The notes beneath the pieces were generated by a model. It was not told the origin of the DNA. It saw nothing but the letters and a program-made list of their open reading frames with translations, and searched no databases. A stretch of 64,000 nucleotides of DNA. It comes from a virus. The number at the start of each line of letters is the position of its first letter. The stretch's first letter is position 1. Positions 1 through 64,000 of this stretch are shown here, one piece after another. Position numbers and translations under genes: made by a program. The stretch spans positions 1-64,000 of the IMG/VR virus record IMGVR_UViG_3300037261_000082; one strand, given 5' to 3'.

Positions 1-8
1 GGCGTGGT

Positions 9-263
9 TTGATCAGTGTAGGGACTATCACAAGAGTGACTAACCATTCCAGTAAATCTATTCGTATTCGTGCTTCTGAATTAGGTGTTGTGCTAGTGAT
101 TGGCGGCCAAGCCCAGCGTCCGCCCTATCAGAGCAATCATGGTTCTACTGAGTACGATCATACAATCACAGTAGGTAAGACAGACCGGCTGCTGCTTAAG
201 TTGCATGAGGAGTTTGGTTCGCCTCGGGACGAGGTCTATCCTGGGGTGCAGGTAAGAGCATGA
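9..263 (+). CDS. hypothetical protein (start uncertain)
   Basis: ORF whose stop overlaps the next ATG (ATGA at 260-263). Confidence 0.4.
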   Translation: MISVGTITRVTNHSSKSIRIRASELGVVLVIGGQAQRPPYQSNHGSTEYDHTITVGKTDRLLLKLHEEFGSPRDEVYPGVQVRA

Positions 264-355
264 CACCACAGAGGGAACAACCCGTTCTTATCTGGATCAT
301 CATGATTGTTTTGGTTGGGGCAATTATTGTGCTTGCTTTAGGGGATTTGCCTTGA
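260..355 (+). CDS. small single-TM protein (31 aa)
   Basis: Read manually: MTPQREQPVLIWIIMIVLVGAIIVLALGDLP; overlaps both neighbours (ATGA, TTGA). Confidence 0.55.
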   Translation: MTPQREQPVLIWIIMIVLVGAIIVLALGDLP

Positions 356-756
356 CCCCCACTTGGGACAACCCACGGGATAGTCTGCACCGGGAAATAG
401 CAGAACTGCGGGAAATGGTTGGTGACAGAGACCAGCGCATTGCAGAATTAGTAGATATGTTAACGGTGCCTGACGTTGACTTGCACAGGGTTTGGCGGTT
501 TACTCCTTGTGAGGATAGAGCCTTGCGGTTGCTTCTTAAGGGAGGGCTCAAGACAAGAGAACTCCTGATGAATTTTATGTATGACGATAAGCAGCCGACG
601 CCCCACGTATTGGACATCTTCATTATGAGTCTGCGGCAGAAGTTGGCACCACAAGAGATTGTAATTGATACTATTTATGGGCGGGGCTTTCGTATTTCCG
701 ATAAGGACATTGCCCGTGTGAAGCACTTGTGCAAGGCACAAGAGCAGGCAGCATGA
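352..756 (+). CDS. OmpR/CtrA-type winged-helix DNA-binding protein, short coiled coil in place of a receiver domain
   Basis: TRELLMNFMY...VLDIFIMSLRQKL...IDTIYGRGFRI resembles the CtrA C-terminal domain. Confidence 0.75.
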   Translation: MTPTWDNPRDSLHREIAELREMVGDRDQRIAELVDMLTVPDVDLHRVWRFTPCEDRALRLLLKGGLKTRELLMNFMYDDKQPTPHVLDIFIMSLRQKLAPQEIVIDTIYGRGFRISDKDIARVKHLCKAQEQAA

Positions 757-950
757 TGCCTATCCTCGCTCGCATTGAGGACTGGTTAGCCTTAACCCAG
801 ATGTGTCGTTGTGTTGAGAAGTTGGCAACTCCAAATAGCACAATGGGTTTCTGTTGCATGCGGGTAGAGCCAGGAGATATGTACTGCAAAAGGCATATGA
901 TGGCAGTCGTCAAGTTGCGCAAGTCAAACAATAAACGCGAAGGAACATAG
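753..950 (+). CDS. stand-alone GcrA C-terminal-like Cys/His domain protein
   Basis: C...FC-x6-G-x2-YC-x2-H with the same spacing as the GcrA at 58095; ATG 753 overlaps the upstream stop. Confidence 0.6.
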   Translation: MMPILARIEDWLALTQMCRCVEKLATPNSTMGFCCMRVEPGDMYCKRHMMAVVKLRKSNNKREGT

Positions 951-954
951 TACA

Positions 955-1260
955 ATGTCATATCCGGAAAAAGGCGCTGGCTATTCCCACAAGCCCAAGT
1001 TCATTGAGCGGATGAAGCGGGCGGAAGGTGGTGCTGCGCCACAGCCAAGTGATTTATACGACCCAGAGCAATTAGAAAGCATTGCTAGTCAGGAAAAGCG
1101 TTTTAATCCGCCGTCTGCGCAGGATCAGCTAGCCGCTAAGCAAGTTGATCCTAACATTGAATTATTAAATACTCCTCGCTCGTTTGGCTCCAACCCACAC
1201 GGCTCTATTGACGCGCAAGGCAAAGTGCATGGTATGAAGCGTGGCGGCCACAAAAAGTAG
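955..1260 (+). CDS. small GG-motif protein, probable virion/internal protein
   Basis: RAEGG and MKRGG motifs; GAAGGA RBS. Confidence 0.7.
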   Translation: MSYPEKGAGYSHKPKFIERMKRAEGGAAPQPSDLYDPEQLESIASQEKRFNPPSAQDQLAAKQVDPNIELLNTPRSFGSNPHGSIDAQGKVHGMKRGGHKK

Positions 1261-1315
1261 TTAGAGAATTTACTCAGCTGCCACTCGGTGCAGCACAAAA
1301 CAGGAGACTGACCCG

Positions 1316-2134
1316 ATGGCTCACCCGATGAAGAAAGATCTAGAAGGTGTGACTGGGCATAATGCCAAGTTGCGTCGTATGACTGCTCACTATGGTGATG
1401 CAGATCCGGCAATGAAGAAGAATGCGCCGGTTGACATGCTCAAGAGTGAAGGCCCAGAAGATGCAGTTGGCTATGGCTCTGATTCGTCTAATAAGACCGC
1501 GAAGCGGGGCGACCGTAAAGCTAGACGTTCTACGCCCGCTAATCCGCTCGCTACTTATCGGAAGGGTGGGCGTGTGCACGCCAAGGGCAAGCGTGCTTCG
1601 GGTGGTTCCATTTCCGATATTGAGCAGGCCAATGTCGATCAGAAGTTGTCTACCCAGGGCCGCGCTCGTGGTGGCCGCACCAAGCACAAGGGCACCCATG
1701 TCAACGTGATCGTGGCTCCTCAGGGCGGCGGAGCTCCTGCAGCGCCTCCTATGCCTCCGTTGGGGGCTAACCCTGCTATGATGCCCCCGAAGCCGCCTAT
1801 GGTCCCTCCAGGGGCCGGTGCAGGCCCAATGCCGGGCGGACCCATGGCTGGCGGGCCAGGAATGATGCCTCCTATGGCCCCAGGCGCACCGGGCGGTCTG
1901 CCTCCTGGCTTAATGCCGCCCCGCGCTCGTGGTGGTAAGGTGGAACACGCCGACGCGAAAGAGGACAAGGCTATGATCAAGAAGATGGTCAAGCCGGAAT
2001 CACTCAAGCGTGCACGGGGTGGTCGTTTACCTAATCAGAAGCATCACATGACTGCTGGTGCGGCCTCGGGCGATGGACGCCTGGAGAAGATTGGCAAGAA
2101 GGCCCACGACGCTGGTCGTCCGCAGACGGTCTAA
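1316..2134 (+). CDS. basic Pro/Gly/Met-rich GG-motif protein, probable internal virion protein
   Basis: AGGAG RBS; five RxxGG-type motifs. Confidence 0.8.
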   Translation: MAHPMKKDLEGVTGHNAKLRRMTAHYGDADPAMKKNAPVDMLKSEGPEDAVGYGSDSSNKTAKRGDRKARRSTPANPLATYRKGGRVHAKGKRASGGSISDIEQANVDQKLSTQGRARGGRTKHKGTHVNVIVAPQGGGAPAAPPMPPLGANPAMMPPKPPMVPPGAGAGPMPGGPMAGGPGMMPPMAPGAPGGLPPGLMPPRARGGKVEHADAKEDKAMIKKMVKPESLKRARGGRLPNQKHHMTAGAASGDGRLEKIGKKAHDAGRPQTV

Positions 2135-2340
2135 TGTCTTCTCTGAACACTCCAGCATTAACTCGTCAAGCCATCATAAGACTGGTAAAGCTTGAAAGTT
2201 TGTACTGGGGTGTTCAGTTTGTGTTTGACGATGGTGAGATTATATGGGCTACGCAGACATTTCCGACGAAGGCTGAAGCCGTTGAAGCCTTGCAGGTTTG
2301 GGTTGCGGAAAATGGAGCCCAGACTGCGACAGTTCACTAG
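2134..2340 (+). CDS. hypothetical protein
   Basis: TAATG coupling to the upstream gene. Confidence 0.55.
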   Translation: MSSLNTPALTRQAIIRLVKLESLYWGVQFVFDDGEIIWATQTFPTKAEAVEALQVWVAENGAQTATVH

Positions 2341-2360
2341 GCGTGGAGTATGTATAGATC

Positions 2361-2636
2361 ATGGGCCTTCTTGAACGCCATTTAGACGAAGACTTGATTG
2401 ATCGCATGGCAGCGGGTTGGACGCCCTCGGCTAGAACAGTGCCTGTCAAGAAGGGCAGGACAGCGCGGGTTGCTAAGAGCTATCGTGCTGCTAGGCGCAA
2501 TGAAGCCAAAGGAACAGTCTGGGCTGGTGCTCAAGCGAAGCAGCGCTACCTACCACCCATTCGTCTTAACCGTTCCGAGAAGTGGGATGGTGTTGTCTTG
2601 ACGAAGCCGTATGGCTTTCCGTATGTAAATCGATAA
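2361..2636 (+). CDS. hypothetical basic protein
   Basis: GGAG RBS, ORF. Confidence 0.55.
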   Translation: MGLLERHLDEDLIDRMAAGWTPSARTVPVKKGRTARVAKSYRAARRNEAKGTVWAGAQAKQRYLPPIRLNRSEKWDGVVLTKPYGFPYVNR

Positions 2637-2652
2637 GTGTGGAGAGGCTTTC

Positions 2653-2967
2653 ATGTGTGGCGGGACAGTTACAGGCGATGCTGATGCGGCCAGAAGTCTA
2701 GTTACTCTTCTTGAGGGTTATTGCGGTAATACAAACCTAACCTCAAAAGACTTACGACGGCTTATCCGAGAGAACTGGACTATTATTAAGGTACTTGCCC
2801 ATCAAATTCATGACGAGGAAACTTCTCGCGAAACTGTACGTCGGCAATCGGCAAAGAATATAGCTGAGCTAGATGCAGAAGGCATTATGCGTATAACTGA
2901 AGGTAAAGGAACTTCGGAGATTAAGCACTCGTTTAGGATAATCACCGAAGCAATGGAAAAGGCTTAG
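2653..2967 (+). CDS. hypothetical protein
   Basis: GGAGAGG RBS, ORF. Confidence 0.6.
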   Translation: MCGGTVTGDADAARSLVTLLEGYCGNTNLTSKDLRRLIRENWTIIKVLAHQIHDEETSRETVRRQSAKNIAELDAEGIMRITEGKGTSEIKHSFRIITEAMEKA

Positions 2968-2970
2968 CTG

Positions 2971-3171
2971 GTGGTTACTCTCCCTGCCCCTTTTCAAATA
3001 AAAGAATGGGTGACGCGATATATGGCGTTGCAGAATCCGGCAACTCAAATTCTTGTTGAACGCAACCGGCGTTACTGGCTTGATCGTACCCGGCAAGAGT
3101 TGCTTAACAATTATTGGGGCAATAATCCTGGCGAACTAGACCGCTGGGCTGACGATGGAGGCAGAGCATAA
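2971..3171 (+). CDS. hypothetical protein
   Basis: Fills the gap in the operon. Confidence 0.45.
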   Translation: MVTLPAPFQIKEWVTRYMALQNPATQILVERNRRYWLDRTRQELLNNYWGNNPGELDRWADDGGRA

Positions 3172-3172
3172 C

Positions 3173-3433
3173 ATGCCTCCTTCTCTCCTTGATCCATTTC
3201 ATCGCGCCCTACACACTCAGGTGTCTAAGACCATTGACGACCGCATGGTCAACCTAGCGCAGGGTGGTGCTGCTTCAATTGAAGGCTCAGCACAGACGGT
3301 TGCGGAAAAGTATGCAGCCCATGTGTCCTACATCAAAGCCTTATCAGATGTGCTGGGCTGGTGTGAGGAGCTAGAGCGGGAACAGTATGGGTTACGGCCT
3401 AGTGAAGAGGGCGAAGGCCAGGGCGGTGCATAA
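3173..3433 (+). CDS. helical head-module protein upstream of GroES
   Basis: GGAGG RBS before ATG 3173; position before the GroES-like gene. Confidence 0.65.
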   Translation: MPPSLLDPFHRALHTQVSKTIDDRMVNLAQGGAASIEGSAQTVAEKYAAHVSYIKALSDVLGWCEELEREQYGLRPSEEGEGQGGA

Positions 3434-3515
3434 GTGACTTTACTAGCCCATGCCGTTGCGTTATGGTTGATCGGCAATGAGATTGTGTTTTTGTTGTATT
3501 TTGAGGAGAGTATAA

Positions 3516-3908
3516 ATGCCACCTATGCTTATGAAGCACGACGCTGACCCCGCCATGGCTATTATGAAACAGGCGGGCAATCTTGATGCCTTTGAGTTAT
3601 TTGGGAATCAAGTTTTGCTGGGCGTCTATATGCGCCCCAAGGTTACTAAGTCTGGTATTCACTTGGCAGACCAGACCCTCAAGGAAGACGAACATCAGGG
3701 CAAGGCTGGGCTGGTTCTCAAAAAGGGGCCAGCCGCATTTGTATCTGACGACAACTATGATTTCCGAGGTCAGGATGTGCAAGTTGGTGAATGGGTAGCC
3801 ATCTTCATATCAGATGGACGTAAGATTGCCATTAATGGGCAACTCTGCAGGCTCGTCGAAGATCATCACATTCGTTTGAAGATTCCGGCACCAGACGTAG
3901 TATTTTGA
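3516..3908 (+). CDS. groES: GroES-like co-chaperonin
   Basis: KVTKSGIHL mobile loop; GKAGLVLKKGP; VQVGEWV. Confidence 0.85.
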   Translation: MPPMLMKHDADPAMAIMKQAGNLDAFELFGNQVLLGVYMRPKVTKSGIHLADQTLKEDEHQGKAGLVLKKGPAAFVSDDNYDFRGQDVQVGEWVAIFISDGRKIAINGQLCRLVEDHHIRLKIPAPDVVF

Positions 3909-3939
3909 TTAAGCGTTTTTGAGGAGGAGAATAATTCCG

Positions 3940-5061
3940 ATGGCTGACAAAAAAGATGAAGCAGTTGTGGAAGTTGCTGACGAGGGCGTTGTCACTGTGG
4001 ACGTTACTGATAATCCTGACCTTGCAGACGTGGGCAAGGAAGCGGCTAAAGAAGGCGAAGAGAAAGAGCCAGTCGTCAAACTGGCTGACGAAGCCAAGCC
4101 GGAAAAGAAATCCGTTCCAAGAGTTAAGCTAGCTGAGAAGGCTGCCGTTGACGAAGCTAAGGTCGCCCTAGACCAGGCGGTTAAGACAGCGGCTGATGAA
4201 CGTAAGGCCCGTGAAGCAGCTGAGGCTACAGCCCAGGCCGAGCGTAGGCGTGCTGATGCGGCCACGAGCCAGGTTACTGCCCGTGACCAGGAACTAGCGG
4301 CTAGGGCTGAGGCAGCTGATGCCCGCGAACTAACCATCCTGGATAACGGCATTGCGTCTGCTACGGCGTTGCTGACGTCCTTACAGGACGAGAGCACGCG
4401 TCTGATGGAAGCTGGCGAGTTTGCCAAGGTTACGGCAGTTCAAACTAAGCTGGCCCGTGCAGCATCGCAACTCGATAGGCTAGAGGCTGCCAAGGCGGAT
4501 TACGAATCAGGCGTGCGCACGGTGCCTACCACTGAGGGTCGTGTAGAGGCTGCAGTTGCAAGCCAACTCAATCCTCTAGATCAGTATTTGTCAGGCTTTG
4601 CCCCCAAGGCACAGACCTGGCTGCGCGCCCACCCTGAATGCATCCCAGCGTCCATAGGCGGCAACGCAGCTAAGAACGCCAAGATGATGGCGGGGCATTG
4701 GGCGGCACTTGGCGAAGGCTTGCAGGAGGGTTCTGACGACTATTACCGGGTCATTGAGGAACATGCTGGCTATCGTACGCCCGTGTCTAAGGCGGCTGAC
4801 GTTGTAGAGGCTGGTGAGGAAGAGGAAGCCCCTGCGCCTAAGAAGGCCAAGGTGCACCCCTCTGCCCCTATATCTCGTGAGGTGCCTGGCGCAGACGGCA
4901 AGGTTGCTCGTACGACTCGTTCGGTCACCTTGACCAAGGAGCAACAGGATGCCGCCAAGATGAGCTTCCCACAGTTGCCCCCGAACCAGGCCTTTGCCCA
5001 GTATGCACGCAATTTGCTGGAGCTAGAGGCAGAAGGTAAAATGGGAAGAATTACTCATTAA
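3940..5061 (+). CDS. putative capsid scaffolding protein
   Basis: Acidic N-terminus, long coiled coil, C-terminal VTLTKEQ...YARN; located between GroES and capsid genes. Confidence 0.75.
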   Translation: MADKKDEAVVEVADEGVVTVDVTDNPDLADVGKEAAKEGEEKEPVVKLADEAKPEKKSVPRVKLAEKAAVDEAKVALDQAVKTAADERKAREAAEATAQAERRRADAATSQVTARDQELAARAEAADARELTILDNGIASATALLTSLQDESTRLMEAGEFAKVTAVQTKLARAASQLDRLEAAKADYESGVRTVPTTEGRVEAAVASQLNPLDQYLSGFAPKAQTWLRAHPECIPASIGGNAAKNAKMMAGHWAALGEGLQEGSDDYYRVIEEHAGYRTPVSKAADVVEAGEEEEAPAPKKAKVHPSAPISREVPGADGKVARTTRSVTLTKEQQDAAKMSFPQLPPNQAFAQYARNLLELEAEGKMGRITH

Positions 5062-5212
5062 AGAAACCCAAGATGGAGCGCCGAAAAAGATATCGATGGG
5101 GTGGGTGCTGGCGTCGCGTTAGCACAATGATCCGCGCGTATCCGCTTAATCATCGTAGGGCTTGGATTTGGCACCACCCAAAATTCAATTCATAGAATAG
5201 GAGTTCTACACA

Positions 5213-5764
5213 ATGACCGAAGCCGAACCCGTTACCCGTCGCCGCCTTAAGACACCAGTTGTGGAGCGTCCACCGCAGCGGGCTACAGCAACTGACGCTC
5301 GTGAGCCACAGCACGAACCAGTTCATGCTGAGGCTAGGCGCACGCGCCGTCGTAAGGCCACTGTTAATGACGATATGTTCTACATCCCCATTGACGAGAT
5401 CCCAGAAGGTTCCTCATACGAGTGGAAGCGCTGGTCCGTTAATGGTCTTGAGGATCCTTTCTACATTGCTCAGATGCGTGAGCAAGGCTGGGAGCCGGTC
5501 AATCCGAAGCGTCATCCAACCTGGGTTCCGCCTGGGTACAGCCAGCCGCACATCATTAAGGGTGGCCAGATCCTGATGGAACGGCCAATAGAACTCACGC
5601 GGGAAGCCCAGGCTGAGCAACGCAAGCTGGCCAAGAACCAAATGCGTGAAGCCGAGCAGCGTTTGGGTATGACTCCTAAGGATACCTTGACACGGCAGCA
5701 TCCTGGTGCTGAACCTCGCATCGTCAAGGAGTATATGCGGCCTGTGACTGCAATTGAGGAATAA
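5213..5764 (+). CDS. conserved head-module protein
   Basis: YEWKR...MREQGWEPV motif; AGGAG RBS. Confidence 0.75.
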   Translation: MTEAEPVTRRRLKTPVVERPPQRATATDAREPQHEPVHAEARRTRRRKATVNDDMFYIPIDEIPEGSSYEWKRWSVNGLEDPFYIAQMREQGWEPVNPKRHPTWVPPGYSQPHIIKGGQILMERPIELTREAQAEQRKLAKNQMREAEQRLGMTPKDTLTRQHPGAEPRIVKEYMRPVTAIEE

Positions 5765-5779
5765 CATTTACTGCTAGAA

Positions 5780-6070
5780 TTGCTCAGGGTCTGCTGCGCG
5801 TTGGAAGGGGAACTACCATTGTCAAAACCAAAGCGCCATCCATTCCGATTAATGAATGGCCGTGAGACAGATCCTGACTTTTCCCAGTACCATCATCTAC
5901 GTCGTCCCATAACAACCTGGATTAGCAATGCGGAATATGATCTGTTCCAGAGCATAGTGAAATCCCACGGGGTGACAGGTGCGGCATATTTACGGGCTGT
6001 GCTGATTGATGTAATTGCCGAGGAAGGTCCGAAAGTGAAGACGTTGTTTACGCAGGCTCTAGAAAGTTAA
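5780..6070 (+). CDS. small ribbon-helix-helix-like DNA-binding protein (start uncertain)
   Basis: ITTWISNAEYDLF...GVTGAAYLRAVL strand-helix-helix pattern. Confidence 0.5.
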   Translation: MLRVCCALEGELPLSKPKRHPFRLMNGRETDPDFSQYHHLRRPITTWISNAEYDLFQSIVKSHGVTGAAYLRAVLIDVIAEEGPKVKTLFTQALES

Positions 6071-6090
6071 AACTTTTCTTTGATTACCCA

Positions 6091-6343
6091 CTTGACTTTT
6101 TGTTTGCTTAACATCCATTACTTGATCATAGAAGTTTTCCGGCAGTCCGATAAGCTGCTGAAGGGTCTCGGAATCGAATTAGGTTCTTGACGATCAAAAG
6201 AGCAAACCTGGGTCCCGCATGGGCCTTTAAGGTGACTCCAGCTACAAACTAGCTGCCGAGCGCAATGCGGTAGCCTCTCAACCCTGGTAGTAGTCTAGGT
6301 CAAGCTGACCCTAGCCACTAACCAAGCCTGGGACCGTATTCAA
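6091..6343 (+). promoter_or_regulatory. possible promoter and structured leader of the decoration/capsid operon
   Basis: TTGACT at 6092; stems 6252-6258/6268-6274 and 6295-6302/6306-6314; 6211-6216 complementary to 6330-6335. Confidence 0.45.
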
Positions 6344-6979
6344 ATGGCTAACGTCCTTGCACCATTTGGCTTTGCTCAGGTTGGCACCACGGGCATGCCC
6401 CCAAACTTTGCGCGTGCTGGTAGTGGTTCCCCGTATAAGATCAAGGCTAGCTTTGTCACCCCCATCTATTATGGTGACGCGGTTCGCATGTGGATTAGTG
6501 GTGATGACAGTTCTGGCAACCCCGGTTATATTACGCCTTGGGTAGCTGCTGACGGTAGTTCACCCACTAAGATTCTCGTTGGCATTTTCCTTGGTTGTGA
6601 GTATTACTCATCCTCGCAGCGTCAAAACGTCAAGAGTCAGTTTTGGCCAGGTGGTGATGCTGCGGCCGATGGCATAGCCTACGTTTGTGACGACCCTGAT
6701 TCTGAGTGGATGGTGCAGGCCGGAGTCGCTGCTACGCCCTTCACACAAATCTATGTTGGCTCGACGGCTGATGTTGTGGTTTCCCCCACGGGCAGCACCA
6801 TCACAGGCATTTCTGGGATGACTCTTGATACACCCACGACTACGGTGTCCTTCCCATTCAAGGTGAGAAACGTAATCACGACCCCGCCGACCGCTAACGG
6901 TCGCGACCTGCTCACGGCGTACAACTACGTCACCGTTGCCTTCAACAACCAGATATACAAAGCACTCCTAGGGGTCTAA
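6344..6979 (+). CDS. capsid decoration/cement-like protein, paralog 1
   Basis: MANVLAPFGF...IYYGDAV...VGIFLGC...DDPD pattern upstream of the MCP. Confidence 0.75.
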   Translation: MANVLAPFGFAQVGTTGMPPNFARAGSGSPYKIKASFVTPIYYGDAVRMWISGDDSSGNPGYITPWVAADGSSPTKILVGIFLGCEYYSSSQRQNVKSQFWPGGDAAADGIAYVCDDPDSEWMVQAGVAATPFTQIYVGSTADVVVSPTGSTITGISGMTLDTPTTTVSFPFKVRNVITTPPTANGRDLLTAYNYVTVAFNNQIYKALLGV

Positions 6980-6983
6980 GCAC

Positions 6984-7601
6984 ATGACTGTAAACGTCCA
7001 AGCACCCTTCGGTTTTCTCCAGATTGGCACTGCCTCTGGGCCACCGAACTTTGCCGAGAATCATAATCCACCTTATCGGATTGCGTCGGGCTATGGCACC
7101 GCCATTTATTTTGGCGACGCCGTACGCATGAACGTTTCCGGCCCTACTGGCTATATTGAGCAGTGGGCTAATGGTGATGGTGGTACTGCTACTAAGATTC
7201 TAGTTGGCATCTTCGTTGGTTGCAGCTACTTCTCAACGGCACGAGGCTACAACGTCGAAAGTCGTTACTGGCCTGGTTCCGATGCTACTGGCGACGTTCG
7301 CGCTTATGTTGTGGACGACCCAAATAGTCAATGGAAGATACAGGCGGGCATTGGCTCAGCCATCACCCAGACCTCAATTGGTGCTTGTGCTGATATTGTA
7401 GCTACTCCGCTGGGCAGTACTGTGACGGGTCAGTCCGGCATGTGCCTTTCAACGCCAACCACAACTGTTACGCTTCCGTTCAAGGTGGTGAACGTCATCA
7501 CCTCTCCGCCAGGTGCGCCGGGCACGGATCTCACGGCAGCCTACAACAACGTCATCGTGGCGTTTAACAACCAGCAATATAAAGCCCTCCTAGGAGTCTA
7601 A
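6984..7601 (+). CDS. capsid decoration/cement-like protein, paralog 2
   Basis: Clear paralog of 6344-6979; both end AFNNQxYKALLGV. Confidence 0.75.
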   Translation: MTVNVQAPFGFLQIGTASGPPNFAENHNPPYRIASGYGTAIYFGDAVRMNVSGPTGYIEQWANGDGGTATKILVGIFVGCSYFSTARGYNVESRYWPGSDATGDVRAYVVDDPNSQWKIQAGIGSAITQTSIGACADIVATPLGSTVTGQSGMCLSTPTTTVTLPFKVVNVITSPPGAPGTDLTAAYNNVIVAFNNQQYKALLGV

Positions 7602-7604
7602 GCC

Positions 7605-8531
7605 ATGGCGATCAACGTCGCAGCCATCCGTGACCTTCTTCTGCCTGGCCTCCGGGGTGTCACGGGCGAATATAAGCAGTGGCCAGCTATCTGGCCAAAA
7701 CTCTTCGACCAGGGCAAGTCAGAAATGGCCCAGGAGCGCACCGCTAGTATGCGCTTCCTGCCACTGGCTCAACTGAAAACCGATGGTGGTCAGACCGCCT
7801 TCGACAACAACTCCGGTGAAGCCTTCGTCTATAACCAGTTGCATACTGGTATTGGCCTGGGCTATGGTATCACCCGTAATACGATTGCCGACAACCTGTA
7901 CAAGGCTCAGTTCCGGCCATCCAATCTTGGCCTGCAACGCAGCTTTGCCCAGACGAAGGAGATCTACGCGGCGGCAGTGTTCAACTCGGCTACCACTTAT
8001 GACACGACAGTGGGTGGTGATGGAGTTGCCCTGCTTAGCGCATCGCATCCCCTCCCGGCTGGTGGCTCTGGCCCGGCGACCTGGGCCAATACCCCCGGTA
8101 CGCAAGTGGACCTTAACGAGTCGTCTCTGCTTAACGGCATGATTAGCATCAAGACTGGCATGTACGACAATGCTGGGCTGCGCATGATGGCCACGGGCAA
8201 GACCCTCGTAATCCACCCGAACAACGAGCCTGTTGCGCTCCGGCTCCTGCGTGCTGAGTTGCGTCCGGGCACCGCGATGAACGACCCGAACGTGATCCCC
8301 ACCGTAGCGGGCGGCGTAACGGACTACGTCGAGGACGTGTTCTTTACCTCAGCCTTCCCCTGGTACATCAAGACCGACCAGCCCGGCATGCTCTATCTTG
8401 AACGTGAACCGTTTGAGATTGATATGCAGGTGGACTTCACCACGGACAACCTGTTGGTGAAGGCGTGGGAGAGGTACTCCTTCAATTATAACGATCCCAG
8501 GGCTTTATGGGGATCCTCACCGACCTCATAA
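7605..8531 (+). CDS. major capsid protein
   Basis: LLLPGLR N-terminus, GDGVAL...SHP, DFTTDNL...ERYSF...DPR..WGS; strong codon bias. Confidence 0.9.
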   Translation: MAINVAAIRDLLLPGLRGVTGEYKQWPAIWPKLFDQGKSEMAQERTASMRFLPLAQLKTDGGQTAFDNNSGEAFVYNQLHTGIGLGYGITRNTIADNLYKAQFRPSNLGLQRSFAQTKEIYAAAVFNSATTYDTTVGGDGVALLSASHPLPAGGSGPATWANTPGTQVDLNESSLLNGMISIKTGMYDNAGLRMMATGKTLVIHPNNEPVALRLLRAELRPGTAMNDPNVIPTVAGGVTDYVEDVFFTSAFPWYIKTDQPGMLYLEREPFEIDMQVDFTTDNLLVKAWERYSFNYNDPRALWGSSPTS

Positions 8532-8533
8532 CA

Positions 8534-8590
8534 CTCCTAGTCTTTCATCTTAGAGTATGTTATAGTTACTAGGATGAAAGATCTAAGGAG
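8534..8590 (+). promoter_or_regulatory. RBS-sequestering hairpin with an extended -10 element in its loop
   Basis: 8541-8553 pairs with 8569-8581; CTCCT 8534-8538 pairs with AGGAG 8586-8590; TGTTATAGT at 8558-8566. Confidence 0.6.
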
Positions 8591-8596
8591 AAGGAA

Positions 8597-9727
8597 TTGA
8601 TGGAACAAGAAGTTGCAAGTCCGAAAAAGAAGCAGTCGCCGACCAACGTTCGGTCCGCTGAAGTGTTGGCGATTGCTCACTCACGTGTTCTTGAGTTGTT
8701 TACTTACGCTCCCCAAAGTGGCAAACTTCTGTGGAAGATAAAAATTGCGCGTAAGGTTGTGCCCGGAACTGTAGCAGGACAGCAGAATTCTGACGGGTAC
8801 TGGTACGTTGGGTTTGACGGCAAACGGTTGCCCCTACACCATGTGATTTGGTTCTATCATTATGGTTCTTGGCCTACTGAGTACCTTGGCTTTAAGAATG
8901 GTAATTACGACGATACCCATGTAGAAAATTTGAAGTTATTAACAGCTTCAGATAAGCAGAAAATTGAAGCCCTTCAACACTTTGGTTTGAGCGCCGAACA
9001 GAAAGCTATTAAGTACAATCCTAAGCATAAGTACTGGCGTGTTCGGTTTAAGGGTGTGAAGCTTGGCAAGTTTTACACCTATGAGGCTGCGAAAGAGGTT
9101 TATGATAAAGCTCTTAGTGGGGAACTTGACTTAGCTCATCAAGCTGAAGTCAATTCTAAGATGGCGCTTTTGCGGTTGCGTACAAGCTGGCGCATGGTGC
9201 TTAAAGCTGGACCGCATGGTTGGAAATCTTTTGCACATTTTGTTGAGACGGTTAAGGACCGTCCCGGTAAGCTTACTAAGCTCCGTCCTAAGGATTTGAA
9301 TACTCTCATTGGGCCTAATAACTTTGAGTGGGAAACTTTAACTGTTGATGAAGCCAAGGCTCGCTACCAAAGTCAAAGTACGGAAGCTTACGAAGCTTCC
9401 CGTGTTAATTGGGTAAGCCGTAAGTTTGGTGTTTCTACTGAATGGTACGATGACACGCTTAAAGCACAAGGTGGTGTTTGCGCTATTTGTGCCAAACCAG
9501 AAACTGCTGTTCGGTTAGGAAAACTTCTTCCTCTTAGTGTAGATCATGATCACGTAACCGGGAAGGTTCGAGGCCTCCTTTGTACCTCTTGTAACATCGG
9601 AATTGGTGCTTTACAGGATGATCCTACTATTATGCGTACTGCTACTAATTATGTTGAACGCTGGCGTGCAGAACATGTAGCACCTTTGCCCGAAAATGTT
9701 GTTTCTCTTAAAGACCATAAAGCTTAG
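8597..9727 (+). CDS. free-standing homing endonuclease: degenerate HNH, AP2-like segment, endonuclease VII domain
   Basis: HHVIWFYHYG...ENL; C-terminal QGGVCAIC...VDHDH.TGKVRGLLC..CN; ATG probably 8600. Confidence 0.85.
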   Translation: MMEQEVASPKKKQSPTNVRSAEVLAIAHSRVLELFTYAPQSGKLLWKIKIARKVVPGTVAGQQNSDGYWYVGFDGKRLPLHHVIWFYHYGSWPTEYLGFKNGNYDDTHVENLKLLTASDKQKIEALQHFGLSAEQKAIKYNPKHKYWRVRFKGVKLGKFYTYEAAKEVYDKALSGELDLAHQAEVNSKMALLRLRTSWRMVLKAGPHGWKSFAHFVETVKDRPGKLTKLRPKDLNTLIGPNNFEWETLTVDEAKARYQSQSTEAYEASRVNWVSRKFGVSTEWYDDTLKAQGGVCAICAKPETAVRLGKLLPLSVDHDHVTGKVRGLLCTSCNIGIGALQDDPTIMRTATNYVERWRAEHVAPLPENVVSLKDHKA

Positions 9728-9786
9728 CCTGGCTTGACCGGCGTAAAGCATCAACGCACTGCTCCTCCTCGCGTGTTGCTCAAACT

Positions 9787-9819
9787 CCCAGAGGGACTAA
9801 TCCTCCTTCTGGGTCTTTT
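9787..9819 (+). terminator. probable intrinsic terminator
   Basis: CCCAGAGGGA/TCCTTCTGGG stem followed by TCTTTT. Confidence 0.5.
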
Positions 9820-9868
9820 CCCGAGGACTAGCGACGGGTAGCTCGCTGTCTAACAAAGGATCACGTAG

Positions 9869-10840
9869 ATGACTACGCCCGGTTTTAACAACCCCGCATA
9901 TCTAGTTGGTCAATTCGGAATGCCGTTGTATGGCATTTCCGGATTGCCGCCGTTTACTGGTAACTACTTCTGGGTCGACGAGACCAACGGGAGTGATGGT
10001 AATACGGGTGGTCCTACTGACGCCTTCAAGACGCTGACCCAGGCGCTGTCCCGGTGTACGTCCGGTAATAGCGACGTCATTTTCATGACCGGCTCAGTGC
10101 ATACTGCGACAACTATCGCTTGGAACCTGAACAAGACCCATCTTATTGGTCTGTCACCGCCGTCTCAGAATAGCCGGGCGCGTATCGCAATTACGAATAC
10201 GGCCTCGACGACAGCGGTTACTCCGTTGGTCAATGTCACGGCATCAGGCTGCATCTTTCAGAACATCGAAGTGTTCAACGGGGTCAACGCTAACTCGGCT
10301 CAGGTTGCCTGGCTAGAAGCGGGTGGCCAGAACTTCTACCAGAACTGCAATTTCATTGGCACAGGCCATCTTACTGCCGCTGCGCATGCCGGTAATCGGG
10401 CACTCTCTGTTGCCAGTGATGAGAACTTGTTCAAGGAATGCACGATTGGTGGTGACACCATTTTGCGGGCCACGGGTAATAATGCTACGATGGACACTAT
10501 TGTCAATCCAACCAGTGGTTTGGGCGCGGCGCGCAACATCTTCCGAGATTGTGCCTTCCAGGCTTGGACGAGCAATGCTGCCGACCTTCATGTGCTGGTT
10601 GCGGCTGGCACTATCGACAGGTATCTCCTGTTCCATCGCTGCACCTTCCTGAATGCAATCAACTCAACGGGTACGGCTATGACCGTAGGCTTCACAGTCA
10701 ATGCCTCTGCGGGCGGTTCTGTGCTGCTGCAAGAGTGTGCCTCTGTTGGGGCTACCGTTTATGCCACGACTGGGCCTATCTATGTACAAGGTTCTGTGCC
10801 AACTGGTGCGACCTCTGGTCTTGCGGTTGCGGCTACCTAA
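9869..10840 (+). CDS. beta-helix (pectin-lyase-like) virion protein
   Basis: DGNTG...AFKTLTQAL start; repeated F..C.F rungs. Confidence 0.7.
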   Translation: MTTPGFNNPAYLVGQFGMPLYGISGLPPFTGNYFWVDETNGSDGNTGGPTDAFKTLTQALSRCTSGNSDVIFMTGSVHTATTIAWNLNKTHLIGLSPPSQNSRARIAITNTASTTAVTPLVNVTASGCIFQNIEVFNGVNANSAQVAWLEAGGQNFYQNCNFIGTGHLTAAAHAGNRALSVASDENLFKECTIGGDTILRATGNNATMDTIVNPTSGLGAARNIFRDCAFQAWTSNAADLHVLVAAGTIDRYLLFHRCTFLNAINSTGTAMTVGFTVNASAGGSVLLQECASVGATVYATTGPIYVQGSVPTGATSGLAVAAT

Positions 10841-10846
10841 CCAATA

Positions 10847-10908
10847 ACCTGATCGTAAGCAGGTAACCTTCTTACGACCGAGCCCACGGATCCGGGTCAC
10901 TACGAAGG
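10847..10908 (+). promoter_or_regulatory. H-type pseudoknot with an alternative RBS-sequestering hairpin
   Basis: S1 ACCTG/CAGGT, L1 A, S2 TCGTAAG/CTTACGA; alternative CCTTC/GAAGG and GACC/GGTC pairings. Confidence 0.55.
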
Positions 10909-10917
10909 AATTCTGTC

Positions 10918-11289
10918 ATGTCTCGTTCCCGTCATATGAAGCGCGCCAAGGGTGGTGCTACTGTTTACGCTGGTGAAGGTTCTAACGTGCTCAAGGAAGC
11001 CGAAGAGCGCAAGCGTGGTGGCAAGGTTCACGGCGAAGGCGAAAAAGGCAAAGAACGTGGCGATCGTCGTAAGCGTGGGGGCAAGGTTGAGCGCAAAGAA
11101 CACGAGCGCAAGCATGGCGGTAAAGTTGAGCATGAGAAGGAAGAGCACGAACGTAAGGCTGGCGGTGCTGTTTCCCCAGGCCGCAAGCGCGGCGGCGGTA
11201 TTGGGGCGAACTTGACCCCACTTAGCACGGCTGCCCGTATCAAGGAAGTCACCAAGGGTGAGTCTTCCGAGGACGAAGGCAAGCACTAG
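10918..11289 (+). CDS. highly charged GG-motif protein, probable internal/DNA-associated virion protein
   Basis: Six R(K/A)xGG motifs. Confidence 0.8.
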   Translation: MSRSRHMKRAKGGATVYAGEGSNVLKEAEERKRGGKVHGEGEKGKERGDRRKRGGKVERKEHERKHGGKVEHEKEEHERKAGGAVSPGRKRGGGIGANLTPLSTAARIKEVTKGESSEDEGKH

Positions 11290-11308
11290 CCTTTAGGAGG
11301 CTCTCCTA

Positions 11309-11554
11309 GTGGCTAAGCTGAGCACCAAAGCCCGTAAGAAGCTGCCAGGTAAGTCATTTGCTGGGCCGGGCCGCTCATACCCCATAGAAGATGCAGCCCA
11401 TGCCAGGAACGCTCTGGCAAGGGCTGCACAGCATGCCAGCCCCGAACTAGCCGCTACGATCAAGGCCAAGGTCCGCCGCCGTTACCCCGGCATAAAGGTC
11501 GAGGGCGAACCCAGCAAGCCCCGTGCTGACCGCCCCAAGCGTAAGAAGGACTGA
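11309..11554 (+). CDS. small basic virion-module protein (DUF6582-like)
   Basis: RKKLP..SFA.P.R.YPI.D..HARNALAR; AGGAGG RBS. Confidence 0.75.
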   Translation: MAKLSTKARKKLPGKSFAGPGRSYPIEDAAHARNALARAAQHASPELAATIKAKVRRRYPGIKVEGEPSKPRADRPKRKKD

Positions 11555-11559
11555 GTTTT

Positions 11560-12216
11560 ATGCGGCCAATTGTTGTCAAGGTCGGCCCTCTAGCCGCTGC
11601 CTCACCCAATAACATTGTTACGGTACAGGCCACTCCAGCGGTTGGAGCCATTCTTCCGTTGACTGCAGGAGCCGCTGCTGGCACTATCCCAGACACAGCA
11701 CGCCGTGTCCTAATAACGTCAACTGGCAACGATAGTGGCACTACAATTACTGTTTCCGGAACAGACTGGAACAATTCGCTAATAAGCGAAAATGTTACAG
11801 GTATAAATACAACTGCGTACACGGTATACGATTACAAGACGGTTACCAGTATTGTAATTCTTTCGGCTGCCGGTGCTAACACCGTTGGCAATATTACTGT
11901 TGGTACGAACGGAGTAGCGTCAAGTCGTCCAGTTTTCCTTGATACTTTTGCTATGCCGCAGACGTCAATCCAGGTCTCGGTGTCAGGAACAATCAACTAC
12001 ACGGTTCGGCAGACACTGGACAATCCAAACTCGCCAAACAATCCTGTTCTTTATTCTGCAGTTACCTGGTTGAACCACCCCGATAGCAACCTTGTTGCAG
12101 CTGCAGGGAATGTGCAGGGGAATTATGCTTATGTGCCTTCAATGGTACAACTTTTGATCAATTCAAATACTAACCCCGCCTACGCTACCATGACGCTTAT
12201 TCAAGCGGATGCCTAA
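11560..12216 (+). CDS. virion structural protein
   Basis: Thr/Asn/Val-rich; RRVLITS.GND.G.TITV.GTD. Confidence 0.75.
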   Translation: MRPIVVKVGPLAAASPNNIVTVQATPAVGAILPLTAGAAAGTIPDTARRVLITSTGNDSGTTITVSGTDWNNSLISENVTGINTTAYTVYDYKTVTSIVILSAAGANTVGNITVGTNGVASSRPVFLDTFAMPQTSIQVSVSGTINYTVRQTLDNPNSPNNPVLYSAVTWLNHPDSNLVAAAGNVQGNYAYVPSMVQLLINSNTNPAYATMTLIQADA

Positions 12217-12428
12217 TGCCGGGCTTAATTGAAGACACCACTGGTCTTTACTATGGGCAAGGACTTAGCTTTGAACCTAGCTTAGGTGGCGCTGGTTTAA
12301 CTAATACATCAACAATTGATACTGTTCTGTTTACGGGGGCAGGCAACCTAGTTGCAGCCACAAAACTTCTGGTAGCTGCAAGGGCTACTTTCGGGGGTAG
12401 TGGTTCTTTCTCCGTGCATGCTTCCTAA
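12216..12428 (+). CDS. small virion protein with FxGxGxL repeats
   Basis: TAATG coupling; repeats shared with the 20010 and 21891 proteins. Confidence 0.6.
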   Translation: MPGLIEDTTGLYYGQGLSFEPSLGGAGLTNTSTIDTVLFTGAGNLVAATKLLVAARATFGGSGSFSVHAS

Positions 12429-12437
12429 TAGGGTCTT

Positions 12438-13115
12438 ATGCCAACTTCCAATACTTTCTCCTTCAATCCTGCTATTGGAACTCTAACGCTCAATGCTTTT
12501 GCGCGTTGCGGTGTGCGACGTACTGAGCTTACCCCGCAGCACATGAGTGATGCATTTCTTGAGGCAAATTTTCTTCAAGGCGATTGGGCAGCGGATGGGA
12601 TCATCTGGTGGACTGTAGAGCGTGTAGATCAACCTTTGACGGCTGGTGCACCTACTTATGGGTTACCCACTAACACAATAACGATCTTAGATTTATATAT
12701 TACGGCAAATGGTCAAAACCGTTTGATTATGCCTTTCTCTCGTACGGACTATGCTAGTTTGGCTGAGCCATTACAGCAAGGGTTCCCAACTAGCTTTTGG
12801 TTTGACCGGGCACTGATACCTACTGTTACATTGTGGCCTGTGCCGGATAACAACACGACGTATTCAATGTCCTATTACGTTTATACCCAACCTGAAGATG
12901 CTTTGTTGCGGGCAGGCGGTCAGGCAGCTATTCCTTACTGGTGGTTAAATGCGTACGTGGCTGACCTATCCCATCGTCTTGCGCGGATTTATGCGCCTGC
13001 CCTAGAAGCTGCACGTAAAATGGATCGTGATGAAGCTTATCAACGGGCATGCAAACAAACTGAGCCGAGTCCACTTTTCGTAACGCCTGGACTTTCTGGC
13101 TATTTCAGAGCGTGA
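12438..13115 (+). CDS. head-tail adaptor / tail tubular protein A-like
   Basis: SRTDYA...G.PT.FWFDR...TLWPVPD; position after the capsid genes. Confidence 0.75.
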   Translation: MPTSNTFSFNPAIGTLTLNAFARCGVRRTELTPQHMSDAFLEANFLQGDWAADGIIWWTVERVDQPLTAGAPTYGLPTNTITILDLYITANGQNRLIMPFSRTDYASLAEPLQQGFPTSFWFDRALIPTVTLWPVPDNNTTYSMSYYVYTQPEDALLRAGGQAAIPYWWLNAYVADLSHRLARIYAPALEAARKMDRDEAYQRACKQTEPSPLFVTPGLSGYFRA

Positions 13116-13187
13116 GTTTTAAGCAAACTTCTGGCAAGCCTTTATTTTGATGTTACCAAGGCGTATCAAAATCAAAACCGTGGAGGA

Positions 13188-13427
13188 GTGTCTATGTCTG
13201 AAGTTGAGCATGCTGTAAAAGTATTACCTATCGATAATGATCTTCAGCAAGAAGTTAAGAAACTGGAGGCTGAGGGTTGGGAGTTGATGCCTGGTATTCT
13301 GCCCGTGGCGGTCTACCACGTGGTTCGGATTAAGAACAAGCCCCAATTTGCTCAGGCTGCTGAAGGCAACATGGGTATTGACGACACCAAGGTAGGTATC
13401 CTTCGTGATGGCAAGTTGGTGAACTAG
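13188..13427 (+). CDS. hypothetical protein
   Basis: GGAGG RBS, ORF. Confidence 0.6.
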   Translation: MSMSEVEHAVKVLPIDNDLQQEVKKLEAEGWELMPGILPVAVYHVVRIKNKPQFAQAAEGNMGIDDTKVGILRDGKLVN

Positions 13428-13429
13428 CC

Positions 13430-14503
13430 GTGAGTATGGGGTGGGCTGCGATTTGTCGGCTGGGGGGTGTTGGTGATAATCTCATAGCAGCTTCAGTGCT
13501 GCGCCCGCTTAAACAACTTGGGTATAAGACAGAGGTAATTACTACCGAGAAGGAAACCCACACGGTCTTCCTTAACAACCCTTTCATTGATAAATTGTCA
13601 TTGAAGGGTGAGAAGGATATTCCTGGGGGTGCTGAATGGCAGAAGTGGTTTGCTGCTCGTGCCGGTGAGTACGAAGTCTTTGCCAATTTATCACATTCCT
13701 GTGAGTACCGTCACGCTTTATTTCCGGACTCAACTGCGTTCTGGTGGCCTTCAGAGTATCGCCGCAAGCTTTGCGCTGGGTCATACCTAGAAACTGTTCA
13801 TGATATTGTGGGTGTCCCGCATACGTTTGGGCCACTGTTCTTTCCTACCGAGGAAGAACAGGAACGTGCTGAACGTACCCGTGACGAACAAATAAAGGGT
13901 CGCTACATTGCCTGGGTAGTTTCTGGGTCACGCCTCGATAAAATTTACCCGTATGCGGCTATGGCTATCGGACGGCTTATTCGAGAGCTTAATGTTCCCG
14001 TGGTTATGATTGGGGTAGGAGCTAAGCAGTTTGAGATGGCTAAGCAGATGATGGAACATGTCAATCGTCAGAATGGCACGAAGGATATGCTTCATCTGGC
14101 GTTGTCTCCTGATAATGCTGATCCTGGTGGTAACCAGGATTGGCCCATTCGTCGTTCCCTTGCGCAGGCTATGGCAGCCGACTTGGTTATTACCCCTGAT
14201 ACGGGTGTGGCTTGGGCGGTAGCTATGGAGAACGTACCTAAGATGGTTATGGTCAGTCACGCCAGCGTTGAGAATATTACCAAGCATTGGGTCAACACAA
14301 TTACACTGCACGCGGACCCCAACAAGGTGCCTTGCTGGCCGTGCCACCGGTTACATAATGAGATTGCTACATGCGTGCCTAATAAGGATATGGGTCAGGC
14401 GGCGGCTTGCATTAGCGATATCTCAGTGCAGACTATCGTCGAGACTGCTGAGCGGCTTTGGAACAAGAATAATGTTATACCATTGAGAGAAGCGGCAGAG
14501 TAA
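13430..14503 (+). CDS. GT9-like (heptosyltransferase-fold) glycosyltransferase
   Basis: RLGGVGDNL; ITPDTGVAWA; C-terminal CWPCH...C...C. Confidence 0.8.
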   Translation: MSMGWAAICRLGGVGDNLIAASVLRPLKQLGYKTEVITTEKETHTVFLNNPFIDKLSLKGEKDIPGGAEWQKWFAARAGEYEVFANLSHSCEYRHALFPDSTAFWWPSEYRRKLCAGSYLETVHDIVGVPHTFGPLFFPTEEEQERAERTRDEQIKGRYIAWVVSGSRLDKIYPYAAMAIGRLIRELNVPVVMIGVGAKQFEMAKQMMEHVNRQNGTKDMLHLALSPDNADPGGNQDWPIRRSLAQAMAADLVITPDTGVAWAVAMENVPKMVMVSHASVENITKHWVNTITLHADPNKVPCWPCHRLHNEIATCVPNKDMGQAAACISDISVQTIVETAERLWNKNNVIPLREAAE

Positions 14504-14504
14504 G

Positions 14505-15260
14505 ATGTTAGCCAAGACTCCACCTATTGGTAGTTGTGCTCAGGACAGCATTTCAAGTATCAAACTTGAAATTGAGGACTGGCTTTACGCAGAAGTAGGT
14601 GGCGAAGTACAGAGTGGCCCATTTGAGGGAATGAAGCTTCCAAAGGAGAAAGCTTGGCGAGAGTCCTACCTGCCTCCTATGCTCTTGGGATGCTACGAGG
14701 AAGAACTTCATGGCGTACTTACTCAACAGATTGAACGACTGAAGAATTGGGAGCGTTTACCCAACGTAGTGGTTGTTGGTTGTGCAGAGGGTTATTACGC
14801 AGTGGGTCTTGCTCGAAGGTTACCAAAAGCTACTATCTATGCTCTGGATATTGATGCTATGGCGTTAGAAATAGCAGCAATAGCGGCTAAAGCCAACGGT
14901 GTCTCGCTGAAAATTGGTGCGCCGTTGAATGAAGTCTTTGCTGCTCCTAATCTTATTGTTATGGATTGCGAAGGGGCTGAGGTTGATTATCTAAACTTAG
15001 ATACTTTTCCTGCTTTGGCGGGTTCTTATATCATTCTTGAGGTACATAATCTACCAAACCAGAATACAGACGCTATAATTCTTGATCGGTTTCGAGGCAC
15101 TCATCGTATCGATATGATTATGGAAGGTCCGCGCAATCCTACCAATTATACGCAGCTTTGTGCCTTATCATCCACCTACCGTTGGATGGCGGTGTGTGAA
15201 GGTCGGCCTTGTCTTATGGCTTGGTACTCAATGACGCCCAGAGGGATGAGCGTCTCATGA
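14505..15260 (+). CDS. SAM-dependent methyltransferase (FkbM-like)
   Basis: VGCAEGYYA motif I; MDCEGAE; LEVH. Confidence 0.75.
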   Translation: MLAKTPPIGSCAQDSISSIKLEIEDWLYAEVGGEVQSGPFEGMKLPKEKAWRESYLPPMLLGCYEEELHGVLTQQIERLKNWERLPNVVVVGCAEGYYAVGLARRLPKATIYALDIDAMALEIAAIAAKANGVSLKIGAPLNEVFAAPNLIVMDCEGAEVDYLNLDTFPALAGSYIILEVHNLPNQNTDAIILDRFRGTHRIDMIMEGPRNPTNYTQLCALSSTYRWMAVCEGRPCLMAWYSMTPRGMSVS

Positions 15261-16030
15261 AGATTGGAATTATTGGAGTAGGGGTCGTTGGTGGTACGTT
15301 GGCTTATGGCTTTAATCGTATTGGTCACGAAGTCATTAAACACGACCTTAAATTGGCAACTAAGATTGACGTTGTTTTAGGTACACTTCTTACTTTCGTG
15401 TGTGTACCAACACTGCAGGCTGTTAACGGCTTGTGTGATACTTCTTCTGTAGAAGAAGTTGTGGCCTCCTTAGCCGAAATTGGTTATGAGGGTGTTGTTG
15501 TTATTAAGTCAACGGTTACTCCTGGAACGACGGATAGGTTAGCAAAAGAGTTTCCTTTCCTACGCTTAGCGTTCTGCCCAGAATTCTTGCGGGAGAAGTC
15601 AACTTACAGTGATTTTGTTGAAAATCATGATGTGTGTATTATTGGAACTCTATATGACAAGGACTTTGAGTTGATCAAAGCTGCCCACGAACCTTTGCCC
15701 AAGGCGTACGAACTTTTGACCCCAATTGAGGCTGAATTGGCTAAGTACTTCTCAAATACATTCAATGCAGCGCGAATCATATTTGCTAATCAGTTCTTTG
15801 AGGTTTGTAAGGCTGTGGGCGCTAACTATACAGCGGTCAAGAATGCAGTGTCTAAGCGTACGAATATTGGGGGTTATTACCTGGATTGTAATGAGAACTT
15901 CCGTGCATTTGGTGGTTCGTGTTTGCCGAAGGATACTTCGGCTCTTGCTACTTTTGTAAAGGAGAAAGGGATAGACGCTCCTATGTTTGAATGGCTGCTG
16001 GCTGCAAACGAGAGGATCAAAAGCAAATGA
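15257..16030 (+). CDS. UDP-glucose/GDP-mannose 6-dehydrogenase family, short form lacking the C-terminal domain
   Basis: GIIGVGVVG, KSTV.PG, PEFLRE, AELAKY..N, FGGSCLPKD; ATGA coupling. Confidence 0.9.
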   Translation: MKIGIIGVGVVGGTLAYGFNRIGHEVIKHDLKLATKIDVVLGTLLTFVCVPTLQAVNGLCDTSSVEEVVASLAEIGYEGVVVIKSTVTPGTTDRLAKEFPFLRLAFCPEFLREKSTYSDFVENHDVCIIGTLYDKDFELIKAAHEPLPKAYELLTPIEAELAKYFSNTFNAARIIFANQFFEVCKAVGANYTAVKNAVSKRTNIGGYYLDCNENFRAFGGSCLPKDTSALATFVKEKGIDAPMFEWLLAANERIKSK

Positions 16031-16929
16031 TCCTGGTCACAGGGGGCATGGGTTTTATTGGCCGGGCTTTAGTCAAGGCACTTGTTGAGCGTGGTGAGAA
16101 GGTGCGGGTACTTGATAATGGCTGGCGGCACGGCCAAGGGCACAAGATGCCAAATGGCGTTGAATTCTTCAATGGTGATATTCGTGATAGTGCAACTGTC
16201 TTGCAGGCTGTGGCAGGTTGTGAAGAAGTGCATCATTTAGCAGCGATCAATGGTACGTCAAACTTCTACAAGTACCCTGGATTAGTGCTGGACGTTGCGG
16301 TTAAGGGCATGATTAACGTGCTCGACGCTTGCAAGGTGCATGGAGTTAAGACCCTAATGCTGGCATCCTCGTCAGAGGTCTACCAGACGGCAGTGGTTAT
16401 CCCAACACCAGAGGACGTCCCGCTGGTTATTCCAGATCCGTACAACCCGCGCTATAGCTACGCTGCTGGGAAGATTATCAGCGAAATGATGTTGCTGCAT
16501 TCCGCGCGTAATATCGAACGTGCTATTATCATGCGTCCCCATAATATCTACGGTCCCAATATGGGGAATGAGCATGTCATACCCCGACTGGCTAGGGACC
16601 CAAGTAACTTTACGGATGGTCAGCAGACTCGTGCATTTTGTTATATTGACGATGCAATAGACGGTTGGATGATAGCTCGTGAGCATGGTGAACACCGTCA
16701 GGTTTATAATCTAGGTACAGACCACGAGATTCGAGTAGTTGACCTTGCTTATCGTATTGTGGCATTGGCTGGGTTTACTCCAGTAGTTTCTGCCCCTGCT
16801 CCGGCGGATGGTGGTACAGAACGAAGGTGCCCTGATATATCGAAGTTGAGGGCGCTGGGGTACCAGCCCAAAGTTAGCCTTGAAGAGGGTTTAAGCAAAT
16901 CGATGGAGTGGTATCGTGCAGCTGCATAA
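16027..16929 (+). CDS. NAD-dependent sugar epimerase/dehydratase (UDP-glucuronate decarboxylase-like)
   Basis: ILVTGGMGFIG, SSSEVY, PRYSYAAGK, TRAFCYIDD, RRCPDISK. Confidence 0.88.
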   Translation: MILVTGGMGFIGRALVKALVERGEKVRVLDNGWRHGQGHKMPNGVEFFNGDIRDSATVLQAVAGCEEVHHLAAINGTSNFYKYPGLVLDVAVKGMINVLDACKVHGVKTLMLASSSEVYQTAVVIPTPEDVPLVIPDPYNPRYSYAAGKIISEMMLLHSARNIERAIIMRPHNIYGPNMGNEHVIPRLARDPSNFTDGQQTRAFCYIDDAIDGWMIAREHGEHRQVYNLGTDHEIRVVDLAYRIVALAGFTPVVSAPAPADGGTERRCPDISKLRALGYQPKVSLEEGLSKSMEWYRAAA

Positions 16930-18139
16930 GTGTCAGAACTGTGACGAGGTAACGACTAAGATCATGTCGCTTGGCTATATGCCGCCGTGTAACGCAATGC
17001 CAAAGATTGGTGAACCCCGCCGGGCACAACGCTGGATACCAACTGATCTGATGTTGTGTCGTTCGTGCGACCTGGTACAGCTTGCGTACGTTGAAGCGCC
17101 AACTGATGTATTTCCAGCTGATTATCCCTACGTCAGCGGATCAACTAAGATACTGCACGATAACTTTGCAAATCTGGCAAAGGAGGCTCCAGCGATTGCT
17201 GGGATGAACTTAGGAGACTTGGTGGTTGACATAGGGTCCAATGACGGAACACTGCTCTCGAAGTTCGAGGGTTATCGGCAACTTGGCATTGAGCCAACGG
17301 ATACTGCAAACATTGCGATCTCGAATCACGTCCCAACAATCCAACAATACTTCTCTGTTGGACTTGCCAAGCGTGTGGTGAGCGATTATGGAGCGGTTAA
17401 GCTTGTCACTTGCGCTAATTGTTTTGCCCATATTCCGGATGTTCACGCGGTAGTAGACGGCGTGCTTGAGTTGCTGGCACCTGACGGTGTATTTGTTACT
17501 GAGTCCCATTATTTAATGGGGCTGATTGAGCGATTACAGTACGATACGATTTATCAAGAACACCTGCGTTATTACTCACTCAACTCGCTAACTAACATTC
17601 TGAAGCGGCATGGACTTAACGTATTTCATGCCAAGCATATCCCAAGCCACGGCGGTTCGATCCGCGTCTACGCTTCGCGAGAAGCGCGTACTGTGTCAGC
17701 ATCCGCTAAGAACCTGGCAGCCAGTGAGTTGCGCGCTGATGCATTGCACGCTCGTTTGCAAACATTTGCGAGAGATGTACAGGCATCGCGTTTTGCGCTG
17801 CTTGAACGCATAGCCAATGCTAAGCGGCGTGGCCACCAAGTTGTTGGTCTTTCAGCACCGTCGCGTGGTGGTACTGTGGTGAGCTACTGTGGCCTTGACG
17901 AAACAATGATCGACTACGTCTGTGAGATTGTAGGCTCGCCAAAAATTGGCCGCTACATGCCGGGCACCGAGATTCCGGTAGTTGACGAGAGCAGGTTATT
18001 TACTGATCAACCCGATTACGCCATAATCTTCTCTTGGCATATTGCCGATGAGTTAATACCAAAGTTGCGAGCTAAAGGTTACAAAGGTGAATTCATTTTG
18101 CCATGCAATCGTGAGAGTGATTATGCTCAAGCTGCATAA
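16916..18139 (+). CDS. NDP-sugar C-methyltransferase (TylCIII/NovU/TcaB9 type)
   Basis: Two CxxC zinc pairs, DYPY.SG, DIGSNDG.LL, YDTIY.EH..YYS, HGGSIR, K.G.Y.PG..IP, PDY....W. Confidence 0.9.
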   Translation: MQLHKCQNCDEVTTKIMSLGYMPPCNAMPKIGEPRRAQRWIPTDLMLCRSCDLVQLAYVEAPTDVFPADYPYVSGSTKILHDNFANLAKEAPAIAGMNLGDLVVDIGSNDGTLLSKFEGYRQLGIEPTDTANIAISNHVPTIQQYFSVGLAKRVVSDYGAVKLVTCANCFAHIPDVHAVVDGVLELLAPDGVFVTESHYLMGLIERLQYDTIYQEHLRYYSLNSLTNILKRHGLNVFHAKHIPSHGGSIRVYASREARTVSASAKNLAASELRADALHARLQTFARDVQASRFALLERIANAKRRGHQVVGLSAPSRGGTVVSYCGLDETMIDYVCEIVGSPKIGRYMPGTEIPVVDESRLFTDQPDYAIIFSWHIADELIPKLRAKGYKGEFILPCNRESDYAQAA

Positions 18140-18887
18140 CCTAACCTTGGTGATGATTGAGACTCGCGAGCATGAACTTGCCGCGTTAGCGGTTGAGGAT
18201 TGTCTCAAGGTTGCAGAGTTTGGTGACGTGTTGATCCTGACTGATAGGTCAACTGCGTTCCCTCGTATTGGCACTCGTATTGAAGAAGTTCCTGACTGGT
18301 CAGACAAACTCGGTTGGGCACGTTCAATGTGGTACGACGTGCCTCCATTGGTAAAGACCTCCCATATTCTAGCCATCCAATGGGACAGCTGGATTTGGGA
18401 CCCATCAGTGTGGCGTGATGAGTTCCTAAATTATGATTTTTGCGGAGCGCCGTGGTGGTATAAGGACGGCAAGAATGTTGGTAATAGTGGCTTCTGTCTT
18501 AAGAGCACGCGACTAGCCCGGTACCTTGCTAAGAACCGCGACAAGTTTCCGTGTGATTCCAGTATTGAGGATGATTTGTTGTGTCGTAAGTATCGTTCTA
18601 AGTTGGAGGACGTTGGGTTTCGCTGGGCTCCTGAGAAGGTAGCTTACGACTTCTCATTTGAGGGTTGTGGGGGTAATAAGCCCACAAAGCATTTCGGTTT
18701 TCACGCGGCCATGAATTTTGGACTTGTTCTTGATCATGACCGGCTGCTTGAACGGGCAAGGCTCATGTTCAAGTCGCTTTACATTCGAGATAGTTATATT
18801 GCGAAAGCTTTCTGTGAGAAGAATCCTGATGTTGTTAAAGAATTGTTAGATGAAGAAAACAGTCCTAAATTGAAGGAAGTGACCTAA
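18123..18887 (+). CDS. DUF5672-like glycosyltransferase-related protein
   Basis: T.H.L.IQWD; W..EFL.YD..GAPW; VGN.GF.L.S; ED; F.FE; FGFH. Confidence 0.8.
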   Translation: MLKLHNLTLVMIETREHELAALAVEDCLKVAEFGDVLILTDRSTAFPRIGTRIEEVPDWSDKLGWARSMWYDVPPLVKTSHILAIQWDSWIWDPSVWRDEFLNYDFCGAPWWYKDGKNVGNSGFCLKSTRLARYLAKNRDKFPCDSSIEDDLLCRKYRSKLEDVGFRWAPEKVAYDFSFEGCGGNKPTKHFGFHAAMNFGLVLDHDRLLERARLMFKSLYIRDSYIAKAFCEKNPDVVKELLDEENSPKLKEVT

Positions 18888-18889
18888 CA

Positions 18890-19588
18890 ATGCAGTATTA
18901 CGTTTATGAGCATTGGAGGCCAGATACTGGATTGCCCTTTTATGTTGGGAAGGGGAAAGGTGGGAGGGTTAACTGTACTCAGCGGAACAAATACTACGTT
19001 CGCGTTGTTAATAAATTGAAGCGCAACAACCTAGAAATTGAAGTTCGTAAGGTTTTCTCTGGGCTAGACGAGGAAATGGCTTTCGCTCTTGAGAAGTCCC
19101 AAATTGCATATTGGCGTGCGCGGGGCATTGCGTTGACAAATGCAACGGATGGTGGTGAGGGTATTTCTGGGTATAGATTCTCTGACGCACAAAAACAACA
19201 TATGAGCAAAGTCATAAAGGATCTTCCCCCCGAAGTTTGGGCTGTGATTAAAGCAGCTGTTAGTAAGGCTCGAAAGAATCACACCCCTTCGGATGAGACT
19301 CGTAAGCTGATGAGCATTTCGCAAACTGGGCGGAAGCACCTTGAAGAAACAAAGCAGAAGATGCGTATTAAGGCTTTGGAGCGCGAAGCTATGAGGCGCG
19401 AGTTGGGACTTGTTCAGCAAGGGCATTTAGGATTTAAGCATAGTGCAGCTACAAAACAAGAGATGCGCCTTATTGCATTGGCAAGAGGAGAGGTCAGTGC
19501 CGCTACTAAAGAAAAACTGCGTGACGCGGTTAGTAAGCGTTCCCGTGATAGTCGCGGGCGGTTACTGCCTTTAAATAACCCCTCTTGA
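18890..19588 (+). CDS. GIY-YIG-type homing endonuclease with NUMOD3 repeats
   Basis: YYVYEH...FYVGKG...LTN.TDGGEG; repeated H.EET(K/R).KM. Confidence 0.88.
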   Translation: MQYYVYEHWRPDTGLPFYVGKGKGGRVNCTQRNKYYVRVVNKLKRNNLEIEVRKVFSGLDEEMAFALEKSQIAYWRARGIALTNATDGGEGISGYRFSDAQKQHMSKVIKDLPPEVWAVIKAAVSKARKNHTPSDETRKLMSISQTGRKHLEETKQKMRIKALEREAMRRELGLVQQGHLGFKHSAATKQEMRLIALARGEVSAATKEKLRDAVSKRSRDSRGRLLPLNNPS

Positions 19589-19605
19589 ACTAAAAGGAAA
19601 ATATC

Positions 19606-20001
19606 ATGGCTAACATATCAACGTATCTTACCCGCGCGTACCTCGACTGGTGCTTGAATGGAGCTACTCCGTCGCGCCCTGGTGCGGTGTGGGCAGGCCT
19701 CGCAGCTGGTACCCCAACGTCAGTTTCTGGTTCAGAGATTGGCACGTTGACTGGCTATTCCCGTGTGACGGCCCTGTTTGGCGCTGCGGCTTCGCCTGCT
19801 GGATCAGCATCTAATACTGCGGCCATGACTTTTGGCCCGTTCTCCTCAACGGGTTCAATTCTTGGTCTGCAACTGTGGGATGGCTCGCCAGTGGCGTCGT
19901 CCGATATGCTCTGGTATGGGACGCTGCAAACCGCACGCACCATTCTGATCGGCGACTCATTGGTTGTTGCTGCTGGAGCGTTAACGATCACGCTCTCATA
20001 A
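19606..20001 (+). CDS. virion/tail-fibre-associated protein
   Basis: E....GY.R...F; G.L..ART...GD......GAL.ITL pattern. Confidence 0.75.
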   Translation: MANISTYLTRAYLDWCLNGATPSRPGAVWAGLAAGTPTSVSGSEIGTLTGYSRVTALFGAAASPAGSASNTAAMTFGPFSSTGSILGLQLWDGSPVASSDMLWYGTLQTARTILIGDSLVVAAGALTITLS

Positions 20002-20009
20002 GTCAAAAA

Positions 20010-21887
20010 ATGACGGTCGAAGTCAAAACCACTACAGGCGCTTCTACCTGGACCGTTCCTGCGGGCGTGACTTCTATACAAGTTGAGGCTATTGGCAATG
20101 GCGGCACGCCGACTATCGGCGGTGGCGCTGGTGGTGGTGCCTATGTGATGGTGGCGGCTATCCCTGTAACCCCTACCAACACAGTTTGGTTAAACATTGG
20201 TACGGCTGGGGGAACGACTCCCACTTGGTTAAATGTTGCAAGCAATGCTGCGCCAACATTAGTATCGCAAGGCGTTCTAGCCGACTACGGAAGAAATTCT
20301 GGGGGTTCAACAGGCGGCGCTGGCGGTGCTATTGCAAACTGTATTCCTACTTCCGTGGGAGGAGGCAATCTAGCGTATGCTGGAGGCACTGGTGGCGCTC
20401 GTGGAGCGTCTGGCAGTAATGGAGGTGGCGGCGGTGCTGCTGGCCCAGATGGAGCAGGACAAGTCGGTGGCGCGGGGGATGCTACTTCGGCTACTTCTGG
20501 CGGCGGAGGTGGCGGTGCAGATGGATCGTCAAGTACCGCAGGGCAAATTGGCCAAACTTTAGCTGGTGGTGCTGGTGGTCAAGGACCCGCCGGATCAGGC
20601 TCCGGTGCTGGCGCTACATCTGTGGCGACGGCCCAAGTTGGCACTGATGGCGGCGGGGGTGGCGGTGGATTTGTAACAACAAATCCTAATGGAGCCCAAG
20701 GCGGTACGCACACAATTACTGCGTGGGGATCGGGCTTCGGTCCAGGCGGTGGCGGGGGCGGTAAAGAAGGAGCGGCAAGCAATGCCGGGGGGTCCGGTGG
20801 TACTTACGGCGGTGGAGGTGGCGCTTACCTCACTTCTGTCGGCGGCCAAGGCATCATCGTTATTACTTATACTTCTAGTACGGCTTGGACGGGTTCATTT
20901 GTAGGTTCAGGCTCAGGGACTTTTACGGGAGGCGTACAAGCTTTATTAGTTGCTAGTACTTCTCTTTCGGGGGGAAGCAACTTAGCAGTTGATACTCAGG
21001 ACTTCTTAGCTGCTACAGCTACTTTTATCAGCGTTGGTAGCCTAAGTGCTACTACTAATGTTCTGGTAGCTGCTCAGACTAATTTTGTTGGTATTGGTAA
21101 TTTATCTGCAACTGCAAGTATTGTTAGTGCTACTATATTTGTTACAGCTGCTTTTGTTGGTACTGGTTCTCTAACTGTTATTACTGCAGCAACCTTACGA
21201 ACTGCTTCTGCCGCTTTTGTTGGTACTGGTTCTCTAACTGTTATTACTGCAGCAACCTTACGAACTGCGTCTGCCGCTTTTGTTGGTACAGGTCATCTAT
21301 CAATAAACACAAATGCCTTACTTGCTGGGTTGGCTGCCTTTCATGGGGTAAGCTCGCTAACTGCTAATACTAAATCTTTATTCGCTGCCATTATTGCTTT
21401 CGCGGGTACTGGAAAGCTAAGTGCCGCTGCTGTTCAAAACTCTCTTGCGGTTGTAGGTTTTGCTGGATTAGGTAATCTTTCAGCTACCCTTACGGCTATA
21501 TTCCCAATAGCATGTACCCTTAATGGTACAGGTGGATTACTAACAAGCGCCACGCTTTTGCAAGTTGGGTCTGCTGCTTTTGTGGGTGTGGGGAGTTTTG
21601 CAGTCCATGTAGGAGTAAATACAGCCATTCTCGCTGCCTTTGCAGGAGCAGGACAGTTGTCAGCTACAGCAGGCGTAATATACACTATTTTTGCGACGTT
21701 TAGTGGTGCAGGTAGTCTACTAGCCAATGTTCTTGATTTTCTGTTTAATGCCACGGCTACTTTCTCTGGGAGTAGCAAGATGTGTGCCCAAGCCATTGTT
21801 CGTTTAGGTCCAAAAGGTGTTAAAGTTAATCAATTTGTGTTTGGTTCTGGCACTGCTTTTAATCGTATTATTCAGGCTGCGAAGTAA
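20010..21887 (+). CDS. Gly-rich tail fibre-like protein with about 20-aa FxGxGxL repeats
   Basis: TWTVPAGVTSI.VE.IG.GG Gly-rich domain, then Ala/Ser/Thr repeats; ATG 20010 follows the upstream stop. Confidence 0.75.
   Translation: MTVEVKTTTGASTWTVPAGVTSIQVEAIGNGGTPTIGGGAGGGAYVMVAAIPVTPTNTVWLNIGTAGGTTPTWLNVASNAAPTLVSQGVLADYGRNSGGSTGGAGGAIANCIPTSVGGGNLAYAGGTGGARGASGSNGGGGGAAGPDGAGQVGGAGDATSATSGGGGGGADGSSSTAGQIGQTLAGGAGGQGPAGSGSGAGATSVATAQVGTDGGGGGGGFVTTNPNGAQGGTHTITAWGSGFGPGGGGGGKEGAASNAGGSGGTYGGGGGAYLTSVGGQGIIVITYTSSTAWTGSFVGSGSGTFTGGVQALLVASTSLSGGSNLAVDTQDFLAATATFISVGSLSATTNVLVAAQTNFVGIGNLSATASIVSATIFVTAAFVGTGSLTVITAATLRTASAAFVGTGSLTVITAATLRTASAAFVGTGHLSINTNALLAGLAAFHGVSSLTANTKSLFAAIIAFAGTGKLSAAAVQNSLAVVGFAGLGNLSATLTAIFPIACTLNGTGGLLTSATLLQVGSAAFVGVGSFAVHVGVNTAILAAFAGAGQLSATAGVIYTIFATFSGAGSLLANVLDFLFNATATFSGSSKMCAQAIVRLGPKGVKVNQFVFGSGTAFNRIIQAAK
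21150..21289 (+). repeat. 63-bp tandem duplication (2 copies plus a 14-bp partial)
   Basis: 21150-21212 and 21213-21275 differ at one synonymous position. Confidence 0.9.
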
Positions 21888-21890
21888 GTT

Positions 21891-22334
21891 ATGACAGTCC
21901 GGGCAGGATCATTTGTAAGTGTAGGCCAGAGTTCTCTTTCTGTTGCAGCTAATACAGCCTTAATAGCACAAACCGTTTTCTCTGGTACTGGTTCACTTTC
22001 TGCTAACGCTGCGCGACTCACAACCTTTGATCTATCAGAAGTATTTGCAGGCGTAGGTTCTCTTTCTGCTTCTGCACAGACATTTATCTACTTGAGTGAA
22101 AGATTTGCAGGTGCAGCTAGCCTTTCTGTTTATGCAACAATGAATTCGGTATCTATAGTGTTTATGGGGCAAGGAGGTCTTTCTGTTACAGATAGAGCAG
22201 TCTTATCTGCGTCAGCTAGTTTTGCAGGTAATAGTAAGATTTGTGTTTTTGCTAACGTGCTTCTTGCTACCCGTGGAGTTGTTCATAATGTTATGCGTCC
22301 CGGCTCCGGCCCAACCAATAATGTGATTGTATGA
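21891..22334 (+). CDS. FxGxGxL-repeat protein, paralog of the 20010 C-terminal part
   Basis: Same repeat; related C-termini FAGNSKIC versus FSGSSKMC. Confidence 0.7.
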   Translation: MTVRAGSFVSVGQSSLSVAANTALIAQTVFSGTGSLSANAARLTTFDLSEVFAGVGSLSASAQTFIYLSERFAGAASLSVYATMNSVSIVFMGQGGLSVTDRAVLSASASFAGNSKICVFANVLLATRGVVHNVMRPGSGPTNNVIV

Positions 22335-22723
22335 GACCACACGGAAATCATGCTAGAGTTAATCCGTCTGACCCGGCTGCTCTCGCAGTTTGTGATCGTT
22401 GTGGACGTTGGTTCAACCATAAGGATTTAGTTTGGCAGTTGGCTTGGGCCGGTACGCAAATTTATAACACCCAGGTTCTTGTTTGTACACAAGGGGACTG
22501 CTACGATACTCCTAATGAGCAACTTCGTACTATCATTCTACCCCCAGATCCACCACCTATCTTGAATGCACGTGTGCCTAACTTTGCTTACGAGGAACAG
22601 ACCATACGCATCACTGAATATAATTCACCTAAGAATCCACCCTGGGGGGCAGGACCACAAATGGCACGATGCCTACAAAATGGCACCGTCTCGCGCATTT
22701 TAGAATTCAACACGAGTAGTTAA
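22331..22723 (+). CDS. conserved tail-module protein with Cys pairs
   Basis: A.A.CDRCG...VC...C.D.P..QL...DP.P....R. Confidence 0.75.
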   Translation: MRPHGNHARVNPSDPAALAVCDRCGRWFNHKDLVWQLAWAGTQIYNTQVLVCTQGDCYDTPNEQLRTIILPPDPPPILNARVPNFAYEEQTIRITEYNSPKNPPWGAGPQMARCLQNGTVSRILEFNTSS

Positions 22724-23074
22724 ATGACCGCACCCTTTATTCCGCTTGATGGCCGCATCACGAGTTTGCAAAGTCTTCCGCTTGCCTTAACAGGGGATGA
22801 AGTTATTGAGATTGTTTCCCCTGGTAACGCAACTAATGGAAATAACTATCAGGTACTACTCAGCGTCCTTGCTGCATTCTTCTCAACGAATGTAGGGTTA
22901 CAAGCGTACACAGTGACAACGTTGCCAACTCCTTCTGCTGCAGGAGCGATGGCTTACGTTACGGATGGTGACTCTGGGCTTGCTTGGGGAGATACTGTGG
23001 TAAATACTGGGGCAGGAGCTACCCAGTACGCTGTGTGGTTTAATGGAAGCAACTGGACGGTATTTGGTAAATAA
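22724..23074 (+). CDS. small virion protein
   Basis: YTV.TLP...G.MAYVTD...FNGSNW. Confidence 0.7.
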   Translation: MTAPFIPLDGRITSLQSLPLALTGDEVIEIVSPGNATNGNNYQVLLSVLAAFFSTNVGLQAYTVTTLPTPSAAGAMAYVTDGDSGLAWGDTVVNTGAGATQYAVWFNGSNWTVFGK

Positions 23075-23076
23075 TC

Positions 23077-23787
23077 ATGGCCCTAACCTACACAACTTTT
23101 GTAACCTCGTTGGCAAACCTTTTGGTCGTACCACCAACGGACCCAAATTTTGTGCTTGTGCTCCCCAACATTATTGATGATGCTGAACAGAGAATATATC
23201 GTGAACTTGATTTGCTCTCTACCATTGTACGTGACAATTCAGGGGTGCTAACGCCTAACAGTCGCAATTTTACTTTCCCCCAGCATTTTGTTGTAAGTGA
23301 ATCAATCAATGTATTTACCCCAGTAACGGTCAACACTTATCGCAATCAGTTAATAGCGGTCTCTCGTGAGTTCCTAGATGCTGTATACCCTGATGAAATA
23401 GCAGGAGGGTGTTGTGGTCCTGCTGTGCCAGAGTACTACGCTATGATTACGGATCAGACAATCATTGTGGGGCCAGCGCCTGATGCAGCTTACACAATGG
23501 AAGTTGTGGGTACAATTAGGCCAGCGCCACTTAGCAATGCAAATCAGACTACGTATTTGACATTGTACTTGCCAGATTTATTCTTTACGGCTGCCCTCGT
23601 CTTCGGTTACGGCTATTTGAAAGATTATGGTGCTAGTACTGATGATCCGAATGCACCTGCTAATTGGGCAGCACATTATAATGCACTGAAGCAGTCAGCT
23701 GACATTGAAGAGAATCGTAAAAAGTACGCATCTCAGGCTTGGACGCCCAAATCGCCTGCTCCGCTTGCCACTCCACCCCGCACCTAG
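23077..23787 (+). CDS. second adaptor / tail tubular protein-like
   Basis: IDDAEQRIYREL; P.YYA; GPAPDAAY; TYL....PDL. Confidence 0.78.
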   Translation: MALTYTTFVTSLANLLVVPPTDPNFVLVLPNIIDDAEQRIYRELDLLSTIVRDNSGVLTPNSRNFTFPQHFVVSESINVFTPVTVNTYRNQLIAVSREFLDAVYPDEIAGGCCGPAVPEYYAMITDQTIIVGPAPDAAYTMEVVGTIRPAPLSNANQTTYLTLYLPDLFFTAALVFGYGYLKDYGASTDDPNAPANWAAHYNALKQSADIEENRKKYASQAWTPKSPAPLATPPRT

Positions 23788-23799
23788 AAGAGTTAGCCT

Positions 23800-25305
23800 A
23801 TGGCAGACCCTGTAACCAATAATTTTAGTCTCATTCAACCTACAGTTGGTGCTGACCTTAATATATGGGGAGGTGTTCTTAACAATGGTGTAGTTGCTGC
23901 TCTTGATGCTACGTTAGGGTCAAATCTAGCAGTTGCTATAACAGTGGCAGACGTCACGTTAACTGCTTCTCAGTGGCAGAATGCTATTTTTGTTGTAAGT
24001 GGTGTACTGACTGGCGCTCGGAACTTAATTCTGCCACTCTCACCTAACTCAGCTACCGTTGCGGTAGGGGGACGCTTTGTAGTTGTCAATAATACAACGG
24101 CTGCGTATAGCCTTACTGTTAAGACTGCAGCGTCTGGCTCCACGGGTGTAGTAGTTCCTCAGGGCTTTACGGCGTTACTTTATTCTGATGGCACAAATGT
24201 GGGCTATGGGAATAACAATGGCTTACCCGGCTATGCTGCAGCGTCCAATGGCAATCCTAATACACAACTTGCTGGTACGGCAGGGTCAGTGAATACCAAT
24301 GCTTCCCTGGCATTTGATTATGTCAACAACCTTCTGTACATTTGCGTAACAACAGGTAATGCTGCAGGTGCAGTCTGGGCTCAGACTAGTGTTACCATTC
24401 CTCGTGGTTTTGATACGCCTATTAACTTGGCACTGAGTGTTACCCACACGGGTGGAAATCTACTTAATGTAGCAGTTAAGACGGTAGCCGGAACTGATGC
24501 AACAGCTATAAATCCTGTTACCACTAATTTTCAGACTGTCAGTGGTGCTAACACAACTGGTGTACCAGTAACTGTTAATATCACTTCTGCATTGTCTATG
24601 ACTACCAATGCAACTGGTGCCACTCTTGGGAGTTCTAATAATACTCCCTTCCGTATCTGGTTTGCACTGTTTAATAATGCTGGTACGGTTGTCTTGGCAA
24701 TGCGGAACTTTGTTAATGCGCCGCCCACAACATTTTCACTTGCTAGTTACGGTGTCGCGTCCACAACCGCCATTGATGGCACGGCTACATCAACTGATGT
24801 TTGGTACACTCCTAACGGTACAACACTTACCAATTGTGCCTATCGCATTATTGGCTATTGTGAATACACGACAGGTTTAGCTACTGCTGGTACTTATACG
24901 AGCGACCCAAACAATACTGTTATCTTTGGTCCCGGAGTTCCAACGCCACCTTTTCAACTTGTTGGAAATCAGATTCCTGCATCCTATGGTTTCTATGGCC
25001 CGAAGGCATGGGTTACTTGGACGCAAAGCGGAACGAGCGTAACCGTGCAAAAGTCCTACAATGTGACCAGCGTAACAAGAAACTCTACAGGGTTATTTAC
25101 GATAGCCTTCACGAATGCAATGACGGACATTTATTACGTGCCTAGCGTAATGGCGCGGCGCTCAAGTGCGACTACCGGTGACATATTTCCGGTAATCAAC
25201 AAAGATACTGCACCACTAACAACTGCAGTGGCAATAACGACACTAGATTCAGGAGCCAGCGCAGTAGACCCCGTGCAGGTGTCTGTTGCGATATTCGGAA
25301 ACTAA
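23800..25305 (+). CDS. tail fibre/spike protein
   Basis: WG..LN N-terminus; C-terminal KAWV...YNV.SVT...TG.F.I.F domain. Confidence 0.75.
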   Translation: MADPVTNNFSLIQPTVGADLNIWGGVLNNGVVAALDATLGSNLAVAITVADVTLTASQWQNAIFVVSGVLTGARNLILPLSPNSATVAVGGRFVVVNNTTAAYSLTVKTAASGSTGVVVPQGFTALLYSDGTNVGYGNNNGLPGYAAASNGNPNTQLAGTAGSVNTNASLAFDYVNNLLYICVTTGNAAGAVWAQTSVTIPRGFDTPINLALSVTHTGGNLLNVAVKTVAGTDATAINPVTTNFQTVSGANTTGVPVTVNITSALSMTTNATGATLGSSNNTPFRIWFALFNNAGTVVLAMRNFVNAPPTTFSLASYGVASTTAIDGTATSTDVWYTPNGTTLTNCAYRIIGYCEYTTGLATAGTYTSDPNNTVIFGPGVPTPPFQLVGNQIPASYGFYGPKAWVTWTQSGTSVTVQKSYNVTSVTRNSTGLFTIAFTNAMTDIYYVPSVMARRSSATTGDIFPVINKDTAPLTTAVAITTLDSGASAVDPVQVSVAIFGN

Positions 25306-25308
25306 TAG

Positions 25309-27564
25309 ATGCCCTTTGGCTCAGTTCAACTAATTCCTGGAGTAAATGTTGAGCGTACGCCAACACTATTGCGCGCAGGGTTTTCGCAGAGTAGCCTCAT
25401 TCGCTTTAGAGACTCTTTAGTTCAGAAGTATGGTGGTTGGGCAAAGTTTTATGCCTTTGTAGTGTCGGGCACGCCACGTGACTTGCATGCTTGGCAGGAT
25501 TTGAATAATAACACACACTTGAGTGTAGGTACTACCACTCAGTTAGGTGTGGTGTCGTCTGGGAACTTTCTAGATATTACGCCCCAAACATTAACTTCAG
25601 ACTTTGCTCCCAATATTTCGACTACAGCGAGTAGTCCTACGGTTACAATTATCGACCCTAACATTGCAAATGTTACAGTTTATGATTCAGTTTTCTTCAA
25701 TGTTCCAGTTTCCATTGGTGGGTTGATTCTAGATGGGCTCTACCAAATTGCCTCTATTGTAGGTACTAGCTCTTACACAATAACTGCATCAGCTAATGCA
25801 ACCACAACTGAGACTAATCCTACTGTTACGAACGGGACTACTGCTTCAGGTAATAACACGTTGAACTTTGCTGCTACGCCAAGTTGGGTTGTGGCAGGAA
25901 TGGCCATTGCAGACCTAACTGCACCAACAGTTATTACCGCTGGTGCCACGGTACTTTCTGTAACTGGTACTACTGTTGTAATGTCTGCTGTTGCAGGGGG
26001 GGCAGGGGTAGGAGCAACTGACAATATTGTCTTTACTAGTTTGCCAGTTTTTACGACGGTAAGTGGCAGTTCAATTGTTTCAGTTAAGCTTATCGCTAAC
26101 GGGCAGGTTGCTGGAAATGTAGTGGTATTTCCTATCGCTACAACGGGCAATGGCATAACAATCTTAGGCAGTTATGATGTTCTTAGCATTACCGACGCAA
26201 ATACTTTTACTATCCAGGCAGGTGCCACAGCAAGTGCCTCTTCCTCCTTTGCTATGAATGGTGGAAATGCAGAACTAATTTATTACCTTGCCCTTGGTCC
26301 AGTGCAAGCAGGCGTGGGTTATGGTCTAGGGAATTTTGGGGTTGGTGCTTATGGTTTTGGTACAGGCTCAACTTCTGTTCAAGTTGGAAGCCGAATTGTT
26401 GCAACGGATTGGACCTCTGATAATTGGGGTGCCCTTTCTGTTACTAATCCTAAAGGAGGGGGTATCTATTACTGGGATCCTGCTGGTGGTTTTTCTAATG
26501 CTTCCATTGTGGCTTCCGCGCCACCACTTAACAATGGCATTTTCGTTTCTATGTCAGAGCAGATACTCGTGGCTTATGGCTCTTCAGTGCATGAAGGGTT
26601 AGGATGGCAACAAGAACCTCTTCTGGTGCAGTGGTGTGATGTTAGCAACTTCTTTCAGTGGGCTGCCACGGCAGCAACTCAAGCAGGCAATTTTGTTATT
26701 CCTATTGGCTCTGCCATTATGGCAGGTATGGCGGTGTCCAATCAGAATCTGATTTGGACTGATCTTGATCTCTGGGCCATGTCTTATATTGGACCACCAG
26801 ATGTGTTTGGTTTTAATAAAATTGGTGCTGGTATGGGAGCAGTGTCCTCCCATGCTGTACAGCAACTTCGTGGGTCTGTGTACTGGATGGGGCGCACTAA
26901 CTTCTACGGTTATTCTTCTGGTGGTGCTAATGCTATCCCCTGTTCAGTGTGGGACGCGGTATTCCAGAATCTGAATTTGAGCTTTCTTAACAATATTCGT
27001 GCTATGCCTAACACTCCGTACAATGAGGCAGGGTGGCTCTACCCCTCCGCAGCGAGCAATTCTGGTGAGTGTGATAGCTACGTTAAAATGAACATCACTG
27101 AGCCCGGTGCTCCCTGGGACTATGGCCCTATCCAGCGGTCGGCTTGGATTGATCAGACTATATTAGGCATGCCTATAGGCGCTGCACCAAATGGATTCAT
27201 TTATCAACACGAAACCACGAATGATGCTGATGGTGCCCCGCTTAACGCTAGCTTTACCACGGGTGAATTCTATCTAGCTGAAGGTGAAGATTTTGCTTTC
27301 GTTGACCAGATACTACCTGATTTTAAGTGGTCCTTATTTGCTGGAGGTGCTTCGGCGCAAATTCAGCTAACCTTTAATGTTACTAACTATCCAGGGGACA
27401 CGCCTACGTTGTACGGGCCTTACGTTGTTACTCAAGCTACTGAATATATTTCTGTGCGGTTTCGAGGACGGTTGATGAGTATCACGGTAGCGTCTGCCGA
27501 CTTGGGCAGTTTCTGGCGGTTAGGAAGTATTAAGTATCGCTTTGCTCCTTCTGGGAGGCGTTAG
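25309..27564 (+). CDS. tail nozzle / DNA-stabilisation protein (tail tubular B / P22 gp10-like)
   Basis: 751 aa; IRF...K.GGW start, WTD, YWMG..NFY, C-terminal WRLG...GRR. Confidence 0.78.
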   Translation: MPFGSVQLIPGVNVERTPTLLRAGFSQSSLIRFRDSLVQKYGGWAKFYAFVVSGTPRDLHAWQDLNNNTHLSVGTTTQLGVVSSGNFLDITPQTLTSDFAPNISTTASSPTVTIIDPNIANVTVYDSVFFNVPVSIGGLILDGLYQIASIVGTSSYTITASANATTTETNPTVTNGTTASGNNTLNFAATPSWVVAGMAIADLTAPTVITAGATVLSVTGTTVVMSAVAGGAGVGATDNIVFTSLPVFTTVSGSSIVSVKLIANGQVAGNVVVFPIATTGNGITILGSYDVLSITDANTFTIQAGATASASSSFAMNGGNAELIYYLALGPVQAGVGYGLGNFGVGAYGFGTGSTSVQVGSRIVATDWTSDNWGALSVTNPKGGGIYYWDPAGGFSNASIVASAPPLNNGIFVSMSEQILVAYGSSVHEGLGWQQEPLLVQWCDVSNFFQWAATAATQAGNFVIPIGSAIMAGMAVSNQNLIWTDLDLWAMSYIGPPDVFGFNKIGAGMGAVSSHAVQQLRGSVYWMGRTNFYGYSSGGANAIPCSVWDAVFQNLNLSFLNNIRAMPNTPYNEAGWLYPSAASNSGECDSYVKMNITEPGAPWDYGPIQRSAWIDQTILGMPIGAAPNGFIYQHETTNDADGAPLNASFTTGEFYLAEGEDFAFVDQILPDFKWSLFAGGASAQIQLTFNVTNYPGDTPTLYGPYVVTQATEYISVRFRGRLMSITVASADLGSFWRLGSIKYRFAPSGRR

Positions 27565-27567
27565 TAA

Positions 27568-27936
27568 ATGAGCATGCAAGACAATGCTTCTGCTTCTGGC
27601 CAAGGTACTGCTGGTGTTACGGATGCTGTTACTCAACTACAAGGTATTGTGCGTCAGTTATCAAATTGGGTAACGGCGTTCACAGGCCGCACGGTTTACG
27701 GGTCCTTTACGTTAACGGCAGCGGCTACAACGGTAGTGGCGGAACCATCCACAAAGTCAAATTCCTTTATTCAATTGACTCCTACAAATGCAGCAGCAGG
27801 TACACTCGTTGGGTCTGCTGCTGCATTATACGTTTCAACTAAGACAGCAGGTGCTAGCTTCACTGTGGCTACAGCTAGTGGCGGTGCGGCTGCTGGTACT
27901 GAAATGTTCTCTTACTCTCTATCAACTCCGGCATAA
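27568..27936 (+). CDS. small tail protein
   Basis: Position after the nozzle gene; Thr/Ala-rich. Confidence 0.65.
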   Translation: MSMQDNASASGQGTAGVTDAVTQLQGIVRQLSNWVTAFTGRTVYGSFTLTAAATTVVAEPSTKSNSFIQLTPTNAAAGTLVGSAAALYVSTKTAGASFTVATASGGAAAGTEMFSYSLSTPA

Positions 27937-27951
27937 GGTAGAACGAAGCAC

Positions 27952-28908
27952 ATGCCCTTAACTCCTGGTGCACCTGTTGGTACCTCAATTAAAGAGTTGC
28001 ATAGCGGAAAAACTTTTGCCCACACATCGGCTAAGTTTGGAAAAGAGCGCGCCCAGAAACAAGCTATTGCTATCGCTCTTAGTAACAACCGTAATCGGGC
28101 GTTTGGGGGTGGGATGATGCCTCCAATGATGGGGCCTGGAGCGCCTATGCAAGCCCCGCCAAACGGTATAGCCCCTGTGGGGCCTGGCACGGTGCCCTCC
28201 GGCCAGATAAACCCCTCTCTGCCTCCTGCAGGGCTGGCTCCGGTGGGGACTAACCCGGCCACTATGGGCATGCCCCAAGCGCCCATGACTCCTTCAGCAG
28301 CAGCCCCTGTCTCCATGGCTCCGGCCCTTAAGCGGGGTGGCACTCCTAACCGCGCTTTCGGAGGTTTCAGTTCAGGATTGATTAAGCCCCCTACTCTTAA
28401 ATCTGGTTTCCAGGAACGCCAGGAAGCCCGTAACATGACGCGGGGACCTATTCTAAGTGCAGTACCAGGGCGCACGGATGCCCATGCTACTCATGTACCT
28501 TCAGGGTCATACGTTGTACCCGCTGACATTGTATCTGGCCGGGGCCAAGGAAACACAATAGCGGGCGCCAATTCACTCCAACACATGTTCAAGATGGGGC
28601 CTTATGGGTCTGCTCCCGGCAAAATAGGCCACGGCGCTGGTGCACCAAGGCCACCCAAGATTGGCAAGTTTGCCTCTGGTGGTGGCAAATCAGGTGACGC
28701 TAATGTTGGTACACCAGTACGGGTCAACTTAGCGGGGGGTGAAGTCGTAATTCCGCCTGAGCACATTATGGAAACCATACACCGTCTTAATCCAGGAAAG
28801 ACGTATACCCTTAAGCAAGCCCATGCAATTCTGGACGCGTGGGTGCTACATGAACGTAAGAATCTGCGTAAGACCTTGGCAAAGCTCCCTGGCCCAGTCA
28901 AGACATAA
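27952..28908 (+). CDS. GG-motif internal virion protein with GRTD...GSYV / GEVV domains
   Basis: Four GG motifs; QKQAIAIAL; PGRTD...SGSYVVPADIVS; LAGGEVVIPPE. Confidence 0.75.
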   Translation: MPLTPGAPVGTSIKELHSGKTFAHTSAKFGKERAQKQAIAIALSNNRNRAFGGGMMPPMMGPGAPMQAPPNGIAPVGPGTVPSGQINPSLPPAGLAPVGTNPATMGMPQAPMTPSAAAPVSMAPALKRGGTPNRAFGGFSSGLIKPPTLKSGFQERQEARNMTRGPILSAVPGRTDAHATHVPSGSYVVPADIVSGRGQGNTIAGANSLQHMFKMGPYGSAPGKIGHGAGAPRPPKIGKFASGGGKSGDANVGTPVRVNLAGGEVVIPPEHIMETIHRLNPGKTYTLKQAHAILDAWVLHERKNLRKTLAKLPGPVKT

Positions 28909-28929
28909 ACAACAAAACGGAGGAGTGCT

Positions 28930-29232
28930 ATGAAATCGATAGACAATGTTGGCGTAACTTTCATCAATACAGTACTCGGACGTGGTGTCATGAACGGCGT
29001 AATAAACCTGACCCTTGGTGTGTTGCAGTTTACTCCTGACGATAAGGGTGAGGCAATTGATCCTGACATCGGAGTGGCAGCACGGTTGCGCATGGATGTA
29101 GTTTGTGCTCGCCAGTTACACGAAGCCCTTGGCGATTTGCTTGTCCTTATTGACAAGAGTGATGCTGAGCAGAAGCAAGGTTTGAATGGTACTTCGGCAC
29201 AACCCGCTGTTTCAACTGAGAAGTCCAACTGA
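28930..29232 (+). CDS. hypothetical protein
   Basis: GGAGGAG RBS; VAARLRMD. Confidence 0.7.
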   Translation: MKSIDNVGVTFINTVLGRGVMNGVINLTLGVLQFTPDDKGEAIDPDIGVAARLRMDVVCARQLHEALGDLLVLIDKSDAEQKQGLNGTSAQPAVSTEKSN

Positions 29233-29711
29233 TGGCCTACTCAGGACGTGTCCGCATTGTTGGGCCGGAAGAAGAAGAGGAAGTCATGGCCTTGTGCCAT
29301 GACCTTCACGCCGAGAATGGCATCTTTACCATGAATGATAACAAAGTACGGGCCATGCTTCGCAAAGCCTTTAATCGTGAGGGGGGCATACTCGGTGCTA
29401 TAGGCCCAGCAGGAAAGATTGAAGCCCTAATTTTCTTGATGGTGTCTACCTTTTGGTACTCAGACGACCCTCATCTAGAAGAGATATTTACCTACGTATC
29501 CCCTCAGTATCGCAAGTCTCGTAACGCGGTAGAGTTGATGCACTTTGCAAAGTGGTGTGTGGATCAGTCTGGCTTACCCTTAGTGATTGGTATACTGTCC
29601 AATGAGCGCACTGAAGGCAAGGTGCGTCTCTACCAACGGCAGTTTGATAAGCCAATGGGCAATTTTTTCATGTACACAAAAACTAATTCGCCTGTGTTAG
29701 TGACGGCGTAA
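29232..29711 (+). CDS. GNAT-fold protein
   Basis: YVSPQYRKS...L..FAK; position before the internal proteins. Confidence 0.7.
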   Translation: MAYSGRVRIVGPEEEEEVMALCHDLHAENGIFTMNDNKVRAMLRKAFNREGGILGAIGPAGKIEALIFLMVSTFWYSDDPHLEEIFTYVSPQYRKSRNAVELMHFAKWCVDQSGLPLVIGILSNERTEGKVRLYQRQFDKPMGNFFMYTKTNSPVLVTA

Positions 29712-29747
29712 AGCCTACCTAACCCTCTACTACAGAAGTAAATTTCA

Positions 29748-32700
29748 ATGGGATCCAAGACACAAACTAGTTCTAGCAGTTCCGCGCCTAATCCGCAGGC
29801 GATGGACCTATACCAGAGTCTGCTTAAGCAGGCGCAAGGTGTGGCAGCAACTCCATACGATCCTTACGGGGGCCAGCTAGTCGCGCCGGTTAACCAGCAG
29901 CAAGGCACTGGTATTGCTAATATCAATCAGTACGCTGGTGCTGCCCAGCCTGCCATTCAGACGGCTGAAGGTATGGCACAGCAGGCTGCCTCGCCAATTA
30001 CGCAGGCGCAAATCCAAGGGTATATGTCGCCTTATACCCAGGATGTGGTTAATGCTACTCAGAACCAGTTTAATAATCAGAATCAGCAGCAACAGCAGGG
30101 TGTTGTTGGCAATGCCATATCTCAAGGTGCTTTGGGTGGTAACCGTGTAGGAGTAGCGCAAGCTGAATTGGCTAACCAGCAAAATCTAGCGCAGGCTCCG
30201 GTTATTGCTAACCTGGAGAATCAGGGCTACCAGACTGGGTTGAGTACTGCTTTATCACAGCAGCAAGCCCAAGCTGCTGGCGCTTATTCGTTAGGCAATT
30301 TGGGTGTGGCTGGGCAGAATGCTGGATTGACTGGTGCTAATGCACAAATTGGTGCTGGTTCGTTGCAACAGCAAACTCAGCAAGCTCAGTTAGCTGCCCA
30401 GTATCAGCAATTCCTTAACCAGCAGGCCTACCCCTTCCAGACCACACAGTGGCTGGCGGGTCTGGGTACTGGTGTTGGCTCGCAGATGGGTGGCACAAGC
30501 ACCACGACAGCCCCTGCGCCTAGTTTACTTGGGCAGATATTTGGTGGCGTGGCGGGTGGTGCTAGTATGTTAGGGGCTTCAGGTGCCTTCCCTGGGGCTG
30601 CTACAGCTACTACTGCTGCAACACCAGGATGGTTAGCTGGTTTAGGGTCATTGTTTGCTCGTGGGGGCAGTGTATCTAACCGCGCGCAAGGCGGTGGTAT
30701 TGCTAATCACGAAGTTGTTATACCGGAAACTCCACACACACTTATTGCTCAACAGCATCAGTTATTACAAGGCCACCGTCGCGCTCAATTGTTCCCGCAC
30801 GGAACGTCAGAACTACCGTTGCCTAACGGAATGGCTCGGGCCACAACTGAAGCTGGAGCAATTCATTATAATCCGCACCACATTGATGCTGAAACGGTGC
30901 ACCATCTTGCTTCTGGTGGTCGCTTAAACGAGTTGCTTGACCTTGGTCCTGTCACTAAGGACGAGGCTCTACGGCGTATTCATGAGGGTGAGCACCCTGT
31001 TGCTGTAGTGGAACGCAATGAACACGGACACGAAGTGCGCGCTGCCTTGGGTACGCACCTTACTGCAATGGATCAACTACATGCTATGCATAGAACCAAA
31101 TCACCTGGGCATACGCTTACCCTAGAGCACCCTGACCATGTAGTGGCTCGGCGTATACACGCTCACATGAGCGGTGGTGTGGCTAACCGTGATATGGGTG
31201 GTGGTGTTAATTACCAGACCTTCGGTGGTGGCTACGGCACACCAGTTATGCCTTATAGTGGAGGTAAAGGTTATATCCCATCTATGGGCATTACCCATGG
31301 TGATGGTGCGCCACGTCCACCGTCGCCTTCTGGGCAACAGCAGGGCGACTTAACTAGCCAGATGAAGAATATTGGGTCGTTAGCTGGTGCAATTCATTCA
31401 GGGATGAATCAGCCGGGAGGTTTGGGTGATGATGGCATGGGTAGCACCAACGACCCAAGTTGGACTGGTGGTGATCCTCTTGCTGGGGGTGCTGATATTG
31501 GTACGGGTGGTATTGGTGCAGCGAAGCGTGGCGGTGGTATTTCTAACTATGCTGACGGAGGTACGCCTAGCTTTGACGACCGTTTTAGTGGTGTTGATCC
31601 TGGTGCTCTCCCACCCACAATTGATGGTGTGCCAACACAGCTGCTATTAGGTAAGGGTGGTTTTGATGCGCCAGCTGCTACGCCTTCCTTTAACGATAGG
31701 TTTAATGGCGAACCGGCTCCAGCTTCAGGAGTAGTGCCTCTTAAGGAAAATAGTATCCCAACTCCACACATAACTCCTTCGTCAGGCTTTACTGAGGATG
31801 CTTCAACCCCTGCTCCTGCATCAGAAGGAGTAGTCCCTACTGAGGCTTCGTTCCACCCAAGTGATACTGGTGGACCTGCTCCTGCAATTGCTCCTGAAGC
31901 TTCTACACCCCCTGCTCCAGGAGTTGCTTCTGCTTCAACTTCGGCACCACGTGGTATTCGCAACAATAATCCTGGTAATATTGAGGATGGTCCCTTCGCA
32001 CGTTCGCAGCCTGGTTATGCAGGTAGTGATGGGCGCTTTGCCAAGTTCCAAACTCCGGAAGCGGGAGCAAATGCTAGCGGTAATCTACTTGGTTCCTATG
32101 GCGCAAAGGGAATCAACACGATAAGTGGTATCATTAATCGCTGGGCACCAGCTGCTGATAATAACAATACGCAAGCTTATATTGCGGCAGTGTCTAAAGC
32201 GACTGGTCTGGCCCCCAATCAGCCTTTGAATATGCAGGATCCTGCTCTACGTATGAAGATTGCTGGTGCAATTCATCAGTACGAAAATGGGACAGGTGGG
32301 CCTTCAGGTGATACGCTTACTGCTCGTAATTATAATCGTGCCTCCGGAGTAGGAGCACCAGAAGTTGCAGGGGGTGACCCTACTGACCTACCTGCTCAGT
32401 CTAAGCAGCCTCCCGCTGCCGGAGTAGCGCCTAATATTGATTGGGGGGCAAATTCTAAACTCTGGCCTTCGCTCATGGCGGCAGGCTTCGGCATGATGTC
32501 TTCACGTTCGCCCTTCCCAGGTGTGGCAATTGGTCAAGGTGCCGAGCAAGGCATGCAGACTTACCAAACACTTAAACAACAGGAGCAGCAGCAAGCGTTT
32601 AGTAAGCAAAGACTTGATCTAGAAGCAGCAACGCTTACAGAAACTACACGTAAGAATAAAGCTACTGAGCAGTATCAGCAACAGCAACTTGAAGCAAAAA

Positions 32701-33869
32701 TGATAGAACCAAAACCGTTCTATAATCCTAAGACCGGGCAAATGGATTATACTGTCAGGACCCCAGAAGGTGATGTGGTATCCTTAGGCACAGGGGAGAT
32801 TATAGTTGGGCCGCATCGGGGCCAGGTGATTCCAACCCCCGCCCCATCAGGTGCAGCACCCAGTGGGCAATTAGGCCAACCTTCTCAACAGCAGTCTGGT
32901 TTTCAACAGGCGGCTTTTAACCCTGATGGGATTTGGCGGGTTAATTCGCAACAATCTGAGGGACCAACTGATTATAGCAATGGGAGTAAACTTCCCTATG
33001 TTGAACATGGTATGACCGTTCCTGACCCTGCGCCTGTGGCTGGGTATTCACCAGATACAGTAAAAACTGCTGCTGAGTGGTATCTAAAGACTGGAAAACA
33101 GCCATTGATTTCTAGAGGAGCCAGCCCCGTTGCTCAAATGCAGAATGCTTATGCTAGGGCTGTTATGAACTACGGTAATGCTCTTGCGGCGTCGCGTGGT
33201 GTCTCGCGTGAAGAATTAACCGATATCTGGCAAACTGCTCCAAGGGTTGGTCAATTTATTCTTGGCCAACCGGGCCAGCAAATTGTTTCGCTTGGTACTG
33301 CGATGCGGCACTTAGAAACTCTTAAGGATTATGAAGCCGCTTGGCAGCAGGCAAAGGCAGGCGACACTCGGCCACTCAATGCTATCCAAGCCTATATTAA
33401 GACTCAGTGGGGTAGTGACGCAGCCACCAACCTTAATACTGTAGCCCACATACTGGGGCCTGAAATTATTAAGGCCATTGGCGTGGCAGGTGCTGGTACG
33501 GATAAAGACCGTGCTGATGCGGTGGCTCAGTTTACTTCTAGTGGCAGTGATTCGCAAGTCAATGGTGCAATTAAAGCCACTGAACTACTACTTCGTGGTC
33601 AACTAATAGGTAAAGAAAATCAGGCGCGAGCAGCTGGGCTTAGTGAGGGCAGGCTGCAGAAGATGATTGGGGAAAAGGAATACAAGACATTGCAGAACCT
33701 TGATCAGCACTACTCAGGGGCTAAGACTACTGCTCCTGGTACTCCTGCCGCTCCGGCTGCACCAGCTGCTACTGCGTTACCCCCAGGAGTTCCACCTGGT
33801 TCTGTTTCAGGCATGAAGGGTGGTGCCCCAGTTTGGCGTACCCCTGATGGACAGTTTATTCCAAAATAA
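29748..33869 (+). CDS. large internal/ejection protein: Gln-rich N-region, His-rich module, lysozyme-like RNNNPGN module
   Basis: YMSPYTQDV; RGIRNNNPGNI...RWAP...NNT..Y...ENG at about 31945-32290; at least 7 GG motifs. Confidence 0.8.
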   Translation: MGSKTQTSSSSSAPNPQAMDLYQSLLKQAQGVAATPYDPYGGQLVAPVNQQQGTGIANINQYAGAAQPAIQTAEGMAQQAASPITQAQIQGYMSPYTQDVVNATQNQFNNQNQQQQQGVVGNAISQGALGGNRVGVAQAELANQQNLAQAPVIANLENQGYQTGLSTALSQQQAQAAGAYSLGNLGVAGQNAGLTGANAQIGAGSLQQQTQQAQLAAQYQQFLNQQAYPFQTTQWLAGLGTGVGSQMGGTSTTTAPAPSLLGQIFGGVAGGASMLGASGAFPGAATATTAATPGWLAGLGSLFARGGSVSNRAQGGGIANHEVVIPETPHTLIAQQHQLLQGHRRAQLFPHGTSELPLPNGMARATTEAGAIHYNPHHIDAETVHHLASGGRLNELLDLGPVTKDEALRRIHEGEHPVAVVERNEHGHEVRAALGTHLTAMDQLHAMHRTKSPGHTLTLEHPDHVVARRIHAHMSGGVANRDMGGGVNYQTFGGGYGTPVMPYSGGKGYIPSMGITHGDGAPRPPSPSGQQQGDLTSQMKNIGSLAGAIHSGMNQPGGLGDDGMGSTNDPSWTGGDPLAGGADIGTGGIGAAKRGGGISNYADGGTPSFDDRFSGVDPGALPPTIDGVPTQLLLGKGGFDAPAATPSFNDRFNGEPAPASGVVPLKENSIPTPHITPSSGFTEDASTPAPASEGVVPTEASFHPSDTGGPAPAIAPEASTPPAPGVASASTSAPRGIRNNNPGNIEDGPFARSQPGYAGSDGRFAKFQTPEAGANASGNLLGSYGAKGINTISGIINRWAPAADNNNTQAYIAAVSKATGLAPNQPLNMQDPALRMKIAGAIHQYENGTGGPSGDTLTARNYNRASGVGAPEVAGGDPTDLPAQSKQPPAAGVAPNIDWGANSKLWPSLMAAGFGMMSSRSPFPGVAIGQGAEQGMQTYQTLKQQEQQQAFSKQRLDLEAATLTETTRKNKATEQYQQQQLEAKMIEPKPFYNPKTGQMDYTVRTPEGDVVSLGTGEIIVGPHRGQVIPTPAPSGAAPSGQLGQPSQQQSGFQQAAFNPDGIWRVNSQQSEGPTDYSNGSKLPYVEHGMTVPDPAPVAGYSPDTVKTAAEWYLKTGKQPLISRGASPVAQMQNAYARAVMNYGNALAASRGVSREELTDIWQTAPRVGQFILGQPGQQIVSLGTAMRHLETLKDYEAAWQQAKAGDTRPLNAIQAYIKTQWGSDAATNLNTVAHILGPEIIKAIGVAGAGTDKDRADAVAQFTSSGSDSQVNGAIKATELLLRGQLIGKENQARAAGLSEGRLQKMIGEKEYKTLQNLDQHYSGAKTTAPGTPAAPAAPAATALPPGVPPGSVSGMKGGAPVWRTPDGQFIPK

Positions 33870-33886
33870 CCTCTAGTTTGGCAAAA
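33867..33886 (+). repeat. left copy of an imperfect 20-bp direct repeat flanking the accessory insert
   Basis: TAACCTCTAGTTTGGCAAAA; 17/20 identical to 36486-36505. Confidence 0.6.
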
Positions 33887-33940
33887 GTATGTATAGCTAG
33901 TGAAAGCACGGTTCTCACTAACGTAATAAGGAAAATTAAA

Positions 33941-34186
33941 ATGACCCATAACATACTTGAAAGCAAAGAACGCTTTATTGCTTGGGCTGGTCCGTTAGTT
34001 TTTCAAGCCGTTAAGCATTGTAGAGAAGCTGATGATTTGCACGCACATGAATTCTGTGATGGAATAGCTGGTCTTATGTATCAGTCTTTGACTGATACTA
34101 GATCAACCAATGAAATATCTGAGTCCAATAAGAAATTGTCGTCAGAGATTTCAGATAAGTTACGGACAGATAATAAATTACAATAG
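33941..34186 (+). CDS. hypothetical protein
   Basis: AAGGA RBS before ATG 33941. Confidence 0.5.
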   Translation: MTHNILESKERFIAWAGPLVFQAVKHCREADDLHAHEFCDGIAGLMYQSLTDTRSTNEISESNKKLSSEISDKLRTDNKLQ

Positions 34187-34212
34187 TTGGTAGTTTCATC
34201 AAAGTAGGGAGA

Positions 34213-34563
34213 GTGTTAATGAATAGGCGCAGGGTTTTTTCTTGGATTGCAACTCTTCCATTTATGGGAGTGATCACGTCTGCTAGTATGGCAAAGCCAG
34301 CCACTAAAATGCACCCGCGTTTCCCTGAATTTCTTAATGCAACTCGTGATGAATTAATGCCTGGTCTAAGAAGTTTTGAAACTTCTGAAATAGAACTCGA
34401 TATCCATTGTAATTATGCTTACGACACTTTGTTTGTTAAGGGCTATAACCTCAAAACACACCGCCTTAACAATTTTGTTATTACTAGAGAACAAATAATC
34501 TCTGGTGACTATAAGACTCGTTTTGCGCCTCAGTTACACATACTTATTTCTACATTAACTTAA
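34213..34563 (+). CDS. Tat-signal-like protein with a capsid-N-terminus-like segment
   Basis: NRRRVF plus hydrophobic stretch plus SMA; ATRDELMPGLR. Confidence 0.65.
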   Translation: MLMNRRRVFSWIATLPFMGVITSASMAKPATKMHPRFPEFLNATRDELMPGLRSFETSEIELDIHCNYAYDTLFVKGYNLKTHRLNNFVITREQIISGDYKTRFAPQLHILISTLT

Positions 34564-34575
34564 CAGGAGGAACTT

Positions 34576-34887
34576 ATGGCTGAAGAAACTATTGCGGAAA
34601 TGGATAAGCGAATTCAGGCTGAACTTAATAAGCAGTACAGTCTTGAAGAGATTAAACAACTAGAAAATGAACTTGATGATCTGGATAAGTTGTATTACGA
34701 AAAAGTGTACCGTAGAGTTACGGACATTTCTACTATCTTTTTGAGACAGAAATTAGTTACTCCGGAGTATAAAACGGAATTAGCGGACTTGGGCTTTCCT
34801 CTTGGAAAGGTATGGTTTGGCTTAAGTGGGCTTAAACGAATGAGTGCTACAATCCCTACTGCCACTGTTTATATTGAGGAGCGTTGA
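34576..34887 (+). CDS. hypothetical protein
   Basis: AGGAGG RBS. Confidence 0.65.
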   Translation: MAEETIAEMDKRIQAELNKQYSLEEIKQLENELDDLDKLYYEKVYRRVTDISTIFLRQKLVTPEYKTELADLGFPLGKVWFGLSGLKRMSATIPTATVYIEER

Positions 34888-34888
34888 C

Positions 34889-35623
34889 ATGAAACGAAGA
34901 AATTTGCTTGTAGCAGGACTTGCTTCACTAATTAGTTTACCTTTTACTAAGAAAGGCTTTGCGGAGGATACTAGCTTTGCTAATTTTCCCGGCTTTTCTT
35001 ACTTAAAGAAAAAAGTAGTAACTCCTCTTAAGGGCGACGTTGATTTTAACACGCTGCAATCCTGGATTAAGGAATGGCCAATTACTCAACTACCTTCTGA
35101 GATGGCTCAAGTTTATGATGCCCCATCAGGCAAATGCTTATTACATCAGACACTTTCGATAGGTGCAAGGTTCAAATTAACCGCTGAGGAATTGGAATTC
35201 TGTTGGAGCGGAAAAGCTCCTCTTCAGATTTTAGATTACTGCAAAGCGCATAATATCGACCACACCATCAAGGGACATACCCTTAATGCTGTGCCTCCGT
35301 CAGCGTGGTTGAGCAGTTGTGTGAATTACAAAGCTGCAGAATTGCTTATTTGTGAAGTAGTAGCTAAAGCTTTGTACTTCAAGGCGCTTGGGCAAACTAC
35401 CGTTTATTGGCGTGAACCCCCAGAAATGGACACTGCATTTGATTTTAACTTTGTACCAGATGCTGCTGGTCCAGACGTTGACTTTGCTACTGACCAAAAA
35501 GGATACTCTCATTTGCGTGGCGGGTCAGTTAGGTTCTACACCCGATTATCGTTTGATGACCCAGATTTCTACATAGATGTACCACGTTTTAGGGAAGGTG
35601 GTAAGGTACGTTGGATTGCTTAA
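34889..35623 (+). CDS. Tat-signal-like protein
   Basis: MKRRNLLVAGLASLISLPF...GFA; GAGGAG RBS. Confidence 0.65.
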   Translation: MKRRNLLVAGLASLISLPFTKKGFAEDTSFANFPGFSYLKKKVVTPLKGDVDFNTLQSWIKEWPITQLPSEMAQVYDAPSGKCLLHQTLSIGARFKLTAEELEFCWSGKAPLQILDYCKAHNIDHTIKGHTLNAVPPSAWLSSCVNYKAAELLICEVVAKALYFKALGQTTVYWREPPEMDTAFDFNFVPDAAGPDVDFATDQKGYSHLRGGSVRFYTRLSFDDPDFYIDVPRFREGGKVRWIA

Positions 35624-35636
35624 AAGGGAGGCTTGC

Positions 35637-36206
35637 TTGAACAACATCTCTCGGCGTTCAATCCTTTGTGGCCTAATTGCGGCTCCTGTTGTAATTTGGG
35701 CCAGCCATTTAATGCCTTTACGAGGCGTTAAGTTACGTCAAAGGTTTGGCTGGAATATGAAACTTGAGGCAGACGGCTCTACGGCACTCGTAAAAAGTGG
35801 GCGGTACTCACTTGATGATTGGCTTCAAGTCCAAAACCCAACTGATTGGGGAAAGAAACACAAAATGTGGACTCTTGATGGGGAATTATATTCTACGATT
35901 GAGGATCCTACCCTAGAAAGAGTTTCAGTTCAGATTATAGATGATAAAGCAAAGCTTCAAGAACGCCTTGAACATTGGAACCATTTCCAAGCATTTCAGA
36001 AGGAGGAGGGGGTTAAGGTTGAGGCAAGTTTATACGCGCCTGGTGTTGTTTTTGAGGGGGATGTGATTGCTCCTCCACCTAAACCTTGTAGTTGGCCTGT
36101 ATTTCAGTTTTGGGAAAAGGATTTTGTGGGGTTCCGTCATATGGACGGGGAAGCCCTCAATAATGCTCAGAAATTGGTGGCTCAGGAAATGGCATATAAT
36201 GGGTAG
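35637..36206 (+). CDS. Tat-signal-like protein
   Basis: TTG start after GGGAGG; SRRSILCGLIAAPVV. Confidence 0.6.
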   Translation: MNNISRRSILCGLIAAPVVIWASHLMPLRGVKLRQRFGWNMKLEADGSTALVKSGRYSLDDWLQVQNPTDWGKKHKMWTLDGELYSTIEDPTLERVSVQIIDDKAKLQERLEHWNHFQAFQKEEGVKVEASLYAPGVVFEGDVIAPPPKPCSWPVFQFWEKDFVGFRHMDGEALNNAQKLVAQEMAYNG

Positions 36207-36236
36207 GATGAATGGGGTTGCCATACTCGAAAGAAC

Positions 36237-36455
36237 TTAAAGACTACGCAGAACCTGATGCGGTCCCTGAATCTTTACCAAAATGCGATACCATTTATTT
36301 CCTTTAGTGTGAGCTTCCAAATACAAACCAAGAGAACTGGCCTTCATAAGGGCTGCACGGCTGTCAGCACCTACACCGTCGGAAGCATAAACATGATCAC
36401 CCTCAAAACATAAACGTATATTAGACGCAACAGACTTCATTTTTACTTTTGCCAT
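36237..36455 (-). CDS. hypothetical protein, opposite strand within the late block
   Basis: AAGGAG RBS on the minus strand. Confidence 0.6.
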   Translation of the reverse strand: MAKVKMKSVASNIRLCFEGDHVYASDGVGADSRAALMKASSLGLYLEAHTKGNKWYRILVKIQGPHQVLRSL

Positions 36456-36485
36456 ACCGAGTCTCCTTTCCCTAATTAAACATAC

Positions 36486-36505
36486 TAACCTCTAATCCGG
36501 CAAAA
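36486..36505 (+). repeat. right copy of the imperfect 20-bp direct repeat
   Basis: TAACCTCTAATCCGGCAAAA, 4 nt before ATG 36510. Confidence 0.6.
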
Positions 36506-36509
36506 CTAA

Positions 36510-39500
36510 ATGGCTGATATCAACGACTTTGTACCTGACACTACTCCGGCTCCTGTTCCGGTGCCACAGCACGACGACTTCGTGCCTGATGTGGCACACG
36601 ATGATTTTGTGCCTGATGCTCCTCATGGGCGTGCCCCCTTGGTATCTGCAGTAGGAGCTTCTGAAGCAGCACCAGCTTCCGGTGAAAGCAACATGCTTTC
36701 TGACGTGCCTCATGAAGTGTATGAAGCAGGTAAATCTGCTTTGACTGACATTAATGCTGGGCTGAACCCTTGGTCGGAGGAAAACAAAGCTGCTGAAGCA
36801 AAGAAAGCTAACGCACCTACTTTTTTGAGTGGTCTATCTGCGCAAGCTAGCGACTTGGGACGAGTTGGTAAGGGGCTTATGGGAATTCCGGCTCTTGCTG
36901 TGGCTCCAATTACTGGTGCTGCTCGGTCGTTAATTGGGCACCCGTTAGCTACAGCAGAACACACTGCTGGTACTATAATTGCTCCGGAAATTGCAGCGAA
37001 AGACAATCCGGATGAAATGTACCGTACTGCAAAGGAGGGCGTTGATACGGCTATGATGGGGCTACGCCCGGCTGGTGCGCCTGTGCTTCGTGCTCCCCCG
37101 TCAGGACTTCCTCGTGGCCCCTATGAAATTCCTCCTACTAAGCCTGCTCTGGCTTGGGAAGCTCCTACAAAACCACAGCCTCCTACTCCACCGGCCTTAA
37201 CACCACAGAATCGTCCTTTTGGTGTTACCCTTAGTCAAGGTGAAGTTGAGGGTGATTTAGCTAAGCGCATGGCTGAGCAAAATGCCATTCGTAGTGGCGA
37301 CCCTCATGCTAGGGCTTTCGCTGATCAACGTGCTGCGGAATTAGCACGGTCTCGTGAGGACTTAACAGCTCAATTAGATCCAACCCAGCAACTTGTTGAG
37401 TCCCCTCATGCTGCTGCAGAAAAGATTATTGGGGAACTGCAAGCCCAAAGCCACGCTGAACAGGCTGCCACTCAGCAGCGTGAAAGTTTGCTTCAGCAGT
37501 ACCATGAAGGCTACCGAAATAATCTAAGCCCTACCCATACCCAGCTAGCGTCTAATCCCATGGAAGCAGCTGATATTGTTTCTGGTTCGGTTGCGGCTTC
37601 GGCTGAACGTGCACAAGCTGCCGCAGACGCAGCCTACACTGCCTTCCGTGAGTTGCCCGGACAGTTCCATCCTGCGTCTTTTAACAAGACAGCTGACGTA
37701 ATTAAGAGCAATCTTGCACGGGGCGACGACCCTACATTTATCAATCCTCAGAATACTCCCAATGCTAATACAGCATTAGGTGATCTTACAGATATTCTGG
37801 GAGATATTAGTCAGGTTCGTGATCCGGAGACGGGACAGATCATTCCTCGCCCGCCAGTTACGCCACAGCTGGTTGAGACAGCGCGTAAGCGCCTTAATAC
37901 TTCGCTCAGTAATGCATTGAGTTCTGCTCGTTCCACTGGGAACTGGGCCGACGTTAGAGCTATGCGTCAGGTAATTGACGAGTTTGATGGCCAGGTTCTA
38001 AAGAAACTAGACACTACCTTTACCGGGGGTGACCCTCGTGACGTTTCGTCTACCTTAAAATGGGCACGTGGGCAGTATGCTGAGTACCGCAAGACATTTA
38101 CTCCGCAAGGTGCTGGCGATGTAGTTGGCCCTGCTATTCAGAAGATTGTTGGGCGTCAGGAAGGACAGGCTGCTGCTCCCGAAGAAATTAAGTCTATGCT
38201 CTACGGAAATGGGCAGCTGCCGCCTAAGATAGCACGGCGGCTGGTTGATATGTTTGGGGTCAACTCGCCTGAGATAGGAGCCATTAAGCAGGGCCTTTTC
38301 TCCTCTATTACTGAGCGCCCGCCAGGAGCAACAGCCTGGGGGCCAGCACAGGTAGCGGATCGTATTGATGCTGCGGCAAATAGCACCCTTACGCGGGCTT
38401 ACCTTAACCCAACTGAGATTAAGGATCTGCAGCGGTACGGGCGGGCCTTGCGTCAGCACGACGCAGTTACTAACGCACCCCAGGACAGTGTTGGGAGTAT
38501 TATCTCAAAGCTGACGGGTACGGATACTGCTGAACCTGCTAGCCTGCAAGCTGCTGTTAACCGGCTATTCAAGAATACTCTCACCGGAGAGTCCAATTCT
38601 GTTGCCCTTATTAATGAGTTGAAAACACGACTAAGCCCTGAAGCCTTTACTACATTTAAGCAGGGCTTATTTCAGTACGCAGTAAGTCCCGGTGAAAACC
38701 TGGAAGCTTGGGGACCGCAGAAGATTGCCACCAATCTCAATAAACTATTGAATACTACAGGGCGTCAAGGTGCAGCTGCTGTCTATTCACCCCAGGAGCG
38801 GGCTACGCTGCAGGCTTATGCCAACTTGATGGGCAAGATAACGATGCCTCCTGGCACATACTTCCCGTCTGCACCAGGTATTAATGCTATGATGTCTACA
38901 GTGGCAAACCGCATTGGGCAAGTCATAGGTGCGCTTGTGGGGCGTTCATTGACTCCTGGGCTGCCGCTCATTGGTGAGTTTGCCGGTATCACCATTGGCG
39001 GAAAGCTGGAAAGAGCCTTAGAGAAATTGCATGGTGGTGTTAGTAAGCAATTGCCTCTCGTAACTAATGAGATGCAGAAATGGCAACGTGCTCAGGCTCG
39101 TGCTGCTAAGAATCCCAATTGGGCAACTAAGCAAGGTGCATTACTTGCTACAACGAGTCTGCAGAATTCTCTACGCCCTCTCGGAATTGACTTCAGTAGG
39201 TTGCAATTGCCAGGCCCAGGCACAGCCCAGGATCAGCAACCTCAGCAGCGGGCTGATGGTGGTGCAACAGACAATGCACCTACTCCCCCAGCAGGTCCTC
39301 GCCCATTTGGTTGGCCTCCTCATTTGCCTTGGGACCAACCGTCTCAGAAAGGCTCAGCACAAGCACCAATAGATAAGAGAGCTGATGGTGGTGCAACAGA
39401 CGATAATCCTGACGTAGGGAGTAATTACGTCACACGTCGCACTGCCCCTTTTCCGGAAAAGCCTGAGGGCTACGAATATATTGAAGCCAAAGGGGCCGGG

Positions 39501-40664
39501 GCTGATACTCCAGGCCCTATTGCTACACCCTTATCCAGCGGGCTAGAGACGCTTGCAGGGGCGGTAGGTGCGCCTGAGCCTAGCCCAACCCCCTCTACCC
39601 TCGAAGAAGCGCCTGCAGGAGGCCCTGCAGACTGGTCTACAGCGGGGTTTGGCCCGTCTGTGGATACTAGTGAAGGGTTAGGCAGTAAGGCGTTGAATAG
39701 ACTTACTGGCGCTGGTGGTGAAGAACGCCTTCAGACTTGGCCTGAGAAAATGGTCCGTTCTGGCACAACCCTTGCAGGTGACGTGCTGTCTGGGCAAGAA
39801 CCTGACTTGACTGGATTGCGTAGAGAGGATTTTACGGACGAGCCACGTCCGGGTGGTTTTACGGTTGCTGCCGAACCTCAGGATGCCCTTATTCAACGTA
39901 CCCAGGACATGGCTGCGTTGGCGGGTGGTGCAGGAATTCCTAATGCTGAGGAAGGTGCGTTGGGAATGGCTGGAGGAAAATTAACCCAACCTCCTATGGA
40001 GCAGGCCCTTAGCCGGGGCATGCCATTATTCTCGGACACGGCTAAGCCAGGGGCGGCGTTGAGTGGGTTAGAGAATAAACTTAAGAAAGTTTCTGATGCA
40101 CCAATTCAGGGGGAGTACCAATTAAACAATGATCCTGATTTAAGGTTTATTGCTGACCATGGTAAAAATTGGAAAGCTGGTGAATTAGCTCCTGGCAACT
40201 ATTTAGGTAAAGAGGCTGAGTGTCACTGGAATGTTGCTCGTTTATTTCATGATGGTAAAATTGATCAAGTAGTAGTTGGTTACGCAGAAAATGCTGATGG
40301 GTGGCACCAGCATACTTGGGGATTAAAGGCTGGGAAAGTTGTGGAGACTACACGTTCTAACACTGAGAATAAAAATTGGTACGGGGCGCCATTAAGTAAT
40401 GCGCAGTCAACACAATTTTCCAATTATGTGTTAAAGCCTAAAAATAGCCCTGGAAAAGGAAATGTTCGTACAACTCAAGGGTCACATCGTATCTTACAAA
40501 ATGCTGGTATTGTTGGCACGCCATTGAGTGCTAATAAAACTCGTTCCAATCAAAACCATATTCCAAGGCCAATAGCCCAGCAGCCACACCCCGGTCAACC
40601 AGCCCAGGAGCAAAACCGTGCGCATGGTGGGCGGGTTAATCCGGCCAATATCAAAAAGTTTTAG
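36510..40664 (+). CDS. large internal/ejection polyvalent-type protein with a C-terminal Cys-His (transglutaminase/papain-like) module
   Basis: DFVPD x3 N-terminus, long helical core, RADGG x2, ECHWN...GY...W.QHTW...VETT, RAHGG. Confidence 0.78.
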   Translation: MADINDFVPDTTPAPVPVPQHDDFVPDVAHDDFVPDAPHGRAPLVSAVGASEAAPASGESNMLSDVPHEVYEAGKSALTDINAGLNPWSEENKAAEAKKANAPTFLSGLSAQASDLGRVGKGLMGIPALAVAPITGAARSLIGHPLATAEHTAGTIIAPEIAAKDNPDEMYRTAKEGVDTAMMGLRPAGAPVLRAPPSGLPRGPYEIPPTKPALAWEAPTKPQPPTPPALTPQNRPFGVTLSQGEVEGDLAKRMAEQNAIRSGDPHARAFADQRAAELARSREDLTAQLDPTQQLVESPHAAAEKIIGELQAQSHAEQAATQQRESLLQQYHEGYRNNLSPTHTQLASNPMEAADIVSGSVAASAERAQAAADAAYTAFRELPGQFHPASFNKTADVIKSNLARGDDPTFINPQNTPNANTALGDLTDILGDISQVRDPETGQIIPRPPVTPQLVETARKRLNTSLSNALSSARSTGNWADVRAMRQVIDEFDGQVLKKLDTTFTGGDPRDVSSTLKWARGQYAEYRKTFTPQGAGDVVGPAIQKIVGRQEGQAAAPEEIKSMLYGNGQLPPKIARRLVDMFGVNSPEIGAIKQGLFSSITERPPGATAWGPAQVADRIDAAANSTLTRAYLNPTEIKDLQRYGRALRQHDAVTNAPQDSVGSIISKLTGTDTAEPASLQAAVNRLFKNTLTGESNSVALINELKTRLSPEAFTTFKQGLFQYAVSPGENLEAWGPQKIATNLNKLLNTTGRQGAAAVYSPQERATLQAYANLMGKITMPPGTYFPSAPGINAMMSTVANRIGQVIGALVGRSLTPGLPLIGEFAGITIGGKLERALEKLHGGVSKQLPLVTNEMQKWQRAQARAAKNPNWATKQGALLATTSLQNSLRPLGIDFSRLQLPGPGTAQDQQPQQRADGGATDNAPTPPAGPRPFGWPPHLPWDQPSQKGSAQAPIDKRADGGATDDNPDVGSNYVTRRTAPFPEKPEGYEYIEAKGAGADTPGPIATPLSSGLETLAGAVGAPEPSPTPSTLEEAPAGGPADWSTAGFGPSVDTSEGLGSKALNRLTGAGGEERLQTWPEKMVRSGTTLAGDVLSGQEPDLTGLRREDFTDEPRPGGFTVAAEPQDALIQRTQDMAALAGGAGIPNAEEGALGMAGGKLTQPPMEQALSRGMPLFSDTAKPGAALSGLENKLKKVSDAPIQGEYQLNNDPDLRFIADHGKNWKAGELAPGNYLGKEAECHWNVARLFHDGKIDQVVVGYAENADGWHQHTWGLKAGKVVETTRSNTENKNWYGAPLSNAQSTQFSNYVLKPKNSPGKGNVRTTQGSHRILQNAGIVGTPLSANKTRSNQNHIPRPIAQQPHPGQPAQEQNRAHGGRVNPANIKKF
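39252..39401 (+). repeat. exact 21-bp direct repeat encoding ADGGATD
   Basis: GCTGATGGTGGTGCAACAGAC at 39252-39272 and 39381-39401. Confidence 0.9.
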
Positions 40665-41537
40665 GTGGACTTTCTTATGTGGTATCACTACGTCTATATT
40701 CACTATAAAGCTGATAACGATGTTCCTTTTTACGTTGGAAAGGGACATGTAAGCAAGAAAGCTAAGGAACAGGTTTTTAAGCGTGCGAACGAGCCACGCT
40801 TGAAGAATTTACATTGGGCAAATACTGTCAAAACGCACGGGTTACGGGTAGCAATCTTTGCTTCTTGCTCCTCAGACGAGGAAGCACAACGCTTAGAAAA
40901 AGTTCTTATTGCTGAATTTGGCCGTAAGGATTTAGGGAGGGGATCTTTAATTAATCGTACTGACGGGGGCGAGGGGAGTTGTGGTATGATTATTTCCCCA
41001 AAACACCGAGAACGGTTAAGTGTTTCTCTTACAGGAAGAAAAGGGAAGCCATTTTCTCTGGAGCAAAAAGAGGAGATGAGTAGGAGAAAAAAGATGCAGT
41101 ATGCTAACGGTTGCAAGACAACAAAAGGTTACCATCATACATTAGAAACTAAAGCAGTGCTGTCTGCTAAAAATAAGGGACGCAAGGCTTTCTTTTCGGA
41201 AGAACATAAAGCTAATATATCTGCGGCAAAGAAGAACAAACCTTCTACCTTGAAAGGTAAGAAGAGGCCTCCTTTTTCGTCTGAATGGCGTGCAAATCTG
41301 TCAGCAGCGGCAACTAGGCGCTATGCTAAGGAAGAAGGGAGAGCTGCCAGCCGCGCAGCTTGGGAAAAAGTAAAAGTAAATAATCCTAATTGGCGCCAAG
41401 ACCTGCTTGAGAGATCAGCAAAAGGTGCACGCCAACGTAGCCTAAACGCTAAGATTAGAAGAGAATTAAAAGCCCAAACTCCTCCTATAAGGTTTCCAGA
41501 AAATGCACATAATGCTGTATTAAGTTTTGGAGCGTAA
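40665..41537 (+). CDS. GIY-YIG-type homing endonuclease with NUMOD3-like repeats
   Basis: YVYIH...FYVGKG...LIN.TDGGEG; start may be ATG 40677. Confidence 0.88.
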   Translation: MDFLMWYHYVYIHYKADNDVPFYVGKGHVSKKAKEQVFKRANEPRLKNLHWANTVKTHGLRVAIFASCSSDEEAQRLEKVLIAEFGRKDLGRGSLINRTDGGEGSCGMIISPKHRERLSVSLTGRKGKPFSLEQKEEMSRRKKMQYANGCKTTKGYHHTLETKAVLSAKNKGRKAFFSEEHKANISAAKKNKPSTLKGKKRPPFSSEWRANLSAAATRRYAKEEGRAASRAAWEKVKVNNPNWRQDLLERSAKGARQRSLNAKIRRELKAQTPPIRFPENAHNAVLSFGA

Positions 41538-41652
41538 GTGCTCCCATTTCCGTCGTAAGCGTCTTTGACGGTTAAAACTGTTCGTGCTTAGGCAATAGCG
41601 GCACGGTCTGATTACGCCTTATACTAACCCACAACCCACTTAGGAGGATACA

Positions 41653-41880
41653 ATGGATCTCGCAATCGCTTTAGGTATTACCCTGCTCGTTGGCATCGCT
41701 CTCGGTGCTATCGGCGTGCACTACATTCATAATGTAGCCAGTGCGGCTACACGTGCAGTTACCGTACCTGGTAGCGCTGCTGCAACTACTCCAGCCGTGG
41801 TCAGCGATGTAGCGGCTAGCCTTCAAAAGCAAATCAGTGATCTTGAAGCTAAGCTAGCCGCAGCAGCCCCAAAGGTGTAA
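41653..41880 (+). CDS. small membrane protein with a coiled-coil tail
   Basis: AGGAGG RBS; N-terminal TM segment. Confidence 0.7.
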   Translation: MDLAIALGITLLVGIALGAIGVHYIHNVASAATRAVTVPGSAAATTPAVVSDVAASLQKQISDLEAKLAAAAPKV

Positions 41881-41886
41881 CCAGCC

Positions 41887-42546
41887 ATGACAATAAATTT
41901 GAAGGTGTTGGACCTTAGTCATCATAACTGTGGCCCTAGCGGCGACCCTAATGATCCTATCGATTTTGAGGCCATCGCTGCCTATGGCGTCAAGGGGATT
42001 ATCCATAAGGCTAGCCAGGGGACCGGCGTGGTTGACCACAAGTATGCAGAACGGCGCACTGCTGCTGTGGCTGCCGGACTTCTCTGGGGCGCTTACCACT
42101 TTGCTACTGGTGATGATGTTGATGCACAGGTTAAGCATTTTCTGGACTGTGCCCAACCTGACGCTAGCACGCTGACGGCACTTGATCATGAACCAAATGG
42201 GGGGAATGAGTTGGACCTTGCTGGTGCGCGTTCCTTCATGGAAAGTTTGCGTGATCAAAACTCAGGTAAGAATCCTGTCATCTATAGTGGCAATCTGATT
42301 AAGGAACAGATGGCTAAGGATGACAGCCAGAACGACTTCTTTGGTAGCTTCCGGCTATGGTTGTGTCAATATGGTCCAAATGCGGTTCTTCCCCCAGCAT
42401 GGGACAGGTACTGGCTCTGGCAGTTTGCCGGCGATGGAACAAACTCACATGGTATTGTGGTCCCTGGCATTTTTGCTGGCAGCAAAGTTGATATGAATAC
42501 CTGGGATGGCACGGATGAGGACTTAGCTGCCCAATGGGCAACCTAA
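41887..42546 (+). CDS. endolysin, GH25 muramidase
   Basis: DLSHHN, HKASQG, GAYHF, LDHE, LWQF, DMN. Confidence 0.92.
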   Translation: MTINLKVLDLSHHNCGPSGDPNDPIDFEAIAAYGVKGIIHKASQGTGVVDHKYAERRTAAVAAGLLWGAYHFATGDDVDAQVKHFLDCAQPDASTLTALDHEPNGGNELDLAGARSFMESLRDQNSGKNPVIYSGNLIKEQMAKDDSQNDFFGSFRLWLCQYGPNAVLPPAWDRYWLWQFAGDGTNSHGIVVPGIFAGSKVDMNTWDGTDEDLAAQWAT

Positions 42547-42936
42547 ATGCCGGAACCGGATGCACTTGCCAATGAGGGATGGTTTAACAACAGGTGGAGG
42601 CCCGCAATGGCGTGGCTGTGGTTCACAACCTCAGCCTTTGACTTTATTTTGTTTCCTATCCTAAATGCCTTTGCTGCTGGTGTGAAAATGATACCCTACG
42701 CTCCTTGGGATCCCATAACACTTAAGGGGGGTGGGCTGTTTCACATGGCAATGGGCGCGGTAGTTGGGGTTGCTACGTGGCAAAGGACGCAAGAAAAACT
42801 AGCGATCATGCGGACCGACAGTGGTTCATATAGCGAGAGTAGCCACACCATTGAAACGGTCACGTCTAAGGACGCGGTTAAGCCAACTACTACATCACCG
42901 TCCACTTCACCAACAGTTTCATCGAGGGCCGATTAA
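42547..42936 (+). CDS. putative holin (3TM gene-transfer-release-like)
   Basis: WRPAM.W...FDFI.FP...W.P.TL.GGGLFH.AMGA..G...W.RT.EK. Confidence 0.78.
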   Translation: MPEPDALANEGWFNNRWRPAMAWLWFTTSAFDFILFPILNAFAAGVKMIPYAPWDPITLKGGGLFHMAMGAVVGVATWQRTQEKLAIMRTDSGSYSESSHTIETVTSKDAVKPTTTSPSTSPTVSSRAD

Positions 42937-43298
42937 TGTTAACAATGGTATGGCACTGGTTTACCGGGTGGCTAATTAGTTGGGGCGGTGTTGGTGGGGC
43001 CATTGCCGTTGGAGCATGGGCCTTATGGTTTTTCTGTCCTGCTGGGTTGCTCACTTACAAAACACAACTGATGTATATTGCTATTGCTGCAACTGTAATT
43101 GCAATTACAAACACGCATTCATATACCACGGGCTACAACAGAGGTCGTTCAGAAGTTCTTCACGCGGTAGCAGCGCAGGACGCGAAGGCGAAAGAAGAGG
43201 GAGATAGAGCAAATGACGACGTTCAGAAGTGCTTTGCTGGTGGTGGTAGTTGGAACATTGCTGACAGCGTGTGCGACGCCGCCGCCAGCAACCGTTAA
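42936..43298 (+). CDS. putative inner-membrane spanin (Rz-like)
   Basis: TM segments, periplasmic helix and Cys pair; overlaps the lipoprotein gene. Confidence 0.55.
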   Translation: MLTMVWHWFTGWLISWGGVGGAIAVGAWALWFFCPAGLLTYKTQLMYIAIAATVIAITNTHSYTTGYNRGRSEVLHAVAAQDAKAKEEGDRANDDVQKCFAGGGSWNIADSVCDAAASNR

Positions 43299-43638
43299 TG
43301 GTCTGAAGGCAGTCTTTCACGATCCTGGCTTTGCCGTCCAAGGCAAGACTCGTACTGATCAAGTGTGGATTAGTGCCACACAGGAGACTGGCATCCGTGT
43401 TCTCGGTTGGGCGCGGCCGAAGGGGGTAGCAGGGAAGAAAGTAGTTCTCGTAAAAACTCACAAGGCAATTCAGACTTCTCATAAAGTGGTTATCCTGCCG
43501 AAGGCAAGACCTACAATTCTTACGCCAGCAACTCCTGCTGTTGTAACTGTCGTGCCGAAGAAACCAGTCACTACGCAATCCCTTAGAGAGCGAATCAGGG
43601 CGCTCAATGAGAAAGTAAGAAGGCTGGAAGGCAAGTAG
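43213..43638 (+). CDS. putative outer-membrane lipoprotein spanin (Rz1-like)
   Basis: Lipobox LLTAC followed by Pro-rich sequence. Confidence 0.6.
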   Translation: MTTFRSALLVVVVGTLLTACATPPPATVNGLKAVFHDPGFAVQGKTRTDQVWISATQETGIRVLGWARPKGVAGKKVVLVKTHKAIQTSHKVVILPKARPTILTPATPAVVTVVPKKPVTTQSLRERIRALNEKVRRLEGK

Positions 43639-43640
43639 TT

Positions 43641-44018
43641 ATGCCACGACGTAAGCCACCTTCACCAACACTTGTCCATCGGGTCGTTGCCCTTCTCAAG
43701 CGCAACCCATGGAGGACGATCTCGTTGGTTGTTACCTTGTTCATTGGCATTCCAGGGATTGGCCTCAGCTTGGAGTACGTCAATCGTAATCTAGAACCAT
43801 GGTACTGGACGAGTCATGCTTATGCTCGTGAGTTAGTTGCAGACGATCATACGTACATCATCTATCTAAAGCTACGTGATGCACGACAAGCTTTGAAAGA
43901 TGCCAAGGCAGATTTGGTAAAGACCCCAGACAGTGGTACAGCGCAGCGGGCAGTTGAGTATTATGTTGACATTATAGCAAAGTATCAGAAGCAACTTGAC
44001 AAAGCGGCAGGAAATTAA
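43641..44018 (+). CDS. membrane protein
   Basis: One TM segment, helical C-terminus. Confidence 0.6.
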   Translation: MPRRKPPSPTLVHRVVALLKRNPWRTISLVVTLFIGIPGIGLSLEYVNRNLEPWYWTSHAYARELVADDHTYIIYLKLRDARQALKDAKADLVKTPDSGTAQRAVEYYVDIIAKYQKQLDKAAGN

Positions 44019-44515
44019 TGGCTGCAATTCCTACTAGTATAGTGACTGCAACTACTACTGACGTAGCAGCGTGGGCTGCTGTTGTACTATCAGCTACATC
44101 GATTCTATACTCATTCTTCTTTGCTAGTGTAAAGCACGCCCGCGAAATGGCTACCTTGACCGTCAAGGTTGACACTATGTGGGGGTTTACAATGCGCCAA
44201 GCTGTTAGTCGGGCTGTAGATAATGATCTAATGAAACACAACTCCCCGCTTGAGATCACGGCGAAGGGCTACAACTACATTAAGCCGGTAGCTCAAGAAC
44301 TTTGGGAGTATTATCAGAAATTTCCCACCAGCGTAAGCAAGCTAACTGATGCTGACTTGGCCTTGGCTATTGAACGTGACTTTGGGGAACGACTATTGAA
44401 AGAAATCTGCATCCCAAATGGCCTTCTATTCGGTGAGTGCGTTATCCTTGCCATTGAAGCAATTAGGAAGAACGGTAACTTACCACCGCACATTACATTG
44501 GGCAATGTAGCATGA
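44018..44515 (+). CDS. membrane-anchored protein
   Basis: TAATG coupling; N-terminal TM segment. Confidence 0.65.
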   Translation: MAAIPTSIVTATTTDVAAWAAVVLSATSILYSFFFASVKHAREMATLTVKVDTMWGFTMRQAVSRAVDNDLMKHNSPLEITAKGYNYIKPVAQELWEYYQKFPTSVSKLTDADLALAIERDFGERLLKEICIPNGLLFGECVILAIEAIRKNGNLPPHITLGNVA

Positions 44516-44901
44516 GAATCTTCGGTCTTCCCTACCATCATAAAGAAAATCCACTGGACGGGGCAAGCCCAGCGGTTGTCGAACTCTATCACATGCTGGC
44601 CCACATCATAAACAACCAGGAGAAGATCATGGCTGCAATCGACGATCTCGCGGCTGCCGTAGCGGCAGAGGATACTGTTATTGACGGTGCTGTAACACTG
44701 CTCAATGGCATCCCAGCACTTATTGCGGCGGCTGGCACGGACCCGGCCAAGCTTGCTGCGCTGCAAGCTGACATCACTGCAAAAACGACCACCCTTGCGG
44801 CGGCTGTTCTTGCAGGTACCCCAACCCCGGTTCCGGCTGCTCCGCCAGTCACGGCTGCGGCAGCCACTACTGCGGCCACGGCTGCTGTAGCGGCGGCTTA
44901 G
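44512..44901 (+). CDS. Ala-rich helical protein
   Basis: ATGA coupling; AAAGTDPAKLAAL. Confidence 0.7.
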   Translation: MRIFGLPYHHKENPLDGASPAVVELYHMLAHIINNQEKIMAAIDDLAAAVAAEDTVIDGAVTLLNGIPALIAAAGTDPAKLAALQADITAKTTTLAAAVLAGTPTPVPAAPPVTAAAATTAATAAVAAA

Positions 44902-44916
44902 TCTCTAGTCTCGCGT

Positions 44917-44953
44917 AAGCCCAGGCCGCAATCCCTGCGGCTTGGGGGCTTTC
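44917..44953 (+). terminator. possible terminator hairpin
   Basis: AGGCCGCA/TGCGGCTT stem plus AGCCC/GGGCT, short T run. Confidence 0.45.
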
Positions 44954-44977
44954 ATCGTTGATCAATGAGGTAACCCC

Positions 44978-45232
44978 ATGGGGTGCTTTACTCTCGCGTG
45001 GCTTGAGCAGTTCTTAGTCTGGTGCGTGATCGTTGGAGCGATCATCGCGATCATCCGCCTTGTTGTGCCCTGGATTATGGCTCAGGTTGGAATCCCTATG
45101 TTAGCTCAGATTGTTAATATCATTCTCTGGGCTATCGTATGTATCTTCGTGATCTACATCGTGTTCGCACTTCTGAGTTGCTTGATTGGACTGGGCGGTG
45201 GTGGGCTATCCCTGCTTCCGCCGCATAGGTAA
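44978..45232 (+). CDS. 2-TM membrane protein
   Basis: GAGG RBS; hydrophobic. Confidence 0.7.
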   Translation: MGCFTLAWLEQFLVWCVIVGAIIAIIRLVVPWIMAQVGIPMLAQIVNIILWAIVCIFVIYIVFALLSCLIGLGGGGLSLLPPHR

Positions 45233-45340
45233 ATGCTGATGAAAGGCAACATCACTGATAATCAAGTTGTTCTTCTGGTGCTGGTGATTGCTGCCGTCAT
45301 CGTTGGCGTGTATCTGGCCGGCATCGGCAACTGTTGCTAG
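45233..45340 (+). CDS. small single-TM protein (35 aa)
   Basis: Read manually; abuts the upstream stop. Confidence 0.45.
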   Translation: MLMKGNITDNQVVLLVLVIAAVIVGVYLAGIGNCC

Positions 45341-45366
45341 CACGCTTAATTACCTGCCCGGTGGGG

Positions 45367-45395
45367 TTGTCCTATCGGGCAGCAGTATGTATAAC
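45367..45395 (+). promoter_or_regulatory. sigma70-like promoter
   Basis: TTGTCC-N17-TATAAC, overlapping a CTGCCCG/CGGGCAG hairpin. Confidence 0.5.
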
Positions 45396-45477
45396 CTACG
45401 TGTTTTCCTTCTAATCAATTAAATCCCCAGGAGGTGGGATAGATGAACTAGCCCTGAAACAAACGACAGAGGACACC

Positions 45478-46104
45478 ATGAATATTCGGGTCATGGCGGC
45501 ATTCGCCGTCGCTTTCATAGCAGTTCTTCTAGCCCAACCGGCTGAAGCACGAAGCGTCAATACAAAATACCAAGTCCAGAAGCATCGCGTTATTCGTGAT
45601 GTGGCACCAAGTTACGCTGCCCACACTGAGCAATTTAGTGCACGGCGGCATTCAGTGCACCGTCGCCATTACACTCGTCGCAGTGGCGGGAGTCGCCATT
45701 ATGCCCGTAGGGGCGGTGGCGCTTGCGACGGTTTCCAGCGTTGCCGGTGTGGCACTACTGCCGCCCGCCATTTTGGCCTTCCATATAGTTACAAAGGCTT
45801 CAACTTGAAGCTGGCGTGGGAGTGGCAGCGCGCATTTCCACACACGTCCTTTCACGTTGGGGTAGCCGGTGTGCGCCCACATCACGTTCTTGCAGTGATT
45901 GGGGGCTCCAACTGTAGTAATGCCACTATCTCCGATGATGCTGGAACGCGTCAGCGCAACGTCTGCGGCTTTACGTTCGTGGAAGTTGGCGGGGGTGGCT
46001 TTACAAACACAGCTTCAGCCCAAACGCACAGGCACCATTCACGGATACGCCACCGTGAGAATTATCAACAGTTTACATTTAACGGCAGGAGTGATGCCTA
46101 CTAG
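45478..46104 (+). CDS. secreted CHAP/NlpC-like Cys-His protein
   Basis: Signal peptide ending AEA; CG...LAWEW...HHV. Confidence 0.6.
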   Translation: MNIRVMAAFAVAFIAVLLAQPAEARSVNTKYQVQKHRVIRDVAPSYAAHTEQFSARRHSVHRRHYTRRSGGSRHYARRGGGACDGFQRCRCGTTAARHFGLPYSYKGFNLKLAWEWQRAFPHTSFHVGVAGVRPHHVLAVIGGSNCSNATISDDAGTRQRNVCGFTFVEVGGGGFTNTASAQTHRHHSRIRHRENYQQFTFNGRSDAY

Positions 46105-46516
46105 GCTTTGCTTGGCTGCAGCGCTTCTGCTTGCGACGACGGCGGCAGAAGCGCGCAACAGCTGCCGGGAGGCAGGCTTAACCGGCAACGCCTTAAAGAA
46201 CTGCTCTATCCAGCGTTATGTGCCCAAGCCAGCAGGATGTAAGTGGGCAACCTCCTATGGCAACGGAGATGGCTACTTAGGCAAGCCGGTGAGTGCTGGT
46301 GGTGTGCTAGACCGCACGACACCCACCGCTGCTCATCTCACCAAGCCATTAGGTAGCCATGTGCAGCTGCACCATGGAAACAGGAGTGTTACTGTTTTGA
46401 TAAATGATCGGGGACCCCACCACTCGGTTGCTGAGTACGACTTATCCCCGGCTGCTGGTCGTGCTCTTGGGTTTGAAGGTGATACTGGCTACGTATGTGA
46501 GGGCTCAGGATCATAA
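46094..46516 (+). CDS. rlpA: secreted RlpA-like (DPBB) lytic transglycosylase
   Basis: Signal peptide ending AEA; ATSYG, TAAH.T.PLGS, V.INDRGP, DLS.AA. Confidence 0.85.
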   Translation: MPTRLCLAAALLLATTAAEARNSCREAGLTGNALKNCSIQRYVPKPAGCKWATSYGNGDGYLGKPVSAGGVLDRTTPTAAHLTKPLGSHVQLHHGNRSVTVLINDRGPHHSVAEYDLSPAAGRALGFEGDTGYVCEGSGS

Positions 46517-46540
46517 CCTAACATTCCTCTGCTTTGAAAG

Positions 46541-46578
46541 AGACCGTCTAGCATAACAGCTAGGCGGTCTTTTTATTT
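46541..46578. terminator. intrinsic terminator where the late and early blocks converge
   Basis: AGACCGTCTAGC/GCTAGGCGGTCT 12-bp stem followed by a T run. Confidence 0.85.
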
Positions 46579-46582
46579 GGGG

Positions 46583-46702
46583 TTAATGAAAGGCAATGAT
46601 GAGGGCTATGAATGCTAGGATAACACAACCAATTATCAAAACAGAGACTCCGTTAGCAGCCCGTTCTTGAGTTTCTCGGAACCAATTTATCAAATGTCTC
46701 AC
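46583..46702 (-). CDS. small TM protein (39 aa)
   Basis: GTGA overlap with the Rad50-like stop; hydrophobic C-terminus. Confidence 0.45.
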   Translation of the reverse strand: MRHLINWFRETQERAANGVSVLIIGCVILAFIALIIAFH

Positions 46703-48534
46703 TCGAAGTGTGCTCCTTTCGCTGTTTTAACAACAGTAACAGAGCCTGAAAATGCAGTGCCTTCACGAGCCATATGATCAACCATCCAGATTTGTCTATC
46801 CAATCGTTCCGCCCGGTCACTAAGGTAGTCACACAGATCTCTTACGCCAGATTCACTGAGATGTCTGGTGGGTTCGTCCAGACATTCAAAGCTGGTTTCT
46901 ACCCCTGCATGGTTGAGCAGCACCTGGCTTAGGGCAAGAGCTCCTACAATACGTAGCCGTTGCCCTTCTCCACCACTCCAATTCTCAAACCGCACAGCCT
47001 CCTTATTGCTAGGCGAGAGAATGACGGCATTGATGCCCCGCTGGGTTCCACCAGATTTAGTTTCCCTCTCCACATCAAACTTAATGGACCAGTCGTCTAG
47101 TCCAACTTCGGTCAAGGCGGCATTTGTGGTTAACTCTAGTTCCTGCAAGACCTCCTGGATGAGGTAGAGTTTTAAGTCCTTAAAGCCCTTGACCCAGAAC
47201 TTCGTACGCTCCAACTGGCGTCCCGCTTTAGCAATGTCCTCTTTCAATTCGGTAAGCTTAACCTCGGTCTGCTGACTCTTACGGCGCAATGCTTGTACTT
47301 GCTCCTGGTAGGGATTGGAAGCCTCCTCCTGCTCCGTACGCCCACTCTTAAGAGCTAGTACCGTGGCGGCTAACTCAGCAACCTGGGGCTTGAGGAAGTC
47401 TAGTTCTACCCGAGCCTTATCAGCTTTGTCCTCAAAGTCCCCAGCCGCTGCAGAGGCTCGCTCTAGAGCGTCCTCTGCCTTTTCCTTAGCTAGGGTCAGC
47501 TTCTGGGGTATACCCGCTGCTATAACGGTCTGCAGGGCTTTCAGCTGGGCCTTTAGTTCTGCCTGGTGCTTAGCTAGCCCGGTGCCCTTCAAGGACTGGC
47601 CACAGGTAGGGCACTCCTCAGCCTCACCCAGCGTAGCCATTTCGCGTTCTATCTTGCGGGCCTCAGTCTTCTTCGTCTCTAAGAGATAACTAGAGCCACT
47701 GTGCACTTCCTTGTGCTGGGCAACAGCCTCAGCCAGCACCAGTATCTCTTTCTTCAGGGCCTTAAGTTCGGTAGTAGCACCATCCCAGGCTAGGTCCGCG
47801 TTGCCTAACTTAGCCCGCTGGCGTGCTAGGATAGCCTCTTGCTCCTTGAGAGTCTGGGCGGCTTTAGCAACCCGCTCACGACGTTCGGCTTCCCATGCTG
47901 TTGAGTGAGTCTTTGCTGTGGCTAGCAAGCCCTCGGCCTGGGCTAGAGCAGCATTGAGGCCGGTTTCCTCACCTGTCAACTCAGCTGCCAATTGCTCTAG
48001 CTCACGGGCCTTCGCTGAGGCTCCAGTTGAACGATCTTCCCAACGCTCTAGGTTAAGCACATCCGCAAACAGTTGCATCTTGTCTTTGGGGGAACGGTCT
48101 AAAAATAAGGGCTGGCCTTGCGCCAGCAGGACCGTGTTGGTAAATACATCAAAGGATAGTCCAATCAGCTTCTCGGCTTCTTCGGAGCCAACTTCCTGGC
48201 CGTCAATCCTAAGACCATTAGTAACCGCTGTGCGAGTGATCTCGTGAGGATCGCCGTCCAATTCTAAGCGTAGAGTAACAGTGGGGGTGCCGCGTCCAGT
48301 CCAAGGCTTGATATCCGTGTTGCGAAGGCCGTCCGCCGTCTTGCCATAAAGACACCAGCATAATGCTGCGAATGCCGAACTCTTCCCGGCTCCATTAGCG
48401 CCAAGTTTGGGTTCGACGTCGTTCCTTCCACGCATAAACCAAAGACCAGAACCACGGGATGCAAAGCCCAAGGTCTGCTTCGTTGTGAAGCATTTGAAGT
48501 CAGAAATTTCTAGGGAGTCAAATTCCAGTCTCAT
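46699..48534 (-). CDS. Rad50/SbcC-like (T4 gp46-like) ATPase
   Basis: GANGAGKS, CPTC zinc hook, SGGE signature, LDEP, H-loop. Confidence 0.92.
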   Translation of the reverse strand: MRLEFDSLEISDFKCFTTKQTLGFASRGSGLWFMRGRNDVEPKLGANGAGKSSAFAALCWCLYGKTADGLRNTDIKPWTGRGTPTVTLRLELDGDPHEITRTAVTNGLRIDGQEVGSEEAEKLIGLSFDVFTNTVLLAQGQPLFLDRSPKDKMQLFADVLNLERWEDRSTGASAKARELEQLAAELTGEETGLNAALAQAEGLLATAKTHSTAWEAERRERVAKAAQTLKEQEAILARQRAKLGNADLAWDGATTELKALKKEILVLAEAVAQHKEVHSGSSYLLETKKTEARKIEREMATLGEAEECPTCGQSLKGTGLAKHQAELKAQLKALQTVIAAGIPQKLTLAKEKAEDALERASAAAGDFEDKADKARVELDFLKPQVAELAATVLALKSGRTEQEEASNPYQEQVQALRRKSQQTEVKLTELKEDIAKAGRQLERTKFWVKGFKDLKLYLIQEVLQELELTTNAALTEVGLDDWSIKFDVERETKSGGTQRGINAVILSPSNKEAVRFENWSGGEGQRLRIVGALALSQVLLNHAGVETSFECLDEPTRHLSESGVRDLCDYLSDRAERLDRQIWMVDHMAREGTAFSGSVTVVKTAKGAHFE

Positions 48535-49550
48535 AACAACGTCAACCCTGTCTTTTCCGTACGCTCGTCAAGCCCACGTGACTTAGCATACTCTTGGATT
48601 AACTGCTCGTCACTCTTGGTAGCCTTTGCCTTAATGGCTTTGGCAGAACCACGTTCTAGGGCAGTTACAACTGGCTGCACAAGGTGGATCAGATACCCAT
48701 TGTCAACGCCCCAGGCTCTTACCTTAGCGGCTAGTTCAGGCCATTCAGCATGCTGCTCCGGTGCAATCGTCAAACGTACTTTCAAGATATCACCAGGGTT
48801 GAGTTGACGCTGCTTACTTAACTCGGCAATTGATTTGACTTCTACAAGGCGCTTCTGGGGGCCGGTGCACGGAATAGAACGCAGCTTGCCGTTGTTCTCA
48901 ATCAACAAACATCTTGGCATAAACTCATCGCCAAAATCTACATGAAAGGGTGCTCCCACGTAGGTCAGTGGCCCTAATGTTTGTGGACGATGAATATCCC
49001 CGCTTATGATCTGCAGGTACTTTGGGAAGTAGTTGAGAGGGATGCCATCCAACTTAAATCCGGAATCACTCAGAGCATTGGCGAAGGTCTGGTGCATAAA
49101 GGCTAGATCGTAACTCTTAAAGTCGATGTCAGCCCAGTCTCGCTCATAATTAGGAGAGAATGGAACGAATATAGCCCTGCCCAGGCTCCTAGCGGCGGTC
49201 GCTGGTACGTTCTTTAGGTCTCGTATAGGGGTGGGCTGCCCGACCCATGAAATACCCTCTATTCGCTGTAGAAACCTAAAATAAGGGTTATCAGGCGAGG
49301 AAAGGTAATCGTGGTTGCCTTGCAATACGATAACCGGGCAGACGGTGGCTAAGGCGTACAGGTGGTCAACTAGAGCGTTGACGAGTTCGGCGGGGTGAGC
49401 ATCTTTCTCCTCACACAAGTCCCCGAGAATTATGACTAGTTCTGCTCCGAACTTCTTGGCTAGCGCGGGAAATCGCTTCATGAATTCGTGGCGGTAAGCG
49501 TCACGCACATTTGCGGATAGATGAATATCGGCTGTTACAAGTACGGTCAT
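48531..49550 (-). CDS. Mre11/SbcD-like (T4 gp47-like) nuclease
   Basis: DIH, GDL, GNHD, H, GDIH motifs. Confidence 0.92.
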   Translation of the reverse strand: MTVLVTADIHLSANVRDAYRHEFMKRFPALAKKFGAELVIILGDLCEEKDAHPAELVNALVDHLYALATVCPVIVLQGNHDYLSSPDNPYFRFLQRIEGISWVGQPTPIRDLKNVPATAARSLGRAIFVPFSPNYERDWADIDFKSYDLAFMHQTFANALSDSGFKLDGIPLNYFPKYLQIISGDIHRPQTLGPLTYVGAPFHVDFGDEFMPRCLLIENNGKLRSIPCTGPQKRLVEVKSIAELSKQRQLNPGDILKVRLTIAPEQHAEWPELAAKVRAWGVDNGYLIHLVQPVVTALERGSAKAIKAKATKSDEQLIQEYAKSRGLDERTEKTGLTLL

Positions 49551-50020
49551 TTTGCGTCTAACACTCTTTCTAAATTAGCCTCAGCATACCGTAATAGACA
49601 TACGGCATCTGCCTCATGCTCATTGCTGCCTTTATACCCCATACGCTTTGCAGCAATGATCATTTGATCCTTGCTGGCCTTTCCATGACCAGTAGCAAAC
49701 TTCTTTATTGTGGGAACCGCCACATCGACAACGGGTAGCCCCGCGTTGGTTGCACAGGCTTCAATTATCCCGGCTATGCCCCAGAGTGATCGAGTGGCGT
49801 CACGACCACGGGCGAAAGGAGTTTCGTAAACAGCAATATCAAACCCAGGACTACCCTGGCTTTGGTAGTCAAAGAATAGGTTGTTTAGAAAAGTACTAAG
49901 GGAGCCTAGACGGTGGGCACGAGTCTCGCCGGTCAGCACTTCTAAATGAGTTGCGGGACGTTTAGAAAGATTATGGGCAAACGCAAAATTGCGGCCCAAG
50001 TCAAATGCAATGATTTTCAT
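49547..50020 (-). CDS. ruvC: RuvC-like Holliday junction resolvase
   Basis: AFDLG, YE, IKKFATG.G.ASK, HEADA. Confidence 0.88.
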   Translation of the reverse strand: MKIIAFDLGRNFAFAHNLSKRPATHLEVLTGETRAHRLGSLSTFLNNLFFDYQSQGSPGFDIAVYETPFARGRDATRSLWGIAGIIEACATNAGLPVVDVAVPTIKKFATGHGKASKDQMIIAAKRMGYKGSNEHEADAVCLLRYAEANLERVLDAK

Positions 50021-50427
50021 TTTGTTTCCACTAGATCAAACTCAACAATTTCCATATCATTTTTCTTTCGATGGGGCTGTGGGGTTACCCGCAATGAGAA
50101 GTCTTCGTTCCCATTGTAATCAAGGCTGTAGTCATTCTCAAATATTCCTTGTAGCCAGTTACCTAAAAACGACCTAGCAGATAAGGCTGATGGGAATATG
50201 CGTGGGGGACTGTCGTTAGTTGGCTCAGAATGACTTCCTCCGCGCTTAAATCCACGCTTAAGAATTGGAATAAAGTAGCCGGTGGATTTTTGCCGAACAG
50301 CATAAGCTTTCATGGTAAGCCTCAAAATTAAGTGGTGGGGCACTTGGTTTCCGGACCCCACCGTGCCGGTCATAGGATGAACGCAGACGGCAATCTGCGC
50401 TCTGGCCACCAAGCTAGGCCAAATCAT
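50017..50427 (-). CDS. hypothetical protein (start may be 50313)
   Basis: ORF; ATGA overlap with ruvC. Confidence 0.55.
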   Translation of the reverse strand: MIWPSLVARAQIAVCVHPMTGTVGSGNQVPHHLILRLTMKAYAVRQKSTGYFIPILKRGFKRGGSHSEPTNDSPPRIFPSALSARSFLGNWLQGIFENDYSLDYNGNEDFSLRVTPQPHRKKNDMEIVEFDLVETK

Positions 50428-50435
50428 ACTTTACC

Positions 50436-50654
50436 TTATTCTGGGTCATTTCCTATGAGTTTGTTGGGTAGCCCTGATACAAACCCCATCTTCTTCAACG
50501 GGGCTTCGTGCACAGGTTCGTCTAGGTCATGCGTTGCAGCGCGGGTCTGGATTGTTTTCAGGTCACCCTGAATTGACCATCCACACGTGCATACGGCACG
50601 GAACAGGCCCGGTTCGTCAGGGCAGCGATAGAAGCGTGTGATGTGTGTGGTCAT
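50436..50654 (-). CDS. small putative Zn-binding protein
   Basis: H...CTCGW...H. Confidence 0.55.
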   Translation of the reverse strand: MTTHITRFYRCPDEPGLFRAVCTCGWSIQGDLKTIQTRAATHDLDEPVHEAPLKKMGFVSGLPNKLIGNDPE

Positions 50655-50743
50655 GATAGCACCACTGCCCAGACTGTCAACATAGCCACGAAAAGGGCCA
50701 ATGCAACTAGAGTAGCCGCTTCATGCAGGATTGTCTTAGCCAT
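50651..50743 (-). CDS. small single-TM protein (30 aa)
   Basis: Read manually; GAGGAG RBS; coupled on both sides. Confidence 0.5.
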   Translation of the reverse strand: MAKTILHEAATLVALALFVAMLTVWAVVLS

Positions 50744-50937
50744 TAGCGGCTCCTCTTATTTGCTGCATCAACAAGTGCCGCCATTGCAGATTCAAATTTC
50801 TGTTCAGCCCTAACGTAACGTGTGTGCGCGGTATCAGTTTTGTGATGTTTAGCCCAAGCTATAGCCCAGGTTTGAGCTGCATCAATTGCGTTATCATGCC
50901 TTTTTACAACACGTTGGACTATGTCTTGCGGGATCAT
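50743..50937 (-). CDS. hypothetical early protein
   Basis: AATCATAGGAGG RBS. Confidence 0.6.
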   Translation of the reverse strand: MIPQDIVQRVVKRHDNAIDAAQTWAIAWAKHHKTDTAHTRYVRAEQKFESAMAALVDAANKRSR

Positions 50938-51389
50938 TCGCTACCTCCTATGATTGTTTTCCACTTAGTCACGACACGTGCCGCAGCTTGGCGGCAGGCC
51001 TCGGCGTGCACTCCGCCGTAGTAAGCTGGGCGTGGATGCTTATAATCCGGTTCGGCTCCAGTACGCCAGCCGACATTACCTAACGGGCCAAGCTTTACAA
51101 CCTTGGTTTTGCCGCCAACATAGTCATAATTGACGGTCAGCGTTTCGGCTTCAGTTGTCTGTTCGTAATCAACGCCAAAGGATTCGACGATGCACTTGGC
51201 GCGTAAGAATTTCTCTCGCCAGTCCTTCTTGCGGCCAGCCAAATCCATATTGCCCCAATTCGGTGCGTTGTAGGTCTTGGCTGTTATGTAGTCACACCAC
51301 GCCCCAAACTTGGCGGCATCCTCTGCCGCCTGCAAAAGAAAGGGTTCAGCGTCGTCAGCTAGCAACGTCAACGTAACTTTGTTTGCCAT
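50934..51389 (-). CDS. hypothetical early protein
   Basis: ATCATAGGAG RBS with an upstream hairpin. Confidence 0.7.
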   Translation of the reverse strand: MANKVTLTLLADDAEPFLLQAAEDAAKFGAWCDYITAKTYNAPNWGNMDLAGRKKDWREKFLRAKCIVESFGVDYEQTTEAETLTVNYDYVGGKTKVVKLGPLGNVGWRTGAEPDYKHPRPAYYGGVHAEACRQAAARVVTKWKTIIGGSE

Positions 51390-51721
51390 TTGTCAGTCTC
51401 CTATGATGTTTCTGGGTGGCAAGGGCGGCTTTTGCACCGCCCTTGTTTCAACTATTTAAGCCAGGTAGTTTCTACCTCACGGTACTCAACGTCTGAAGGC
51501 TTTTGCCGTTTCCAGCGCAGTGCTTTTCTTTCACTGCGGTAAGCGCACACGGTTTCCATCCTTTCAAAAGTTCCCTCAGAGCAGAAATAGATACGCACAG
51601 GCTTGCGTTTACGCTTTTTTATGGCCATGTGAGTAGTCCGTTTCGGGTGGCGGCTACAACTGCAATAATTGTGAGCGAACCACTCACCATTAATGCAATA
51701 GACACGTAGTGCCACACTTTC

Positions 51722-52081
51722 TCAGCCCTGTGCATTATGCCCTCCTTGTCCCTTATGCATACCGAGCCATATCTCGGCAAACTTTTCGTAATCTTTCTTG
51801 GGAATACAGAATGCCCGGCCATCGTCAGTCACGGCATAGATCAACATTCTGGGATTTTCGTGGGCCAGGTACACCGCCACAGCAAAGGACTTAACTGTGG
51901 CTATTTCTGAGCCATTGAAGGTTCCGTATTTCACGATGTTGAAGTGACTTGCCGTACGGAATACCCGTTCTTCAAAAGCCTCACGGGTTGCCCCAAACTC
52001 AGGCTCGCGGTTGCTGGCCGCTAGCCTTAAATGGGTGAGGCGCTGGCTGGGTGATTTGGGTTGGGGGTAAGTGGTTTTCAT
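51722..52081 (-). CDS. hypothetical early protein
   Basis: ATGA coupling. Confidence 0.65.
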   Translation of the reverse strand: MKTTYPQPKSPSQRLTHLRLAASNREPEFGATREAFEERVFRTASHFNIVKYGTFNGSEIATVKSFAVAVYLAHENPRMLIYAVTDDGRAFCIPKKDYEKFAEIWLGMHKGQGGHNAQG

Positions 52082-52383
52082 CGGAAGGCCCCAACTTGCT
52101 CAGCAAGGTTGCGCAATTCGTAGCGCGGGGAAAACTGGTCCTTGAGTTTCCCCGTTTCGCGGTCCAGGTGGTCCCTGATGCCACAGACGTCATGAAAGAA
52201 GTTAAAGTCGTCAGCGGCGAGCAGGTCGCTGAGCTTCAACGGACAGCCGTTTGAGATAACGGCTTCCAGGTCCATCATCACGTCCAACTTCTTGCCAAAG
52301 TTTGGGAACCGTTTCAAGTAACGATTCGCAATTTGGCTCATCAGAAGTAAGTCATTGTGCGAAGCTTTGAATTGAACAGTCAT
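52078..52383 (-). CDS. DUF6874-like protein
   Basis: MDL.A...NGCPL.L..LL.ADDFNF.HD..GI..H.DR.TG.L...F.PR. Confidence 0.75.
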   Translation of the reverse strand: MTVQFKASHNDLLLMSQIANRYLKRFPNFGKKLDVMMDLEAVISNGCPLKLSDLLAADDFNFFHDVCGIRDHLDRETGKLKDQFSPRYELRNLAEQVGAFR

Positions 52384-52441
52384 GGTTCACTCCTATGATT
52401 AAGTTTGGGTTAGACCGGGCCGTTAAGCCCGGTCTTGTCTT

Positions 52442-53815
52442 TTACGCAGCGATTGCTACCTCTGTCCCACAGTCAATAACCTTACCCCAGGGCAGAGCAC
52501 TTCCGAGTCGCTCAACGGCGCGTGGGTCACCCCAGGCACAGAAAAGCGCAGGACTAGCCGGTTCCGGTCCTGGGTCGCCAATGTACAGGTCAGTACAGCA
52601 GACAATCAGGGACGCGTCCGGTTCGTTCTCCTCAACCCACGCAAACGCTGGGCGCATATCAGTACCACCACGCCCAGGAGCCTTGAACTCAATCTTGTCG
52701 CCGTCAATGTACCTGTCCACCTTATTGACGCGGGTGTCACAATAGACGGTTACGACTTCGCTGATTGAGCCATCGTCCATAGCGGCTTGTACTTCTTCTG
52801 CTATCTTGGCGAGTACCGGATCACTCATTGACCCAGAAGTATCGATAATGAACGCGACCTTGTTGATGCCATCGCGCTGACTGCCCGGTAGGATAGTTCC
52901 GGAGTAGGCAAAGCGACGGTTTGGGCGGTTCCAGGTATCAATACGACGGGCACCTGCGTCAATGTATTCACGCAGAATGGCACGCCAATCCTGGGTAGGT
53001 GTTTTGCGACGTTCAATGATGCTTTCCCAGTGGCCCGGAAGGCTGCCCTGCTTCTTAGCAATGGCTGCTGCCTGACGAGTTACGACTTCCCACTTGGCGT
53101 CTAAGTCAGCCTTCTCGGCTGCGGTGCCAGGGGCGTCTAGTACTTCGCCACAGCCACCATCCTCGCCACATGACTGAGGTTTGCCAGAACCCTGGCCTTC
53201 CTCAGCTTCACCTTCGCCTTCTCCGTCGCCGTCCTCAGAAGGAGAACCTTCACCTTCCTCAGAGCCTTCACCTTCGTCATCACCAGCTTCATCACCAGCT
53301 TCGGAATCAGAGCCGTCGTCACTCTTATCCTCAGAAGCATCCTCAGACTTTTCGTCGTCCTGGGGCTTCTGTTCCTCTTGCTGCTGCTTCTGCTGTTCCT
53401 CAATTTCCAGGATGCGGTAGATTTCCTCAGCCGCCATACCTACAAATTCCTTACGGAACAGAATGCCGTCTGGCAACTCAAAGCCTTCGGCTATTAAGTC
53501 ACCATTGATGGCGTAGTCGCAGGCCTTGTTCCACCGCTGTGGGTCACGCCCAGCGCGGCGGGTAGAGTGATGGCGGGCATCGTGCTCACTTTCATGGGCC
53601 TGCGTACCCAGGATTTTCTTGGGAGGCAGGCTTACAATGAACTCCGGATTGTAGAAGTGCTGTACGGAGTTCGTCGCCATGGTGGGGAAGTCCCAGGACG
53701 GCACCGGGTCAACTTGGGACACCAGCACCGCATAGAACTTCCGTTCCAGGATTAGGGCTGCGCGTGCATTTCGGATCAGCACGGCAGCCTTGGCTTCCAT
53801 CTCAACCTTGTCCAT
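52442..53815 (-). CDS. DUF2201-like HExxH metallopeptidase, acidic linker, VWA domain
   Basis: AHESEH; WN.A.D..IN; DTSGSM MIDAS; GRGGTD; TD. Confidence 0.88.
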   Translation of the reverse strand: MDKVEMEAKAAVLIRNARAALILERKFYAVLVSQVDPVPSWDFPTMATNSVQHFYNPEFIVSLPPKKILGTQAHESEHDARHHSTRRAGRDPQRWNKACDYAINGDLIAEGFELPDGILFRKEFVGMAAEEIYRILEIEEQQKQQQEEQKPQDDEKSEDASEDKSDDGSDSEAGDEAGDDEGEGSEEGEGSPSEDGDGEGEGEAEEGQGSGKPQSCGEDGGCGEVLDAPGTAAEKADLDAKWEVVTRQAAAIAKKQGSLPGHWESIIERRKTPTQDWRAILREYIDAGARRIDTWNRPNRRFAYSGTILPGSQRDGINKVAFIIDTSGSMSDPVLAKIAEEVQAAMDDGSISEVVTVYCDTRVNKVDRYIDGDKIEFKAPGRGGTDMRPAFAWVEENEPDASLIVCCTDLYIGDPGPEPASPALFCAWGDPRAVERLGSALPWGKVIDCGTEVAIAA

Positions 53816-53839
53816 AACCTTGCTCCTATGAAGGCAAGT

Positions 53840-54874
53840 TTAGTGAAGCGTGATATCTTGATTCGCAACAGCCCAAGTAACGTAGGCTGTTGTTTCTGCC
53901 AACTTCTTGTCGCGTTGCACGGCGTCGGTTACCGCCACGATCTCCAACTCGCGGTTCGTCTCGCCAATGCGCTTAGCGTAGGTCACGATGTTGTCGAAGT
54001 TCTTGCGATCAGCAAGGCGTCCGAGTGCCGTGACTACGGCATAGCATTCTGACCGTTCGGTAGGCAGCTTCGCAGTCTTGGGGTTGGCCAGAATGTCCTC
54101 GATGTTAGCGAGGGACTGGTACATAGCCACGAAGCTTTCCATTTCCGAGCCAACATCCTTACCTACGAGGGCCACGAAAGCCTTGTAGCGCAGCCGGGTA
54201 GGCATACTGACGTAGACGCCACACTTATAGACCGAACGGGGTGAAGCATAGGCGTTCTCATCCCCCAGCAACTGCCGGGAGATATGGTCAGGGCGGAATC
54301 GCCCAAAGGCCACGATTTCCGGCGCTAGGTTGGTACGTACGCAGTGACCAACCCACGACTCGTGGTCAAACACCATTGTGTAGTGGGCGAAGCGGTTACG
54401 AAGCGGCTTCGGCATCTGCACAACAGCACGGGAGTCCTTAGAACGATTGCCCATGGCCAGGATGACGCAATTATCAGGGAGGATATAATCCCCAACCTTG
54501 CGATCCAGAACCAGTTGCATAGCAACGGCCATCATTTGCATCGTGCCGGTATTGATTTCGTCCAGCACGAGAATAGAAGGACCGTCGCTTCCGTCCATTT
54601 TGGGCAACTCGCCTGGCACGAACCAGTCCGTAGTCTTGGTCTTCATGTTGGGCACCGGAATGCCCCGCATATCCACTGGCTCACGGATATTAAGGCGGAA
54701 GTCAAACTTCTTCCGACTCAAGGTGAGAGCAACCTGGTCTGAGAGTTCCGATTTGCCAATACCGGCATCGCCCCAGACCATCACTGCCTGCTTCTGCTCG
54801 AAGTGCATGGGCAGTAGTTCAACCAGTTCCCGCGACGTCACGGGGTTCTCGATTTCCATGTTGATTGCCGTCAT
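53840..54874 (-). CDS. MoxR/CbbQ-like AAA+ ATPase
   Basis: GDAGIGKS, LVLDE, L.NRF, SPRS; start set by the RBS motif at 54883. Confidence 0.88.
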   Translation of the reverse strand: MTAINMEIENPVTSRELVELLPMHFEQKQAVMVWGDAGIGKSELSDQVALTLSRKKFDFRLNIREPVDMRGIPVPNMKTKTTDWFVPGELPKMDGSDGPSILVLDEINTGTMQMMAVAMQLVLDRKVGDYILPDNCVILAMGNRSKDSRAVVQMPKPLRNRFAHYTMVFDHESWVGHCVRTNLAPEIVAFGRFRPDHISRQLLGDENAYASPRSVYKCGVYVSMPTRLRYKAFVALVGKDVGSEMESFVAMYQSLANIEDILANPKTAKLPTERSECYAVVTALGRLADRKNFDNIVTYAKRIGETNRELEIVAVTDAVQRDKKLAETTAYVTWAVANQDITLH

Positions 54875-54909
54875 TGTCGTAGCTCCTATGATTAATCTGT
54901 TGTCGTGCT

Positions 54910-55107
54910 TTAAGGTGCGGGAATACACCTAACATTGTATCCTTCATTCATAATCCAAGCTTCGTTCCACCACAAACCTGCTTCTTGATGGTGCATAAAT
55001 TTGTGGGCGGCTTCTTTGCACGCTTGCTCTGTTTTGTATCCTGGTTGCAGAGCAGGTTGAGGAGTGCCAAGTCCTCCTAAAGTTATCAGCACAAGAGTCC
55101 ATGTCAT
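54910..55107 (-). CDS. small secreted/membrane protein
   Basis: CATAGGAG RBS; W.LVLI...C..A...C. Confidence 0.6.
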   Translation of the reverse strand: MTWTLVLITLGGLGTPQPALQPGYKTEQACKEAAHKFMHHQEAGLWWNEAWIMNEGYNVRCIPAP

Positions 55108-55131
55108 TTTTAGTCTCCTATGGGGTTAAGC

Positions 55132-56034
55132 TTACGCCATAAACTTGGTGACGTCCTTGAGGATCTTCTCGGCAGCGTCCGCAACCTTCTCGCGGGCGTT
55201 ATCACTTTCACGCAACTCTGGGGCATCGAACGCACAGAGGTCTTTCTCCATTTTGTCCGCTAGAGTATTGATGACCGGGTCGTCAGCAAAGTTGAAGGTG
55301 CGGAGCACAGGGACGAACTCACGGATGTTATCAACAAGGCTTCCGTAAAGTCGGCCTTCAGTCTTCTCGCCCTTTTCTGCTGCAGGCTTATAGGCACGCA
55401 GCCGGTCAACCATCGTACTGACGAGGGTTGCAGCTTTCTCAAGAGCAAACTTCTGGGCGTCGTGCAGCCCAGCCGCTAACCGCTTCTGAACGTCCGCTTC
55501 AATGTCAGCGAGTTGTTCTGACGCTATGTCACAGCGGAAGTCTGAGGATGGGCAAGGCATAACCGCCACGTCAAAGTAGAAGCGGTGCCCAATCTGGCTC
55601 TGGTCAGGGTAGTCAGCCGGGTCGAAGGCCCCATTGAGGCGCTTCTTGGCAGCCTCCACGAACGTGGGGTAAGCAGCCACGAATTCCTTGACGGCTGAGG
55701 AAAACTCCTCCTTGAGTTTCCGCATCTCATTCGTGTACTCAATATAGGCCACGGCGGGCAGCAACCGCTGGCCGTCCATGTCCATCCAAGGGAGTGTCTT
55801 GGACCAGTTATACCCACGAGCCTTATTGTGGATATGGGTAATCTTTTCCAAGGCATCCTTGGCCAGCAGCTGCTTGTTGTAGCGACCAGCGTCGTCCTGC
55901 ATGCCGTGAGAGGTATGCACGTCGTTCGTCAACTTCTTATCGAAGCGTCGCGCTGACCATTGCGAAATAGTCAACACAGTGAGAACCGCCTTTTTGCTAA
56001 GGACGGACTCAGCATTCTTGATCGGATTGATCAT
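55132..56034 (-). CDS. DUF3150-like early protein
   Basis: TLPW..., F...YP..., F...DYP; first gene of the operon with the AAA and VWA genes. Confidence 0.7.
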   Translation of the reverse strand: MINPIKNAESVLSKKAVLTVLTISQWSARRFDKKLTNDVHTSHGMQDDAGRYNKQLLAKDALEKITHIHNKARGYNWSKTLPWMDMDGQRLLPAVAYIEYTNEMRKLKEEFSSAVKEFVAAYPTFVEAAKKRLNGAFDPADYPDQSQIGHRFYFDVAVMPCPSSDFRCDIASEQLADIEADVQKRLAAGLHDAQKFALEKAATLVSTMVDRLRAYKPAAEKGEKTEGRLYGSLVDNIREFVPVLRTFNFADDPVINTLADKMEKDLCAFDAPELRESDNAREKVADAAEKILKDVTKFMA

Positions 56035-56187
56035 GGTGTTAGTCTCCTATGATTAAGCTTTTGGTGCTAGTCGTTGTAGTGAAGCTTGATGCCGGCAGCA
56101 CGGATGGCTACTGCCGGGTCGTTCTTAGGGGCTTGACCTTTTGTCGAACCATCGAACCGGGGGTGGGGTGTAGCCCGCGCTTGCCGA

Positions 56188-56229
56188 CGCGACAGCTAGA
56201 ATATGCGCTAATTCGGCAAAGTAAACAAG
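56188..56229 (-). promoter_or_regulatory. sigma70-like early promoter
   Basis: Minus strand TTGTTT-N17-CATATT or TTTACT-N16-TATTCT. Confidence 0.45.
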
Positions 56230-56268
56230 GGGTTTTGCCGGATTACCTGAAATATCTGAGGGGTGGAG

Positions 56269-56283
56269 TTAAGGCCCGATTAA
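56269..56283. promoter_or_regulatory. consensus CtrA box
   Basis: TTAA-GGCCCGA-TTAA (TTAA-N7-TTAA), intergenic. Confidence 0.55.
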
Positions 56284-56496
56284 GGGGGCCTAGTCGGGGT
56301 AGGGCTGTTTTGGGCCTAAATAAGGGGTAAACCAGGGCCTAGAGACGGCTGCAGAGACGTTTTAGGGGGTGGGGAGCCACCGCTACGCCGATAAGGGCTA
56401 AAAGCCTCTAAAAAGGCCCTTTTAGGCCGATTAGAGATAGGCCTGGTTTTATTGGGGTTTTGACGTATTACCCCCTCTAGAGCTGCCCTCGGGGGC

Positions 56497-56802
56497 CTAG
56501 CCGGGGGTAGGCTTGACGATTTTAAGGTGAGCTACCTGGGCCGGGGTGCTGGGCGTTTCTAGCCACTTAAACCAAAGGGCCATTTCAGCACGGGTGTTAA
56601 AGAAGACCGTGGATTCCGGCAGAACGTCTAGGTCAATGAGACGCATAAAGGTAGCGGGCATATCGTCCGGTCGGAACAGATAAAGAGTTGGCGTAATAAG
56701 GCTTACAATTTTGCCAGTTAGATAATGCTCGTCATCAGTTTCGAGCATGATGAATTTTCCGACAAGGCTCATGATTTTATTCCTTTGATTATGCTGGCCC
56801 AA
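56497..56802 (-). CDS. hypothetical protein (start probably 56772)
   Basis: ATGA coupling with the ProQ gene. Confidence 0.6.
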   Translation of the reverse strand: MGQHNQRNKIMSLVGKFIMLETDDEHYLTGKIVSLITPTLYLFRPDDMPATFMRLIDLDVLPESTVFFNTRAEMALWFKWLETPSTPAQVAHLKIVKPTPG

Positions 56803-57128
56803 TTTTCCTGAGTTTCTTTAGAAAGTTGTTCCATTTGTTCTTTTGCACGGGTAGCCTGGGCAGCATTCACAGAACCAACAATTTTTCCTTGAAGGCTATA
56901 CCGAGGTGCCCCTTCTAGTAGCATAGCCTTATAACTTGGTCCAGCAACATAATCTTCCAGGGCTTTCCGCAAAAGCCAGGAATTTATTTTTGGTAATTGA
57001 GCACGAATATCGTCATAGATTCCTACCTTCAACGGGCGTTTTGTAGTTCGAACCGGGCAGAAACAGTTTGGGAACCGCTCCACCAAAGACTCACGGATTT
57101 TCTGGATCTTTTTAGAGAGGTTGCTCAT
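56769..57128 (-). CDS. ProQ/FinO-family RNA chaperone
   Basis: FP.CF...PLKVGI..DI...L..AL..Y.....Y.....G..R..L.G...G.V. Confidence 0.85.
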   Translation of the reverse strand: MSNLSKKIQKIRESLVERFPNCFCPVRTTKRPLKVGIYDDIRAQLPKINSWLLRKALEDYVAGPSYKAMLLEGAPRYSLQGKIVGSVNAAQATRAKEQMEQLSKETQENWASIIKGIKS

Positions 57129-57926
57129 AGTAAAAACATACTAAGAGCTATGGGGTTTAGAAAAACTTAAAACTCACTAACAAAAAGTCGTAGTCTTTTT
57201 GCAATAGCTAGTTTAAGTTGAAAACGCCCGCAGGTTTAGCGACCCACGGGCGTTGATGACCAATCTAGGGCAGCTAGTGGTCAACTAGAAACTTGTTAGG
57301 AAATATATAACCTACCTGTTTCGGTAAAACTAGCCCTCCCCAGAACGGTGCCCACAGCCCTTTTAACTCTAACAGGGGTTTGCCATCGTTTCTAGCGACC
57401 TTAATCGCTCAGGGGACCCAGTCCTTTTAAGGACTGACCGAGTCCAGCAAACCAATAAAGGCTTAAAGAGGACGGAAGCTCTTAGTTCTTCCGAGACGAG
57501 TCGCGGCGGGGAGGAGACCCCCGACGCCCCCGACGGCTGAAAGGCAGCCCAGGGGATATCAACGTACTTGGTACTGGATAAGTTGTAATGTTCAGAAAAG
57601 TTCAATCAACTCTCGGAACAATGCTACCGACTTCAGAATCAGTGGGTGGTTGCCGCTGTGATAGCGCCGCCACATGGACCCCAGGAGAGAAATCTCCCCC
57701 AGCTTATCAAAAATTCCTCGTTCTTAAGGCAACAGCTGCGTTTGAACCACAAGGTATAGTGGAAGCAACTGTTCGCATAGAGGGAAACAGCGGGGCTGGT
57801 GTGCCCCGACAACAAAACACGGGTCCTCGTAAAACGCGACTGGCAGCTGCCTTTGATGTGAGGGTTGTAACATAACTAGGTTGCAGCTTTAGCATCTTTA
57901 CCCGTTCATCTTGGCTGTAGCTAGAG

Positions 57927-58042
57927 TTGCATTAACACTAGCACATAGGTGCTGGACCAGACGCGGGTCCTACGCCAGCCAGGGTAGCGGGGGTCTTTAT
58001 ATGGCTGCAAGGGTAGGACGGTAGTGTGCTAGTGTTATGTAA
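57927..58042. other. long inverted repeat / stem-loop upstream of gcrA
   Basis: TAACACTAGCACA (57933-57945) is the exact reverse complement of 58025-58037; extends with one bulge. Confidence 0.7.
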
Positions 58043-58094
58043 ATGAATGAAAATAGAGTATGATTGCATGTGCAGGCTTAGATAGGGTAATAGC

Positions 58095-58496
58095 ATGACC
58101 ACCTGGACGGCTGACCGCACTGAAATACTGGTTAAGTTACGAAAGAAGCACCAGCCTGTATCTGTCATGGTTGAACGTCTTGGTATTACTCGTACCGCCA
58201 TCATGGGTAAGTTGTTTCGTTTAGGACTGTCCGTGGCAAGAGTTCGCAACCCAGCACCAACCTTGACTGCACCTGAGCCACACTCTACGCGAGTAGGCAT
58301 CACTCTTTTGCAGTTGACGAGTAAAACCTGTCATTGGCCTCTGGGTGATCCCCAGCAATCCAACTTTGCCTTCTGTGGGGATGTGAGTCTAGATGGTTGC
58401 CCTTATTGTGAAGCCCACGCTAAGATTGCTTATAATAAAGGTGGGAACATAAGAGTGACGATGAAAGCTTCAGCGTATTGGAAAAAGCGGTATTAA
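58095..58496 (+). CDS. gcrA: GcrA cell-cycle regulator homologue
   Basis: WT..R...L; TR.AI.GK..RLGL; C.WP.GDP....F.FCG......PYC..H...AY. Confidence 0.92.
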   Translation: MTTWTADRTEILVKLRKKHQPVSVMVERLGITRTAIMGKLFRLGLSVARVRNPAPTLTAPEPHSTRVGITLLQLTSKTCHWPLGDPQQSNFAFCGDVSLDGCPYCEAHAKIAYNKGGNIRVTMKASAYWKKRY

Positions 58497-58546
58497 TGAA
58501 AAGCTGGGAAGTCGTATGACTAGGCATCTAAATCGGATAAACATCA

Positions 58547-59797
58547 ATGACAAAGAAAATCACCAAACTAACTACTAGCCAAGAAACTCGTCTTATCGAG
58601 TTTCGTGAGGAATGGCTAAAGATTGGGTTATGCTGTGAACCGGCGGATTTTACAACTGGCGATGAAGTCATTCGTGGTTTTTACGCGAGGCTAAAGAAGC
58701 CTTCGCCAATAATCTTGCATTTCTCATCACCAGCAATATGCGAACTGGCAGTAAACTTTATCTTTATGTTGCTTAAAGAGAAACCGAGCCAGTTGTGGAG
58801 CCAGTTGGGGAGCCAGTTGGAGAGCCAGTTGTGGAGCCAGTTGGGGAGCCAGTTGCGGAGCCAGTTGGGGAGCCAGTTGGGGAGCCAGTTGCGGAGCCAG
58901 TTGGGGAGCCAGTTGGAGAGCCAGTTGTGGAGCCAGTTGCGGAGCCAGTTGCGGAGCCAGTTGGGGAGCCAGTTGGGGAGCCAGTTGTGGAGCCAGTTGT
59001 GGAGCCAGTTGGGGAGCCAGTTGTGGAGCCAGTTGTGGAGCCAGTTGCGGAGCCAGTTGGGGAGCCAGTTGGGGAGCCAGTTGTGGAGCCAGTTGTGGAG
59101 CCAGTTGGGGAGCCAGTTGGGGAGCCAGTTGCGGAGCCAGTTGTGGAGCCCCCAGCTTTATTTTCGAAATAATAGTTTTGGCGGGCAACACTGGTGTGCC
59201 TGGGAGGCTTTTTATCTTTTTGGGCACGAAATTGGTGTAACTTATAAAGCCGAAGACATTGCGCTTCTGTTGGAATGGGCCAGACAATCACAAAGTATTG
59301 GTTGGTGGGCACCTTGGGATGGGATTTGCTTTGTGAGTGACCGTCCGCGTTTAGTTAAGTTCGATGCTGAAAAGCGTTTTCATAATGAAACCGGAAAATC
59401 CGTCGAATACTCTGATGGCTGGGGGGTTTCATCTTGGCATGGAGTGCAAGTGCCAGACGAGTGGATAGTAAAGAAGCAAGACCTTACTCCGAAGGTTGCC
59501 CTAACTTGGAAAAACATTGAGCAGCGTCGTGCGGCTTGCGAGATTATAGGTTGGGAGCGTATATTGCACGAGTTGAATGCTAAGACTATTGATAAGGACG
59601 GTGACCCAGAAATAGGTGAACTTGTAGAAGTAGAATTGCCGGAAATTGGCAAAGAGAAATTTCTACGGGTAGTATGTGGTACTAAGCGGTCTTTTGCTTT
59701 GCCAGTGCCTCCTAATATGAAAACTGCACTAGAGGCCAATGCTTGGACCTTTGGGCTTGACAAGGTAACCTTCGTTCGGCCTGAGGTTAGAACTTAA
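58547..59797 (+). CDS. DUF6745-like protein with an internal SQLx repeat
   Basis: GWW.P....C.VS.RP; H...G....Y.DG......HG..VP; N.EQRR. Confidence 0.8.
   Translation: MTKKITKLTTSQETRLIEFREEWLKIGLCCEPADFTTGDEVIRGFYARLKKPSPIILHFSSPAICELAVNFIFMLLKEKPSQLWSQLGSQLESQLWSQLGSQLRSQLGSQLGSQLRSQLGSQLESQLWSQLRSQLRSQLGSQLGSQLWSQLWSQLGSQLWSQLWSQLRSQLGSQLGSQLWSQLWSQLGSQLGSQLRSQLWSPQLYFRNNSFGGQHWCAWEAFYLFGHEIGVTYKAEDIALLLEWARQSQSIGWWAPWDGICFVSDRPRLVKFDAEKRFHNETGKSVEYSDGWGVSSWHGVQVPDEWIVKKQDLTPKVALTWKNIEQRRAACEIIGWERILHELNAKTIDKDGDPEIGELVEVELPEIGKEKFLRVVCGTKRSFALPVPPNMKTALEANAWTFGLDKVTFVRPEVRT
58787..59146 (+). repeat. 30 x 12-bp tandem repeat AGCCAGTTG(TGG/GGG/CGG/GAG)
   Basis: Read directly; 9 bp invariant, last codon W x10, G x12, R x6, E x2. 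Confidence 0.97.
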
Positions 59798-59822
59798 CTC
59801 TTGCTTGGAGAAAGTATCCCCG

Positions 59823-60161
59823 ATGAAAACCTTTAAGAACTTTTGCGCGCAGGGTGATATCTACATTCGTCGTGTAGATAAATTGCCAACAGAAGCAATT
59901 GCTGTTAAGGCAGAGAATGGCCAGGTAACTGTTACCCATTCGGAAACTGGGCATCACCACGTGATGGACGCGACTACAGTTACAATGTACCGGCTGCCAA
60001 ACTCAATCATGGACTGCTTGCTTGTGGTAGATCAGCCAACGGCTCTTGAGCATTTGCGGGAGTTTGATCAGCACGAGCCTATCATGTTTGACAAGGGTAT
60101 CTACCATGTCCGTCGCCAGCAGGAACACACACCTGAAGGATTGCGGCGGGTAGAAGACTAG
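59823..60161 (+). CDS. QGD / HSETGHHH protein, probable partner of the DUF6745-like protein
   Basis: AQGD...HSETGHHH...L.H....H.......G.Y..RRQ.E. Confidence 0.75.
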   Translation: MKTFKNFCAQGDIYIRRVDKLPTEAIAVKAENGQVTVTHSETGHHHVMDATTVTMYRLPNSIMDCLLVVDQPTALEHLREFDQHEPIMFDKGIYHVRRQQEHTPEGLRRVED

Positions 60162-60168
60162 CTGTCTT

Positions 60169-60648
60169 ATGAGGGGCAATGCTGACCTAACTTTGGTGCT
60201 TAAGCATCTGCCAAAGCTAGGTAGACTTGATCTCGAAAAAGTTCGCCAGCGGACGGTCTTCTTGTTGGGAGTAGCCGCGCCTAAAGGAAATCCTTCTGAA
60301 CAGGATTGGTTGTTAGACGGCATAACAAGTGAGTTGCGACGACGTGGGTTGTGGTCCCGTTCTCCTGTTCCTAAGAAGTTGTTGCCTGAAGGTTTTGCTG
60401 AGAAGTCTGTTGTTGTTAGGGAGCATCTATTGAAGGGCTTGACTAAGCCTAACCCGCGCCCGGCAGAGCGTATGGCGTTAGGGGCACTCGCGGCAGCTGC
60501 ACTAGCAGATTATCTGACGAAGGTGCAAGTGCCTGTTGGGCCGAAGACTTTGCTAAACAATATTGAGAAGGTACCGCTTGCGTTAGAAGAATCATTTCCC
60601 GGCTACTGGGCACAAAAGTTACTGGGTTTCTGCGTGAAAGTGAGTTAG
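60169..60648 (+). CDS. hypothetical replication-module protein
   Basis: ORF directly upstream of DnaB. Confidence 0.65.
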   Translation: MRGNADLTLVLKHLPKLGRLDLEKVRQRTVFLLGVAAPKGNPSEQDWLLDGITSELRRRGLWSRSPVPKKLLPEGFAEKSVVVREHLLKGLTKPNPRPAERMALGALAAAALADYLTKVQVPVGPKTLLNNIEKVPLALEESFPGYWAQKLLGFCVKVS

Positions 60649-60651
60649 GTC

Positions 60652-62082
60652 TTGGCGGGCGAGGAACCACTCACAGAGTCCCTACAGGAAGCCATTCTGG
60701 CTGTCTTGGCGTTTGACGCTAAGCACGGAGCACTTATAGCAACTCAGGTTGCTCCTGAACACTTTTCAGGACAGTACCATGAAATTGCTGGGCCGGTATT
60801 AGAGTACCGCAAGAAGTATGGCAAGCCCCCAGGCCACGCTCACCTAGAGCATATATTCTCCCGTTCGAAGCTAGACCCGGCCGACCGCAGAACGGCGGCG
60901 CTGCGGCGTACCTTAGTCAATTTGTCTTCCCAGGCCGAAGCCCTCAATGCTGAATACATCGTCTCTCGGGTACAGGACTTCGTACGGTCGCAGAAGCTAA
61001 TCTCAGCCCTTCTGGCAGCCAATGACCGGGCGGTGCAGGGTGGCGAGGGGATGGCAACGGACGTGGAGGGTATTCTCCACACGGCGCTGCGTTACCGCCA
61101 GACTACTTTAGACGCTGGTACATTCTTAAATCAGATAGAAAAGTCTGCACTATTTTCTCCTCGTGCTGAGGAAACTTATGCATTAGGTATTCCAGAACTA
61201 GATCGTTTGGGCATAGGTCCTGCTGCTAAACGGTTGATGCTTTACATTGCTCCGAAAAATACGGGGAAGTCATGGGCATGTGTTCATGTAGGGCGTCAGT
61301 GCCTTCTACAAAAAGCCAAGGTGGTGCATATTTCACTTGAAATGTCAGAACGAGAGGTTTTGGGAAGATATTATCAAAATTTCTTCAGCATTGCTACGCG
61401 GTCTGATCCCTATACCAAAGCAACTCTAGAGTTTGATGAGTTAGAAAGGTTGACTGGCTTTAAGGTGCGGCGCAGTAAGCCTAAGCTAGATTTTGGTGAT
61501 CCAGGTATTCGAAAGTTCCTTCGCAATAAAGTGAGCTCCTGGGGAACACGCTTTAAGCGCCTTGTTATCAAAGAGTACCCATCAGGCACTCTCACGATTG
61601 ATGCTTTACGGGGCTACCTAGACTACCTAGAGTTGGTAGAGAAATTCATACCCAACGTGCTGATTGTGGATTATGGGGATTTGTTTGCTATAAAATCAAC
61701 TGACTACCGTCTTGCGCTGGGGCGAATATTTGTGGATTTGCGAGGTTTAGCTTCTGAGCGTAATCTAGCTGTGGTTGTGCCTACGCAATCAGGGCGTTCG
61801 AGCATAGGAGCGAAGCGGGTTAATAGCGCCAATGTAACAGAGGATATTAGCAAAGTCTTTACTTCCGACTTAGTAATAGCATATAGTCAAACAAATGCAG
61901 AGGAGAAGTTGGGGTTAGCGCGGTTATCAGTAGAACATGCTAGAAATGCTCCTAGGGGGTCAGTAATTCTAATTTCTCAATCTTATAGTACTGGCCAATT
62001 TGTGTTAGAGTCTGCTGCTTTGACTAGCAACGCATATTGGGAAAAGTTACGTGAGGTCACAGGAGATGATGGTGAGGGCTAA
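60652..62082 (+). CDS. dnaB: DnaB-like replicative helicase
   Basis: APKNTGKS, SLEMS, LIVDY.D, PTQ..R. Confidence 0.88.
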   Translation: MAGEEPLTESLQEAILAVLAFDAKHGALIATQVAPEHFSGQYHEIAGPVLEYRKKYGKPPGHAHLEHIFSRSKLDPADRRTAALRRTLVNLSSQAEALNAEYIVSRVQDFVRSQKLISALLAANDRAVQGGEGMATDVEGILHTALRYRQTTLDAGTFLNQIEKSALFSPRAEETYALGIPELDRLGIGPAAKRLMLYIAPKNTGKSWACVHVGRQCLLQKAKVVHISLEMSEREVLGRYYQNFFSIATRSDPYTKATLEFDELERLTGFKVRRSKPKLDFGDPGIRKFLRNKVSSWGTRFKRLVIKEYPSGTLTIDALRGYLDYLELVEKFIPNVLIVDYGDLFAIKSTDYRLALGRIFVDLRGLASERNLAVVVPTQSGRSSIGAKRVNSANVTEDISKVFTSDLVIAYSQTNAEEKLGLARLSVEHARNAPRGSVILISQSYSTGQFVLESAALTSNAYWEKLREVTGDDGEG

Positions 62083-62635
62083 TCCCGATAAATCTTTGAA
62101 ACGTAGGCGGTCGCTACGCACGCAATATATGGGGCATAAACAGCGAGCTATTCGCAGTGGTATTGGATTTGATATGACTTTTGAGGAATGGTCCAATATT
62201 TGGGTTGATTCAGGGCATTGGGAGGAGCGTGGTGTGCGTAAAGGTCAATATGTAATGGCTCGCACAAAAGATCAGGGGCCTTACAAGGTTGGTAACGTTC
62301 GGATTTGTACGGTTGAAGAGAATAGAGCAGAACAAACTGCAAATATTCGTCCAGAAACGCGCGCAAAAATAAGCAAGTCTTTGTTAAATAACAAACGTAC
62401 GGTTGGTAATAAAAATCACTTAGGTTGCTCGCAGCCGCAATCTGCTAAAGATGCAATAAGCAGGAAAAATCGAGGTCGGGTGTTGAGTGATAAGACTAAG
62501 GCTAGAATGAGTAAAGCTAAGAAAAATAACATTTATCGTTTAGGTACAACACAGTCTTTGGAGACTAGAGCTAAAATGCGTGCGGCTCAAACTAGGAGAC
62601 GCTTACGAGAGAAAGGGTTTTATTTGCTGTATTAG
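62051..62635 (+). CDS. HNH-like homing endonuclease with NUMOD3 repeats (start may be about 62069)
   Basis: F.MTFEEW; MAR..D.GPY..GNV.I.T..EN; ETRAK repeats. Confidence 0.82.
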   Translation: MRSQEMMVRANPDKSLKRRRSLRTQYMGHKQRAIRSGIGFDMTFEEWSNIWVDSGHWEERGVRKGQYVMARTKDQGPYKVGNVRICTVEENRAEQTANIRPETRAKISKSLLNNKRTVGNKNHLGCSQPQSAKDAISRKNRGRVLSDKTKARMSKAKKNNIYRLGTTQSLETRAKMRAAQTRRRLREKGFYLLY

Positions 62636-62666
62636 GCAACGGTATGGTTTGGTAGGGAGACTAATC

Positions 62667-63335
62667 ATGGGCGCACGAAATGAATGTGTTGAGGCAGTTT
62701 TACTAGAACTAGAACGCTTTGGTTTGAAGGGCGAAGTCAGTGCCCTCGCTAAGCATATGGAGATTGCTTGGCATTATCCTGATGGTACAAGACGTATTCA
62801 GATAGTTCCAGCTACTCCGTCAGACCATCGTGCTGCATTAAACTCTCGTGGCGACGTGCGGCGACAGTTGCGTGCTGATAACGTACAGAAGCCTGAGCGC
62901 CCGGTTGTTAGCTTAGGCAAGGCATTACAGCTGCCCAGCCCTAATGATTTTGCGGCTAATAGATTGGCGCGGCTAGAGAAGGATGTTGAGGGTTTGCTAG
63001 ACTTAGTTGTGGAGTTAACTTCTCAACTAGCAGAAACGCAGGCGCGATTGAGCAACGCGCGAGTGATAACGACTTTGAGCTTTGAGGCTCAGCCTGTAAT
63101 GGTTCCTGTTGAAACCCCTGCGGTGCCTCATCGTAAAGGTTCTCGTCAGGAAGGGATAATGTCTGCGTTGAGTAATGGTCAGTGGCGTTATCGCAATGAT
63201 ATTGCGGAAGAGGTTAAGGCTGACGTAAAGCTGGTGAGTGCCTGCCTAAGTAATCTTCGAGCAAAGGGCTTAGTTGAGAACGGTCTGCGCGGTTTGTGGC
63301 GCAAGGTGCCCGAACTTAGGGTGGCAGCGCAATGA
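62667..63335 (+). CDS. HicA-like N-domain, coiled coil, winged-helix protein
   Basis: KH...W...P.TPSD.RA..N.R...RR; C-terminal IA......VS..LS.L...GLV.....G.W. Confidence 0.6.
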   Translation: MGARNECVEAVLLELERFGLKGEVSALAKHMEIAWHYPDGTRRIQIVPATPSDHRAALNSRGDVRRQLRADNVQKPERPVVSLGKALQLPSPNDFAANRLARLEKDVEGLLDLVVELTSQLAETQARLSNARVITTLSFEAQPVMVPVETPAVPHRKGSRQEGIMSALSNGQWRYRNDIAEEVKADVKLVSACLSNLRAKGLVENGLRGLWRKVPELRVAAQ

Positions 63336-63604
63336 AACTTAGAACCGGGCGTAGCACTTACCCTCTCCCTAAGCATAGTCAAATTTTGTTGGTGCTTATT
63401 GAGGGGAATCAGAAGCACAATCAGGGAATAGACTTTGCGTTACGGCCGATAAGTCTTTCAGATATGGATGAGGTTAGTAAGCAGAAAATTAGGGCTATTC
63501 CTACCGTTTTTACAATAATTCATGGCAGGATTGAGTTTTGGCCAGTTCCTTCTAAACCTTACAAGGTGCGGGTGCGTTACGTTCCACCAATAATGGAATG
63601 CTAA
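63332..63604 (+). CDS. small protein resembling the adaptor beta-domain
   Basis: PIS..D...PT.F....IEFWPVP..Y similar to 12438-13115. Confidence 0.6.
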   Translation: MKLRTGRSTYPLPKHSQILLVLIEGNQKHNQGIDFALRPISLSDMDEVSKQKIRAIPTVFTIIHGRIEFWPVPSKPYKVRVRYVPPIMEC

Positions 63605-64000
63605 GTGATTCCTAGCTCAGCTGTAAACAACTATCTCAGACGACAGCTTGACGGCCACCTTTGGGTGAAGCAGTTGACGGCTAAGCAGCTAGATGCTGCT
63701 ATTGCTCAATTACAGCCCCCACCAAAATTAAACCCGCGTCTTCGGCTCCATCAAAAGGGGTGCTTTCTTATTGGGGTAGCTCAGCCAAAATTCTGCTTTT
63801 TTCTCGATATGGGAACTGGGAAAACATTACTCACTCTTGAGTTGTTGCGTTACTGGTTTCAGGTTGGCTTGATAAAGCGAGCATTGATTTTCGTGACATC
63901 AGATAAAGCCTTTCCTACTTGGGAGAAGCAACTGATTGAGTTTGGTATTAAGTTACCAATTACAGCATTGGCTGGGTCGTCAGAACAGAAGTGGCAGCAG
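63605..64000 (+). CDS. SNF2/SF2 helicase, 5' part (runs off the window)
   Basis: Read manually from GTG 63605: LRLHQ...FLDMGTGKT...RALI. Confidence 0.85.
   Translation, partial: MIPSSAVNNYLRRQLDGHLWVKQLTAKQLDAAIAQLQPPPKLNPRLRLHQKGCFLIGVAQPKFCFFLDMGTGKTLLTLELLRYWFQVGLIKRALIFVTSDKAFPTWEKQLIEFGIKLPITALAGSSEQKWQQ

Follow-up and report, generated by a model that had tools for sequence, protein, structure and literature searches.

Six genes on the plus strand of a 64,000-nucleotide stretch of DNA (the window; positions 1 to 64,000 of IMG/VR virus record IMGVR_UViG_3300037261_000082) encode proteins that share a recurrent pentapeptide ending in two glycines, which raises the question of whether this element follows from composition, tags the proteins for packaging, or marks points at which they are cut or handed over. 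The genome is that of an uncultured short-tailed phage, complete at 100,177 bp, for which 151 ORF products were counted.

Distribution and sequence preferences of the double-glycine motif

A sequence-only reading of this DNA had reported about 27 recurrences in six proteins, and all 27 of the listed pentapeptides are indeed present in the translations of six plus-strand ORFs, named here by their start positions: 955 (two copies), 1316 (five), 10918 (six), 27952 (four), 29748 (seven) and 36510 (three). The pattern given with that list describes 24 of them, while HMSGG, RDMGG and AKRGG fall outside it; the consensus we derive is [F/R/Y/M/K]-A(K)-x-G-G-x-V/I. For the strict form R-[AK]-x-G-G the genome gives 18 copies against 1.9 +/- 1.3 expected from within-protein shuffles (maximum 8 in 2000), an enrichment well beyond composition, and the looser form [RFYMLH][AKR]xGG occurs 35 times against 11 +/- 3.2. 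Of the 18 strict copies, 17 belong to the six proteins and one, an RAFGG, to a sugar dehydrogenase (15209-16030); between 64 and 100 kb the genome has none. Even when residues are shuffled only within local windows of 15 or 30 residues, the 17 copies in the six proteins compare with 0.5 +/- 0.7 expected (maximum 5). Some copies are tandem duplicates inside a single protein.

In 76 related loci the enrichment falls in the same orthologue groups as the six proteins. As had been claimed for the capsid, scaffold and replication proteins, no motif was found in these, nor in the nozzle and tail proteins, either in this genome or in the related loci, where 67 nozzle proteins (45,271 aa), 58 tail proteins and 11 capsid proteins yielded no copy. 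Within the enriched orthologue groups, the third position before the first glycine favors Phe (3.7-fold), Arg (2.8-fold) and Tyr (2.3-fold), the second position before it is Ala in 30% of cases, and Val is enriched threefold two residues past the Gly-Gly pair. These preferences are common to unrelated proteins of podophages and siphophages alike; as a plain flexible hinge would need none of them, they count in favor of a recognition site. Furthermore, all four Gly codons are used for the Gly-Gly pairs, whereas the pairs themselves are invariant in two large families (see below), indicating selection on the peptide.

The motif is predominantly internal, with 6 copies within 25 residues of the N-terminus and 7 within 25 residues of the C-terminus, against 14 expected for each. 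A β-strand segment often follows it, as in RARGG...THVNVIV, RAQGG...HEVVIPE and FASGG...AGGEVVIPPE. The more specific hairpin pattern G-E-x-V-(V/I)-x-P, which is present downstream of FASGG in 27952 and RAQGG in 29748, follows within about 10-25 residues of roughly 11% of motifs across the clade, against a background of 7%.

Modular context of the motif in the six proteins

The motif is a real element, conserved at the protein level, and it lies at module borders. The BLAST coverage of orthologues shows homology blocks stopping at motifs, and large family members carry inserts with motifs on both flanks, which bears out the earlier description of linkers bracketing modules. The 1373-aa protein 29748 (29748..33869, plus strand) is of the ejection type, as seen from its translation and from its matches to PHROG families (DNA ejection protein, residues 1-286; endolysin/transglycosylase, residues 726-866) and PDB entries (7q47, an endolysin, and 9vvp, Gp29). 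Its N-domain (nt 29748-30650) closes with a Gly-zipper-like hydrophobic stretch, followed by a first motif pair, FARGG (30654-30668) and RAQGG (30681-30695). Further copies are LASGG (30906-30920), HMSGG (31164-31178), RDMGG (31188-31202), AKRGG (31521-31535) and YADGG (31548-31562), with a muramidase-like domain at nt 31932-32297. Orthologue coverage falls at residues 280-300, and the block spanning residues 461-640 has motif borders. At the first joint of this protein and its orthologues the motif is preceded by a hydrophobic, Gly/Ala-rich stretch of membrane type (...GLGSLF-ARGG), which is not seen before most other copies.

Peptidase_S74 domains (PF13884) act as intramolecular chaperones in phage tail fibres and endosialidases. 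Among 29 orthologues of the 29748 protein, 11 have such a domain with its Ser/Lys dyad (28-88 bits, the Pfam cut-off being 22 bits), placed after the hydrophobic end of the N-domain and ahead of the first motif pair; each of the 12 copies of the domain has a motif 66-82 residues downstream. This arrangement is a new observation here. The genome of this phage itself has no S74 domain (S-D-x-R-x-K, PF13884). As S74 is self-cleaving and lies directly upstream of the motif pair, the joint is predicted to be a cleavage point in those 11 relatives, and the first joint of the orthologues that carry it is likely to be a processing point. However, S74 is a folded self-cleaving domain rather than a short motif, and it was added upstream without replacing the motif; hence it would point to processing at the level of the joint in these relatives and not to cutting of the motif as such.

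The 1384-aa internal protein 36510 (36510..40664, plus strand) has a core (about residues 60-905) common to 5-6 relatives that closes at RADGG (39249-39263). A second RADGG (39378-39392) comes with an exact 21-bp duplicate, GCTGATGGTGGTGCAACAGAC, found at 39252-39272 and 39381-39401, just as the earlier reading had stated. The lineage-specific C-terminal part includes a Cys/His domain (nt 40077-40544), retained in P0001 and P0002 and modeled by AF2 with low confidence, and a final RAHGG (40617-40631) lies 10 residues before the C-terminus. Being lineage-specific and itself flanked by motifs, the Cys/His domain looks like cargo.

The 318-aa protein 27952 (27952..28908, plus strand), encoded directly 3' of the nozzle gene, begins with a DUF6496-like helix that closes at RAFGG (28096-28110); DUF6496 matches 10 of 31 members of its family. 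A Pro/Met-rich linker follows, then LKRGG (28327-28341) and RAFGG (28351-28365), and finally a two-repeat hairpin-helix domain (nt 28429-28905) with FASGG (28669-28683) in the inter-repeat loop. In alignment A1 of this family, which comprises 4,701 clusters at 50% identity, G52 G53 and G243 G244 show no variation; a set of 151 members gives 99% conservation for G243 and G244 and 100% for E264, H291 and D295. An AF2 model gives the motif segments pLDDT values below 50 (predicted disorder, resting on this one model) and the domain values above 90. The protein has no match in the PDB by fold or sequence.

The remaining three proteins are small and basic. The 955 protein (955..1260, plus strand; 101 aa, pI 9.3) carries RAEGG (nt 1018-1032) and, 3 residues before its C-terminus, MKRGG (nt 1234-1248); it has no Pfam or PHROG match and no homologue among the fetched loci. 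The Pro/Met/Gly-rich 1316 protein (1316..2134, plus strand; 272 aa, pI 10.5) carries YRKGG (1556-1570), RASGG (1592-1606) and three copies of RARGG (1661-1675, 1922-1936 and 2009-2023). Its family has 315 homologues, none of them named, whose members carry 4.8 motifs on average, and among 32-120 homologues four of the five sites show a fully or almost fully conserved Gly-Gly. The Lys/Glu/His-rich 10918 protein (10918..11289, plus strand; 123 aa, pI 10.1) has an array of RAKGG (10942-10956), RKRGG (11008-11022, 11068-11082 and 11182-11196), RKHGG (11107-11121) and RKAGG (11152-11166), spaced by 13-22 residues, of which four run on as GG-K-V-(H/E). The DNA of these copies is 67-83% identical, with differing Gly codons. 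A longer minus-strand ORF (10900-11286) overlaps this frame; the plus frame was taken as the gene since L032 and L025 encode homologues of its product that bear the motif and retain arrays of it.

Tape measures, ejection proteins and a putative processing joint

As established at the level of sequence, the C-terminal regions of the T5 and lambda tape measures carry the same element as this phage. T5 pb2 contains a single R-A-x-G-G (PRAEGG), after a hydrophobic stretch and 19 residues N-terminal to a G-x-E-V-V-x-P hairpin, a layout matching FASGG...AGGEVVIPPE and RAQGG...HEVVIPE in this phage; T5-like phages of Vibrio keep R-A-x-(G/S)-G although their identity is 37-39%. The protein matures into pb2* and pb2C, and the cut was mapped after R1127, i.e. 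between the Arg and the Ala of RAEGG (Linares et al. 2023, PMC10038345). This site is disputed: MALDI and N-terminal sequencing had earlier placed the cut at V1148 +/- 1, and R1127 is also the position of a tryptic site (PMC11937520). In lambda gpH, FATGG (region of residues 736-740) and YATGG flank GEFVF right after a Gly-rich hydrophobic stretch, in agreement with the earlier reading, which had placed these two pentapeptides near GEFV. Conversion of gpH to gpH* and gpHC removes about 14 kDa from the same Gly-rich C-terminal region in which the motifs lie (PMC12617516). Both proteins differ from the present case, T5 pb2 being a tail-tube protein with one copy and gpH having one module per protein, whereas this short-tailed phage has 27 copies spread over six proteins.

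Among podophage ejection proteins, P22 gp7 is, according to the account in PMC8402733, cut by the host oligopeptidase A, OpdA (Conlin et al. 1992, cited therein), giving the new N-terminus KGGKG, which starts one residue before Gly-Gly. At its end gp7 has a Gly-zipper-like stretch (...LGSLF), as does the N-domain here (LGSLF-ARGG). However, the cut as described there falls between Glu and KGG, with no Ala, 20 residues from the N-terminus, and gp7 shows no detectable homology to the 29748 N-domain (BLASTP E 0.3; hhalign probability 0.2%). The polyvalent proteins are likewise very large, consist of many modules, are delivered together with the DNA and were proposed to be cut into units (Iyer et al. 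2017, PMC5512222), but there embedded zincin-like peptidase domains are invoked and a linker motif is not mentioned.

Given its presence in the regions of the T5 and lambda tape measures where cuts occur, the motif most likely serves as a joint for processing or hand-over, and the proteins that bear it are probably ejected with the phage DNA. More specifically, we tentatively propose, at somewhat less than an even chance, that it marks flexible joints between modules of tail-extruded proteins, where it would be recognized for limited proteolysis. The putative protease would cut between the bulky residue and A-x-G-G, and not after Gly-Gly, so that the bulky residue becomes the new C-terminus (the register reported for T5); the catalyst might be a host peptidase (cf. 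OpdA on P22 gp7) or another activity distinct from a classical head protease. In the two giant proteins, processing could then free the membrane-type N-terminal module, the wall-cutting module and the cargo modules specific to the lineage, while the small basic proteins might be trimmed or fragmented as well. Against cleavage speak the dispute over the T5 site, the different register of the P22 cut and the finding of no protease that co-varies with the motif. Two features of the proteins themselves also argue against it: a cut at FASGG would split a domain whose two halves AF2 folds as a single unit, and cuts at the C-terminal motifs of 955 and 36510 (3-10 residues in) or along the 10918 array would give tiny peptides of no obvious use.

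Alternative explanations and the protease searches

The same two features favor a possible but doubtful alternative in which the motif stays uncut and acts as a docking or threading box for a putative common partner that orders and guides the unfolded proteins during ejection. On the phage side the partner might be the portal or tail channel or else the hairpin-helix module; on the host side it might be a conserved component of the periplasm or membrane (cf. the Tol and Ton boxes of colicins). The small basic proteins, with their arrays, would bind it multivalently. Copies close to C-termini and dense arrays, which make poor sense as cut sites, the copy inside the two-repeat domain of the 27952 family, the residue preferences with invariant Gly-Gly and the frequent β-strand segment all suit such a box, and the lambda gpH motif region is unresolved in cryo-EM, which is compatible with transient binding (PMC12617516). 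Against it stand the small excess of the hairpin pattern over background and the T5 data, which place the cut in or beside the motif.

It is unlikely that the motif is only an evolutionary seam, i.e. a linker-cassette remnant copied by recombination when modules were inserted or swapped, with flexibility as its sole role. The motif-flanked inserts, the homology blocks that stop at motifs and the exact duplicate in 36510 might be read in this way, but Gly-Gly is invariant across the 4,700-cluster and 315-member families with four Gly codons in use, the preferences at positions -3, -2 and +2 are kept between unrelated proteins, and the DNA copies in 10918 are just 67-83% identical.

The earlier proposal, a tag for capsid loading and/or cleavage behind Gly-Gly by a protease of the adenain/ASFV or head-maturation type, is very unlikely. 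In its favor, three motif proteins are encoded within the head gene block, the rest are probably internal and the helix-then-hairpin topology modeled for the 36510 Cys/His domain might resemble papain-like enzymes, but the motif also occurs in tape measures, which are no cargo of the head, termini are not enriched, the Cys/His domain is cargo-like, and both the register and the protease searches speak against it. Adenain cleaves after the second glycine of (M/I/L)-x-G-G-x. The likeness to adenain and ASFV pS273R lies in several virion-internal precursors, small basic ones included, with a common Gly-Gly consensus; the bulky residue here stands one position further out (-3), with Ala between at -2, and the reported though disputed T5 cut precedes that Ala. 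What survives of the earlier interpretation is a real shared signal, limited to virion-module proteins and placed in linkers where modules meet.

Six-frame searches of the complete genome gave no match to Peptidase_S77, Peptidase_S78 or CLP_protease at E<=1, about 75 proteins gave no Pfam or PHROG match to a clan-CE or head-maturation protease, and no protease co-varying with the motif was found. The head module has a scaffold-like gene (3919-5061) and no prohead protease, and the motifs are internal rather than N-terminal, which sets aside head-protease targeting of the T4 CTS/gp21 or phiKZ gp175 type. Bacteriocin double-glycine leaders are N-terminal segments of 15-30 residues that close at Gly-Gly and are served by a C39 peptidase-ABC exporter; here the motifs are internal and repeated, family scans gave no match to C39 or an ABC exporter, and this comparison was also rejected. 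The sole peptidase-like gene of this phage encodes a DUF2201_N protein with HESEH and is missing from five complete relatives.

Enrichment and conservation of the Gly-Gly motif

All 27 Gly-Gly pentapeptides listed in the sequence-only reading were found in the six plus-strand proteins concerned, here named by their start nucleotides (955, 1316, 10918, 27952, 29748 and 36510). Across 151 ORF products the strict form of the motif, R-[AK]-x-G-G, was counted 18 times, versus 1.9 ± 1.3 (maximum 8) in 2000 within-protein shuffles, which bears out the proposed excess over background composition, and 17 of the 18 copies belong to the six named proteins. When shuffling is confined to windows of 15 or 30 residues, which preserves local Gly/Arg richness, 0.5 ± 0.7 strict motifs are obtained versus 17 observed. 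The last 36 kb of the genome contain no strict copy.

Related loci were collected by a nozzle-protein scan of viral contigs, which yielded 76. In these, the 38 orthologues of the 27952 protein have 53 strict copies between them (5.0 per 1000 aa), and the two orthologues each of the 1316 and 10918 proteins reach 12.8 and 15.9 motifs per 1000 aa, respectively. No strict copy occurs in any nozzle (67; 45,271 aa), tail (58) or capsid (11) protein of the same loci, the capsid result agreeing with the earlier impression that capsid proteins lack such clusters. Around the Gly-Gly pair the motif-bearing groups favor F/R/Y at position -3, Ala at -2 (30%) and Val two residues after the pair, with no comparable preference in the control groups; these positional preferences thus define the consensus [F/R/Y/M/K]-A-x-G-G-x-V/I.

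The 27952 family comprises 4,701 clusters at 50% identity (E<=1e-3) among 1.84 billion representatives. Neither of its Gly-Gly pairs varies among 31 sequences, and across 151 representatives sharing <=50% identity both are 99% conserved, with all four Gly codons in use. It has no PHROG counterpart and no PDB relative, and Pfam recovers only a DUF6496-like N-terminal helix. The 1316 family numbers 315 homologues, which average 4.8 motifs apiece, the Gly-Gly being invariant or near-invariant at four of five sites; it has no detectable relationship to the 27952 family (hhalign probability 1%). Across the six motif proteins, Pfam and PHROG matches were confined to the ejection-protein and endolysin parts of the 29748 protein. 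Literature searches with the pentapeptide strings returned primers and noise, and the motif is not described in the ejection-protein review, the polyvalent-protein survey or the lambda and T5 structure papers. Newly added here are the extent of two unnamed families and their invariant residues, the retention of the motif in distant T5-like phages, and the controversy over the T5 cut site. The motif is real and selected at the peptide level, and the same element is carried by tape measures where they are processed.

Position of the motif at module joints

AF2 modelling of the 27952 protein (mean pLDDT 65) gave values below 50 for the motif segments and above 90 for a C-terminal domain of two hairpin-helix repeats (residues 177-213 and 255-311). 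Large members of this family (up to 1395 aa) contain inserts with a motif on each side. In the 29748 protein (1373 aa), orthologue coverage drops from ~31 to ~5 at residues 280-300, immediately before the first motif pair, FARGG and RAQGG. A further block of this protein, residues 461-640, is edged by HMSGG/RDMGG and AKRGG/YADGG. The shared core of the 36510 protein (1384 aa) stops at RADGG 914, and all sequence past it is lineage-specific. Because the 10-kb flank truncates some loci, the downstream coverage values are minimum estimates. The earlier placement of these tags in linkers at the borders of modules is supported. The N-terminus of the 36510 protein (36510-36640, +) also contains a second short repeated peptide, (N/D)-D-F-V-P-D, present three times within 37 residues.

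The G-E-x-V-(V/I)-x-P hairpin segment follows only 11% of the motif copies; thus the motif is an element in its own right and not a mere flank of that hairpin. A terminal tag was rejected, as the motif shows no enrichment near protein ends.

In tail fibres, Peptidase_S74 is an intramolecular chaperone that cleaves itself. It is absent from the genome of this phage. In 11 of 29 distinct 29748 orthologues, however, it is inserted where the hydrophobic end of the N-domain meets the first motif pair, a new finding in the clade of this phage. The copies score 28-88 bits in Pfam (cut-off 22) and possess the S-D-x-R-x-K Ser/Lys dyad, and in all 12 a motif follows 66-82 residues further on. These counts show that S74 does not replace the motif but is added ahead of it. 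As such, this adjacency lends support to reading the joint as a processing point, with the giant proteins as precursors, and it speaks for the joint rather than for cutting of the motif itself. One related locus (L063:3179-7048, +) encodes a giant-protein orthologue with S74 domains at two places, residues 232 and 466, both of which have a Gly-Gly motif after them.

Readings of the motif and candidate enzymes

The best explanation, though held tentatively, is that the motif is a recognition site for limited proteolysis at flexible module joints. Tape measures provide the closest comparisons. T5 pb2 has a single R-A-x-G-G, in PR(1127)AEGG, followed by GEHGTEVVTP, and Linares et al. placed its maturation cut "after R1127" (PMC10038345). 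This site is disputed, as PMC11937520 gives V1148 ± 1 from older MALDI and N-terminal sequencing and R1127 is also a tryptic site. Since V1148 lies in the hairpin of the PRAEGG module, both proposals cut inside that module. Both R-A-x-(G/S)-G and the hairpin persist in T5-like phages that infect Klebsiella and Vibrio (37-72% identity). For lambda gpH, the last 153 residues of which match no Pfam family, the cut site and catalyst are unknown and residues ~690-817 unresolved; the cutting of both tape measures and its agent are explicitly stated to have been open for ~50 years (PMC12617516). In P22 gp7, cutting by the host oligopeptidase OpdA leaves the N-terminus KGGKG (PMC8402733), which shows that trimming of a podophage ejection protein beside Gly-Gly can be the work of a host enzyme. 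The N-domain of the 29748 protein has no detectable homology to gp7.

No protease was found in the virion block by Pfam and PHROG scans of ~75 proteins, and six-frame searches recovered no S77, S78 or ClpP protease. The sole peptidase-like gene (52442-53815, -) encodes a DUF2201_N domain with an intact HESEH fused to a VWA domain; a MoxR-like AAA ATPase gene adjoins it, the pair (52442-54928, -) lying in the early/replication block. This putative metallopeptidase was rejected as the processing enzyme, being missing from five complete motif-bearing relatives. These negative results for proteases, together with those for terminal placement, are a novel contribution. An uncut docking or threading box is a less probable reading of the motif. 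A mere recombination seam is improbable: the exact 21-bp duplication noted earlier was confirmed (39252-39272 and 39381-39401), but the remaining copies are not DNA repeats, and the four RK(R/H)GGKV copies are 67-83% identical with differing Gly codons. A capsid tag or adenain-like cleavage site, as the recurrent Gly-Gly had first suggested, is very improbable.

The C-terminal Cys/His domain of the 36510 protein (40077-40544, +) has invariant E-C-H-W-N and G-W-H-Q-H-T-W-G...V-V-E-T-T segments and supplies the single cysteine of all six motif proteins. It is kept in two metagenomic homologues, in one of which Q-R-G-G-R-V-V precedes it. Its AF2 model has a helix-then-hairpin layout, unreliable at pLDDT 42 from a shallow 3-sequence alignment, and the Atlas gives only unnamed clusters, YunG-like at 0.85. 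With motifs on either side and a lineage-specific distribution, the domain looks like cargo, possibly a papain- or transglutaminase-like enzyme, rather than the motif protease.

The hairpin-helix domain of the 27952 family (28429-28905, +) ends in L-P-G-P-A-K-D and has invariant G-R-T-D, Y, N, G-G-E, H and D; E264, H291 and D295 are invariant in the 151 representatives. A catalytic or metal-binding role for it is conceivable. It has no Pfam or PHROG counterpart, PDB sequence searches with alignments A1 (of this family) and A3 gave no match, and fold comparison by Foldseek yielded nothing at E<=0.001, with an uninformative top VIA-align Z of 4.0. The Atlas lead, crAss cargo protein 1 (0.86), has a Pfam match in none of 31 family members.

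More speculatively, tape measures, podophage ejection proteins and head cargo of tailed phages could all pass through one undescribed processing or hand-over step, for which the motif would serve as the shared recognition element, although this is rather doubtful. In one version the motif would be read or cut by the hairpin-helix domain of the 27952 family (at least 4,700 clusters); in another it would dock unfolded proteins successively into the exit channel. Either, if true, would explain the cutting of T5 pb2 and lambda gpH. Seven residues long, found in tape measures as well as in ejection proteins of podophages, with Gly-Gly invariant and S74 adjoining it in relatives, the motif offers a precise mutable target. 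For annotators of uncultured phages it can flag proteins that are ejected or carried as cargo, and the borders of their modules.

Genome setting

The source record is a single contig, 100,177 bp long, that carries direct terminal repeats and has its completeness rated at 100%; the window covers its first 64 kb. The large terminase (genome 86087-87811, +) and portal (genome 96369-98924, +) genes are accompanied on the plus strand by a coiled-coil scaffold-like gene (3919-5061), an HK97-type capsid gene (7605-8531), an SU10-type adaptor (12438-13115) and a 751-aa nozzle or "stabilization" protein (25309-27564). The structural block on this strand also holds tail and fibre genes, then the giant proteins 29748 and 36510. 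This layout is that of a short-tailed phage. The nozzle gene has no DNA match among phages, and protein-level searches recovered distant relatives only, phages of Roseobacter and Ochrobactrum among them.

Directly 5' of the capsid gene lie two neighboring paralogous genes (6344-7601, +; 211 and 205 aa; phrog_37556), possibly encoding auxiliary head or decoration proteins. Scattered in the virion block, all on the plus strand, are three free-standing genes for homing endonucleases (HNH/endonuclease VII; GIY/NUMOD-type), which come directly after the capsid gene (8597-9727), the sugar cluster (18890-19588) and the 36510 gene (40665-41537). Between the two giant genes (33878-36455) GC content dips to ~45% over five small ORFs, three of which (34213, 34844 and 35577) start with twin-arginine-like signal peptides; this island looks like an inserted set of predicted periplasm-targeted proteins.
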